A stretch of DNA of 64,000 nucleotides from Catajapyx aquilonaris. Its lineage: Eukaryota. Of this stretch, positions 1 to 64,000 are shown piece by piece; the first letter of the stretch is position 1; each line of letters starts with the position of its first letter. Below the pieces are notes generated by a model, which was not told the DNA's origin, ran no database searches, and saw only the letters and a list, made by a program, of their open reading frames with translations. The stretch covers positions 1-64,000 of the forward strand of contig JYFJ02000876.1 of NCBI GenBank assembly GCA_000934665.2. Direction: 5' to 3'. Position numbers and translations under genes: made by a program.

Positions 1-140
1 GTTTGAAGGGGGGGGGGGGTCAGAATACTGGTTGCATCGGTACAAACTTTGGAGTAAGTAACATGTGAGGAAAGTTCAGTGATAATAACGACAATGTGTC
101 ATTGTGAAGAAACACATCATATGGATTTTTAAACATATTT

Positions 141-335
141 TGAAGAAAATAATACACGTACAGTACCGGTATGTGAAGAAAATAATACACGTACTGTATA
201 CAGTATATGAAGAAAATAATACACGCACTGTACAGTATATGAAGAAAATAATACACATACTGTACAATATATGAAGAAAATAATACCCGTAGAGTATATA
301 TTGTGAAGAAAATGATACACGTATATTACACGTAT
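141..335. repeat. Minisatellite, ~32-34 bp unit x6 (TGAAGAAAATAATACACGTACTGTAYAGTATA-like)
   Basis: The motif tgaagaaaat(a/g)atac recurs six times at ~32-34 bp spacing; it explains the three overlapping junk ORFs here. Confidence 0.9.
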
Positions 336-3230
336 ATTTATACGACACATGTATTATTTTCGTCAAAATATTATTGCGATGATTATGTGATGAAAAACAT
401 TCATGCATAAAATGTCATAATTTTTGCCTTAATATAAATTGGCGAGAATATGATAAATCAAGTCATTTTTCGCCTCTCCTGTGTATACGTATATGAACAT
501 TACTGTATAGTAAAAAAGTGAGAGGAATTTAGCGGTTTTAATTGATGGTTGCCTTGAGAGGTTTAGCCGTGACCGTGAGTATGGTTTGGGAAATTTCCGT
601 ATTTTAGTTCCCTTCCGGAATCGAGATTCACTTGCTAAATATTTTCCCACCGAAATGAGCCTGGGGTATGGGAATTTTTCGCAAAGAGGTCACTGCATTC
701 TTACAAACCGTACGGCAATGAAATTTTTACACCGGTAGAGTGACTCGCTGAAATTTTGCGATGATTCAAAAAATCACTTACATTGCAGCTGATATTTTTT
801 TTAAACACATAGACGCAACGTTTTACACAGCTGCGATTGTATAACAGCACTTTCTGTAATGATTACTATTATACACACTGGAATGGTCCAAAGGCTGCCA
901 ATCAACACTATCATTTTTCCTTGCCCATGAAGTGGAAATGTGCATTTGTATGCGTCTCTCTTCTTCTTAATACCATGTATGCGCAACCATGCATTCATAC
1001 CCGTCCTCTAAAACGGGATAAAAATTTTCGCAAAAAAAACTAGTGTGCAAAACCCACCCTAGCGTTTTATTAGTGAGTCATGCAAGGTTCATATTTTGAC
1101 CATAAGCGTTAAATTTCCTGCCCAGTTTTTCACGTCACAATATGCACATTTTTCTCAGGTTTGCAGGTGTGGATAGGGCTGTTTTTTTTCCTTCAAAAAA
1201 GAAATAGGAGGAAAATTTTCGCAAGAGAAGAAGCAGTAGGGCGGAATAAATTTGCTTCTTGGCACGAAAATCATGTTATTTTCAAACCCGTGCCTCTTTT
1301 TTAGGTAATAAAAAAATATGAATATGGATTACATGAAAACATTTTCTAAACACGATAATTTTAGAGGAAGGCTTGCTGCGTGTGGTAGATTTTTTTTTTT
1401 TTTTGGTACACCTGCAATTGGTTTCAATATTATGCAGGAATGATCAGCTTGTCTGAATCCTAATTCGTTGATTACTGGCTTCCAACATAGTCACGGAAAA
1501 ATGTGTTCAAATCGGAAAATTTATTCGCCATAAATATGTTGTACTTTTCATTCACTTTTTGACTGCAAAGAATTCTGATCTAAATAACTTTTCATTCAAT
1601 TTTAGTGGAATTTTTACTGAAAAGCTTTTGCTGCTATTTTAAACCTTTTGAGGATTTTTAAAAAGATTAAATTGTAGGGGAATAGTAATACAAAGTAGCT
1701 AGAATTGGCCAATACATGTTTGCACCTGGATCTTGGTCATTGATACCTCATTCGCAGGATCATTCACCTTCAAATGCTTTACACCAAAAAAATGTGGGCA
1801 CCCAATTTCGAAAGAAAAAAAACAGCTCGAAAGTGTGAAAACCAGCTGCTAAATCAACTGTGTAAAAATTATTGGACCGCTTTTGGCAGCTGCTATTTGC
1901 TCATGCCACATTATTAACCCACTCCAAAAACGTTCCACTCTTAAAAATGACCAGCCCAAAAGGGGGTTAATTTGCAAAGCATAAAAACTAGCGGCATGAG
2001 ACAATGACACCTTTAACAAACTTACAAGCTTGACAAAGTCTGCAAAAACAAATAATTTGTACCCCCCATTTAAATTACTTCTAATCCGGTTTTCGCACAA
2101 AATTAATTTGCAACCGTGTCCGAATTCGCAAGAAAGTGTGATCTTTTCAATTCTCCGCCGTATTTTATATATTTCCCCTCCTTTTTTTGTTGGTTCGTAA
2201 TTGTCCAGATGATTCCTTGTCCTTGGCAAGGAAAGAAGTCAGTGCCAGTGGCTGACCATGCCCTTGACCTTCGAGGTTTAGAACTAGAGCTTTTTCCAGG
2301 CGATGAAAATCACCCGAGCGTAGAAATTACTCACAATGTCTTCGTTTTTTTTCACTCTGACCTTTTTCGTTTGGGTTTTTTTTTAAAAAAAAAGGTGACG
2401 GAGACACGGATCTGAATCTTAAAAATATAAGTGGAGCTTGTAAACAAATTTTTGGCGTATTCGTGTTATTAAGATGAACGCACCAGGTAGTGAATCATAT
2501 TTTGAAAAATAATTTTATAAATAAATAATTTGCTACAAACAACCCCCTACCATCTACCCGCTAACGGGTCAGTTTAATTTTTCATCAGTTTAAATCACAC
2601 GTTACGGCGGTTACCTCTGGATGTCCAGCTGCTGACACGTGTCAAAGGTCGCTCCTGTGGTGAGAAAACGCTCTCATTTCACCCAATACTGGTCTACTTG
2701 TCAATCAAAGTGGCTTTTTCTCAGTCCCTTAGCTTGGGGATGCAAAATAGTTGTTTTCAATTCAATAACAGGTTTCCCATAACAGGGAGGCTAGTCACTC
2801 ACCCTTCGTATCATACCATGTGCATAAAACTGAAACTGTACACACACACGTGTAAAAGTTAACATCATATTTTTGTTCCCACGACCCTTTTGTACTATGG
2901 GAAATTTTCACTTTCGATGGTGTCGACCTCGAGTAGGCTTGATTCGGAAGTTTGGTCGCCATCTTGATCTAGATCCGGAGAACTTGCCCCTCTATATAAT
3001 ATTTGAATAACAAAAAACCGGCTCTAGTTTGGGGGGCCCCTCTGATGCCAAGCTGGTCCATCAAAACTGCTCAAAAATACGCCAACTTCCACATATAAAC
3101 CTTAAGGTTCATTGCAATTTATGATTGAATTTTTGAATTGTTGCAGCTTTTAAAAAAATAATATTTCCTTCCACTTTCTCCCCTCTTCTCCTCCCCTTCC
3201 CTCTCTCCATTTCTGATCTCCTCTTTTCAG

Positions 3231-3327
3231 TTGGACGAAGACAGAATGGGCTCCTCCTTCGACGAGTTTTTAGAGCTGGCCGAGTGGACTATAAAGGGAC
3301 TCAAGGAAGGCGAATTGAGTATTCAAG
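3231..3327 (+). CDS. Gene A exon: loop + helix 2 of degenerate bHLH (LDEDRMGSSFDEFLELAEWTIKGLKEGELSIQ)
   Basis: Long polypyrimidine tract with ttttcag acceptor; CAAG|gtgagt donor; 97 nt, phase 0 to phase 1, matching the helix-2 exon layout of Hes/Hey genes. Confidence 0.75.
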
Positions 3328-6300
3328 GTGAGTCTCAGGAAAGGGGGCGACAGGGGAAAAGAAGAGGGGGGAGGGGGGAGATATTTTTTATTATAAGTTT
3401 TTTTTTGCCTTCTAAGAAAAGGGTTATGAAAGTTTTGGATGTCCAATGATATCATGTTTCTTGGACGGTACGTTTGAGAAACGGCCCTGGCCAACCTCCT
3501 AATAGGAAGGTCACAGGAAGTTTCCGGTGACATCACAATATTATTATTATTATATTTACAGTATTTTGCATTAAAAATATAGCAATATTGCACCATCAGT
3601 GTCATCTGCAATAATATGTAACAATTGACAAAATTTATCTGCGAGATTTGATTTTTTTAATGGGCCTAATTATTTTCGTAGGATTTTAATTATACAGGGT
3701 GACCCAAAAATCCAACCTACCATACAATATCTAAATATATAAAACAGAAAGTTGGCTGTATGTCCGGGCTACCTAACCTACTTCCGGGCTCTTGAGTGCT
3801 GAAACTTGGGAAGCATATATATGTCCAGACTTTTGGATCACCCTGTATAGTTTCTTACAAGTATTACTTTATATGTCCATGACACCCCTCCCAAAAAAAT
3901 CCTAGGTTGGCCCACACATCCCTTTGGTGTCATGGGAAAAACTGTCCTGACATTAAAAAAAGCCACAGCGTGTAAAAAGGGGGTAACGTAATATCCAACG
4001 CCAATTACCCACCTTCTAAGGTGGCAAATTCAACAATAAAGCCAAGTAACAATAGCGAAAAAACCCTTTCGCCGGACACACCGAATATTACGAGGGGGGT
4101 CGTTCCTGAGAGACATTTTCGTTCCGGAGATCTTCCTCTCTTCTTTTTTTTGACATACCCTGTACCCATACTGAAGTCGACCCTCACTTTGGGGGTTAAA
4201 AAAATCCCCCTATAGGGTTTTTGCTGGCACGGGCCATTGCTAGAACCATAGCAAAAACATTACTTGTTTTTTTCATATATAGACACACACACTACACCCA
4301 AAGTGGGGAGTGCCCCAAGAAGTTTTTGGGACCCCTCAGGTAACCTCACCTGGGGAAGAAAATGACTCGACCCTTTTTCCCTGATCTTCCCACGCCTATC
4401 TCGTATACTTCATTTACCCTTGGCCTGGTCTTTTTCCGTTTGCTTGGCCCCTTCTTTTCCACGTGGGGCCCTCTCTGTCTGCCCCCCCCTTCCTCTCATT
4501 ACCATCTTTACATAACGCTCTCTCTCTCTCTCACTCACTGAATGTTTTATTACGTAGAAAAAGTTGGGTGCTTTAATTGCTATTGGGTCGGTTTTTGGGG
4601 TTGGCTGTTTTTAGAATGCAAACGTTTTTTAATGAATGCAAATTGTATGTTTTGTTGTCCACCTGCGAAGAGGATCACGCTAAGAGCTAGTTTTTCGTGA
4701 GAACTTTTCCTCTAGGGTGGTCACTCATCGGGAGCAATTTTTTTTAAACAGTGTCGAATCGGGTTGATAAGTACTTTAAAATTGTTGAGATTACCCGGAA
4801 AGTGGACTAATAGTGTACAATCTTTAGAAATGACTTTATTAGGGACTTGCTTTTTTTAAAAAAAGGAGTTGATGCTAAATTATGAGGAACTAAACTCATG
4901 CCAATAGTTGTACCATGTTTGGAACACTAACAAAGTCGAAAGGTATCATTTGCATTGTAAGGAGAAAAAAAAGTGATGTTCCTGTATCATTTACGAACAA
5001 TTTCAGGGGTATTAGGGGTAATGGCTTCATCCTGGTGGAGGTCAACTTGCTTGTCACAGTAACACCGATTGTTACGTTAAGGTCATTGATAATTCCACTG
5101 CATTGTCCTCAGCCTGAAGAATGATTATTAACATATAAAGGCAACATTTATGATATGGGTTGGCATTAGTAATTCTACGTAATAAACAATCGATCAGCAT
5201 TTGTTGCAAAAAGGAATAGCCATAATATACGTACATGATTGTATTGTACGAGGTGACACCATGCCATGTGTTTATCGCATGCATTAATAGCAAAACAATT
5301 CAATAATAATCACCAGCCATATCTCCTATAATAACTGTAATCTTGGCGTTGCACCGCAATCACTATATGGCTCAATGCAATTGACATGTCCATAAAATAA
5401 CCCGATAATAGATCCTGCATTTACAGCTAAAACTAACCAGTCAACGTTACCCACCCGACAAAAAAACACTTATTTTAAAAACATTAACCTTGTGCAATTC
5501 AGGTCTTCAATTGTAACAATAGAGTGCTAAAAGTATGTCACGTTTCCTCAGGTGTGTGTGGGGTATTTTTACAATTCCCGGTTTTCACTCTCTTAATTTA
5601 TTGGCCTATTATCCTAAACTTCCACTTATCTCACCACGGGGGAAAAAATACACACCTGTTTATTGCTATAGAAACACTTTCTAATTAAACTCTTAGGAAA
5701 TGAAATTAACCAGTAAGACACTGAAGAAACTGCAAAAAAAAAAAAATTACAAGCACGTTTCCTTGAGCATGACGCCGTAAGAACCTCATACGAATCATTT
5801 TGGATGCCATGGGTGCCCCTGACCCATGACAGGGATCGGACATAGACCTTGAATCGCATGCGTAACGCTACCGGTACGATGGCTTCTGGTATAGTAGCAA
5901 AAACTTTAAATTCACCAAAAAAAAAAAGGATTTCCATGTATCAACTCCTGAATCGCAATCAGAATTTTGATGATGGCTATAGGACCTGGGGAAGGTGAAA
6001 GTTGTCTCCTGGCAGTGGGTCATTGGGTCTTATGGCCCCCGGGGGTCAAGAGGTCATCTGGCAGTTGAGGGACGGCCGGTGGTGCAAAAACCCATCCCTT
6101 AATTCTATTTCCTTCTTTGGCAAGCAGTCTCAAGTCAGGATTTCTAACCGTGCCCTTCTCAGGATGACCCTCGATGTTGCAAGCCAGTTAATTGTGTACT
6201 TACATGATGATAAGATGGCTTTTGATCTATGTGAGGACCGCTGTTTTTTTTTGGGGGGGGGGGGNAGATTAAGAAAAGGTGAAGGGGATTGACCCACTAT

Positions 6301-6819
6301 TTGGGACTGGTCATCGAAAAAAACCCATAAATAACAGCTCTTTTTCGATGATAAAAAGTCTACTCGAATCACGCTCTTGTATTTTCCGGGTGTAAATCAT
6401 ACCTGTACGCTCAATGCACATTTTGGTCATTGCACCCCTCCACAGATTCGCTCGAGAGCCTAGCAGGATACTTGGGCCGACCCGATGTCCCGGACACCTC
6501 AGAACTGGAGGACTCCCAACAGCAGGAGAAGGACAACGAGTTCATCCGGGCTGGGTTCACGAACTGTATGAACGAAGCCATCCGGTACCTGGTGGAAGAA
6601 GAGCAGCTGTCCACCGAGGACCCGATTGTCACTGGTCTTCGCCAACATCTGGTCAGCCAACAGGACCACCTCGAGTATGACCGGCTACTACACGAGGACA
6701 ATAAGCAGGAGACGACGACAACACCGGACACTCGACGTTTCAGTTGCGTGGTGTGTGTGCAACCTAATGTGATAAGGACTGCTGACCTGCATGAGGATGA
6801 CCGGCCACCTTCCATATGA
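3231..6819 (+). CDS. Divergent bHLH-Orange protein, gene A (5'-partial; exons 3231-3327 and 6446-6819)
   Basis: The exons join in phase (G|AT = Asp). They give a helix-2-like segment (GSSFDEFLELAEWTIKGLKE) followed by an Orange domain (FIRAGFTNCMNEAIRYLVEEEQLSTEDPIVTGLRQHL). Stop TGA ends at 6819 with no WRPW. No helix-1 exon was found in the window, so it is probably upstream. Confidence 0.8.
3695..3845. mobile_element. Tc1/mariner-type MITE remnant
   Basis: ta|cagggtgacccaaaaatc ... gacttttggatcaccctg|ta: imperfect ~18-bp TIRs starting CAGGGTG, flanked by TA. Confidence 0.7.
6446..6819 (+). CDS. Gene A terminal exon: Orange domain and C-terminal tail
   Basis: ccacag acceptor; frame of ORF 6430..6819; AGF..C..E..RYL...E.L...DP....L..HL Orange pattern; GC-rich coding-like composition; AATAAA near 7107 and 7464. 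Confidence 0.88.
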
Positions 6820-9800
6820 CCCATGTGCGCGGATATAGTGTGTGTGCGGACGAAATCTTCTTTTCCTCTTCCTTTCGCTGTCCTTCACATGCCTCATGAT
6901 CTCCAAAATATGATCTCTGCCGCTATTGGTATTAAAAGTGTGCCTGAACTGGAAGGTGGTCATCCTGAGGAAGGCCTCTGTCTAATCAACAAGGTAATTA
7001 ACAAGGGGGTACCATCAACGCCCTTTTTATTGTTTACGACATGACTGGTACCAACCACACAAATAGTGCCCCTCTGCATTGTCATTCCAGCCGCTTGTTT
7101 ATTCCCAATAAATTGGTGGCACACACACACAAAAAAAGAGGTTCAAAAACGTGCACCAATTAAACTTGGGTAACACTAATGAAGTCAGAACATGGAAATC
7201 CATTGCGATAAAAATCAAGCCTGAGTTTCTTTAGTTGCTAAAGAAGTTGTAATAGGGATGAAATATCGGCTTATTTGCGTCAATAACAGGTCATTATCTG
7301 GTGGAGAGAAAACGTTTTTGAGGCGAAGTGAAATGGTGATCCTGCACACCTCTGGTGCTTAAAGATGCAATTTATCAACTTGCGAGCCTTCCACTTCTGT
7401 GAAGAAATATGTGAAACAAAAAAGCATTTTCTATCACTTGTACAAAAAAATATTATGTTTAAAAATAAAGCGGTTGATTTGGTTTCAAAGTTGTGTTGAA
7501 TGTATGGACACGACTAGATAAAAATCGAGTGTGTCAATCCGATATCTTAATTTAACATTAATGTAGGCGGTTTTTTTTGTTTAAGAAATATAAGGAGGCA
7601 AATGGGAGTGATCTGGAATTCGTGTCGTTATGTGGCAGTAGCTGGCTTAAATTGCGTTTATGACCATCAACACGTCGCTTGATTCGTTCATTTGTGTCAA
7701 TTAATTAAGTTAAAGTGGGTAACAACAATGATAATTATGCTCACATTGTGTGAAGCACTTTCGGACATAATATTATTTCATAAATGGTACGTAAATTTGG
7801 GATCACTCCTTAGGCCTATAGCTGCATTAGTGTTGTTTTTTTTAGAAAAATTACACATACGTAATTAATTGTTTTAAAATCTGTTAAACATTTCACTGAT
7901 TGGCTCCTGACTGTATAGTGAATCTGTTATTGGTGAAGAGTTGCAAGTAAAATTATCATTTGTTACTTTTTTATGTTGGTGATTGTGAGAAAACGTTGTT
8001 ATGGTTGTTTTATTGCTCTGTACATAACTGAATACCTTTTTTTTGTAGCGCAATAAAAAAAATGAGAGAAATGAACCGCACTTTTGTTTTTCTTTTTTTT
8101 TCACTGCATGAAAAGCTCGTTTCACGGAATCTCTGAATGTGACACGTACGAAAACAAACATTAAAATTCCTCGCATGTACTCGTGACGATCATAAGTCGT
8201 CAAGATGAGCGTGCTTGTAGGCCATATTTCAAAGGACTAAAAGTCGTCTCAGGTAAGCGAAGAATTAGACCCTCACCGGCATACCATGCGAATTGCACCC
8301 GAAATTGAAATAGCAGCATGTACCTAAATTGCACTTTATGACCTTGGCCCTACATAATCATACCAGTCAATGACTGGTCAATCTGGCCATATGTCAGTTC
8401 AATAAAACATATGTTATTCTCAATACAACCGGTTTTTTAAAAACTAATCAAGTGTAGCATTTGGCTGACCAACAATGTAACCTACCTATAAAAAATTAAA
8501 GTCATGCAACTAGGATGAAAATTGCAGACTTTTTTTTTGCGACCAAACCATTTCTAAGAAATGTTTCGCATGCTGCCTTAGAAGTATTTCCGGACCTCAA
8601 CATTCCATGCACTGCAGCTGTTGAACAGGCGCCGATAGGGGTTGACCCTCCCCCCCCCCNAACAGAATATGTCCAGACTTAGTGTTTGGCGATCCTTTTT
8701 GGAGAAACAGGTTCATGGTGTGAGTTAGGAGACCCATTTTGAGTAGAGTCGCTCCGATACAAAACACAGGACGTTCCTCCCCAGTAATGGATCCGCTGAT
8801 TTAAGGCAACCCATAAGGTTTGTGTTCGCGCAACGTTCTTTCAGCAGGGTACATGACCGACCAAAAAAAGCGAAGCCGGTTCACACCTACCAAAGGATGT
8901 GGCAAAAGATAGCAAATCTAGTGGTTAAATCAGGAAAAAAAATTATATTTTAAGAAAACTGTATAGGTAACATCTAGAGGTAACAGCTGGCAGAAAAATG
9001 GCCACGTTCCTTCCACGAGCTTTGTCGCAGCTAATCTGGCAATAAATCAGCCACAATATTTGAGAAGCAAATGTGGTTATGAATATAAATAAATATTTAT
9101 TCTCCCCCCTCCCTCCCTTCCCTCCATTTATGCGAAGGAGCAAGGTTCTGAAGAGTGTCCACCTCATGGGGAGAAGAAGCAACGAGGGCAAGCTTTTGGC
9201 TTGGATCAAAACCTAAGGGGCCAGACTGTCTCACCTGCCAACCCATTTGTTTTTACCCTCCTTTTCTAGCTCTTCTTCTTCTTCTTCTTCTTTTGCAGAA
9301 GGGGGCTCTTCGGCCCCACCCCCACCCCTAGTCCTGACCTGCCAACCATCTGGTTGAGTCCAGGACACCACCTGGCAGGGCCTTCTGGCACAGGAGGACC
9401 CTACCTATACAACCAGCACCACTAACCAAATGTCCGTCCTAATCCACTTCTATGTTGGAAAGATTGTGCTCTAGTTCCAGCCACTATTTTACAGCTTTTA
9501 AAATAAAAAAAAGTGAAGTAGGCCACTAACAGCTGCAACAACGATTCATCCACAGGTAATATCTAATATAGGTAAAGAATTAGCCATTATTAGCAACAAT
9601 GTTGCTCAGTCAGATCTCGTGTACTTATTCAGCCTCAGAGGCCATTTCAAAATGGTGTGATGCAGACAGCTGAGCCCTCCCTGAAGTTAAAGGTTTTTCA
9701 GCAGCCACTTGCAAGTCAATGAGACTCCTCCAAATGAAACCCAATAACAATTTGTTCTCAGCACGTGAGCTCTACACACACAACAAAAAAACAACATGGT

Positions 9801-12652
9801 CGGCTTCTATTTCAGAAAAAAAAGATGCCGCAAAACTGTTAATTTCATATTCGATTACTGTTAATTACGGGCCACAAATTTAAATGGCCTCCACTCTTTT
9901 GTTTCTCTGAATGAGTTCTATTCGTTTTATTGACCACTGTTTATGGACTCCCGGCTTGGAATCTGGTTACGAAAATTCCACGGACCAGCAATTTGCATGC
10001 GCTTAATAGGTTTTATATGTCTACCCAAAATGGGACACATTCCTTGCCCATCATAGCACAATGGCGTAATAATGTCCTCCCACGACTGTAAGTGCAGACA
10101 CGGCAAGTGCAGCTCATGTTGGCCGCATTCTTCAGGCTGCAAATGGGCAAGAGATCCGCGTTGCATATGTATGTAACCCTCTCATCTAATGACACAGGCT
10201 GGTAATAAGATAATGGAGCTCGTTATGCTGTGGGGGTCCTGATGTGTCCTCTTGTCTTTCAAAATAGAAACGCATAGGAATGCCAAGAACACCTCGTTTA
10301 GAGACGGAGGAAGCTATAAGTTAGGCCTCGTCTGCCAGAGGTCATATGGGGCAAGGTTGCATTTTTCGCCAACAAAGGATGCCCCCGCGCGACACTGCCA
10401 TTTCCAGCCAAAAAAATTGCTCATTAAGTGTTCCACAAGCCTCTTTTGAAGCTGATGACAGCCGGTTAGCCTGCAGCCTATAACCTGTTTGTAGTGTTTA
10501 AGCCAGTCAACAATCAACAAGTGATAGCTTACATTTCCCCCCCCCCCCCCACAAAATCACATTACATGCCAATATGAACCAATGTGGCAGCTCCACGTGG
10601 TTTGTATTCAAAATGGTGTATCCACGTGGATTACTGCAAAATGGCGGCTGTTCAAGGACTTGTTCAAGGCTAGGTCCATGAAATGCAATGGTCAGTAATT
10701 ACAGTGATTACGACCTTAATTAAAAGTCTAATTTTACAGCCTGGGTTATTCCCAGCTTCATCTGTAAGCATGGCGATACTTTACCTTCCGATGTAATCCC
10801 CCCATAGAGGAGCCCACCCCAATGCCCCCAATTTGATGAATAACTTTCCAAATCCTCGTTCACAGGGTGCACCTCCCTTTGCTTCGGTTTCCTTCACCGA
10901 GCCTTGAAATTAATCAAAACTCCGGCCATGGAGAGTATCAATTACGAGCTTTTGTGGCCGCTAAAAAAGGGTATAAGATGGGTTGAAAAGACGAGTGAAC
11001 TTTAGTGTTGGAGGGGGGCGCCTCCTCATTACCCCCCAGCACCCCCAAGGACCACGTCTCAACTACAAAATACTTAAAATCAATCAAGCTTGCTCTAACA
11101 GTCCTTGGGAAGCACTAATTTTCCCATTAAATTCTCCCCGTAGTTAGTCATTTTCTTCAATTAAGTTGGAAAACCTCTTTAAAAGAAGGCTTGGGACATA
11201 GTAATTAATCTCTTGAAGGGAAATCGAAAGGGAGAGGTCCTCTCTTGGAGAAAGATTTTGGCAGGGGCCATCCATACAATGCAAAGGCACAATGGATCTT
11301 CGGCTTGTCCCGATTAGTCGTCTCCTAGAGTGATTAATGCCAAGATCAAGCTCAAACTCCAACCAAGGGCGCGGTTCGGTAGCTATTGGAAAATTCCTGG
11401 TTCACCATTTGTCTTCTGCTAACTATATTGATAATCGCATCTTGATTGAAGTCTGCTATAGAGAAGAAGGGCTTGTAAAATATTGCTGCCGATTTTATCA
11501 ACGATATTTCGATTGGACAATACACGTACAATGTGTTGAAAAAGGCAGCTGTGCGTACAAATTCAACAAAAGCTGAAAAATTCTGTTAATTATTTGAGCC
11601 GCACCAAAGGGCGGAAATATGAAATTGCCTACTAATATTATTCTTTTGATAGTAATCGCATGAAATTTAGTGTATACCCTGCTGGGAATTTGACCTATTA
11701 TTCAACCTAACGCGCACAAAAACGCGTTTTATTACCGACAATACGGCTAATTAAACCCATTTTTTTATTGCACCCCAGCTGGTTTCTCATGAGTGTGACA
11801 CAATGTTTCCAGTCGTGCTAGGGATCCCTCCTATTGACCACTGGTCATACATTAGGGATGCAAATAACCCTCTGAAAACAGTTGAGCCTGGGGGCCAATC
11901 AAGAAGCAGACACGCATATGGGTATGGGGGGTATGAGAGTGCCATGTAAAAAGGGAAGGTAAAAGGCTACCATTGTTGAATAAGAAAAAAAGAGGAACAT
12001 TTTTGCCCCTCTTGCTTCTGTGGCTCGGAACATAAAAAGTCACCCACAGGACCCTTATAGGACACACTTTTTTTGGACCCTCACATTTTTTTTTTCTCAC
12101 TTTGCTTTCAATGTATGTACCCGTTGCATTGGCACAAACAAATAAAAAAATCTGAAATCCACTCAAAAAAAATTGCTGTTTTCTATGAAAACGGGTTTTG
12201 AATTTTTGTTTCTTTTTTCAAGTTTGTAACCCCCTCTTTTTTATATGAAAAAAATGCTGGTAGGGAGAAGTTTGAATAGGTGAAGAAGGGGGGAAGGTAA
12301 CTGGACGAAAAGAAAAGCGACGGAAAAAAATGTTTTTGCCTCTTTTTTTTGGAGGAAAAAAATTATTGCGACGGTTGTGGATTTTTGTTTCGGAATCAAA
12401 AGGTTAAATCAAAATTTCGAGCTAGATGAGAAGACTTTCCCATATATTTTCACACACTTCAACGGTTACTAACTATAGCAGTTTTTTATTCAAGCAGGTT
12501 TTTCTTTTTAAAAATTCATCGGTCAACTAATTTTTCAGCTTGGTTGTTTGCCTCTATTGTTTAGTAAATATATTGTTTGTTTACACGTGTGCGCCCATTC
12601 ATGAACATGCAAGCCTTTAAAAAAATGAACTTCAAATTTCCTTACATCAACA

Positions 12653-13039
12653 AGTAGTAGCCCACGGCTTATTACGGAGCCTCATGGAAAAATTCCGCAG
12701 TGTCGCCACCGTCTATGCGAGTTTAACATGGGAAAGCGCCACTGCGGCGGTTTCTGTAACTAGTAAATATGCGTGGGAAGAGTCTCCAGCCAATCAGGAG
12801 GCTCGGCGAGAAGCTACGCTTTGAAAAGCAGCGGCGGCCCCCCGCGGCAGTGGCAGCACCGTCGCNTTCAAAGCGTAGCTTCTCGCCGAGCCTCCTGATT
12901 GGCTGGAGACTCTTCCCACGCATATTTACTAGTTACAGAAACCGCCGCAGTGGCGCTTTCCCATGTTAAACTCGCATAGACGGTGGCGACACTGCGGAAT
13001 TTTTCCATGAGGCTCCGTAATAAGCCGTGGGCTACTACT
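12653..13039. mobile_element. Palindromic element with Polinton/Maverick-type termini (non-autonomous derivative or collapsed full element)
   Basis: Two 173-bp inverted arms (12653-12825 and 12867-13039) with no mismatch seen; termini AGTAGTAG...CTACTACT; 6-bp direct repeat tcaaca on both flanks; an n at 12866 on the arm boundary. Confidence 0.75.
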
Positions 13040-15934
13040 TCAACAATTTACTGTAGCCTACTTTATGAATCCGTAACACCCAATTTACCATTCATTTTTT
13101 TTGTTACTAAACATAAGCAGAAAATTGGTGGGTTTCACACGACTTTGTAGGTCTTTTCAGAAAATCTGGGTTAATTCCGACCAGGCAAAATAAACACGCA
13201 AGGAAATTGGGCGTGAAATGATCAGTAAACCCGCAGAACACCGGCGGGCTTCCAGACTCTTTTTAACATCTACAAGGTGTATATAAAATGGGGAGGTGAG
13301 ACCAACCCCTCTAATTATCACTGAAAAATTCCACTTCTGCGGAAAACTTTCCCTCTGTTAATTCTGACCTTGTTCATTGAGAGCACATACCCTCCAGCAC
13401 CACAAATCACCGATCAAAATATCCGCCTTCGTGTGTGTGTATCTGATAATAGCAGGTTAGAAACTAGCAGCTAACTACAAGTGTTTTTTTTTCAAACCGA
13501 TCACTGTTGTATTTTTCCCTTTTGTGGGGGATACACCGAAGAACGCTTTAAAAGCCACCTCCATTATGATAGCTAGTTACCTAAGGCGAGTAGCCCAACC
13601 CTATTCTCTCTCCTATATATATTTTTTATACATTATCTCTTGTGGGACATACGCCCTGTAATCAGGGCGCCACTCTTTACACCCTAGGAGGAACTTTACT
13701 ATGGTGTGACCAACATTTCTACACCATTAGTGGAGACCTTCGTGACTTCTTTTTTTTTGCATTTTTTTGTGTCACGTAAACTGGAAGGTTGTGGTTTGGA
13801 GCTGACAGGGATTCTGTGGGTGACCTTTTGACACACTGCTGCTGTGAGGGTGCTGGTGGTAGTTTTATGAGCCAACAGGAGCTGCTGATGGTGGTTTTAC
13901 CAATATTTTGCAAGTGGGCCACTTTTTCGCATAATAGCAAAACCTGTCACGTATCCACTGTTTTTTTTTTTTAAGAAGATTAAAGATCCGACCATCAATT
14001 TTAGCCAAATGTGACTCTTGATCTTTTTCACCTTGACATAACGAATATGACGAACCTGCTTAACGAACTTAACCTCGATGTCAGCATAGAAAAATTATGA
14101 TGCTGCAAGTATTTTCCATTATGCCATTACGGCATTTCGTCTTGTCTTTAACCTTTAATGTGACAACCCAATTAGTGTGCTAAAATTGCGACAAATAATT
14201 TTAGCTGGCTTATGATCCCATATTAACAATTTTCATCCCACTTAAACTGAAATATTAATTGAATTAATAGGTCATGCTCACTAAATTATTTCAAGTACAC
14301 TCACAAATTATTTAAGTAGAGAGTGGCTCTTAAATATCACCCAATTGGAAAGTAGTCGATGTCAAATATAATTTTTTGAGAGCTCCAACCCTTAAAATAT
14401 TCGTCACGCGAATTACACCACAATAACAATAGGGAATCAAGATCATCGTCCAATTTTTCCCTGTCACTACTTCTCGATCGCCAATTGATTTCCCAACGAT
14501 AAAATCGTCTGCACGCATCCATCACAGAGCATGTCAGGAAACTATGAATTAAAACATTGTCTGGCAGTTGCGAAAAGAAAAAAAAATCTGCACGCACCAT
14601 GCATGTAGAATATGGGTGCCAACAAGGCCGCAAAAGAGACCCCAGAAGAAAGAAAAAAAATTGGACAGGTCTGACCCCCCAGGAGCCAATTCGCCCTTGG
14701 TCAGCATATCTTCCAGCTAATCTTCACCTCGAGAGGGTTACCAGACACGAGACAGACGAAGGAGGAACTTTAGAGAAAAGCAGATGGTTACACAGTAACA
14801 TTTGAGACGGGCCATGACCCACAAAGGTGACCTTTGACCCTCACATGCAAAAGGGGATGATATGGAAAAGAGAGCCGGGGGTATAGGTGACACCTTTTAT
14901 CCCCGGAAAAAACTCTCAAAGGTGGTCCTCGTATAGTATAGCGTGTGTCTAAATAACACACGGCACGTCTCACGTTGTTTTCTGTCGTTTTCTCCCCCTT
15001 TCAAAGCTTTTAACGTGAAAGAAAAAGTCCCGCTAGATACAAACCGTGAGATTTCAATAAAATTAGGGAAATGAGCCGCATTTTAAATGACAGCTAGTGA
15101 AAGGTAAGGGAGAAAAAAAACAGTAAATTTGTGTGATTTTTTTACAAAAATTTTATTTTGAACTTATAGAAAAACCCTCGCTTCGCTCTCATAGCCACTC
15201 GCTTCGTTCACGAGTGTGGGCCGAATAATTGTTTCCCAATCGGGCCTACAGTGTGTGCCATATATAGACACGTGCCTGACGTACCTAACACTAAATTACC
15301 AGCAAATATTAAGTGACAAGGGCGCATTAGCATCCTCACTATACGATTACATAGAACTTGACCTTGTCGGAATAAAGCAATTCATACTACCCCCCGTATA
15401 TAATACGGCGAATTCAATTAGTTTCACAAATCATACATTTCCATAGGCGATTAAGCCTTTAGTCACGTCAGAAACTTGCAGACAAGGAAAATTGGCCCGC
15501 ATGCAAATGGGCATTGCCTTATAAGTATTATCTGTTGGCCTGAGGATAGTTTTCATAAAGCACTGGTAGTTTTTCTTACCTTCTGTGGGGAACGGTTGGG
15601 CTCCATTACCCAGAATTGCCCACGCCATGTTTTAGCCGCCAATCTCCTGTCACTTCAGAACCAAATTATTTTCGCACTTTGTATGTGCCTGACATGCTAG
15701 GTAATTCAGCACCTCTTTTTTGCTCAGTTTTATCACGCCTTTGTCTCCTAGTTTCGCCACATTGTTGGTAAAGTGGTAGCCATAATGTGTGTTTTTTTTT
15801 TAAATTTACATTTCAGACTCAGATATACCGGTACTGTACAGTAAAATTATTGGATACAATGAAATACTTTGAATGAATCGATGTATCGATGTTATATCCG
15901 GGGTTACTGCTTTTCTGCGATTTCGCCTCATGTG

Positions 15935-16075
15935 GCCAAGGATGACCTCGGAGGTCAAGTCCAATGTGCTAAAAACCTTCCCCGTTAAAAACTACCCCTA
16001 ATGATCACCCTGGGGCATACATCGAGGCGTCCGTATTGCTATGCATCGGGAACAAGGGGACATACGTTGTGAAAA
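15935..16075 (+). repeat. Dispersed repeat, copy 1 (copy 2 near 45699-45828)
   Basis: gatgacctcggaggtcaag(t/c)ccaatgtgct(a/t)aaaaccttccccgttaaaaactacccctaatgatcaccct is nearly identical at both sites. Confidence 0.85.
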
Positions 16076-19000
16076 AATACACACCACAACAACTCTTTAT
16101 TTATAATATGCCGGCGCGTTCCCAAAAAAATTACATGTGAAAAAACACACTCCATGTGTTACGACATACTGAATAAAAACTTGGTCGCACGCTGCTCATT
16201 ACTGAACCCACGTGGAGAGGTCACTCATGATTGACCCTTCTCACTTGTCATTTTTCGGGGGGTATACAAGCCGTGAAACGTGCACTAGGAGCCTTACCGC
16301 CAATTAGCGCGGATTCATTTCGCGGGAGGTGTCACAAGCAAAAGGAGTTTGATGATGCTGGAAGGCATCTCTTTAAAACTGTTTGGCTGGGAAGAAAAAC
16401 TTTTGAAGATATGGTCTCATTTCACTGTCAGCAAATTTGCATAATTAGCGAAATTAAATTGCTGTCCTGCACTGGTATGCAACCAGCCTGTAGCTATTTT
16501 TACCATAGCTGATACATTTTAATGGCATCATATGCAGTAGCAGCAGTTAAAAATGATTGCTTGACATTAACCGAAAAACTATTCACTATTTGCATATAGA
16601 TGAGGAATATGACACCAGCGGTTTACTGGTATGGCACACCGTTTATGGGTTCATGACTTATTCAGCACATTGAAAGTTGTTTCCTTACAGCCGGTTATCT
16701 TCTTTGGCGCCTTCGATCACGTAAATGACACTGACCTTTAAACGTTTTTTTTTTTTACCCTCTTCATGGACCATTATCTCAACCTGCTCCGCCAAAGAAA
16801 ACTTCAAGACAACCTTTTGAGCACGACCCCTTTGTTTTTAGTTCCTGATATTTCCAGATGAAAAAGACCCTTACATCTCTCCTTGTAATTAAAAAAAAAT
16901 CCGACACAAGATCATCAAAAGGTGTAAAATCGGCCAACAAGTAGCTATTGTTTTTCTCAGATAAAAGCACAATTTTATGCTTTCTTAGAAGCCATCTGCT
17001 TCACCCTGTACCTTACTGACTTTAAAACACACAAAAGACACGCCGCTTTTTTTTAAACATTCTTTTTCTGAGGAAGAGGGGAAATGAAGTCCATCGTTGC
17101 AACCGTTACTTCTAATAAATCTTAGGACCAGAGTCGTTATTCAAGATCACTCCTTCTTAAACACGTCATTAGTATTTTGTGTATAAATCTCACGCCTGGG
17201 ACAATCAATTAGACTTTCTCCCTTAGAAACAAAAGGGGCATATTTTTTCAAAAAAGCAGGGCGTCTCGATGGACCTTGGACACAAACGATTGTTGGTTTT
17301 TCTACCCAATCATTTTTGTCCAATATACCAATCAACAGGAAGGTGTGGTTCACCACTTTTTTTTCGACAGCTATTTTCTCCAACTTTTCCAAGGGGAAAA
17401 AATTATATGATGGTCCGGGGATGTCTAATAATCCAAATATGGTTTCTGAGTTATTTTGGAAATTTTTCGGTAACAATGGCGGCTTCTAGAATGAAATATT
17501 GGGTAGCTATTGGCTTGTTTGTCGGCAATATGTTTGAAAGGAGGTGAAAAGGGGGGCGGGATATAATATAAAGGTGGAGACAAGAGAATGACACGGGGGA
17601 AGACCTCGGGAGGCCACGGCAGGTGTTTGAGGAAATTTTTTCCCCCCCTTAAGGAACATCTGCCTCTCAAGCTGTCCTTTTCACAGTTCTGCAAAGTTTG
17701 GCCAAAATTTTAGGACAGTTGAAACTGGTTATATCTTGAGTAGTGCCAAAATTTTGATAAAATAATCAGCCGATTTACCACGTAGTATTATTCTTCAAGC
17801 ATAGATGGCGCACCCTGTCTGCACACTCCTGCCACCTTCAGACCGTGTGAGAGATTGCGATACTATCAGGTTGGACAAACATCAGACGAAGCCTATCTGA
17901 CCAGAATGTTGGCAATATTGATGTTTTCATATCAAAAGCCTCAGCTGTGTGATTATAGAAAATGAAAGGAACTGGCTCAAAATTTTTGTTTGCTATTTGG
18001 TAAGATCAAACAATGGGCTAACTACCCTGCTGGGGGTGTGAAACAGCAGTCCCTTTTATGCTTCCTTATCAGAGCAAACTCAGGGTGGTCCACTCAACCA
18101 CAAGATCCAATAGTGGTTGACAGAAGAATAAGCCAAAGCGTGGCTTCCCATTATAGTTTTTCCAGCACCTAAGATGAACCCAGATAAAACCAAGCAGCAT
18201 TTAACCTCCAATTAAGGCTCCAAAATTTCTGGGAGCTTAACAATTTTTTTTTCTTCTATTTTCTTAAACGGCTTCCTTCACCAACAGGGGGTGGTCATGA
18301 TATATGATTGATGAGTCTTCTACCTAGTCATTTATCACCTCAGCTTCTCTCTTTAAAAAAAAATCCTTCCGAAGAAGCCGACTATCGGGCCCCATCTGAC
18401 TCAATCGGTGCCGAAGACAAGGACCGATATAGAAACCGTCATTTGCTCTCTCGTAACTTGACGCCTAGTAGCTTCTTCTTTCTCCTCTATAATACGTTTA
18501 TGGCCGTAAACTTAAGTTGCAAGTCACTCTCAAGGTAAGAGACAGAGAAAGGCTCTTAACCTAAAGGACCTCTGAGGATGTGACTCGTCAATATTGAAAC
18601 GGGAGGAGCCTCTCCAAATATATTAGATTTACGAATCTATTTTTTCTCTCTATCTATCTATCTATAACAAGTGGAATTAAGAAGCTTCTTCTTTACTGTT
18701 TGAATAATTTACAATAAAATATGATTATTGCAGCACCAAACAGCAACAAACAGCTGGAGACTTCGACTTAAAGTGAGCGGTAAATAACCGGTATGCTACC
18801 AGTTATGCACCAGGACATATCGCACGACCAAATGTCCTGCTTATGAATACATCATGCCCATTTTATAGCATCCTTCACGCTCTTGTAGTTTATTGCTTGG
18901 CTTTCAAACCGTTAATAAACTCTCTGTTTGTTAGTTTTTTTTTCATGTGGACTTCATCAACAATAGGGGAGCCACACATGCACATATTCTCATTACCCAC

Positions 19001-20021
19001 ACAATTTTGGTGGGGCTGGTTTTTGAAACCTGAAAAGTGGTTGCTGGTGGTCCCTATAAAGAGACAAAAGGTCCTCAGTGGGAGAGGCATGAAGAGGTCA
19101 GATACCAGCAGCTGCATGTACTCAGACAAGCGTTGGATCTGGCTCAATTGTGCGTGAATCTTTTGTGGGTCTCTCTTCCACCTTTCTGGTCGCATATTTT
19201 GGACCGTCCTGTTGGGTATACATATAGGCAAGGTCAGGCGATAACCCAGCTTCCGTTTCCTACATATTTTTTTTAATAACACAAAAATTCGGTTAAAAAA
19301 TATTTGGACCTGTCTGCATACACTTTCCAGTCGGCTTCTCTTAGATTTTAATACCGACCTTGGCCTGTTTTTTTCTCTCTCTCTTCTCCATCCCCCCCTC
19401 TGCCTTCCAGAAAAGAGACTTTTCTTTAAAATTCAAGAACCTTGAGAGTCTCCTTTGAGGAAATAGTCCTTGAGGCGAGAACAAATATTTGCTGGATCAT
19501 TGGATCCGGCGCACAAATTGCTGCTGACAAAAGTTGATCGCCTGAAAAGGTTGGGAATATAATATGCAATTTAGCGTGCCCCCAAAATGTAGGTTAGTTG
19601 AGGAAATCGGGGCCCAAATTTGACGGTTAAGATTTTTTTGGGTGTTGTCATGCTCAAGAGAGATAGACCCTGCTTTTTTTTTCCTTTACCCTTCTGTTAA
19701 GTGCTTGCAATGACCTTTGTTTTTATGTACAATTACCGCCTATAAGATGGAAGCAGTTTCTAACTTACACAATAAAATCCAGCATAAAATTATCATGAAG
19801 TATGTGATATTTCATAATTTTAATAATTTTATTAATGTTATCTCACCCCAAAAAAAGGTTATGCCCTCGTAAGGGGCTACATAATAAATAAATAAAAAAT
19901 ATTAAGGTTATCCCAATATGAGAATACATTGGAGAGAATGGGCCATATTGCAATTGTATTAGCTGTAGATGATGTAACAATGAACATGTTACGAGAAAAA
20001 AATTGAGTGAAAGTGTATTTA

Positions 20022-20211
20022 TTACCCTTTCGAAAATTTTGGACATTTTCTCACCAAGCATTTATCAAATCCAAATCCCAATTTATTTGGTTCATTACTT
20101 ATTGCACCAATCATATTACGCTTTCGAAAATTTTAGACATTTTCCTATACCAAGCATTTTATCAAATCCAAAAAAACCAATTTATTTGGTTCATTACTTA
20201 TTGCACCAATC
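20022..20211. repeat. Tandem duplication, ~95 bp x2
   Basis: ctttcgaaaatttt(g/a)gacattttc...ccaagcattt...ccaatttatttggttcattacttattgcaccaatc occurs twice; explains the repeated peptide in ORFs 20003 and 20007. Confidence 0.9.
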
Positions 20212-23200
20212 GACTCAAGCAAAAAAAAAAACAGTGTTTGTCACTTGCAAATGTTGAGTGCCGGTTGCCCACCCATCCAATTTATCACATGAAAAAAAAT
20301 TACAACATGTGGCGGTATGCCCTGCTTTTAAATGCACCAACTATTTCACTTTCAGTGACTGTGAATTCCACACGTGACGCCTCCCAAATTATTCATGTAA
20401 AGCACCCCCAGAAACCCGTTTTGGTGGGCGAGGATTCTCTTTGATTCAGTCGCGAAAGGGAAGGGCTTTTGCATCCTCTTTTCCCTTAGGGGCATTAAGG
20501 CTATAACTCCCCAAACTTTGCCTGGACCACATTAATTCTTCGAGAAAGCTACCAGGCTGCACCCCCACCAATATAACGCCTAGGAATAGGCACAAAAAAA
20601 CAGTTAAATTATCGTTGGTAGTAGGTGGAGTAGGCCTCACCCAAAGTCAATACCCTCACCATTTTATATATTCAGGCCCACCCGCCATTTCCTACTGATT
20701 GCCTAAAACCCAAACCAGGGCAGGGGCGAGATTCTGCAGGTAGTTGTCATTGGATGGACTCAGATTTATGAGTAAAAAAATTATTAATAACCACGCGGTT
20801 GGGTCCCACCCTGCGGCTTTACCGCGCCATCTTGGACGCTCCCGCGCGGCAACCAGGTTTTTCCTTATATCCGATCTGCCATCATCTATACGAATGTGAC
20901 AGAGACATCGTCACCCCCTGGACTGGTCACACCCCTTGCTTTGCCTTCCAAAATATCACATATCCCCCCTTATATAACCTGCTCCCTTATCTCCGGCGGT
21001 GATTTAGCGGGGAGTGCAAGAGAGAGCCAGTTTAGCTGGTCCTCCTGTCCACTCGTCCGAAATGCAACTGGTCAAGATAAGTGGTCTGCATCTGCAGGCT
21101 GCTTAAGGCGGTTGAAGAACAAAATCAGAGACTGATGAAGAGGGGGGAAAAAATTGTTCATCATGTAAATCTTTGTGAAAAATGAAAACCGCTGGTCATC
21201 ACAGTCATGCTGGCGTAACCAATAGGCTCTTCCTTTTAGTTACATCATACTGAAAAAAATCAGGTTACTAGGTCGAAAAAAACTTTGAAGAAACCAATTA
21301 TTTCCACTCTTCTACAGACCGTGCGTGAGATGTTGAACCCAAAATTTTGGGAAGGAACTTTTTCCCCTCAGCAAACTACACAAATATAGGAAAGTGACCA
21401 CCAAACATACGGACATAACTTGACCGCACCTTTTGTGGATTTTGTGTGTGGGGTTTTCCCACGAGAAAATTAAACTTCCTGACCTATACAGTATCCTTCC
21501 ACAAATCCGGGCATATCGATCCCTTTCTGAGGGGGTATAGGAACCCCTAAATATCAGATGGTTTCTACCCATTCACAGACCTTTTCCACCCTAAAAATAT
21601 AATAGGGGTTTTTGGGGGTGAGAAACCTTTTTTTCTACCCCAAAAGTTCTCACCAGAATGTTTGCCCCTTTTTCAGCCCCCTCTTCCCTCGAATACCCCA
21701 AAAATGCATTCGAAATATGATCGACCCCCTAGACTAGACCAAACTTATATATGGGGAAAAGGGGGAAAGGTCAGGTGAGAAAATCTTCAGGATCTCTTCG
21801 GGCGGGTATAAGGATTACATCCTGGGTTTAAAATTAGGCATGGAAAATGGAGAGGAGGTTTTCTGTGAGAAACCCTCTCATAAATATAACTGGTCATAAA
21901 ATGTCCCCAGATTTTTTTTGTGTATCCAAAAATCTGATGATGGTGATATATTATGGACACGATATAGCGTTTAGCGTGTAAAATGACATTTTTTTCAGTG
22001 CTAGGAATATGTGCATTACGTATGCATTTAGTTAAAAAAAATTCAATATTTCCACTTCTTTAATAATGGAAATTCACCGAGACTGTACAAGAATACTGTA
22101 ATTAAAATTTTTCTTATCAAATTCAATGATATGGAATTGTTCTCTCTAGGATGAGTATTTTCTGACAATATTGCCATTTCCATAACCTGTTCGTGTAAGC
22201 TAACTTTGCACCGAGCTCTGAAAATCAATTTACATGTTTCAATATACCCAAAGTTCGTGGCCTACATTGTTGTTCACACGTGCTTCAATTAATTACGGCT
22301 TTTCACTCTTGGTACGGAACATCAAGGAACCGAAACGGATATTCCCAAAGCGATAATATCTACGTGTGCGAAGCCTCGTTTGATCTCTAAAACGAAAAAC
22401 CTTATGAAACGGCGTTGGTTCCATTGTTGTCGACGGAAATTATCTGGAAGCTCGAAGCTAAGTGGAAGGTGAAAAGATTATTAATTACTACTCCATGACT
22501 GTTGGGGTTGGGAAACTGCCGCGTTACACATTAATAACCGTCCAGTGGTATTTTGGAACCTTTGGCGGAAACAAAAAAAGGAGCTTCATAATCCAGCTAA
22601 ACCATAATTGGGAACGTCCTTGAATCGGATTCTTTTACTGGAAGTCTAACCCAATCATGCCGCCTGCATTTTTCAGTTAACTAATTTTTTTTCTTCTTAC
22701 TTACCAATCATGACTTGACAATAATTGTTGGCCTATTGTTTTGCCAGAGACTGTTCACTAAAATATAGACACATGCAAACAACAATGTTCTATTGAATTA
22801 TTCACTTGTCACATAATGATCATAATTATTATTTTGCTGCAAATGATGATGACAATAATAATTTTGGTTGATGTTTACCTCTCTACAATTTATTTTATTT
22901 TATAGGCTCTATATGACACAATGGAGTTCACATTTTAAAAAATTAACACCATTAGGATCAATATATTCTGAACGGTATTTATTGACTAATTTATACCGCA
23001 TGAAATTAAACTAATTCTTCGTAACAAGACAAATGGGTGAACTAATTTCAACGAGCTGCTTAATTTGGGCCAATTTTACAGATTTACTGCAAATAACTCG
23101 TGGCTTTATAACAGTTTACAAAAAAAAAAAAAACTGGCTTGATTTTTCGATTTACCATCAAATTAACGGTGCTTCGTCACAAGTTTTTCAATCGGTTTTT

Positions 23201-26200
23201 GTCAGTAATGAGAAGGTGAGCACACTAATTTTTTTTTCTTTTCAAAGTTCCGTTACACGGTGTATGAGTGAAGCTCAAAGTTTCCAAACATGACATCATA
23301 AGCAGCCTTGTAAATATTAACCGCTTCCCTTTCCATCCACTTTACTCTGAGGATGCCAAAGAAATGGAATCCAGTTATTAACCACGCCTTTAGCCATCGT
23401 TTAACCGCCCTTAATTTATCGGCCCACCAAAAACTTCCCTATACCTCCGTATCAGTTATAAAACCTAATTGAGTTAGGAAAAATAATCTTCACCTGTCCT
23501 ATTACAGCCTATTTTACGATGTGAACTGTTACAAGGAAGAAGCATCAGCATAGTTGGAGAGAGAGAAAAAAATAGTGATGTGCTTTTTATCTCGTCTTTT
23601 CCATTTGAGTTACCTGATCTTTCCAACACTTCGTCTTAATGCCCTGAAACAATTTCAGATTAACCAACCTGTATTATGCAACCCCACCCACATTTTCAAG
23701 TGTGTCAGAAAACAGCACTTTTATTAGAAACTGCAAGTACTTTTACACTTGTAAAGTAATTGGCATGTATCCTGCAATATATGAAACCATTTGTGCCCAT
23801 AATTATTTCAATAAGGTGTGGCTGTGGAGTTAATAAACACCCTGTATTTTATTGTACTGTCTGGCACCATCCACATTAAAATAAACACATAACGATCACC
23901 AAGTGAAGCATGTAATGAACACGTATGTCCTCAGGGGGGGTGGGCACCAAGATTAAGAGCTCATTCCGATCCAATACGAACCAACAATGGTTGAATAGCT
24001 GACCATGGGTGTGCTCATGCTCCATGTGTGGTCAACTCTAGATCTTTTAATAAGAGGCTGCCAACATATCCAGCAGCGAGAGTTAACCCTTTGACCAAAA
24101 AAAAAGGTCCACTGATTAAAACGTACCTGTTGGCAAACATCACTTAGCCAGCTAATAAAGCGTATCATTTTTATTGTTGAATAAATATCACGTGTCGTGG
24201 GGGTGGCACACTGAGGAAAGGATATTATTGTTAGGTTCTTGGAGGGTGGGCTGATCTCTGAACATTAATTAACTGCTGGTTAATTGCTGGGTTTTAATTG
24301 CCCTGTGGGAGGAAGGCGGATTAGTCCTGAAAAGTCCTGAGGGATTGCCACGTGCCGCTAGATGATTCAGATATCAAGTTTGCATAATAATTGAAAATGA
24401 CATGATTTTTTTTTGTCTATGTACTGTACGTATACAGTACGTGTATAAACCATAACGCAATATTTATTTAAAACAATCTATTAGCAGGTGTTTGCACCAC
24501 CTGGGGACAACTTTCACGTCAATATGACCTCTAGTGTAGGACATGGCCTGGGCTAAGTTCCAACATTAAATCAGTGCAAGGTTCAGATACCGAAGTTACA
24601 ATTATACAAAAAAAATGGCAATGACGACATTAGGACGACACTTACCGGTTATCCCTAATCTTAAAACCTAGTTCACACGAAGTGACGCAACAGAAGCGGA
24701 TTAAGATCAAATTTCTTGATGTATGGCGCGACAAACTGCAAGGTTGCATATTAACGAACCATTGGGCGTCGATAAAAATCACCGGGTTTGAAACTGGGCT
24801 AACCGATTTATACAAATTATCCGTGGGAAACAGGCTGACGCTAAGTGGTCGTTAACTCTCATATTGTGAAAGCCTCTCGATCAGTTTTAGTAGTGGATCT
24901 CGTAAGGCACCTGAAAAAAAAATCGGATCCTATCAATCATTTAAAAAAAAAACCTGCTCTTTGGTTCCCATGCTATTGAAAGGTGCAAACTCAACAAGGT
25001 GATGGTGAAAGTGCTGGGACAATTCCCATCGCAACCTAATAAGTGCATAGAGAGACAACAATGCGTTAAGACAGTGGATTAATTATTAACCTTGATTCCC
25101 TCATATCGTAATGAATTGAAATTGTGGGGGGTTCCAGAAGGTCATTGAAGGACTTTTAAAAATGGCATCTCATTTGAATTCTTTTGTCTGAAAGACGGTA
25201 CGAGTCATTTTTTTCCGCCCACATAAGTCTAGACCATTTGCAAACTCTGGCTGGAAAATTATGGCAAATAAATAAATATTATATATCAACAATCTACTAG
25301 TCACCCAGGAATATTTATCGTTATTTCCCAATGGTACATATCGATATATTGAAGAAGAAAAATCAATTCTGGGGCTAGTTTTTTAAAAGCATTTTTAGAA
25401 CATTAATTTACAGTAGTTGTTTCTTAAGTAGTTAAATGGCATGAGATTTTCGCCACAATAAACAAACCGCAAAGTTGAATCTTAATCCGAATTTATAGGG
25501 TCCCCTCTCTGGTGCCGGTCCCCACGTGCCTACAGGCTGACCCAAAAAGTGACGGAATTTTTGTTAACTGACAAACCCGGCCAATCCTTCTTTTTTTTTT
25601 GACACGAAGGCATTTCCTTCATTAAAACACGTTTTTGTTAGCATGCAGGGTTATATAGATACAAACACATTTTGTGAGACAAAAACGCGATCATCCTGAC
25701 TGGTTCCGAAGCCCAGGAAAAGACGACCTTCGTCGCAACCGTGTTCTTCAGAACACGAGGATCTCAGCATGAGGCATGATGAATGAATCTCTTCTGTTCC
25801 TTTTTTTTCCTCTCTCTCTCTCTCAATCTCAGTATGCAACTCGCATGTAACAGACGTGCTTCTGTAATGACCATGCCAACCTCCTATCATTACCAAGACG
25901 CAATGGCACGAGACAAGTCTCAGCAACAGGTTCGGAATCCATTATGACCTTTATTTTTTTTTCTCCTACTATTATTATCATTATTCTGACTACTTTCAAT
26001 CACTCTAGAGTAGGTGTGAGTTCCCATGTATTGCTGATAATTATGGAGAAGGTAAAAAAAGTGTGTGATGTGACTGGGGGGTCTGTCATTTCAAATCTTA
26101 CTGTACATCGATGTACTTTTTTTTACATAATTTTTGGAGCATGGATAAATTATCTAGGGTACAGAATAAAAACATTAAAAAAAAATTATGGTGCGAGTTT

Positions 26201-28877
26201 TTAGTGCGGACTTTAATCCTTGATTTACAGGCGTGGACCGGATTCCCACACCTGTGTAGTGTCACACACACCGAACCAGATTAAACCCATCAAAAGAGGT
26301 ATTAAAGAAAACGTAGTCTTCATTAGAGCGGACAAGTCTCTCTTGTTTCCCCCAAAGCTTTGAGCAACTTGCTAATAATTAACCTGTTATAACCAAACCC
26401 TGGTTTTTGTGGGTGTGAATCGCGTGATGCGTTTTTATCCATTGCCTCTTTTGTGGAGGGGACTATAGCTTAAATCATTTCCATACAGTCCATCATTATC
26501 TGGTCTCACCTTCAACAATCAGGGGGTTGGTAGGAATTATGAAAGAAAAGTAGGGCTCTTTTTTATATATAGGTTTTTGATTCCATTATTGTAAAAGGAA
26601 ACTGATTAAATGAATGGTTGTAAGCTGTGCGTGCTTCATTTCATTACGTGTTATTATACTTTCGCCGCTCAATTCATGTTTGCGTTGTGTTATACTTCCT
26701 CCTCTTCCCCAAAAAAACAACACCTGAACACCCAAAACATCTGCTTCCGCTTTTATTGAGTGGGACATCTGCCCAATTTCACACTTATATTAATTTGAAT
26801 CCTTAATTCTGAAAATTTATTACACAGTCACTGTTACATGTCCAAGATTCTCCTATAGAAGCTATCCCGTTCACTTTCAATACCTCGTTATCTTGTATAC
26901 GCTTCGGCGACAGTGTTATGTATCCTATCGTAAAAAGGAGAAGCGATCGGCGGCTAAAAGTTCAATGTCCTCTTCCCCCCAAAAAATCAAGTCCAGGTGT
27001 TCGGAAGCATCAATTGGTCTGCTTTTCCAATCAGATAAAGTGACCTCGTCAGAGACACTTCCCACTATACCGGAATCCGGCGTATGGATAAGCTAGTCTT
27101 GTGACGACTTAATCAACTCAAGGCCTTAATCACTACCTGGAGACCCTTCATCTTGCCCGCCCTACAGAGCCATATAGCGCAGCCTGTGAGTCTCAAGAGT
27201 AAACATAAACAAGTATGCCATCAATCGATCTTCGTAATTGCCACTTATTTGCCGGCTGTGTTCAGAAGTAAGCCGACAAAATCATGGCTAGATGGCAGCA
27301 CGTGCGTCGGACGCCATTTTAGCGCATGCGCAGTACATTTATCACCTGCGCAGTACGCTTAGCGCATGTGATTTTATTAAAAGTGATCGTCATGTAATAA
27401 AATGTTAATGGACAATTAATGACATAATTTACTTAGTGTTTTCTAATACCATATATTGGATAACATAAAAATAATTGCTACATGCGGCTAAATTCATCAT
27501 GATGCGCCTACTTACGTTTCTTCTTTCGAAGTGACAACCTGTTCATTGGGTAAACAGCTCCACCTGTCCATTGCTAATCTGGCGAGACAAATAGCCACAA
27601 GGAATGTCAGTCCCAGGATCATTTTTAATCATTTTTAATGAGCTAATTCATCACTCTATAAAAACAACCATGCTACAGAACACAACTCTGCACACACACA
27701 CAATCCCCCATTACCAAAACAAAAATGTACTAAGCTCTATTACATATTTATACTGGAAGAAGCATACGCAAATGACTAGAACATGTTTGTAAAAAAAAAC
27801 AACTGATTGATAAGAAGACATGGAACTAGAATTATTGAAAGCACACGCACACACACACACACACACTCAGACAAAATCAAACCCTCACCTATAAAATTCA
27901 TATGACATTACTACTAGAGGCTATCATTCACTCTCCAGAACTTTTATCCGCGTAGTGATCAAGAAAAATCCCATTTAAATACCCCCTTTTTTCCTACCCA
28001 GATCCATTATCAGATTATACTCGAGATTTATCTTCTCATTGTTATAACCCCAGGGAAGGACCCTCAAAAAATGAGGATCGTACCCCCAAAAAATATTACC
28101 TCACCTTAGCCTCTAATGGTTCAAAAAATTCCTTTTTTTATCTGTGAAGCTGATGACTGATCGAGTTTTATGGCACGCGGTAAGATAGGTATGCTGAATG
28201 TCAAAGGTCGTGTCATTTGTCACCATAAGAGTCAGAAAGGCCGTTACTTTTTTTTCTGTCGTACACCATTGTCGGCTGTTATGAACAGTTTAGGATAAAA
28301 CACAAGAGGTTTAATAGGTTCGTGACTTTTAACCCAGCAAGGTCATTCATTTCGAGGAAAAAGAAACGTCATGCCCTGGGCATCCTTTCCTTTTGGGTCG
28401 CATCATCACTGTAATGTGGTACACCCTGGGCCATAAACAGCTGGCACTTCATATAAGATTGGCTTGAAAATTGCCCCAAAATTCGCGGCCATTAGCTCAT
28501 CTTATCCAAGGCTGCAAAAAAAGTAGACAAAATTCCATATTACACAACTCAATAAATACCCTTTTGTGCACTGGAACATTGCATGCAATCATGAAGATCA
28601 TACAATTTAAGTCAAACGACTGGTTTACAGAACGTTGAAGACAATGCAGAACGATCGGAGCCACATTGAACTATTTTTCCAATCATAATTGCGACTAATT
28701 GCCAAAATGTGACGAAATGTGACAACATCTTCACGTGCACCTTTTCAGAAATTTAAAAAAAAAATCAGAAAAAACCTGCAAATTATCCTCAATTATCCAA
28801 AAAAAATGCGCTCAACTACATCAGAGATCAAGATTGTGTTCGAAGGCACTTTTTTATGCATTTGGAATCTTTTAAGA

Positions 28878-29078
28878 TCAGTGAGACGATTGTACTGAGT
28901 CATCCTCTCTTGTAAGAAGCCTGGTGCCGTCTTCCGTCTGGGTCGCAGCAGTACCCGGGGCACAACATGACCAACCTGTAGTTTCGACAGTATCTCTAGG
29001 TTGCAGTTCTCTTCTGGATGTGTACTCCCGGAAGACCCGGGGACAATCCAGCTGATGTCTTTGGTGCGTTAAGTGCTC
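28878..29078 (-). CDS. Gene B terminal exon (end of Orange domain + tail, 66 aa + TGA)
   Basis: tgtttcatccatag acceptor; EHLTHQRHQLD continues the Orange helix and aligns with QHLVSQQDHLE of gene A. Confidence 0.78.
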   Translation of the reverse strand, partial: EHLTHQRHQLDCPRVFREYTSRRELQPRDTVETTGWSCCAPGTAATQTEDGTRLLTREDDSVQSSH

Positions 29079-32000
29079 CTATGGATGAAACAGTCCGTTA
29101 CATAGATGGCGTACCCTCTCTGCACAGTGCTGCTGTGCGACTATTATGCGATTCACGAGTCCTGGCCTGTTAGGCTCCTCCCCCGTCCTCCGCCCTCTGA
29201 AGGCGAGGTTGCCACGTCCGCCATGGCCTCACACGCCTGCCAGGAGGATGGGGGAGAGCACTTGGCAGCAGTGGATCGCATTGGGCGGGGGAGGGGACAA
29301 CCAGGCCTGGAAATACGACGAACCACCTATCCCTTGTACAGACCGAACCGCGCACAAATGGCTCCTACTCGCGAGAATCACGAGCATTCCAGGCCTGATT
29401 TCTTCCGCCGCTGACGTAGGGAGGAGGTGGGTGGAGCCTAACAGGCCAGGACTCGTGAATACTACATGCACCCTTAAGTAAAGATCAGCCGATTTTTCTC
29501 CGTTTGTACCTGTAAGTCATGAAGAACTGGGTCACTAGTGGTCAGTCCCTCTTCCTCCACCAGATACTTGACCGCCTCCTGGAAACAGTAGTCGTACCCT
29601 GCCAGTACCACACTGTCATCGCTGTTGGTCTCTTCCTGTCCTTCTTCCTGCTCCGACGCCGACGTCTCTGTAACAATACATTTCTTTTTTTTTTCAATAC
29701 TCCAGAAGAAGACATTGACTTAGGATGTGCACGCGCTTAAAGGCCCCGGATTGTCTGGAGGGGGTGGTAGGGCTATAGGGGTGGAAAAGAGCCGCCTCGT
29801 AAAGCAAGCTAACTGTCAATTAGCCCCGGCAGAGTATCTGATGGAAGTGCCAACCGACCTTGTCAACCAACGCGCCTCGGAATGCAGGCAACCATCTCAA
29901 GTCGAAGGAGATTTTACACATTCCCTTAACCTTTTTTTGTGTGTGTGTGTGTCAAAAAGTTGCAGACCATGAAGATGACAATTCCTGACCGTGCGCACTT
30001 GGAAGTTTTTTTTTTGCGACAGTGGACACCTGGGGGTGCCTAATTTGGATTAGTTATTACATGGGTGGCAGTCAAAACACAAGAGACCTTTTGGCTTGAG
30101 TTGACCAATAAATGACTGGAATTAGTTATGTCGCTTAATGCCTTGTTTCGCAGGATGCAAAAAAGGGATGTTAATTTCCCAAGGCATAATTTACCTATAG
30201 AAGATGTCCTTACTCCGTAAGCTAATGCATATTAACCGGCCTTTATTAGCTACAATTTTTTGTCATTTTAATCATAAATATGCCATGTAGGCAGGTTATG
30301 TAGTCAACAAGTACATAACGAACGAAGCGTAATTATAACGGAATAAACTGTTGACAGCACAATTTTTGCGATTCGGCCATTGAGACTAATTAGTACGTTA
30401 TTGTCACATACTCAGCTGTTTATCACACTGGGTAATTCCGCCATAAATTTATTAACGTCACTCATAATGGATTTGTTGTGTACACTAACTATTTTGCTGA
30501 AAAATATAGGCGTATATTGGCCATGGGATGTACTGTACTATACGATAATATCTGCAATGATAAATATCCCTTTTAACAGACTGGGTGTCATAAAATAGTC
30601 CACATCTCGCCTTTGACTACATTAAAAAAAATTCGAACTAAAATCAAGGCTGGCAGGTATCAGAATGTACACGAGCCAAATTGCTTCACTCAGCATCCCT
30701 AAGATGTGATGAATGGCACTTCGTGATGGGAACCAAATATTCGTTCGAAGGTTGAATCCTCAACAAACTGGTCCATGAAATATGTTGCATGAGCACCCCC
30801 AAAAAGCAGGATAGGTGATGTTATGAGGTCGACACGTTTTTCTTACACTTTTACTCCCCAAACTATTTTTCCACTTGCTCTTCACGCGAAGGTGCAAAAG
30901 TGGAATGCTGATTCCTTTAAGACCCCCCCATTTTTTTTCTTGTCTGAAATGAACGCGCCCATTACACTTTAAGAGAAAAAAAGGACGTCCTAAGAATCCA
31001 ACTGTGTACATCATGCAAAGTCAGCATACACACGCAATCTTTAAAAAAAAATGTCGGATAAAACGCATGATATTGCGTAAATTTGGGTTCGAGCTCGTAA
31101 ACTATCCAACTAATTTTTTTGCTGTTGCGATTCCTTTAATAAGGACTGTTTTCGCATCCGACAAAAAAAATATGGCGGCGTGTGTGGAGGACACCCAATA
31201 ACCTTGTAAAATAGACCTAATCACCATTATCAGCACGTGGAGATTCTGCCTATGATCACAATCTTCCAATTCCAAATTGGCTTCAGCAGATGTGAATGGA
31301 CCATCATGCTAAATGGTCACGACAACCACTATAAGGAATCATATAAAAATAATATTGCTTCCTAAAAGTGGTAGACCTTGTCCATGCTCTTATTAATATC
31401 TGGGTTAAATATTTTTTGTGTGGATATATGCACGATGCTGGGAAAATATGCAACCTGATTTCCACGCCTTTTTTTTACTATCAAACTATTGGCGGCTTGT
31501 ATCAAAAGGGGGGTATCAGGACAATCGGGCTGACTATATTAACATTCAAATGTGCTTCTAGAACTTGACCTTATAAGAGATGCGTACTATCCTTATATGG
31601 AAGTGAACGTGTTGTCCTTTCTCTGTGGATTATATATGGAGGCGTCAAAATCAAATTCCTGTAACGTGCCTTTGCGAAAAACGCGGGTCCATTGCAACCA
31701 TTTGTCCTCCTGAAGTTAACCTAAAGAAACTATTAGGAAGATGCCAGACACGTTACAGTGACCAATGTTAAGCCACTGTGACATGAAACACTGTGGATTT
31801 GGATGAATAGGGATAACTCAATTTAATTAACGAGGACCGTCCGGTGAACTGTATTGGCCAGAAAGGTAAGGATTAACTTGTCGAAAAAGGACGTGTGAAA
31901 AATTAGAAAGGGTTGTACCCATCCCCCCCCCCCTTTTTTGGCCGAGGATGAACAACAGGGTGTGCCCGAAAGTGACAGTACTCGAAATAATTGCAGGGGG

Positions 32001-35000
32001 AAGATTCAATTGAATGAACATATTGCATATACTTTCTTCCAAGGACAGTAAACTACTAATCCACGATTTTCACATACCCCTAATTGAATTTGAAGTTGAT
32101 AGAGGTTTATAGGCACTCTGTATAATTTATTCCACTTAATGTAAGTTATTAAATCTTACGTCATATCATGCAAAACGCCCGCCAACAGGTCTGTCTAGTT
32201 TTTATTTAACTTTTTTTGCTTTATGGGGTGCCTACGTGATATATTCAATATTTTGGGTTTGGAATAATTAATTAGATAGGGTGGGCTTAATTAGTTCCAA
32301 GTGTAAAGAAGGCGCCTTTTTGGGAGTCCGTCCCTCTGTACGTTCTAGAATAGATAAGAAGCATGAGAAACTAGTACGTTGAAAGAGAAAATGATAGCTT
32401 TTTTTAAAAAAAATCATGGCGATACTCATACATAAAAGACACATTTTTCGTTGTCCAATTATCAATTAGCAGCCTTCATCATGCATATTCAGCAATGAAT
32501 ATATTATAAAATTTGGTCACACCATCTGATATGCTGAGTTATTTTGACCGGTTCACACTACTGTGCAATCAGCGCCAATACTAACATAAGCGAAACATGT
32601 AAAGCAGCATCTTTCCTAGAAAAACACACATGCTCACACATGATAGTGTTAAAATCACAATCCAGCCTTTTTAACACCCTGTCAGCTGTAGTTCTCCGGT
32701 AGCATCGTGACCTCAGCTTGGACACGAACTTCTCATAAACTTCTTCGCGTCAATCCGACATTTTGTTTACGACATGACAAAATGGCCGGAAAGCATGTCC
32801 CTCACGAGATCTCTTCCGGTCAAAAAATGTGCAACTTTTTTTTTCTTATCTATGGGTTTATAATCTTTTTTGTCGAAAAAAGGGACACACGTCCTTCCAA
32901 TCTGCACTTGCACCTGTCCTTTTTCGCACAACAGAAAACGACTAACCTCACCTGTCCTGTTGGGGATCCTTGGGCCCCTTTTCCTATACACACTTTTTTT
33001 CTTCTTTCAAAAGTTCCCGTTGCGACCTGCACCTGCATCTAATGCACTATCAAGGATTTAATAGTTTTTTACAATAAACATTGCAGAGTATTCCAGATGT
33101 TATGTACGAAGGTGGTCTGCAATTTGTCTAGATCTTGGCGATGTTATTTATACCTCGGTTTCTTTGGGTGGCTTTGAATTAAACATGGGGGGCAATAACT
33201 TGCTGTCGGCATGGACACATTGACAGATTGGAAGGTATTGATAGAGGTGTGGTCCTCATATGTTTGAAGGTGTGTAAAATGGTAAATGTCCAGGTCATTG
33301 GCACGTTCAGACTAAATTTTTGCATCTTGTGTTAATTAAATCGTGCCCTCCTTCTTTTTTGTGTGTGCACATATTTTCCCAGAATTTGTTTTTCCAATTA
33401 ATCTTCAAGGTTGCCCATGAAATCTACCATTTAAAACCGAAAATTTGTTAACAATTTGTCCATCAACCTGTTTGGCTCTGCGTGTAACAATATAGCTTCT
33501 AAAAATTTGTCCGCACTTTTTAATTGGAATCTTGCTTTTTTAAGAGGCGGGTCATTCGTGAGGAATTATTAAAATGATATCCTCAGACGTGTTTGTGTCT
33601 TTGAGATTAAACCAGTGCTGCAACCGTCTTTAAGAAGATGGAGAAAAAAAACTGCTCGTAAATCGGGTGCGAGCAGAAGGCGATAATTGGAAGGCTGCCC
33701 TATACGCCAGTTTTTTTTTTTTTTTTTTGGGGGGGGGGGGGTGTTTAAGACCCCCAAGATACCCTAGACGATAAAAATCTTATCTAAACCTCTCCTGCTC
33801 ATTTCGGTGCTACGCAGGTATGCATCCCCCACAAATTTATATTCACGTACCACCTTTATCAAGATTGAGTCAAATTTCTGGCCAATTAAAATATCCGGCC
33901 CACGGCTAATTTTTGGCACAGGTGACCTTTTTTTATTTAAAAAAAATTATGAACCTGGAAGGTACGTCAGTGTCAAATTGCAGGTTTAATTTGCAGATGA
34001 TTTGGTACCCGGTAGGGGTATTAAGGGGCTGTACATTTGCATGCCAAAATTCAACAAGAGAGGCCAAATTGTCCTGCAATTTTGAAAGCAGGTGCCGATT
34101 AATATGTCTGGTGTATATCAGGATGATGAAGAGTCTAAAATTGAATTGAATAAGAGGTTTCATTGCTCAGGTTTTTCGGGGCATGTTTTAAAGAAAACCT
34201 GATATGGAAACGTGTAAACAAAAGGTGCGCGTTTGCGTTTTGTTGTCACCCCCCCTTAAAATTTATTCATGGTCCGACTGTCCTTGCTGACCAAATTGAC
34301 CGTTTGAGAAAGGTTTCGAGTTGCCGTCACCTTGAATTGGACCCTCTCCCCCCCCCCCCTTCTCGACATATGAGCACCTGCCGCTTACCTAAACGATCCA
34401 AAAATTTACATGCCCATAAAACCTAGGCTTGTCATATTTACGAGGCTTATTAACTACTACGTACAAGATGCTCGGCTACGTTACAACTTATCGATGTTAC
34501 ATGGTTTTCAAATTGAACTGTCCGTTCTAGTTGTCGTCGACACTAATCGGATTATTATCATTAAGCAATTACGAAAAACTGACTTGAAATATTACTGTAC
34601 TTGCTAAATATTAGGTTGAATGTACTGTGGGTGCAACCAACCGTTGACCTCTGATGTAAATCATATATAAATTATAACTAAATATTAAATAGCATATCAG
34701 TAATCAATATAATGAATTATGAATTATGACTAAATAATAACATAAACAATGAATTGTGAATTAAGACTAAATAATAAAATAAACAATGAATTGTGTATTA
34801 TGAATAAATTATGAATTGTGCATTATGAAAATTACGAATTATGAATTATGATTAAATGCTGAATTATGAATTATGATTAAATAATCAATTACGAATTGTG
34901 AATTATGAATAAATAATAAATTACTAATTATGAATAATAAAATACGAATCATGCCTAATAATACAAAAATAATAAATTACGCCTTATGACTAAAAATACA

Positions 35001-38000
35001 TAAATAATAAATTACGCATTATGACTAAAATACATAAATAATAAATTACGCATTATGACTAAAAATACATAAATAATAAATTACGCATTATGACTAAAAT
35101 ACATAAATAATAAGTTATGAATAAATTATCAATTATAAATATTGCTAGTAATAATTACTTGTATTATTTATAGGCTATAATTAATAAAAGCAAACATAAG
35201 TAATAAAATCTTAAATAATTGATAAAGCCATGAATAATAAATAAGCTTACAAATAAAAAAACATCAATAACATTGCAAATAAACAAAAAACATAACTAAA
35301 TTATAAACATTAAAAACTAATACATTTTCTTGCATTATTTACATATTTTGCTTAACCCAGGCCTTCAAAATTTAAAAATATTAAACAAATTCCAAGGCCT
35401 AGACATCATCACTTTCAAAGAAACAAATTTCCACTGAATTTTCCTGATTTTTTTTTTTCTCTACCAATCTACAACTCTCACCTGAAAAGTGAGAAGCTAA
35501 TCCCAAGGGATGATACGCAAGACCAGCTCCCAGACTTTAACCAAATAAAAAAAAAAGGATCCTTGACACCAATAATCACCGTTCCCCTCCCCCCCTCCCC
35601 CAGTTCTCCTCCATTCTGAATCCTTCCCTGATCCATAACAGTTCCATCCAGCTGGGCGACAAAAGCTTTNCCTGTAGTCTGAAAATTCCCACGGCCATTT
35701 TATAAGCAAGGGCAAGCCCCAGATATATTTAGCAGGGACCCCCAAAAGGTTGAGGGAAAAAGAGTTGTTTACCTGGTGTGACCCCTACTTGCAAACTACT
35801 CCGCCCTCTTTTTTTGGGGAGAAAACCCTCCGAAATTTTTCATTCATACTCAAAGGCTCCGTGGGACCTGCACATATGTCCCACTTTCCCAAATTCTCAC
35901 GCCTTTAAACCCTTTACAGTAAAAAAAATCAGGTTAGACACTAATTCGTTGATATGAAGTTAACACCGCAGATTACTGATTTAATAGAAAAATTACAGGG
36001 GGTCAAAAGAACAGGCTGTCATATTTTTGGCATAATTTTTTTAAACAAATTTTGCATGTACGATGATGGGTTGTCTTGTACCTGTCTGCGGTATGGTGCA
36101 TGTCTGTATTATTCCCCTTTTTTTGCTTCTGTATAAGGAGCACACAGGTCAGGGCTTTTCTTATGAGCAGGTGCAATTTGTGGGGGTTCATCAAGATGTC
36201 GCGGTTGCTTTTAAGATATGGCCAGGTTGATGGATATTGGGGCAAGTTTTTGAAAAAATTTGCATTGCGTGCTGAGAATATTATTCAGTAAGTTTGCAAT
36301 TTTAATAATGCAGAAGGTGATTTTCAGCTAATAGACGTCAAAAAAATGACGCTAGTGCTTTTCAATAACATCTTAATCATTTTAGAGAAATTTAAAATTT
36401 TTTAAAAAATTCCTTCCAGCAGCAGCATCGGGGTTAGTCACCGGTAAGCAGGAATTTTGATCCAGTTTGGAAGCCTTTGGCTTAAGGGGGGGCCATCATC
36501 CACTGAATTTTACGACAGCCATAGTCTAGCGGCACTATTAAGCCCGATTGTTGGAAGGAGGTGTGGACCACGATGATGTATCTCGAGCTCTTTCCAACAC
36601 TTAATTAGCAGAAACAGTGTGGGAAGTCTACCAATTTTCGAAAGACCCCTTCACGGTTTGGGGTTACAAATACCCACGCCAATTCCCGGATCGTTATTTC
36701 CTGGACCTGCCATTAAAACAAGGCCTTCATCAAGATACGAACCCTAAGGCTCTCTCCAAAAGACACTAGACTAATCTAGGGGACCTATATTCCGAACCCT
36801 AGAGAAGAAAAAAAAGGGTACCATTATTTTTTGGTACTTTTTTTTGAGAGAGAGGGAAATCCTTTGTTTACTTTCCCACACTTTTATGTCTGGTCGTTTC
36901 CGTGTCATTGATCAGGAAATAAATCGGTGATTCAATTGATGGTCTGAACCTGATAATGGTCATTAGCCACGTGCTGGTTTAATTTTATAGAGGTACTATT
37001 CTGGTGCGCCGATACCCATAAAAAGAGTAAAAACATATTCGACGATTTTTTTTTTTCAACGAGTGCAACCGAGTGCGCACTACAGTTTACGCAGCTTGCT
37101 ATACTACATAAGAGGCGCCTTTGATGTCCGCGTCTCTCTATTTGGGGCCGTTGCCAAAGCTGGCGGCCATTTTGAAGTGTGGGCAACGCCAACGAGGTAT
37201 AAATAGGGCACAGGCGAAAATAGGGTCCGCCATCTTTGATGGTTTTGGCGGCCATGGCAACTTCACGGCAAGAACACGCGCGAATCAAAGATGGCGGACC
37301 CTATTTTTGCCTGTACCCTATTTATACCTCGTTGGCGTTGCCCACACTTCAAAATGGCCGCCAGCCTTGGCAACGGCTCCAAACAGAGAGACGCGGAAAT
37401 CGAATGTTTGCGCCGCTTATATAGTATACGCTCCCTGCTACGGGTGTCAATTTTTAATTACCTATTAATTACTATTAATTTGGCCCCTGCTGACTGACTG
37501 AGTAACTCAGGCAACCTTTTTGTGGCAGAACAATAAAGCCGCGTGAGTGTGGATGAGCACTCGTTACAAAAATAGGTTATATAAAAATTAAATTAAATTG
37601 ATATTGAATTATTTTTTCCCCCAAAATTTAAATGCATGATGCATTGCCAGTACGTACACCTGCCCCAATCTTATTCTGCAGTACTTGCATATATATAAGC
37701 TCCTAGGTCAAGTGAGGTCATGGCCGATGACCACCTTCTTCGCCATTCATTACAAATTAACAGGAGCCTTCTTCAGTTTTTTTTTCTGTCCAATCAGGCG
37801 GCCTGGTTGGGGTAATAAAAGGCTTGCAAGTTCAACGGACCAGTAAAAGAAAAAAATATATATATTATAAAGGGGGGGTTGAGGAGAATTCTCAGGGGGC
37901 CCCCTGAGAATGTACAGAAAAGACGTGGTAATGAAGGAGATAGTTGGCACAGGAGGGGTCAAAAACGGCTTCCATTTCGCAATTCAGTCACAGCTACTTG

Positions 38001-41000
38001 ATAAGCCAGCTTATTTTTATTATGGATTGAAAGGATTGGGGAAGGGAAATATATATATGGCACCTGACTACGTAATGAAGTTGAATAGGGTGGTCCATAA
38101 ATTTCAATTTTTTTTAAGAAGAAATTTGCATTCGGCGCATTTCATTCGTTATCAATCATTTTAGACAAATTTATATTTGCTTAAAAATTCCAGGAGTGAG
38201 CTGGGCTAAAATGAAGTGAAGTCAAATCAAGATGGTCGCTAAATTATTGGTTTTTTTTGCATTTTAAATTTTACATCTACCGATTGATCTAATCCATAAA
38301 TTTTATATAATAACATTTTAAAATTTTTTGAGGTTATATCCCATTTTTAGCAATTTCTAGGTACCGTAAAAAATTAAGCCTAAGCTTTATTTCGTCATTG
38401 ACTAGGTCAGCTCTGGATATTCAAAAACCAGTAAAAAATTGCAACTATGCAATTTTCATAATGCAAAAATCAGCAGGATGCACTAGTGATTTTATATTTG
38501 TTTTTAATAACATTTGGCCAGGGAGTAAATACCTAATCAAAATATTTAGAGACTATTCTCCCATGTTAAACTGCAGTTGCGTTAACACTATCAGTTGATT
38601 AACACTTAATTAGTAATAAATTGCGCTGACATTACGCTTTAAAATAAAAGGACTCCCGACATGTACAGTTAGCCCTATTATTTTTTTAAGAAGCACCAAA
38701 CCACCCACCAAAATACATCATTTTGGATGATACCCTGTAATCTTATTTTGACAAATGGAACATGATTGCAACCAAAATAAATTTTTTTCCCCCTCATCTC
38801 AATGTTCTCTATATAACAATGCTGGTGGTAGTGTTGACAGATTTTTCACCAATCCCATCAGTCTTCATTTTCTAAAGATTTTTTGGAAGGAAGCCACTTG
38901 CTGTCATTACCTTCATTTTTTGCCGTCATAAATATCTGTCTCATCATCCTACCTGTGGATTAGATTACCGCTATTATGCGGCGGGGCGTCTGGTCAAAAG
39001 ACTAGGTGAAAATCATGCCCAGGTAGATGAAAATTTTTCAAAACTTTTTTTTTTGTCACCCAAGTTTTCCCACAAAAATTGTAATACTTTCCACCCAATT
39101 TGGCGTGGTCCGATAATAATCGAGGGGCTTTAATAGCACCGGTTTTATAGTACATAAAATGTCGACCTTAATACAAAAATGTACTTCAGTTTTTAGGAAA
39201 TTGCATATACAAGAGTGCGTCATAAAAATGTACAATGTAAAAAAACGCTGCAGTTTTTTTCTCGCACTTTTCGCATCACCCTGTATAATGGCCAGCACTT
39301 TCTCACCGCCCAAATTGAAAAGGTCAATTGAGTTAGGTGAGACCGTTTCAGAAAGTAAAAGTGGTAGTCAAATACAAGCCACGTGATTAAAATCTAAATA
39401 GTAGGCTCCAAAAAAAATCCTGGACCAAAAAAAACCGTCTAGGCCTATTAAAAAGGATTGATTCGACCAGACTTAAATAGGGATAGCATTTATCAACTCA
39501 TCCTTGATAAACATGTTCTACACAATCCAAACTCTGTGTCAATCACAGTTTCTACCCCTACTAGAACAGCTTCTTTAATCAGATGCACACCTTTTGCTAA
39601 GAATCCTAAGCCAGGTGACACCTTTCAATCACAATTCAAGAGGGGGGGGGGGGACAACTATTGTGTAACCGACCTAACGGGAAGAAACTAATTTTTTTTT
39701 TGTGTGCATTATTTAATTGCGAGTTGGCCTTGAGAGACTTGATTCATTGTCACTATCGGTTTGTTTTGTCGTCAAGGCTGCCCTTTTATCATTGGCTTCT
39801 CCTTGCCATGTCGGTGCTTGCTTCGAAATTCAACAAACTAATGATGGTATTGTGCTCCCGATTTGTAAACACATCCTGATCATTTTGCTTTCCGAACACG
39901 AATTGATAATAATGAGCGGACTATTAATTAGTATACTGGTTCCGATACAAGTACAAACCGCAATTCACAAACTTTATACTTTTTTTCTTCAAAGAAATAT
40001 TTTAGTCTGTCCGTCCGTCCGTGAATAACTATCAGAGCTTAAACCGTGCGAGATAACGACAAACGGATTTCAGATTCAGATTCAGCATCACCAAAATGCG
40101 TTTAATTCGTGAACACGATTCTAGTCGACTTTTTCTGTGACCAGTCACCGAAAGTTTTCCATCAAGGTTTAACGTTCACGTGAGCTCGATTCGAGTCGAC
40201 TTTTTCTGTGACCAGTCACCGAAAGTTTTCCATCAAGGTTTAACGTTCACGTGAGCTCGATTCGAGTCGACTTTTTCTGTGACCAGTCACCTAAAGTTTC
40301 AATCAAAGTTTAACGTTCACGTGTTTAAAGTTTAACGTTCACGCGAGCTCGATTCGAGTCGACTTTTTCTGTGACCAGTCACCGAAAGTCTTCCATTAAA
40401 GTTTAACGTTCACGTGTTTAAAGTTTAGCTCGATTCGAGTCGACTTTATCTGTCACCAAAAGTGAACTTTTGGTGACAGATAAAGTCGACTCGAATCGCT
40501 CTATATTTGCCAATCTTGTTTCTGTGCACCGATTACAAATTGTTCAAACTGTTTACTCAAGAACCGCCTCCCCCGTTTGATTGCTTCTGAAACCACCGGT
40601 AGTCATTGTAAAGCCATGTAATCCCAGGCTAATAGGAAGTGTCAGTAACCATTATTTAAACAGGTCCGTCGAAACGTATACTTAACAATCAATTACTCCG
40701 CTATTCCCAGCCGGCGGGGGTAATCGAAAATCACTTACACACATTATCCATTTAACCACCGTTTTGCCAAAAACTCTTGAAACAGTTAGGATGAGCATCA
40801 AATTTTTTTTGAAGAACAATCCAGCGTGAAATGCGGCGCATGGCATTTGATCTAAAGTTGCCCTAACAGTATGTGACTTGGCAATAATTGATCGAGTAGG
40901 CAACACAAAAAAAAGGTGGGTTCTTTGAAGTGGGTTGCACCTGATATCAAAAGGTGCGCTTCCTGAAATGGGCGGACAGGAACCCCCGAAATGTGCTGTG

Positions 41001-44000
41001 TTGTGGTTGTCCGGGAGTGGTCATTTGACTTTAGGCTAAAAACCTGAATTCTTTTTGTTCCACAGAAAACATTACCTTCAGAGTCACTCCCAGTCTGGTG
41101 AAGTCGTCTCTGAAGATCACTTATTCGGTCCAGCGTGGCTTGAAGAATCGAGCGAGAATCCGCCTCCTGTAGAACCCAAAAAAATGTATGGTTTTACACA
41201 CACACACAAAAAACACCCTTCCTGGTTTCCAAGAATGCAAATTAGGAAACCTGGAGCTGAATTTACAATCGAAAAGAACCGGAACGACGACACAAGTCGA
41301 GCAACATTACCGAGGAAATTTGTCTCCTTTGGTAGGTTTTTCCACTCTTCTTTACCTTCTACCGTACAAGTAGTCACGTGCTTTTCTTATGTAACAAACC
41401 CCTTAATGTACCGCTTCGTTAATCGGACCATCTTCCATAAAATATGATTTTTCTGGAAAGCACCTAAGTGCTTCCTTGTTAAGTGCGCTAATGAGTAATA
41501 ATAATACCGTAGTACCCACTGCGCATGCTCCATCCGGGTACTTAGCATATGACGCCATTTTTAGCTCAACCCACGTGGTGCATGTTTCTCGTTAATTGGC
41601 ATTTTAATCAAGGGAAACAATGCAGGGCTGGGTGCAAATGATTCGAGTTATTGCGACATGTCCGGGTTGGTATTAATCACTCCCTAACTTGTCCTGGGGT
41701 TTTGCAGCAGTGCTAATTGCTACTGGTCCTTGCTGATTGTTGCTTGCATGTGGCATGTGGTGTAATGGAGTGATACTTTGTGAGGTGAGATTGCACCGTT
41801 TTTTTTAATTAATTGCTGAACGAGGGTAGTAATTTATGAGCATGCCATGTAATGGTGCATGAAGGCGTTACTTCAATACATGCTACTAACATCGACTGAA
41901 AAATCTTGTATTTTTTCAGCGGAATATATTTCAGATTGAAGTGTACTAGTTGAAATTAAAATTTTATACATGAAACTGACCGGGGTTTGCATTTTCATTG
42001 CCCGGCCATGAAAACTCGAATTGCTCTGTACAGTAGCTGGCATTAGCACCGATATTATTATACAGCCCATTATTCATTCATTTTACAGCACGAATAATTT
42101 GCATTACAATAGACCATTGCAGCCATTAAGAAAAGCTACGACCCAGGATGTGATTAATTACCCACAATATAGAGCGTCTTCTCTCTCNGGCTTCTTCTCT
42201 CTCCCCCCCCCCCATCCATTTTGCACTCACTTATCGCAAGTACCGGTAACTATTGCTTTAGGGAAGTCCATCTGTAATTTTCAAAAGCCAACTAATTCCG
42301 ATTCATCCAGCGTTACCTCATATCCAAATAGCAATCATTCTCACCTCAAGCTCACGCCCTTTTTTCTTCCACACCCTTGTAAAACGCCTATTAACAAGAG
42401 CATCATTAGGCTCTCTCTGCAAACCGGTAATTATATGCCAAATACCCGCCTTGATTATAATTCCCATTAATTAGTTGGCTACTCTTCCAAAATGTCAACA
42501 GCGCCCCTCTTCTCGTAACTCTCTCACGGTTGCCCATTATTCTCAAACAGTGTGTTTGAGTTTTACCTTTTAAGTGTGCTCCATATTATGATGTCCCCCG
42601 AAAACCTCCGGAACTTCGTCCGACTGAATACAAAGAGCGAGATTAGAGTGAAAAACTGGAACCCATGGTGAGGCTATCAAAAAAATCACCCGTTGCATCG
42701 CCATGCTCGTAATGACGATAACACGTAACGGGGATGTGACGGGCAAAGGGGCAATGAAAAATCCTACATACACACACACGTATTTTTTTCCTTCTTCTGA
42801 AACTTCTCGCCTCCAAACTGCTGATTAGAATCTCACTTCTCACCTGCGGATGTTCAGTGTGTACACTCCTAGTAGAAAGTTTGACGTGTGAGCACCTGCT
42901 AAGACATCAAATATTTGGAAATGTGTGTCTGCAAATATTTTTAAGACTCAAATGTGTTTGTCCAACGATATTGAAATTGTCAAGTAAGCAATTTTTTGGC
43001 ATTAATCTACACAGTAGTCGACATTATTTTAAAAAATATATATAGTTAGATGTTTTCTATGGTGGTTCAGGCTTGACCAGTCTGCCTGTATTTTAGATTC
43101 ATTTGTTGGACTGCGGCTTATTGTTAACAGCTGAGAGCTAGTGGTCTAGTTGTCGGGTTGACAAGCCGTAAATCGTTGGCTTGTCGTGTGGAGAATGTTT
43201 AACATTCATCCTTCGTTTTTCGGATGGGGGATAAAAAAGTATCAGAAGTTGAGGGCCCGAGTAATTTGTTATCGTGAACTGTAAATGTTGAGGTTCCTTT
43301 TTCTATACATGAGTAAGAGGGGGCCTATCTTTTGGGAGACATTATTTATAGCGGGCCAAAAGCCAAAACGTTGTAATGTATGAATAGGACAAACTGTATC
43401 AATCCAATAAACATCAACTAACGCACTCATGAAATACCGCGGCCAGATAAAAATTAAAAATAATGGCCCCGGCATCTTTTTTTTTGCAGCCATTAAAAGC
43501 CTCTATAAATTTCAGCATTGGCGTTTTAGCGAAAGTTAATGGGGCACATATATCTAATAGATGCGGCCAAATTTTGCAGAATATTTTCAGCCAAAGATTT
43601 TGATCTTATGATCATATAAAAATGTGCAGGTGGATTGAACAACTTGTCGTTACAGTGATTTACATAGACTTCAGTAAGTAATCCAATGCCAATGTTTTAA
43701 TTTATGTGATGGAAATGAACAAACTGAAATGACAACAAACAAGCGTGACTAATTAATTTGTTTTCTATGCATTTCCGATGCCAATTCGTTTACACCCCAT
43801 GCTGATTCCAGAGTTACAAGTTTTTATATTGCTTACCGTGTAATTGCATTGATCACACGATGACATTCCAAGGACTTAAAACACTAAGCGTCCATCGCAG
43901 ACTTATATTCCAGCCTATCTGTATTTTTAAAGGTAGGAATGTATATACGCTTCTCCATATCTTCTGGATTGATATTGAAACAATAGTCACGCGCCAGATT

Positions 44001-47000
44001 TTATCACGGTTGATAACTCGCAATCGCGTTATCTTTCAAGTGTGTAATGCAGTAAGCCGAAGTGCCACTTAAACGTATTGAAATGGCCTCATGTATTCAA
44101 TGGGCTGGGTTGCTGGTGAAAACAATACGCTCTAAAAAGACAATTTCAGCTTCAAATTGAACGTAAACCGGCTTATGTAATTGACTAGACTCCCAAAATA
44201 GAGTTACGTCACTTACGGATTAAGCATTATATTTAAGCCAGATTTCCATAATTGAAGGGCATTAATATCATCTAATAATTTTTGGAACGAACCTTAATTG
44301 CAGGCAGCCATCATTTTTTTAAAAAAGATTTAAGAGGATAATATTGACAGTATAAGCCCAGTCGGCACCCATTGCCTCCAACCAATAAATAGGTCACCAT
44401 AAACACTTTTTTTTGGAAGGTAATTAAGGAGGCCCACTCCCGAAATTTTAATCATGCAATAAGTCTAGTGGAGGACCCCAAAGCTCGCATAATTCCCTTT
44501 CCAGACGTTTTTACAACGGGTTTCTTCAGCTCAGAGGAATTAACCTTAACCCTTCCTAGCATATTAACGAACCGAAGATGACACCTCCTCATTTCCCAAA
44601 GTGCCGAATTAGAGCCAAAATGGGTAGGCGTTTTAGGCTTATCTGATGAGTCGTCTTTGGATAATTTTTTTTTCTTTGGAAGTGACCATATAAGGGGGGG
44701 TAGCAGGTCTCTGAGTGGATGGTTCGGCTTCCATGTAAATAAGACCCCCAAAAACCTGAGGGCATCTTCTGTAAAAACTCCAAAAAAAAGTGCCGACTTG
44801 TCTTTTCGGTGGAGTCAATCAGAAGGATTAGTTCGGTTCAGGACTAATGACCTGGACCAAGGATACTTCCTGAGAACCACTAATCTATGGAATGGACCAG
44901 TTCATCATGTTCTGGGGGACTCGGGGTTTATTGCAAAGAAGCAATGGCTATCAATGTCAGGGACGAATTCGTAAAAATTGAAAAATTGGGTGTCGTGTCA
45001 CAGCACTTTCATTGGGGAAGAACCAAGGTGAGGCTGTAAATTGCCCAATTGACAGGTAATGTCAAAAGTGGTTTGCGTTAGATGCACGCAACATTTGGGG
45101 GGGGTTAAAATCAGTGCGACACTGAGAAGGTGTCCTTCTTGACACTTGCACGGTCCGTTGGAACCACGGTGAATTGGTATAGTGGCGCCTTTCTTTTTCG
45201 GATGACAACCACGGAGGCGTGAGGAAGGCGGCCATATTCAGGGGGTTCCCTATTTCGTCTTGGCCACCCTCCTGTGAACGACGGTCATTCAGCCTCATCG
45301 GAACCAGCATTGTCCTGACCCTCTTCTGAAGCCAGCCAAGCACGTAGGCCCCTACTCCGCCCAAACCTTACACTTTTGGAGAGGACCCCCCTTGAAGGCG
45401 GCTTCCAAGGAAACCAGCCAGATTCATTTACAAAAGTACAAATTTCCGCCTTTTGGAACCCCCAGTCCCCCGATGCAGTTGTCTGGAGGCCTCATTTGTC
45501 ATTTTCGCGGCGCTCAAGGGGTCGGAGGATTCGTTGCGCTCCGGACACCTCCCCTTATGGGTCATTGCACCCACAAGAAGTGCAACGGTGGCTGAGCACG
45601 AGTCAAATCTTTAAGGGTCAGGTTTGGTGTCCAAATGTGTGGAGTTGTTGACCAGAGACATATGTGCGAGACTCGTGCCATAAGCAACGCCTCCTGCGGC
45701 CAATGATGACCTCGGAGGTCAAGCCCAATGTGCTTAAAACCTTCCCCGTTAAAAACTACCCCTAATGATCACCCTAGGGCATATGTCGATCCCTCCGTAT
45801 TGATTTGTATCGGGAACGTACAGACATATGTCCTATGCAGCAAATTCCGAACACCTAATGGTTCAATATTGCGAAACGTAGCTCCCTGTAGCAACTCGCA
45901 ATATGATTAACGTCCCATTCTCACGCACAATATTTTACTTCATGGTTGTCATGTGCTCCTGTGATTTACAATCAACTTGCCACATTTCAGCTCAATTACT
46001 GTTCCACAAACTTTTAAAAATCTGCCCTCATTATGCAAATTCAGCTAATAAACTCAACGACCTTTAACCCCCGTCGGGCAATCGTATAAAAACCACAAAT
46101 TTTTGCTGGAGCCCACCAATGGTCTCAAGGTCCTCATACGTACAAAAAGGGGGTGCCTTGGAAAAGTAGTCAGGGTCTAAAGATTCAAATCAGCTCATGT
46201 GTATCACTCAATTAACTCATTATCGGTGGAATCCCACATCAAATCTCACATCAACTTAATGGCGCGTCATTAGGACCTGCTCTTTTTTTACATCCAAAAA
46301 TTTAACCTTGGATAAATTTGATCCAGTTTTATATCGCATTAAAGGAAGGGTTCGCGGCGTGAATAAAAATGACACCCCAATCTTTAATGAGACCGGCGGG
46401 GTAATCGCATGCAACAATGTGTTGACTTTTAATAATTCATTCACTGCACGATTTTTTTTTACATATCAATCGTCGATTTTTTGGAGCAATTAGGACCATA
46501 TCTGGGGTGCCCTAATTATAAAATGCAAAAATCTTGTCCAGCCAATCGATTGGCTTATTTATAGGGCCGGTTAGACACATGACATAATCTTTTAAGGACA
46601 GATATTTATAGTAGGATCAGTGTGCCTACTAATTTAAGCTCAATCTGTGCAAACTCCAAAGATGAAACCGGATTTGAAATGTGCAATAAGTCATTTTTAT
46701 CTCGTTGATCTTTAAAGGTTAAAGCAAGAGTGCTTTGCATTTGGGGATTTAAAAGTTCAAAAAATGTCGGCTATAAACATGCAAATTCTGATGTTCTCCC
46801 GCCTATTGGTATGCTGGATCCAACTTGAGGACTAATTGCAAGGGCAAGTCCTAGACACGTTTCCTAAATTTGGTGGAAAAAAGAGTGAACAAGATGGTGA
46901 TGGGGGAGAGCCACATCGTCTTGGAGTTTTCTTAGAGGGTAACAAAGTCGCCTTAATTGAGCAAAGAGGCATTTCGACCAGACACCTTTCCCATGTTCAG

Positions 47001-50000
47001 GCTTCTTCTGCTGTTGGAGGATGTGGTTTTTACCCTAATCTGATCCTCACATGCCGACATGCACAGAATGGACATTACTTTTTGGTCGCACTGATGACCA
47101 CCAGACACGTATCACTGGAATGTGGCCATATCATATTGCAAATTATAAATATAAAAATTGATTTTTTTTCTCTCCATACATATAATTGAAGCAACACCAG
47201 TCGTGGCTTCGTTTCTTCGTATGTAAAGTGTCCAAATGGGCGTCCCCTTAGTCTTGTCCACACCTTCTGGTCCAGGTTGCTTTTCATTAAAAAGATCCTC
47301 CTTGTCTCCATTTTACAGCCCACTAACATTCCTGTGGCTACGAGACGTTCGCGGGGGCCACTATTATTAAAAGGAAGCACCATGGCAGTCCTCAAAAAGA
47401 GACAATACAAAAAAAACCGGATTCAAATGCCACTGGCCACTTTAAAAAAAACTACCGTTAATCACTATGAGACGTACAGAAAAATATCTGAGATAATAGC
47501 TGGTTCTGCACTATAAAAATTCAAGTGTCATAACTTTTTATTGTTGTGCATGTTTAGGGATTGTTGGCATGTTTTGTCACCTGACTGGCCTTGGAAACTA
47601 TAAGCTAATTTATTGGCTGGAAAAAAAAATGGTACAAGATGTTGAATGCCAGAGATTGTTATCCGAGTGATGAAATAGTTTATGGAATAAATCGATGACA
47701 TTTTTGGCTCACACTGTACAGTACATTCCTGCCCCCATTAAAAACTACATATCATCCACACCTTCCTTAATTATTTCAACCGAATCCTGATTAACTATTG
47801 CTTGCTCGCTCTCAAATTATATAACGCGTTGGAAAAAATATTGATGACAGTAATATTTACTGGGTGTTATTTCCCTATTAGCATTTCCGGTTTTCCTGTT
47901 GTTTTACAACAAAATTATAGTTCACATCCAGGTGTCACACATGACAAATATACCAACCGTTGTGCTGAATGATTCACTAATTTCATAACATACAATTCTG
48001 CTTCAAAAAAATTTAAAACCATTTTTTTGTGTGTGTGAATCCATCTCCCCCTCTCCCTATGTTAATAACTGTAACCTTTTCCTGGATGGGCTTCTTCTTT
48101 CCCCCCTTACCCCCTCCCCCTCCCCAACCATTTTTCCTTTCACTTTTCAAGTGGTTTCTTTTGGTAGTGGGAGGGCACCTGGAAAACAACCTTCCCCTTG
48201 ACTCTTTTCAAACCCCCAGATTTCCTTACTGTGCTTCACCGCCCCCGACACCCTAAAAGCTGACCATTTCTAGCCTCATGTGACCAAAAGGTCAACCATA
48301 AATTTTTTCGAATTATATATTTTTTTGGAGGGATGTGTCTTCCCTCGGTTCATTAGCACTCAATTCAGGTCATCTTTTTAGCTATACAGGGGGTCCACAA
48401 GAAAGAAGGGTTACTATCTATGTATACACACAACATGTCGCATTCGAATTAATAGGACCAGCTTTAGTTTATTAAGTCTGATTCAGAGCGTGGGATAGCC
48501 CACTTTCAAATGAAGGCTAAACAATATGGGTGATACAGACTGATTTATTATGTGTTTATTTCAGAGTGGACTGGATATAAATTTTGTGTAACGCTTATCC
48601 TGGCCGTTAAAATAATATCAGTTGGTCGCAGGAATTTTGTTTAGAAAATTTATTGACAGGCTAATTATTTTTGTGGTGTTTACATTAATTGGCAGTGTCA
48701 CGTTTCTGTTCAAGATGCAAATGTTTGATGGCTTGAAAGGGGTCAAGATGACTCACCTGCTGCTGCGGCTGCTGCTGTGACGGGTCAAAGGTCAGCCTGT
48801 AGGCCCTGAGCTCGTCCATGCTCCTCGTCACCCTCTCTTGTTCCTTCCTCCGCTTCTCATCAATGATCCTGTCCAGAGCCTGGTCCTGTCCGAAAAAAAA
48901 GAAGAGAAAAAGAGTGATAGACGTAACCGATTACGACAAACGGAAACCGATACCTATCGAGATGATGATGATGTTTTTTTTTTCTTCTTCTTCAAGAAGA
49001 AGAGGATGGAAGAAGAGGGAGACAAAACCTTCACTTTATCCAACTTCATAAATCAAACGTGGCGTGGCCTCTTGTCTTTCACATCAGTTCGTGTATTTCT
49101 GAAGGAAGCCAATTATCTGGTCGGACAGCGTTTGTGGATGAATAGTTAAGAGATTGGAAAGTGTAGTGTGGCAAATGAATTATTTTACTGCCCTGGACCA
49201 TTGGAGATGTAGATATTGAAACCTCTTTTACGAATGGTGTTAAAAAAAAGAGATCAGGTTTCATTAGTCGTGTTGGGTCAACATGCGATAACAAACTAGT
49301 AGACTAAATAGTAGCATTTTAAAATGTATAACAAGACGTGAAAATTATTTTAGTAAACTATTGGTTTATCTTCATCATTAATATGTGATTTCGGTTCACG
49401 AATTTATTTATTTACTTGTTTATTATGGGGTATAGCGCCAATGACTGTGAATCTTGAGCATATTACATACTTGTCTTAAAATGAATTTGCGATCGTTACT
49501 AGCTATAAACAAGTAATTAAAAATAAATCTCTTACGAATTTTGCAGATTATGGAAACTACAGCTTAGATTGAGTCATTTTATGGCAATAAACTAATTATT
49601 CAGATATTGAGCACGTACTGTTGGTGTACAGCAACACTTTAAATCATTGTAGATCCCATAAATGAAACAAACACATTACCAAATATGGCGATGTCCGTTA
49701 ATAATTTGGCATCTTATCTAGTTCCATAATTGCTCCAAGGTCAGGAAGGTTAATAATATATGGATTGACCCAAGAACTGCACAAACACCCAGATAAGACA
49801 TGTAGTTATTCAATAGGCGTATAGGACAAGTCAAGTAGCATTAAATCGGAATTTTATTCGATGCAATTGAATCGGGGCCCCATGCCGCTGTTTGAGGGAT
49901 ATCAATCAAAAAAGGGTGATCGCAATCAATTGTTTTCCCTACCTTTACCGCTCATAAAAGTGCACGTGTTTTGCCTGTCTTGACAACAGATCGGATCGCT

Positions 50001-51877
50001 CCTTTACAATCAATTCGGTCATACCGGATTGTTCTCTTTTTTTTTTTACCCCAACCCCAACCCTGTCATTCACCAGACATTACGTAGACTACTTTTTTTT
50101 TATATAACTCCAGGTGAAACCTGCAAAAATAATTGAATTCATATAGGCTTCAGAATAAATTCATAACAATTACATTACAAGGTCATACGGTCGCCACGTA
50201 ATTATTTCCGGTTCTGTCTGGAGCCCTGTGATCTTCCTCTAGACCTTGAGACACACTCTTTTCAGGTGCATTCCTATAGTGTCATATTACGTCTTTTTCC
50301 TGGATGCACATCCGGTCCAACCACGCCTCTTCCTCCAAGGGTACCATCTCCCGAGAAATGACGGTCCTTTTCACTCATATATCCGCTTCCGTTCCATTAT
50401 GTCCTCTGACACACAACCCGTTACCATTACAGCAAAAGATGAAGACGAAGAACCGGACCCTCCTTTTTTGTCATATGACATTTCAGGAGATCTGATATCC
50501 GATATGTTCACAGTTGGTACACCGGTACATGGTTCGGTTAATCCAACTTTATTGTTTGTCCATTGGTTCTAAAAGTAAGAACTATTTTATGTACTGTTCG
50601 GTTCTTTTTTTTCCATCATCTGTTGCATCCAATCCCAAGCAAAAAGAGGAACAGTTGGCGAGGCGACAACACAACAGAAGGTAAAAGCCTTGGCTCTTCA
50701 GACCCCCCCCCCCCCGAAACCCTCCACTTAGGCCACTTTGGGGGCATCTGGCAGCTAGGCCATGGCCCAGACAGCAGGTCATGAGATGAAATTTTTACCC
50801 CAACTGGGGGTCATCCACTTTCACGGCAATATGCGCCGTTTTTTCTTCTTCTTATTCTTCATTGTTACATATACATTAATTGCTAAAAAGTATGAAGCCA
50901 TTTTATATCGGGCGAATTAATTACCCATCTTTTTTTTTTTGACTTCCATCTCTCCCATAGTCAGAACAAGAAAATCTGGTCAGAATGGGGAACCAGTTGC
51001 TGGAGAAGGATTGGAAGATTAAACCAGTTTGATATCCATTAGGCTTCCGACTATAGGCACTACAACGTTAGCAATGTAATACAAGGTTTCATAGCATTCG
51101 TAACAAAAGCTGGAAGGAAATTGCCTACGGAGTTTCCTGAAAACAAACAGAAGCCAGATGTCAGCTGCCCCATTGGACTCACCGAATTTGATCGTTTCCA
51201 TCCCTTTCTGCGGTCCTCCTGCGCTGTGTTGTTCATTGCTCACACGTTCATTCTATAAGAAATTATTAACAAGTATTAATTAAGTAAGAAACGATTAATA
51301 AAATTGGCAACACCGCCTGCAGCTAAGCCATTTTCTACTGAAATTGTGCAAGTATAATTTTGGCAACGCTGCTTGGCCCACTACTGCCACTCTCAGGACG
51401 AATACTACATGCACGTTGGTGATGAGTCACCGCGCGGACAAAAGGGCGCTCTCGTTCAACAGTTAGCGGACACGAACTATGCACGTTGGTGATTGAGTCA
51501 ATACGTTCAATAGAATAGAGAGATTAATTGAGGTCTTTCCCAGCTAATTACCTCGCGAATACTAGCCCAAAACGACCGTTTCATATCTTGGCTCTCAAAT
51601 GGCGCATCTGCCTCATGGACAAATGCGATAAACCAGTACCCAACATCTGCCTTTTGCCAAACTAGGTCATACCACCTCGGAGGGTACCTCCACGTGACCA
51701 ACTCACCTAAGCAGGAGCCGGACAGGTGTCACTCTAGGTTTTCCCGATCGTTTTTGAACCACCACCGAACGACTCTAACGGTCTGCACGTACTGGGGGCT
51801 GCTGCTGCTGCTGTGTGTGTGTGTCTCTCTCTCTCCCCCAACCAAAACTCCCTCACCTCCTGGTTTGCAAGGACCAT
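28878..51877 (-). CDS. Divergent bHLH-Orange protein, gene B (exons 51877-51857, 48885-48757, 41166-41076, 29667-29510, 29078-28878; ~199 aa)
   Basis: All introns are GT-AG and phases are consistent (0,0,1,0). Product: MVLANQE|DQALDRIIDEKRRKEQERVTRSMDELRAYRLTFDPSQQQPQQQ|EADSRSILQATLDRISDLQRRLHQTGSDSE|ETSASEQEEGQEETNSDDSVVLAGYDYCFQEAVKYLVEEEGLTTSDPVLHDLQ|EHLTHQRHQLDCPRVF...REDDSVQSSH*. The Orange region aligns with gene A. The first exon is the least certain. Confidence 0.8.
29151..29460. mobile_element. GC-rich MITE-like inverted-repeat element in last intron of gene B
   Basis: 28-bp TIRs attcacgagtcctggcctgttaggctcc / ggagcctaacaggccaggactcgtgaat, plus an inner inverted pair caggcctggaa / ttccaggcctg; no clear TSD. 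Confidence 0.75.
29510..29667 (-). CDS. Gene B exon: acidic linker + Orange domain
   Basis: ttgttacag acceptor, CAG|gtacaa donor; VVLAGYDYCFQEAVKYLVEEEGLTTSDPVLHDLQ closely parallels the gene A Orange domain. Confidence 0.88.
34705..35130. repeat. AT-rich low-complexity tract and ~38-bp minisatellite (AATAATAAATTACGCATTATGACTAAAAATACATA)
   Basis: Repeated tgaattat motifs grade into about four near-identical ~38-bp units at 34970-35115. Confidence 0.85.
37100..37428. mobile_element. Fold-back MITE with long imperfect TIRs (~140 bp)
   Basis: tatactacataagaggcgc...ccgccatctttgat is mirrored by atcaaagatggcgg...gcgccgcttatatagtata; ~43-bp spacer; TA at both ends. Confidence 0.85.
39971..40510 (+). 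mobile_element. DINE-1/Helentron-associated (HINE)-like element with internal 71-bp tandem array and terminal hairpin
   Basis: ttatac start, (GTCC)n microsatellite near 40008-40021, 71-bp units at 40117/40188/40259/40351, and a 33-bp-stem palindrome at 40431-40498 followed by ctctatattt. Repeats are certain; the family call is inferred. Confidence 0.6.
41076..41166 (-). CDS. Gene B exon: helix 2 (EADSRSILQATLDRISDLQRRLHQTGSDSE)
   Basis: ttctacag acceptor, GAAG|gtaatg donor; 91 nt, phase 0 to phase 1, exactly bridging the flanking exons; IL..T...I..LQ pattern of bHLH helix 2. Confidence 0.8.
45699..45828 (+). repeat. Dispersed repeat, copy 2 (copy 1 near 15935-16075)
   Basis: High identity to the 15.9-kb copy over ~130 bp. 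Confidence 0.85.
48757..48885 (-). CDS. Gene B exon: degenerate basic region + helix 1 + Gln-rich loop
   Basis: Long pyrimidine tract with gacag acceptor, CAG|gtgagt donor; 129 nt, phase 0-0; IIDEKRRKEQERVTRSMDELR resembles Hey IIEKRRRDRINNSLSELR. Confidence 0.82.
51857..51877 (-). CDS. Gene B putative first coding exon (MVLANQE)
   Basis: ATG with an in-frame upstream stop; GAG|gtgagg phase-0 donor. A competing donor (CAG|gtgagg) exists at 51912/51911. Confidence 0.45.
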
Positions 51878-54800
51878 CCACACAGCATTGCAGCTGCTCC
51901 TCCAACCTCACCTGAAGCTCAAGGAACCAACCGCAGCTCTCTCTCCTTCTGACGAGGTCGGAATTGCTAACAATGCAAAAGACTTGCAGTGCGCAAGTTT
52001 TTGGAGGACACACGGTGGCCGCCACTTATTGCACCTGTACAGGATTTTTTTCCGGGGAAAAAAAGTTGTGTATCCGGGACACAGACTGGCAGATGTTGGA
52101 GCGTGCCAGACGCGTGGGTCCCTTTCCCCCACTAGCTATTGTATAGGGAAATAAAAGGCACATATAGGGGCTACCAACCCCCAGCTCTAAATTATGCCCA
52201 ATGCCCATTTTTGGCTATCAAACTGTGGTGATGTACAGTATTGCCCACTGATACATTGGGGTGCGTTTAAGATATTGGCGGGGTGTTAAATCACTGGGTT
52301 GTCTGGGTGATGCGGCGTTTAATTCGCACATTAGTGTCACGACATGGAATGGGTGAGCTGATGCATTGAGGAGGTCACTATCGGTGTCTGAAGTGGGGTC
52401 ATTCTAATGAATCACTTTCAAACCGGTAGATATCAGCTGGGTGTGTTCCCCATGTTGACTATAGTTAATTTTGGTCATTTAGGTTTCATTGCAGAGATAA
52501 AGTTGGGCCATTTCTTATGCTATCTAAGACTAAGACAGGGAATATCCGGCGGGTCAGCCGACCCACGCAACAAAGGTCGTCGGGAGTGGAATAACCCGCT
52601 GCAAAACCAAAACCAATAAACAATGAAATGAACAGTAATAAATATAGAGGAAGTACGAACTATCCCAAGTAAGCAAAAAAAATAGTCATATCATACCTTT
52701 GATTGAATATTATTCCAGAGTAATTAATTAGCAATATCTACACCCGTCTCTCTATTAGCATAAAGTGACGATAACGCCGCGAAAACTTAGTTGCAAACAT
52801 GAGTGCCACTCAACAGGGAAAAACACTCTTGTGATACGAATCATGAATATTCATTTATGTCCGTACATGTATAGTGATGGAGGTCATAATCATCGAGTGT
52901 TTGGATCCGAAAGGGGCAAAATCAGGTTGGAGTGTCCCGAAGCCACAAACTATAAAGTTGTATCCCCCCCCCCCTTCTCTTCTTGGTTATATAATTAATA
53001 GGTCTCTTCCAAATTGTAGCATCTCCAGAGACAAACCCCAAAATGTATGTAGGGTCCGAGGTTGGACTCTGCCCCGGGGCCCCCAGACTCTCTTATTTAG
53101 CCACCGTTTAGAAGCCTGATGACGTCGATTAGTCAGTAGATAATGGGGGGAAGCTGAAGAAAAAAAAAACCAGGTCGTTGGAAAAGAAGAAGAAGAAAAA
53201 ATGTGCCCCATTTTTCAATTTATTTCGAGTGCAAATTAGCCATTTACCCAAATGATTCGGGACAAGTTATGGCCGATTATCGTAACTAATGAAGTCACAA
53301 ATTTGTAGGGAAGATATGCTTAGAAGAATATGATCGGAATGTGTTTAAGTTCGTCCAATTCCAAGGTTCCATGTTTGGAAATAAAAAAAGCTTTAGCATA
53401 GAAATCAGTGTTTTGTTGGTCGACACAACATTTGTGACTATAAACCTATACACTGCATACCTTTGCTTCTTAAATTATCTCATTAAACAACTGGTCTTGG
53501 GGATGGATCAGTTCCAATAATATAATGAGAGGTAATGATGTTGTGCTGCTGACATATGACCAAATAAAAAAAAGAAGGGGTGGTACTGGACATGACTTGT
53601 TTGTTAATGGATAAGATTTTTTTCCCCCATAGTACAGTACTTCCTAAGTTGTCTATGCATCATCATAAATCATCAGCATATTTATTTATTTATTTACATT
53701 TTATGTAAATAATTTCTGGGACCACACGAAATTTTTGGTACATTTTCGTCAATTTTTGAGCATTTCACTTACAAGTAGAAAAACTTGCGTGTGATTTTTC
53801 GCCAGGCAAAAAAAAGACGACTTGCGTGTTTTAAACATAGTTTTTAAAAAAAGCGAATCTGCCATCAAAATAAAGAGGATTGCGTGTTTTTCCTCAAAGT
53901 ATCTTTTTTTTTAAATTTCAAAGTATAAAAAACCGCACGTGCATTTATTGCTCTACAAAAAAAGGTGTGAATGCCTCATTAGAGAAAAGGAGTCTGAATA
54001 ATTTACCTCAGATGTCTGGCAGATAAAGTGGTCACCAAGGACAAATTGTGATTAATTTTACCAATGGTTTACTAGTGGTGGGTTGCACCATTGCCAGACA
54101 ACATTTTCTGGCTGGTAAAAAAGAGTCAGAAAATCTACTACACATGTTTGCGATTTCAATTGCAGTAAAATCAATACAGGTTTACTAACGAGGAAAATAA
54201 ATGGTCGATATTGATTTGATTGGTTTTTTTTTTTGCATGCTGAATTTTACTGCCGTATTGACCTTCTCGAGCCTGAATTTTCACCATGCCAAATACCCAA
54301 CAGTATGCTGATAACACCTCGAGTATTTAGATCCCGAAATATTGTAATTAAGGCGATACTTATCGCAGTTGGCAACACATTTGCGCAAATAAATATTTGG
54401 CACGTGACTATTAACCGCCGTTTGGGTTGAAGAAATGGAGCAAAAAAAATTTGGGATGTAGATGGCTGACATGATAATTGGCTCTTAATTAAATATTTGA
54501 TAGCTTGCATGTGGAAGTTACACTGTCCAGGTTGCGATGCTGCATTCGGGGGGGGGACGTGGTCTTGTTCTGCTGTCATGTTGACCTCGTCACATGTGGA
54601 TCAGAAACGATGCAGAGTGAAACTTTGCATGTGAGGTCTGTTAACATTCCTGGAGAGAAAACAATTATTGGGCCAGGTGTTTACGACTAGAGTGAATTCG
54701 CTGAACTACTTGAAGTCGCCCTATATTTTTTCATATAAATTAGACCAGCTATTTCAGACATCCGAAAAGGTTCGTGTACAATAATCGAATTTTAATTTTT

Positions 54801-55289
54801 TTTCTCTAAAAAAAGTATGTGCGATTCATTTTGGAATAAGTAGCTGCGGCTATATTTGTAGCCGGACTTAACGAGATGTCAATTTACTTGCGAGATAATT
54901 CAAACCATCTTGAATCTGAAAATCATCATGAATGAAAAGGTCGCTTCCGCACCAGTGTATTTATTATCCACGCACGAAAGTTCCACTGGCTGACATCATC
55001 TCACTACTTTTTACTAGTCTACAGCACACTATTTGATAGGAATGTTGTAGCTCCACCTTGCCAATAAAATTACTCTTAATAAATTATGTTCACATATCAG
55101 ATCAAATAGGCTGGGCCATATTACGTCGTCAAAGCTATAGAATTCTGTCAATTACAATTTTTCTTATTCAAATTCTCGAGTGCTATGATTGAATACCACA
55201 ATTTGAACAAATTGTTGGTTGGACTCAGCACTCGTAGGTAATCAAACGTGATGGTTGTAACAAAGTTGTACTCAGTATCATTGGCTTAA

Positions 55290-55597
55290 TCACAACTGTG
55301 CAAGCTGCTCTTTTGTCAGCAATCCAAATTGATGGAGACAGTACGCTGCGGCATGAGCTTTGGCCAGCTTCTTGGTGGTGCTTGCCACTGAAGGCTTGAA
55401 GTCCGTTCCGTTGACAATCACCTGAAAAAATATACCAGCCGTTATTGAAGCTGCCGGGACCCTCCCAAGATGCAACCTTACCTTGAACAGGAATTGTTTC
55501 TTGTGATCTGGGCCATACTCAAAGACGCAGTCGAACTGGGGTGTTCCCCATCGTCTCTTGATGCAGAGTTCAGTGAGAGCCGACACAGGATGCTTGC
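55290..55597 (-). CDS. SON: SON dsRBM exons (55597-55482 and 55421-55290)
   Basis: GKHPVSALTELCIKRRWGTPQF...GPDHKKQFLFK|VIVNG...KKLAKAHAAAYCLHQFG; 60-nt GT-AG intron. Confidence 0.93.
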
Positions 55598-58500
55598 CTA
55601 AGAATTCAAATTACCCCAAATATATCACAACATGTACTTCACTTTAAGAATAAAGTGTGCTTTACTGGGTGGGGGATATTGCTAAGGGAATCCCTTGTTT
55701 GAATTAGAACCCACCTGAGAGATCTTTCATGATAGGAGCCACCGGCATTTTCTTCACCTGCTCTTCTTGTGACGTCAAGCCTTTTAAAAAATAGTTTTTT
55801 TTAAATAAATATATTCAGTTTGAAAGCAGCATTAACCTCACCTTTCTTGTCCATCTTGATATCGAGCTTCAGAGGCTCCAGCTGCCCTTCCTTGTTTTTC
55901 CCCAGTCCTTCTCCAGGCTTCCAGCCCATCTTCTGCAGCAGATACATTCCCATGCCGCCGGTGACAGGCGCCGCTTCCTTAAACTGATCCTGCCACACCC
56001 CCAAAACGAAAGGGCCAGTTAAAAGCCGCTCTTGGTTGACATTTCACGCTCACTTTCGCTACCCTTCACATGTATACACAGTTGTACACATCATTTAAAT
56101 ATTCATCCACATGTTACTTGTGAGATTCATCCCTCCCAAAAATACTGTTCATTTATGTTATACTCAAGCTCACACTATTTACTTCTACCCAACACTGGAT
56201 TATCTACTAGGTTAATAAATTATTTTTTTTGCCACTTTTTGCAACATTTCATCACATAAACATAATTGTTGAATTGTTACAATAGTCAAATGTATCCACC
56301 TGTGAGTACAATATAAAACTGACCTCTAATGGCATAACACTTGCAATGTACGTATTTCAGCACAGATTACCACTGAAAAATTGTGCACGGAGCATCAAAT
56401 CTGAGCCAATTTACATATTAATGACAGTTCGTTAATGTGCTCATAGATGTACAATTTCTCAGTGTACCTGAGTAAAACAATAGGTGACAACTTATGATGC
56501 TTCAGACAACTAACCTGACGAGTAACTTTCCTGACCACTACTTCAATGCACTGTACGCACAAAACAATACAAGCCACATAAAAAAGAAGAGTGCTACACA
56601 CCCACAACCCCAAAAATTTCAGTTCTCTTAAAATGTGGGGAGACCCATATCCTATGCATCACAAAATATAATCCCCCAACGGGTCTGCACATCGCATACT
56701 CTTGTCTCACCAGCAAAGTGATGCATAGGATGTGAAGTCTCTCCTACTTACCCATACCCCTGGGTTGGGGGAATCTCTTCGCTCATAAGCCAAAAGCCGG
56801 GCAGGCTCTCACACGCTGTTCTCATTTCACGGAAATATGCAAAAACTCTCCCTGCACTTGCGGGAATGCCTGTAACAAATTCTCAGGTTCTCAGCTCTGA
56901 CGGTGCAGCCAATGTTTCGTGGTTGGCTTCAAACAAAGCAATCATGAATAATAATTATTAAGAGCAGTGAAAGAGAAACGACAACTAATAAACATGAAGC
57001 TGCACTGTTAGAGCTGCTTGATAGAACCGACCTGACTTTTTTAGCATGCAAGACCCGAATTGATGCAATTAGTCAGATCTGTCCTATCAACAATGGGAAA
57101 CCATCACAATGGTCTCATTATCCGAGACAGAGAGCAGCCAAAAAAGGGGCTGGCTGCTCTCTATCTGGATGTAACCTGAAAATTTGTTACAAGTCAGATC
57201 ACACCCTCGATTAAAATTATCTGTTACAATCTACACTTGATGCCTGGAGCTTAAGTGAATCAGAGATAAATAAATTTTGGTAACTCAGCCCATTCATGTA
57301 CAACTCACAGATTTTTAAAAAACCAGATTTCAACTGAGTAGACAAATGCATTAAAAGTATAGCTACGACCCGATTCAAACTCTTTAAATGCAAGTTGATG
57401 TTAAATGAGAGCAAGAAATCGCACCCACCTTATGCTTGGGATATGACATGCATTGTTTTATCGAGGGAAAAGACTTGGCCTTAATTACAGTTTTGTCAAG
57501 CCGCATTTAAAGTGAGTGGTACATGCTTGAGCGTACTCATTGAAGAGTAAGGGTGGTATGTATTCAAATGTAAAGAGAAAACCAAATCAGAAGAGAAAAG
57601 AAACGACAAATGAACCACCGTCACCCTGTGTTGTACCTTTTTGGCCCAAGCCTGCGCCCCGGCAGACAGTTCCGCTGGTGAGAGAACCCTTGCCCCGGTG
57701 CTGCCCGTGAACTTGCCTGGTTCCTGCTTGGCAACTGCCCAGACTTGCATCTGTTAACAAAGCAAAACATTTTTAAGTAACATCTCAAGACAACGACACT
57801 AAGAGTTACCATAATAATAAAACATGCCTCTTTTTGTGCCTTGTACATCTCACTGATGGCCTGAGAATCATTTGGATTCTCCTGTAGTTTCCTCATTGCA
57901 TTCAGCCGCTGCGATATGATGGAGCCAATGTCCACGTTTTGCTGCTGCTGCAAATTTCATAAGCACTTTGTCAATTCCTTGCAAGCAAGAAAAAGTGCTT
58001 GTTAACTGGTTTGATATCCGAAAGTATTCTTACTTCTTGTTTGCCTCATGACCTGTGCCGTGTACTCACCTACTTACAAATAAAACTCCTCAGTTCAAGT
58101 CTACAGTCATGCCAAGACACCCAAAATATGATTAAAATAATTTGAAACCACTGATTACCAATGAGTAGAATGGTTTCAAATATTCAGCATGATTTGATCA
58201 TACTAATGTAAGTCGCGCTAAGTAATTTTTGTTTCATTTCCCGAGAAAAATTTCCATGCAAATCCATGGCACTGTCAAATTATGCCTTCATTCATCAAAT
58301 GCATGAGCAGAACTTATTGACGATTTGGTGCATCTGGCCTCAGTAAGTAATATAACGATGGAAGCAAAATAAATGAAAATTCATCAACCTCAACTACTAC
58401 AGTGCTCCCATCACTCACTTTTTTTTATTCACAAGCCGTACAGTTCAAAAGGCACTTACAACTTCCGGAAACACTGAAACTGCTTCTTTCACGACGGTCT

Positions 58501-61500
58501 CTTCCTTAGGAGCCTCTTCTGGCACTGGGGTTGCTGCGGCAGGGAGTGTGGCAACAGTAGTAACGGCAGCGGGTGAAGACGCTTCCTTAGGTGACACCGG
58601 CACCCACTCTATCGCTGCAACCGAGCATCTCGTTGTCATCAATCCTAGTCTACTTTCTGAGCCCCCCCTCTTGTCACAGAATCCTTACTGTTACCTTTAA
58701 CGCGATGTTGCTGACCACTGGACACTGGGAACTGGAGCCTGAGCTTGGCTTGCTCAGCTGTCCTTTCCTGAAGTGTCTTCACCGGTAGTTGCACAGAGTT
58801 CTGCAAGATGTGGTCAAAAGTTAAAACACACTGTTCATGGTACCGTTCGTATTTAAAAATTCATACCCTGACGTTGAGGACAATATTTGAAGGTCTTTCC
58901 TTGATCTGGAAGGGATGGTGAATGAAGGGAGCAGTGTCGTCGCCATCATTGCTGTCTGTGTCTTCCTCCTCGATGTTGTCTCTGTTTGCCAGCTGCTTGC
59001 AGAAGTCTGAAAGAAATTTGGCCGTGATTTAGTGGCCCACGCTAATGGCTTTCAAATTTAGTTGCGGTCGCTAAACACTTACTGGTGAGTTCCTCGACAC
59101 TTTTCCCTCCAGACTTAATCTGAACAATCTTCTCCCGGTCCACTCCGGAAGGAATAGTTCCCTGCTGGATGAGTTTCATAGCATTTTTTCTGGCTATTTC
59201 CAGCAGCTTCTGCTTGTCTATCTTCTCTCTCAGGTCGTGAATAGGAGACCTGTGAGGCGACCGGTGAGGGGACCTGTGGGGGGATCTCCGCCTGGATCGG
59301 CTGGTTGATCGCCTGGCAGAAAGAAGCAGATGCCTGCGGCTGAAACGATCCTGCTCCCCAGATCTGGACCTGGAGATTAGGTGGTCCCTTTCCCTGGATC
59401 GAGATCTGGACCTGCGATGGGCTCGGCGCGGAGGAGTGGGGCTATGGGAATGACTGAAAATAAAACAGTTTGGGAAGGGTAACATGAGAGTACTTTTAAA
59501 TTTAATGCCTGTAATTACCTCCTAATCCTTGGTCTTGGTGATGGTTCCCTTTTCTTGTCCGAAACACGTTTGATGCTTTTACTACCCTCTCGCTTCTTCC
59601 TTGCTTCGTCTTTCTTCTTAGACTCCTTCTCTTTTTTCTTCTTTTTATGACCCTTCTTGTCTTTTTTCTTCTTTTCCTTTGATGCCTTATCCTTTGGCGA
59701 TTCACTTCCTTTCTTCTCTTTATTTGCTAAAAAAAAAAATTCGCAGCAGTTAGGTAACCATTCACATTTTTAAAAACCCAGGAGTAACTTACTGTCGACT
59801 TCTGGCTTTGATTTGCCCGAACCACTATCATCTGATATCTCTCCTTCTTCACAACTCTGCTTCTTCTCCTGTTCTTCTGCGTCTTTAACAACATTCTCAG
59901 TAACTGCAGTTTGTTTTGAGCTTTTAACTGCGACCTTCCCTTTCAGTTTCTCATCTGTGGACAAGGGACAATTGGATGAAATTAAACCGACCTAACTCCT
60001 ACTGCATTTATTCATCAATGAAGAGCCTGATTCAAAAAGGATGATTTTTTTTTTTTTGATAAAAAAAAAAGGCTATTGTTTTTCCTCACCTTGCTCAGTA
60101 ATGACGTAGTCAAGGTATGCAAGTTCCCAGTTCCCTTCATCGAATATTCCATCGTTCCAGATGTCTACTTGGCCATCCATGTTAAGGCTCTCCCACTCCT
60201 TGTCTCTAGCCAAGTACTCTGGCTCATCACCATCGCTCAATTCCATGTCTTCAGACCCAGGTTCATCCTGGATCTCTAGCTCTTCTCCAGAGCAATCCAA
60301 TGTTGGTGTCCGATCAACTTCTGATCCTGGTAGGTCAAATCTTGTGGTTGAATCTGGCAGGTCATCTACATCATGATCCGAGTCCAACGTTGGAGTGGAA
60401 GTGGGGCTTGGTGGCTCCTCAGCTGTATCTTCAGCTGTGTCCTCAACAATATCCTTAGGTGTTTTTTCAATTGTATCATCAGCTGTATCTTCAGACATGT
60501 CTTCAGCTGTTCCTTCAGCCATATCTTTTGCTGTGTCTTCAGTCATATCATCAGCTGTTTCTTCAGCCGTATCATCAGCTGTACCTTCAGACATATCTTT
60601 ACCTATATCTTCAGTCATATCATCAGCTGTTTCTTCAGCCGTATCATCAGCTGTGCCCTCAGTCAAATCTTTACCTGTGTCTTCTGCCATATCATCAGTT
60701 GTTTCTTCAGCAGTATCCTCAGCTGTGTCTTGAGCCATATCTTTACCTGTGTCTTCTACCATATCATCAGTTGTTTCTTCAGCAGTATCCTCAGCTGTTC
60801 GTTCAGCCATGTCTTTGGCTATGTCTTCAGCTGTAGTGTCGTCAGTCATATCCTCAGTGGTTTCTTCAGCAATATCCTCAGATGTGTCTTCTTCAGTCAT
60901 ATCGTCAACTGTATCTTCAGCAGTATCATCAGCAGTGTCCTCAACTGTCTCCTCGGCTGTGTCACTAAGAACTTCTGACTTAGTTTTGATTAGTTGTGTG
61001 GTCAGTGGCATAACTTCCGACTCTTTGACATCTGCTATTTGATTAGACTGACTGACATTGTCATTTAGTACAGGCTCTGTGACTGCAACTTTGTTAACAC
61101 AGCTAGGCATACCATGATCACTAGTACTATCTGGACAGACCTTCAGAGACTTGCTTCGACTGCGACTAGAGCCTGAACTGTAGCCACGCCGGTTATCATG
61201 GCGGTAGCGCCTCCTATATCTGTCGTCACCTGAACTGCTCCAGCTCTGCCTTCGTTTTCGGTCCTTACTCCAGCTGCGGCTATCTCTCTGCCTGGTGTGG
61301 TAGCCTCTACTCCTGCTGTAGTTCTCATTATAGCTTCGTCTCTGGCTTCTACCCCATCTGTAGCCATGGCGATATCTATCTCTGCTCAAGCTTCGGCTAC
61401 GGCTGTGTCTTCTTTTGCGATCTCTACTCCAGCTGCGACTGTGACGGCGTTTTCGCTTGTAGTCTCTGCTCTTGTCATTCCTCGATCGATATCTTCTTTC

Positions 61501-63392
61501 TCGACTATCACTTCGGCTTCTGTTATAGCTATGTCTCCTGCTATGACTCCATTTCTTTCTCCGGTCTTGCCTGCAGCCCCTTGTGTAATGCTGTGAATCA
61601 TCACTGTAGCTTCGTGATGAGCTACGACAACGACTATGATCCGAATAGCTACGGCTACGATTTCGCCTCGATCCCTTGTAACTAAGGCTAGAATCAGCGC
61701 TGGGCTTCTGCTGCTCTAATGTCACCGGAACAGTGACTTCCTGATTTGCATACAGCTGCACTGGAATGGCTCTTTTGTCCTTCGACTTTAACATAAAATC
61801 CACTTTCTCTAACTCTATATCTGGAATTGTTTTAACAGCAGGCAGTATCACTGCCTGTTCAGTCTCTTTGGGCAACGACTCCTGAGTCTCCTCTAACGTT
61901 GCATCAGTGTCAGTCTTTTTCTCATTCCAAGTCATGGCTCGAGGACTAGCCGAAACTCTTTCTGTCTTAAGCCCATCTGCCACGAAGTCTGCAGTACTGG
62001 ATGGTGCTGTAAACGCATTAGTCAACAGAGTTGCCGATTGTCGAGCTGTAACTGAAGTTGGAAAACTGTGAATTTCACCTGGTGAAAATTTGCTGGAAGT
62101 CATGGATGTAGTTGAGGCTTCAGCATCTAATGTTGGGAACGAAGCTGAACGTGATGCGTCAACAAAATTAGGAGGGGAATCCTCAAATGTTGCTAGGGAT
62201 GAACTTCTGGCCAATGCCAAAGTTGGGAATGACGTTGTATCTCCCAGCCCCAAGGCGTCCTCAAGTTCGGAGATGGGAATCACCATACTTTTTCTGGAAC
62301 TCCGAGTGACAGGAGATACTTCGTCAGAGGAACTTGATTCCTTCTTGCGACTCTTCTTCCCTCCCTCCCTTCTAAACCTGCTTCCGCCCCTCCGCTTATC
62401 ATCCTTTTTGAACCTGCTCTTACTATCGGAGCTACTCTCACTGCTAGAACTGGAACTAGACACTCTCTTCCGTCTTTTGCGCCCCTTGTCCCTACCTCTC
62501 TTCTTCTCATCGTTATCTTCACCGCGTTTCTTCTTTTTTACAGGCTCGTCATCACTCGACTCACTCCCTCGCTTTTTGTGCTTCCGCTTATGGTGCCGTT
62601 TCTTCTTCTTCTTGTGACGGGACTTGTCCTTTTCAAAGGGAGGATCAGCATTGAAAGCACTGAACAGTTCAGAAAGGATCTCATTTGATGACTTCTGTAG
62701 CGCTTCATCTACAGCCTCTTCTACTTTGACAAGCTTATCCTTTGGCTTTTCCTTCACATTGCTTTCACTTTCAGACATCACTACACTGGAACCCGACGCT
62801 TCATCATTGCGGCCATTAGCATCTGAAGAGAAAGGCAAAATTTTAGAACTTTCATCGCAAATATATTACAATAATATACTACCGCCCAATTAATAGCTCC
62901 TGGTAATACACATAAAATGTTAGAATAACTCCATGTTAGTGTACTGACTTCCCGACAGGAATCCGTAAGTTGAGATGCACGCACTAAAAGCAGCTCTCAA
63001 GGACACTTATTACCCAGTTGTTTGCCACTCTGTACGTTCCATTATTTGCATGGCAATCAGCATGGCCTTATCTCCCAACCTAGTTTATGGCCATATTGCC
63101 CTGAATTCTTCCCTATACATACAATGCACCCCATTTACTCCAAATACTGGCCGGATCGTAACGATTAACGCAAAAATGTGTACGTTCAGTTTCCTATTCC
63201 AGGTCGCTGCATATTTGTTAATTTTTTTTTTACTTGTACTGTACTCTATTGGGGTCAACTGCAGCTTCATACGCTGATTAACTGTTCTTAATTGCTCTGA
63301 ATTTCTCTTAAAGCCTTGTCATTCTGCCACCAACCATTGGTGTTACCCTCCGCTTGTGCCGCCGCCTCACTGGTCTGCTCCTCCTGGCTCAT
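55290..63392 (-). CDS. SON: Protein SON (RS-rich splicing cofactor with G-patch and dsRBM), 14 exons, ~1538 aa
   Basis: Exons 63392-63347, 62822-60090, 59954-59793, 59726-59519, 59453-59083, 59006-58867, 58800-58695, 58614-58460, 57947-57828, 57750-57637, 55989-55842, 55780-55715, 55597-55482, 55421-55290 join in frame. SON motifs: IDKQKLLEIARKNA, GGKSVEELT, PFIHHPF, FPVSSGQQHR, PGKFTGSTG, AQAWAKKDQF, G-patch GMGMYLLQKMGWKPGEGLGKNKEG, and dsRBM KHPVSALTELCIKRRW. Confidence 0.95.
55842..55989 (-). CDS. SON: SON G-patch exon
   Basis: DQFKEAAPVTGGMGMYLLQKMGWKPGEGLGKNKEGQLEPLKLDIKMDKK with cag acceptor and gtgagg donor. Confidence 0.95.
60090..62822 (-). CDS. SON: SON giant exon 2 (2733 nt): Lys/Ser-rich, RS-rich and acidic-repeat segments
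   Basis: Within the 921-aa ORF; ctcttcag acceptor at 62823, CAAG|gtgagg donor at 60090; phase 1-1 fits both neighbouring exons. Confidence 0.82.
60421..60960 (-). repeat. Coding tandem repeat (12-nt subunits, 60-nt higher-order unit; TAEDTAEETTDDMAEDTGKD-like)
   Basis: Repeated cagctgt / atcatcag / ttcttcagc motifs; 4-aa and 20-aa periodicity in the translation. Confidence 0.9.
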
Positions 63393-63662
63393 TGTCCAGT
63401 CGTCCTGCTCCGGGTGCGGACCATCTCCGGGGACGCCACAGGAAGACGGGGGGCAACAACAAGGCCCGATCGATTTATTCCAGACCACTCGAACGTCTGA
63501 CCGACATTTTCCTTCTCTTCAATCAGAACATGGAGGGTCGTTTGTAGCCTAGCAGTTGCCCTGCTGTTTATAAGCGGCTACGTTGTGACGTCACGATTCA
63601 AGATGGCAGCCTTCTGAGGATTTTATTTTTTGAAAGGATTTGAAGGATTTTGAAGTGAAAAA
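63393..63662. promoter_or_regulatory. Bidirectional promoter/5'UTR region between SON and mRpS9
   Basis: Divergent ATGs 270 bp apart; palindromic CRE/ATF site GTGACGTCAC at 63585-63594; YY1-like CAAGATGGCAGC at 63599-63610; TATAAA on the minus strand at 63572-63567. Confidence 0.7.
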
Positions 63663-63852
63663 ATGAGTGTTTTGGTGGGTCGGATTGGCGTTTTGAGGAT
63701 GAATTTGCGGATGGGGATGGATGGGGTGCGGAGGGCGGGTGTCAGCACGTGTGGTGTGTCGTGCCAGCAGCAGAATAAGGATGCGGGTCAGGAGAAGGAA
63801 AGGAAGATCAACAAGGCCATGAGGTCGTACCTGGAGAGAGCCACAGACCATG
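63663..63852 (+). CDS. mRpS9: Probable mitochondrial ribosomal protein S9 (uS9m), first coding exon; gene continues beyond the window
   Basis: Arg-rich, acid-poor transit-peptide-like N-terminus, then KINKAMRSYLERATDH, which matches my recollection of the invertebrate mRpS9 motif KISKAMKAYLERA..HD; CATG|gtatac donor. Confidence 0.7.
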
Positions 63853-64000
63853 GTATACCTGATTTCTTTTTTTTTAAACAAACAAACAAACAAACAAACA
63901 ACAACAACAACAAAAATCATTAAAAAATGTGTGCTTTGCAAAATGTACATGTGATGAGAAAATGCTGAATATTTTTTTGGCACATTCTTCGTATGTGGGC

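Follow-up and report, generated by a model that had tools for sequence, protein, structure and literature searches.

Introduction

Notch acts in the nucleus mainly through the Hes and Hey factors, which combine a bHLH with an Orange domain (bHLH-O); the role of the Orange domain itself is poorly defined. The Id/Extramacrochaetae (Id/Emc) proteins keep the HLH and lack the basic region. In the available part of PMC1950541, the C-terminal WRPW of the Hes/Hairy/E(spl) proteins is described as recruiting Groucho, and Orange as an extra protein-interaction surface that strengthens Hes/Hey dimers. The same part of that source reports that Helt binds Hes5 through Orange and lists BOIP, a non-bHLH protein, as a binder of the Hey1 Orange domain, which indicates that Orange can bind unrelated partners.

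The two genes described here are located in a stretch of 64,000 nucleotides from Catajapyx aquilonaris (hereafter, the window). Their Orange domain has the same two-helix hairpin as that of the Hey proteins, represented by the HEY1 structure 2DB7. Unlike the Hey proteins, those encoded in the window are far shorter, have no detected bHLH and end neither in YRPW nor in a TE[IV]GAF-type sequence; these features are replaced by an acidic linker and, in gene 1, also by an unrelated N-terminal motif and an RPPSI end. As for the glycine that is a hallmark of the Hey basic region, no basic region was found in the window genes. The Hes/Hairy/E(spl) proteins have an Orange of the same Pfam family (PF07527), but the window genes lack their bHLH, their proline-containing basic region and their C-terminal WRPW. 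The resemblance to Id/Emc lies in the proposed logic, a pairing module alone with no DNA contact; Id/Emc keep the HLH, whereas the window genes keep Orange with no HLH detected. Database proteins with Orange only have the same Orange signature and acidic linker as the window genes and likewise lack an HLH; the insect members also resemble gene 1 in their N-terminal motif and in a C-terminal P-P-[SA]-x end. The identity to the window genes is just 42-56% over the Orange region. Two nemertean proteins, XP_074653217 (Tubulanus polymorphus) and a Lineus longissimus 'HEY-like' protein (P0094), have a family-type Orange and no WRPW/YRPW; unlike the window genes, they keep the HLH (25.7 and 23.5 bits) and carry a C-terminal NPAIA-type motif, which is missing from both window genes.

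Two convergent genes with an Orange domain

The window carries two Orange-domain genes arranged tail-to-tail about 22 kb apart. Gene 1 is on the + strand and gene 2 on the - strand, and they are therefore convergent, in agreement with a preliminary description of this DNA; the stops that it placed at 6819 and 28878 were read as TGA 6817-6819 (+) and TGA 28880-28878 (-). That description had also quoted an unusual Orange signature, which was found letter for letter in both proteins given a splice of gene 2 between LQ and EHL, and an acidic linker before Orange, which is present in both genes. Comparison of the Orange exon along the sequence aligned gene 1 with gene 2 at 42% identity over 55 aa (tblastn E about 1e-10). 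When the HMM of the family described below was compared with the 3340 six-frame ORFs of the window, the only matches were the gene 1 locus (E 1.8e-30) and the gene 2 locus (two exons, E 1.6e-16 and 0.012), and no third family copy was detected. No Rfam family reached its gathering score in the window. It is very probable that these loci are correctly read as two convergent genes for small proteins of an Orange-only family.

The features of gene 1 are as follows:

3231..3327, + strand: exon A, with an acceptor-like AG at 3229-3230 and a donor GT at 3328-3329 (phase 1)
3328..6445, + strand: intron, GT..AG, missing from X5 record 11
6446..6819, + strand: exon B, ending in TGA 6817-6819; family HMM E 1.8e-30
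6499..6705, + strand: Orange helical hairpin; the Pfam Hairy_orange match spans 6547-6660
6802..6816, + strand: C-terminal pentapeptide RPPSI, directly before the stop
6820..7766, + strand: 3' UTR, minimum extent; X5 record 11 is unbroken over 6444-7766

Gene 1 is a two-exon gene, and its one junction is matched by a spliced contig and by colinear homology. The first in-frame ATG, at 3246, lies in exon A, and a conserved helical motif of the N-terminus is split between exon A and exon B. Exon B holds the latter part of this motif and also the acidic linker, Orange domain, tail and stop. From ATG 3246 the protein has about 151 aa. The splicing proposed in the preliminary description was supported by X5 record 11, a contig from an independent run of unrecorded kind, in which 3302-3325 is followed directly by 6444-7766. 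The letters AG at the joint can be assigned to either side, and the 24 letters 5' of the joint are fewer than the 31 of the bridging rule; X5 covers 12 of the 30 bins over 1-20000. The record is unbroken from 6444 to 7766, and therefore no coding exon is spliced 3' of the stop in that contig. The spliced gene is colinear with its insect relatives over the N-terminal motif, the Orange domain and the C-terminal end. An HMM of the N-terminal motif matched the exon A ORF with E 0.0014 (HMM positions 19-46) and continued in exon B (46-78); the model was made from arthropod relatives and gene 1's own N-terminus, so the match to exon A is partly circular. A short coding exon of gene 1 may lie upstream of the window, since the open frame extends back to the acceptor at 3231, and the amino acids encoded ahead of the ATG are similar to those of the relatives. 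No upstream start exon (MK..C-type, with a phase-0 donor) was found within 1-3230.

The features of gene 2 are as follows:

29510..29667, - strand: Orange exon, with acceptor AG 29669-29668 (phase 1) and donor GT 29509-29508
29079..29509, - strand: intron within the Orange domain, GT..AG, with no gene 1 counterpart
28878..29078, - strand: last exon, with the second Orange helix, the tail and TGA 28880-28878
51838..51877, - strand: earlier-proposed start (doubtful), ATG 51877 followed by a consensus donor

The Orange exon of gene 2 holds the acidic linker and the first Orange helix as far as LQ, and it matches the family HMM at positions 13-62 (E 1.6e-16). Across the intron the match is contiguous, the upstream exon ending at HMM position 62 and the downstream exon starting at 63. 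Gene 2 requires at least one upstream exon because the ORF of the Orange exon has no in-frame ATG. The start at 51877 put forward in the preliminary description does not fit, its donor being of phase 0 and the acceptor at 29667 of phase 1, and the ORFs around 51877 gave no Pfam or family-HMM signal. A search of the - strand for a 5' exon of gene 2 with the N-terminal-motif HMM returned noise only. A 15-aa ORF at 44883-44927 with the PPSPP-type motif of gene 2's nearest relatives was rejected because stops flank it and a credible acceptor is missing. The nearest subgroup of gene 2 consists of the short proteins P0109/P0039 and is distinct from the insect type of gene 1.

The presence of the Orange domain was borne out by Pfam Hairy_orange (PF07527), which scored 26.0 bits on gene 1 (cut-off, 25.3); the first Orange exon of gene 2 alone scored 13.8 bits. 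Both genes have the family signature LAG[YF]..C..EA[IL]R[YF]L.E.E...P.V.GL..HL, in which G, C, L and E are invariant. A profile made from 80 family sequences had the HEY1 Orange (2DB7) as its sole match in the PDB (E 2.7e-4), and the residues common to the family and 2DB7 in the aligned stretch are G, [FY], C, E, RYL, DP and HL. In the AlphaFold2 model of gene 1 exon B (mean pLDDT 76.5), helices span residues 18-51 and 59-86, and the means of the 10-residue blocks over residues 31-80 are 93-98. The top PDB match of this model in Foldseek was 2db7_A, with a TM of 0.81 on the target and an rmsd of 1.1 Å over 50 columns; the E value is weak (0.15) because the domain is short. The Orange of gene 1 and gene 2 is a Hey-type two-helix hairpin, and the HEY1 Orange is its nearest described relative.

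A family of Orange-only proteins

A phmmer search of 1.84 billion representatives gave 133 matches, 131 of them family proteins. Pfam (E ≤ 0.001) recognized Hairy_orange in 87 matches; two others were ankyrin false matches and 44 had no Pfam match. An HLH was found in two of the 133, both nemertean and both within the 87 with Hairy_orange. The family proteins have a median length of 194 aa, nearly all start with M (128/131), and Orange begins at most 60 aa from the N-terminus in 84 of 130. Their hosts are insects, a spider, sea spiders, decapods and a snail, in addition to the nemerteans. The relatives include XP_069683239 (Periplaneta americana), XP_066996736 (Anabrus simplex), XP_063243681 (Bacillus rossius), XP_071041285 (Parasteatoda tepidariorum) and A0A2T7P5M0 (Pomacea canaliculata, 'Orange domain-containing protein'). 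Named relatives are labelled 'uncharacterized' or 'hypothetical', and one relative bears the name of an unrelated zinc-finger protein. The best Atlas cluster, an 'Orange domain-containing protein' group with a score of 0.91, has 52 members and Arthropoda as its commonest phylum; when the N-terminal 72 aa of P0006 were compared with the Atlas, no usable match resulted. Word-index protein searches yielded six matches with the family profile, three with P0015 (of the 'SPSPSI' subgroup) and none with exon B among lengths of 84-270 aa.

Gene 1 was found to encode a short protein that carries an acidic linker and lacks a bHLH, and the N-terminus of gene 2 lies outside its known exons. Both genes belong to a widespread invertebrate family of Orange-only proteins that is apparently unstudied. 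The suggestion that the subfamily might be undescribed held up, as full-text searching found no description of the family and the named relatives are uncharacterised. Full-text searching, whose coverage does not extend to subscription journals, found no paper on Orange proteins without a bHLH, and the available parts of PMC4172395, PMC3396596, PMC6361922, PMC4575448, PMC7738191 and PMC1950541 contain no description of such proteins.

Searches for a bHLH domain and for terminal motifs

The preliminary description had taken both proteins for bHLH factors with degenerate DNA-contact residues, a view that was not confirmed: no HLH was found in the exons, in flanking ORFs or in full-length relatives. 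The PF00010 and PF07527 scans were run on exon ORFs, not on spliced proteins, and at E ≤ 10 the HLH profile matched neither the exon ORFs of the two genes nor any of six full-length gene-1-type relatives. It also matched none of the 300 flanking ORFs scanned, out of 314 of at least 28 aa (+ strand, 1-3121; - strand, 29723-54705, this strand being scanned no further than 55978). No basic region was found in the exons or the flanking ORFs. The anatomy of an Id/emc-like HLH decoy, as had been proposed, is wrong because no HLH was detected. The 5' exons are incompletely known, so the absence of a bHLH rests on the relatives and the negative scans, and Pfam could miss a bHLH that is divided among small exons.

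These could accordingly be true bHLH-Orange genes whose degenerate-basic bHLH exons were missed, upstream of the window for gene 1 and among small exons at 29.7-59 kb for gene 2. The exon A frame is open back to the acceptor-like site at 3231, gene 2 needs an upstream exon, as described above, and one of the two nemertean members with an HLH lacks the basic-region glutamate. However, 129 of the 131 family proteins have no HLH at E ≤ 0.001, and this set includes RefSeq models and transcript-derived ORFs with an M near Orange. The closest full-length relatives of gene 1 and the 300 coding-strand ORFs were equally negative in the scans just described, and the N-terminal motif of gene 1, considered as a possible HLH remnant, was rejected after hhalign gave it a probability of 0.3% against the nemertean bHLH profile, both profiles being thin. 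Missed bHLH exons are therefore an improbable explanation of what is observed. Compared by eye with helix 2, the N-terminal motif has a faint likeness only. The family member P0068 retains a basic-region-like run without an HLH.

The two loci could instead be decaying, functionless relics of Hey-like genes that lost their 5' halves, as the missing start of gene 2 and the Orange Pfam scores near threshold might suggest. Against such decay, the reading frames are intact, the introns are canonical (GT..AG) and a spliced contig of gene 1 includes about 950 nt of 3' UTR. The same bHLH-less architecture, together with conserved terminal motifs, recurs in several phyla, a recurrence not predicted by independent decay. 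We regard this possibility as very improbable, and the reading of the two loci as Orange-only genes is preferred.

The observation that the proteins lack WRPW/YRPW was confirmed: neither ends in this way. An additional downstream exon supplying such a motif was sought, and no usable downstream same-strand [WYF]RPW was present; the six-frame scan of the window found [WYF]RPW only at 19352 and 37246, both on the + strand and neither usable. None of the 131 family proteins has WRPW/YRPW. A different C-terminal end, P-[PS]-[SA]-x, occurs in 11 of them, including the insect relatives closest to gene 1. This end and an N-terminal helical motif ending in ..L..LLG are the features of an insect-type subfamily, and of the two window genes they are found in gene 1 only. 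As judged from its sequence, gene 1 is of the insect type, having the helical motif at its N-terminus and an RPPS[IV]-like peptide at its C-terminus. The tail of gene 2 lacks the insect-type end motif, and many other family members, like gene 2, are without terminal motifs.

Relationship of the two genes

The preliminary description had considered the two genes locally duplicated paralogs with similar tails. That they are paralogues with a distinctive Orange was upheld; a local origin was not supported, while the AU tests permit a sister pair. The similarity of the tails alone is not significant (E 1.6). The best scores outside this animal, 64.4 and 57.0 bits (one per gene), exceed the 51.6 bits between gene 1 and gene 2, and the two genes differ in intron structure and terminal motifs. 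A careful tree of 47 rows was built from 46 chosen proteins of the 131. Gene 2 grouped in it with P0109 (support, 93/75), and gene 1 took a position without resolution. A quick tree of 121 rows was poorly searched, the constrained tree having a log-likelihood 58.9 units higher. P0002 and P0076 (ankyrin), P0062, P0063, P0081 and P0097 (short or partial) and rows with an Orange core below 55 aa were excluded, and P0030, which has a very long branch, was left out of the second quick build, on which one of two AU tests was run. The sister relationship of gene 1 and gene 2 was rejected neither in this test (p 0.97) nor in that on the careful tree, with the two genes as one clade (p 0.304). These comparisons are compatible with a local and with an ancient duplication.

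Predicted dimerization and possible function

A complex of two copies of exon B residues 12-92 was predicted with a score of 0.55, and the best of three controls scored 0.01. The runs agreed in at least 90% of the contacts, and the partner pLDDT was at least 68. Of 30 proteins solved as pairs of one chain, 21 reach the same mark, against none of the 23 that were solved as a single chain. The figure for eukaryotes is 17 of 29, with 7 of 16 in animals, but just one of the seven that lack an older solved relative reaches it. The predicted interface consists of exon B residues 36, 40, 43-44, 47-48, 51-52, 59-60, 63-64 and 67-68, and includes the invariant or near-invariant family columns G36, C40, E43, L48, E52, P59, L64, H67 and L68. 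The score may come from the predictor having memorised the solved entry for the HEY1 Orange, in which there are two chains. The model supports the binding of two copies of exon B, short of a demonstration.

These results suggest a mechanism. Orange-only proteins would themselves be unable to bind DNA, and their Orange hairpins would pair with themselves into a four-helix bundle. The Orange domains of Hey/Hes-type bHLH-O factors would probably be partners as well, and such pairing would tune or block these Notch effectors, as single-domain 'microprotein' inhibitors do. A Hey-like bHLH-O gene that lost its bHLH is the probable ancestor of the family; evidence for this descent is that the two nemertean members keep an HLH beside a family-type Orange and that P0068 keeps its basic-region-like run. 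We assign a probability of about 0.5 to the reading that non-DNA-binding Orange-only proteins dimerize via Orange and modulate Hey/Hes-type factors. That the gene 1 and gene 2 proteins act through bHLH-O partners is a more tentative proposition. Titration of Hes/Hey partners, which the preliminary description had proposed for HLH-Orange decoys, is a reasonable idea if predicted to occur via Orange and not via an HLH.

The same observations could be explained if the proteins were homodimeric adaptors, independent of Hes/Hey, with Orange only as the dimerization core and the N-terminal helices and RPPS[IV]-type peptide docking other partners. The terminal motifs of the gene 1 type are conserved and have no Hes/Hey counterpart, the modelled homodimer scored far above its controls, and BOIP, the non-bHLH protein listed in the available part of PMC1950541, is a precedent for a binder of another kind. 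However, the Orange residues shared with HEY1 are the best conserved and form the predicted interface, which fits Hey-type Orange pairing equally, and the terminal motifs are missing from gene 2 and many family members. We consider such adaptors possible but rather unlikely, and modulation of Hey/Hes-type factors through Orange is the reading followed here.

If conserved, a family that is nearly pure Orange would be a natural tool to study the stand-alone role of this domain. The Orange-only family is also a candidate for a post-translational control layer on Notch output in arthropods, molluscs and their allies, a layer of which no mention was found in the model-organism bHLH-O literature searched. 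In its broadest and least likely form, this proposal would make the Orange-only proteins a conserved, unrecognised protostome class of single-domain regulators of Notch output. They would be the counterpart of Id/Emc for the Orange domain, descended from a Hey-like ancestor by loss of the bHLH and forming non-DNA-binding Orange-Orange bundles with Hey/Hes/Cwo-type factors. The two genes, like two adjacent family genes of a sea spider, would be an old cluster with divided partner specificity. Recognition of the family would also correct a likely annotation trap, because Orange-only genes can readily be mistaken for truncated Hes/Hey genes.

Results and Discussion

Structure of the two genes

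The genes are convergent and end at the stop codons named in the preliminary description (TGA at 6817-6819, + strand, in gene 1 and TGA at 28880-28878, - strand, in gene 2). Their Orange exons share 42% identity over 55 residues (E ~1e-10, tblastn). An HMM of the Orange-only family, the proteins related to both genes, recognized gene 1 with an E-value of 1.8e-30 and the two exons of gene 2 with 1.6e-16 and 0.012. No third copy was found among the 3340 six-frame ORFs of the window (at least 12 aa), where the HMM matched only these two loci. Against the Pfam Hairy_orange cut-off of 25.3 bits, gene 1 reached 26.0 bits and the first half-domain of gene 2 reached 13.8 bits. Most of the preliminary observation held up; its bHLH label and outer coordinates did not. 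The exons and the intron of gene 1, and the Orange exons of gene 2, are as follows.

3231-3327, + strand: gene 1 exon A, with an ATG at 3246 and a GT donor at 3328
3328-6445, + strand: gene 1 intron, missing from the X5 contig
6446-6819, + strand: gene 1 exon B, with the Orange domain, in a phase that fits exon A
29667-29510, - strand: gene 2 upstream Orange exon, first half of the Orange-like stretch
29078-28878, - strand: gene 2 last exon, including the TGA

The clear Orange-like stretch of gene 1 lies in an ORF at 6355-6819 (+). A 1347-nt contig from X5, a run of unrecorded kind whose sample and study differ from those of the probable source runs, covers 3302-3325 and then directly 6444-7766, so that the intron is missing; the 5′ side of this junction is only 24 letters long, below the 31-letter criterion. 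Across the junction, the spliced product (151 aa from the ATG at 3246) is colinear with full-length insect relatives. An HMM of these relatives' N-termini, built with that of gene 1 included, matched exon A with its positions 19-46 and exon B with positions 46-78. The junction is thus supported by two independent lines, the contig and the colinear homology. Since the contig continues unbroken for about 950 nt beyond the stop, no downstream exon adds WRPW to gene 1. In the six frames of the window [WYF]RPW occurs only twice (0.54 expected from shuffles), each time on the + strand: at 37246 and, immediately following a stop, at 19352.

Read backwards from exon A, the frame stays open as far as an acceptor-like site at 3231, and the residues encoded ahead of the ATG are similar to those of relatives. 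Gene 1 may thus have another short coding exon before the window begins; a search of 1-3230 yielded none. A 244-nt X5 contig maps shortly before exon A, at 2843-3086 (+), and may be 5′ UTR or derive from an unspliced or unrelated transcript. The same region has a TATA-like run near 2994 and upstream ATGs at 3045 and 3121.

The Orange pieces of gene 2 are separated by a canonical GT..AG intron and correspond to family HMM coordinates 13-62 (upstream exon) and 63-106 (downstream exon), a contiguity that confirms the splice within the domain. Gene 2 requires at least one more upstream exon, given its phase-1 acceptor and the lack of an in-frame ATG; neither the N-terminal-motif HMM nor a motif search found such an exon on the - strand of the window. 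The consensus donor that follows the start previously placed at 51877, an ATG, is in phase 0, a misfit, and this start has no support.

Farther along the - strand, a 930-aa arginine/serine-rich open frame occupies 60073-62865, with a likely further exon at 59042-59521. Its long acidic repeat block consists of 24/48/72-nt tandem repeats (60419-60941). The protein (59042-62865, -) had no Pfam match above cut-off; by its sequence the gene looks like one for an SR-related nuclear protein, and it limits the space for the 5′ end of gene 2. Elsewhere, the regions ~12674-13340 and 15342-16008 are high-copy repeats or mobile elements, with summed contig depths from the DNA run X1 above 5000 vs about 30 at other positions.

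Absence of a bHLH region

A motif scan for a basic region returned nothing relevant. Pfam detected no HLH in the exon ORFs of either gene (E<=10), in 300/314 flanking ORFs of at least 28 aa (+ strand 1-3121, - strand 29723-54705; E<=1 and E<=0.1), or in six full-length gene-1-type relatives (E<=10). When the N-terminal motif was aligned as a profile with the bHLH from the two HLH-bearing family members, with thin profiles on both sides, the probability was 0.3%. Taken together, these results leave unsupported the earlier proposal of an atypical bHLH with degenerate DNA-contact residues. The stretch before the Orange domain in gene 1 is a conserved motif other than bHLH.

The Orange-only family

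When 1.84 billion representative proteins were searched by phmmer with exon B as query (E<=0.001), 133 matched, the best with an E-value of 6.8e-13.

Pfam content of the phmmer matches (Pfam E<=0.001)
Hairy_orange: 87/133
HLH besides Hairy_orange: 2/133 (P0016, P0094), within the 87
No Pfam family: 44/133
Ankyrin proteins: 2/133 (P0002, P0076), false

P0002 and P0076 are large ankyrin-repeat proteins that matched through repeated stretches (E-values of 1.2e-12 and 2.5e-5); these helical-repeat false positives were left out of all family counts. The 131 family proteins have a median length of 194 aa, 128 begin with M, and 84/130 have an Orange domain that begins in the first 60 residues. [WYF]RPW occurs in 0/131. 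Both HLH-bearing members are nemertean (Tubulanus and Lineus, the latter named 'HEY-like').

Sources of the other named family members
Insects: Anabrus simplex, Periplaneta americana, Bacillus rossius, Ephemera danica
Spider: Parasteatoda tepidariorum
Sea spiders: Pycnogonum litorale, Nymphon striatum
Decapods: Petrolisthes, Penaeus monodon
Snail: Pomacea canaliculata

In an 80-sequence alignment the invariant or near-invariant columns were G36, C40, E43, R46, L48, E52, P59, L64, H67 and L68 (exon B numbering). The best Atlas cluster, 'Orange domain-containing protein', scored 0.91 and has 52 members, with Arthropoda as the commonest phylum.

Orange-only proteins are already in databases under automatic names, all 'uncharacterized', 'hypothetical' or 'Orange domain-containing protein'. 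The excerpts returned by a full-text literature search held no description of bHLH-less Orange proteins, in agreement with the suggestion of a possibly undescribed subfamily; surveys of Hes/Hey families, as excerpted, choose genes by bHLH.

P0110 (Penaeus monodon XP_037794868) is annotated 'zinc finger CCCH domain-containing protein 13-like', a probable misannotation apparently derived from its low-complexity E/R/K-rich tail. A C-terminal motif of the type NNPAIA..LT.E[IL]..LL, followed by acidic residues, occurs in 18/131 members, including both HLH-bearing ones, and is absent from genes 1 and 2.

Likeness to Hey and possible action

The family profile found one PDB sequence, the human HEY1 Orange domain (2DB7; E 2.7e-4), which has G, F/Y, C, E, RYL, DP and HL in common with the family. 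The AlphaFold2 model of exon B (mean pLDDT 76.5; 10-residue block means of 93-98 over residues 31-80) consists of two long helices (residues 18-51 and residues 59-86) between disordered flanks. Its best Foldseek PDB match was 2db7_A (TM 0.81 on target, rmsd 1.1 A, 50 columns), with an E-value of 0.15 that is weak because the domain is short. The model of P0008, a compact insect-type relative (mean pLDDT 68), has three extra N-terminal helices with block means of ~59-75. By sequence and model, the nearest described kind is Hey. However, two of the three defining features of Hey/Hes, bHLH and W/YRPW, were looked for in genes 1 and 2 and not found; they are not Hey/Hes genes and represent a bHLH-less variant of the superfamily.

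Excerpts of a review (PMC1950541) describe the Orange domain as an additional protein-interaction surface that strengthens Hes/Hey dimers, through which Helt binds Hes5, and that represses when tethered to DNA. When two copies of residues 12-92 of gene 1 exon B were co-folded, the score was 0.55 vs 0.01 for the best of three controls, at least 90% of contacts agreed between runs, and partner pLDDT was at least 68. The predicted symmetric interface is made by the conserved columns of the 80-sequence alignment given above. The co-folding mark is reached by 21/30 solved one-chain pairs and 0/23 solved single chains; on eukaryotes it is reached by 17/29, and by only 1/7 without an older solved relative. 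The pass is possibly memory, because a two-chain HEY1 Orange entry is solved, and this modeling shows likeness, not binding.

We hypothesize that Orange-only proteins would have no DNA binding of their own, would pair via Orange with themselves and probably also with Hey/Hes-type partners, and would by this pairing modulate those partners. Such proteins would be comparable to Id/Emc and 'microprotein' inhibitors. In the main alternative they would act as adaptors through their terminal motifs, without depending on bHLH-O factors. Gene 1 and insect proteins have a common N-terminal motif and a common C-terminal P-[PS]-[SA]-x end (RPPSI in gene 1), the latter found in 11/131 family proteins and absent from gene 2.

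Origin of the family and of the pair

A putative descent of the family from a Hey-like bHLH-O ancestor that lost its bHLH would agree with the HLH kept in two nemertean members, the Hey-like family Orange domain, and P0068, which has a basic-region-like run without HLH; the tree described below is unrooted and shows no direction of change. In P0068, this Hey-like run (..EKRRR.., residues ~40-60) lies upstream of Orange, with no HLH by Pfam, and may be what is left of a former bHLH or reflect an incomplete gene model.

Gene 1 scored best with P0001 (64.4 bits) and P0003 (62.7 bits), and gene 2 with P0109 (57.0 bits) and P0039 (55.2 bits), short proteins of another subgroup; gene 1 vs gene 2 gave 51.6 bits. 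In a careful tree (47 rows x 71 columns), gene 2 grouped with P0109 at 93/75 support, nested within that subgroup at 91/78, and gene 1 was placed beside the insect-type clade without resolution. A sister relationship of genes 1 and 2 is not rejected by the AU test on this tree (p 0.304, log-likelihood difference 8.2), and in a 120-row quick analysis the constrained sister tree was better than the one found by free search. Intron structure and end motifs differ between the genes, which favors an old split, but local duplication may instead account for the pair. In Pycnogonum litorale, the family members P0041 and P0042 (g1893 and g1894) are numbered consecutively along a single 11.8-Mb contig, a hint that Orange-only genes form linked pairs in other places too.
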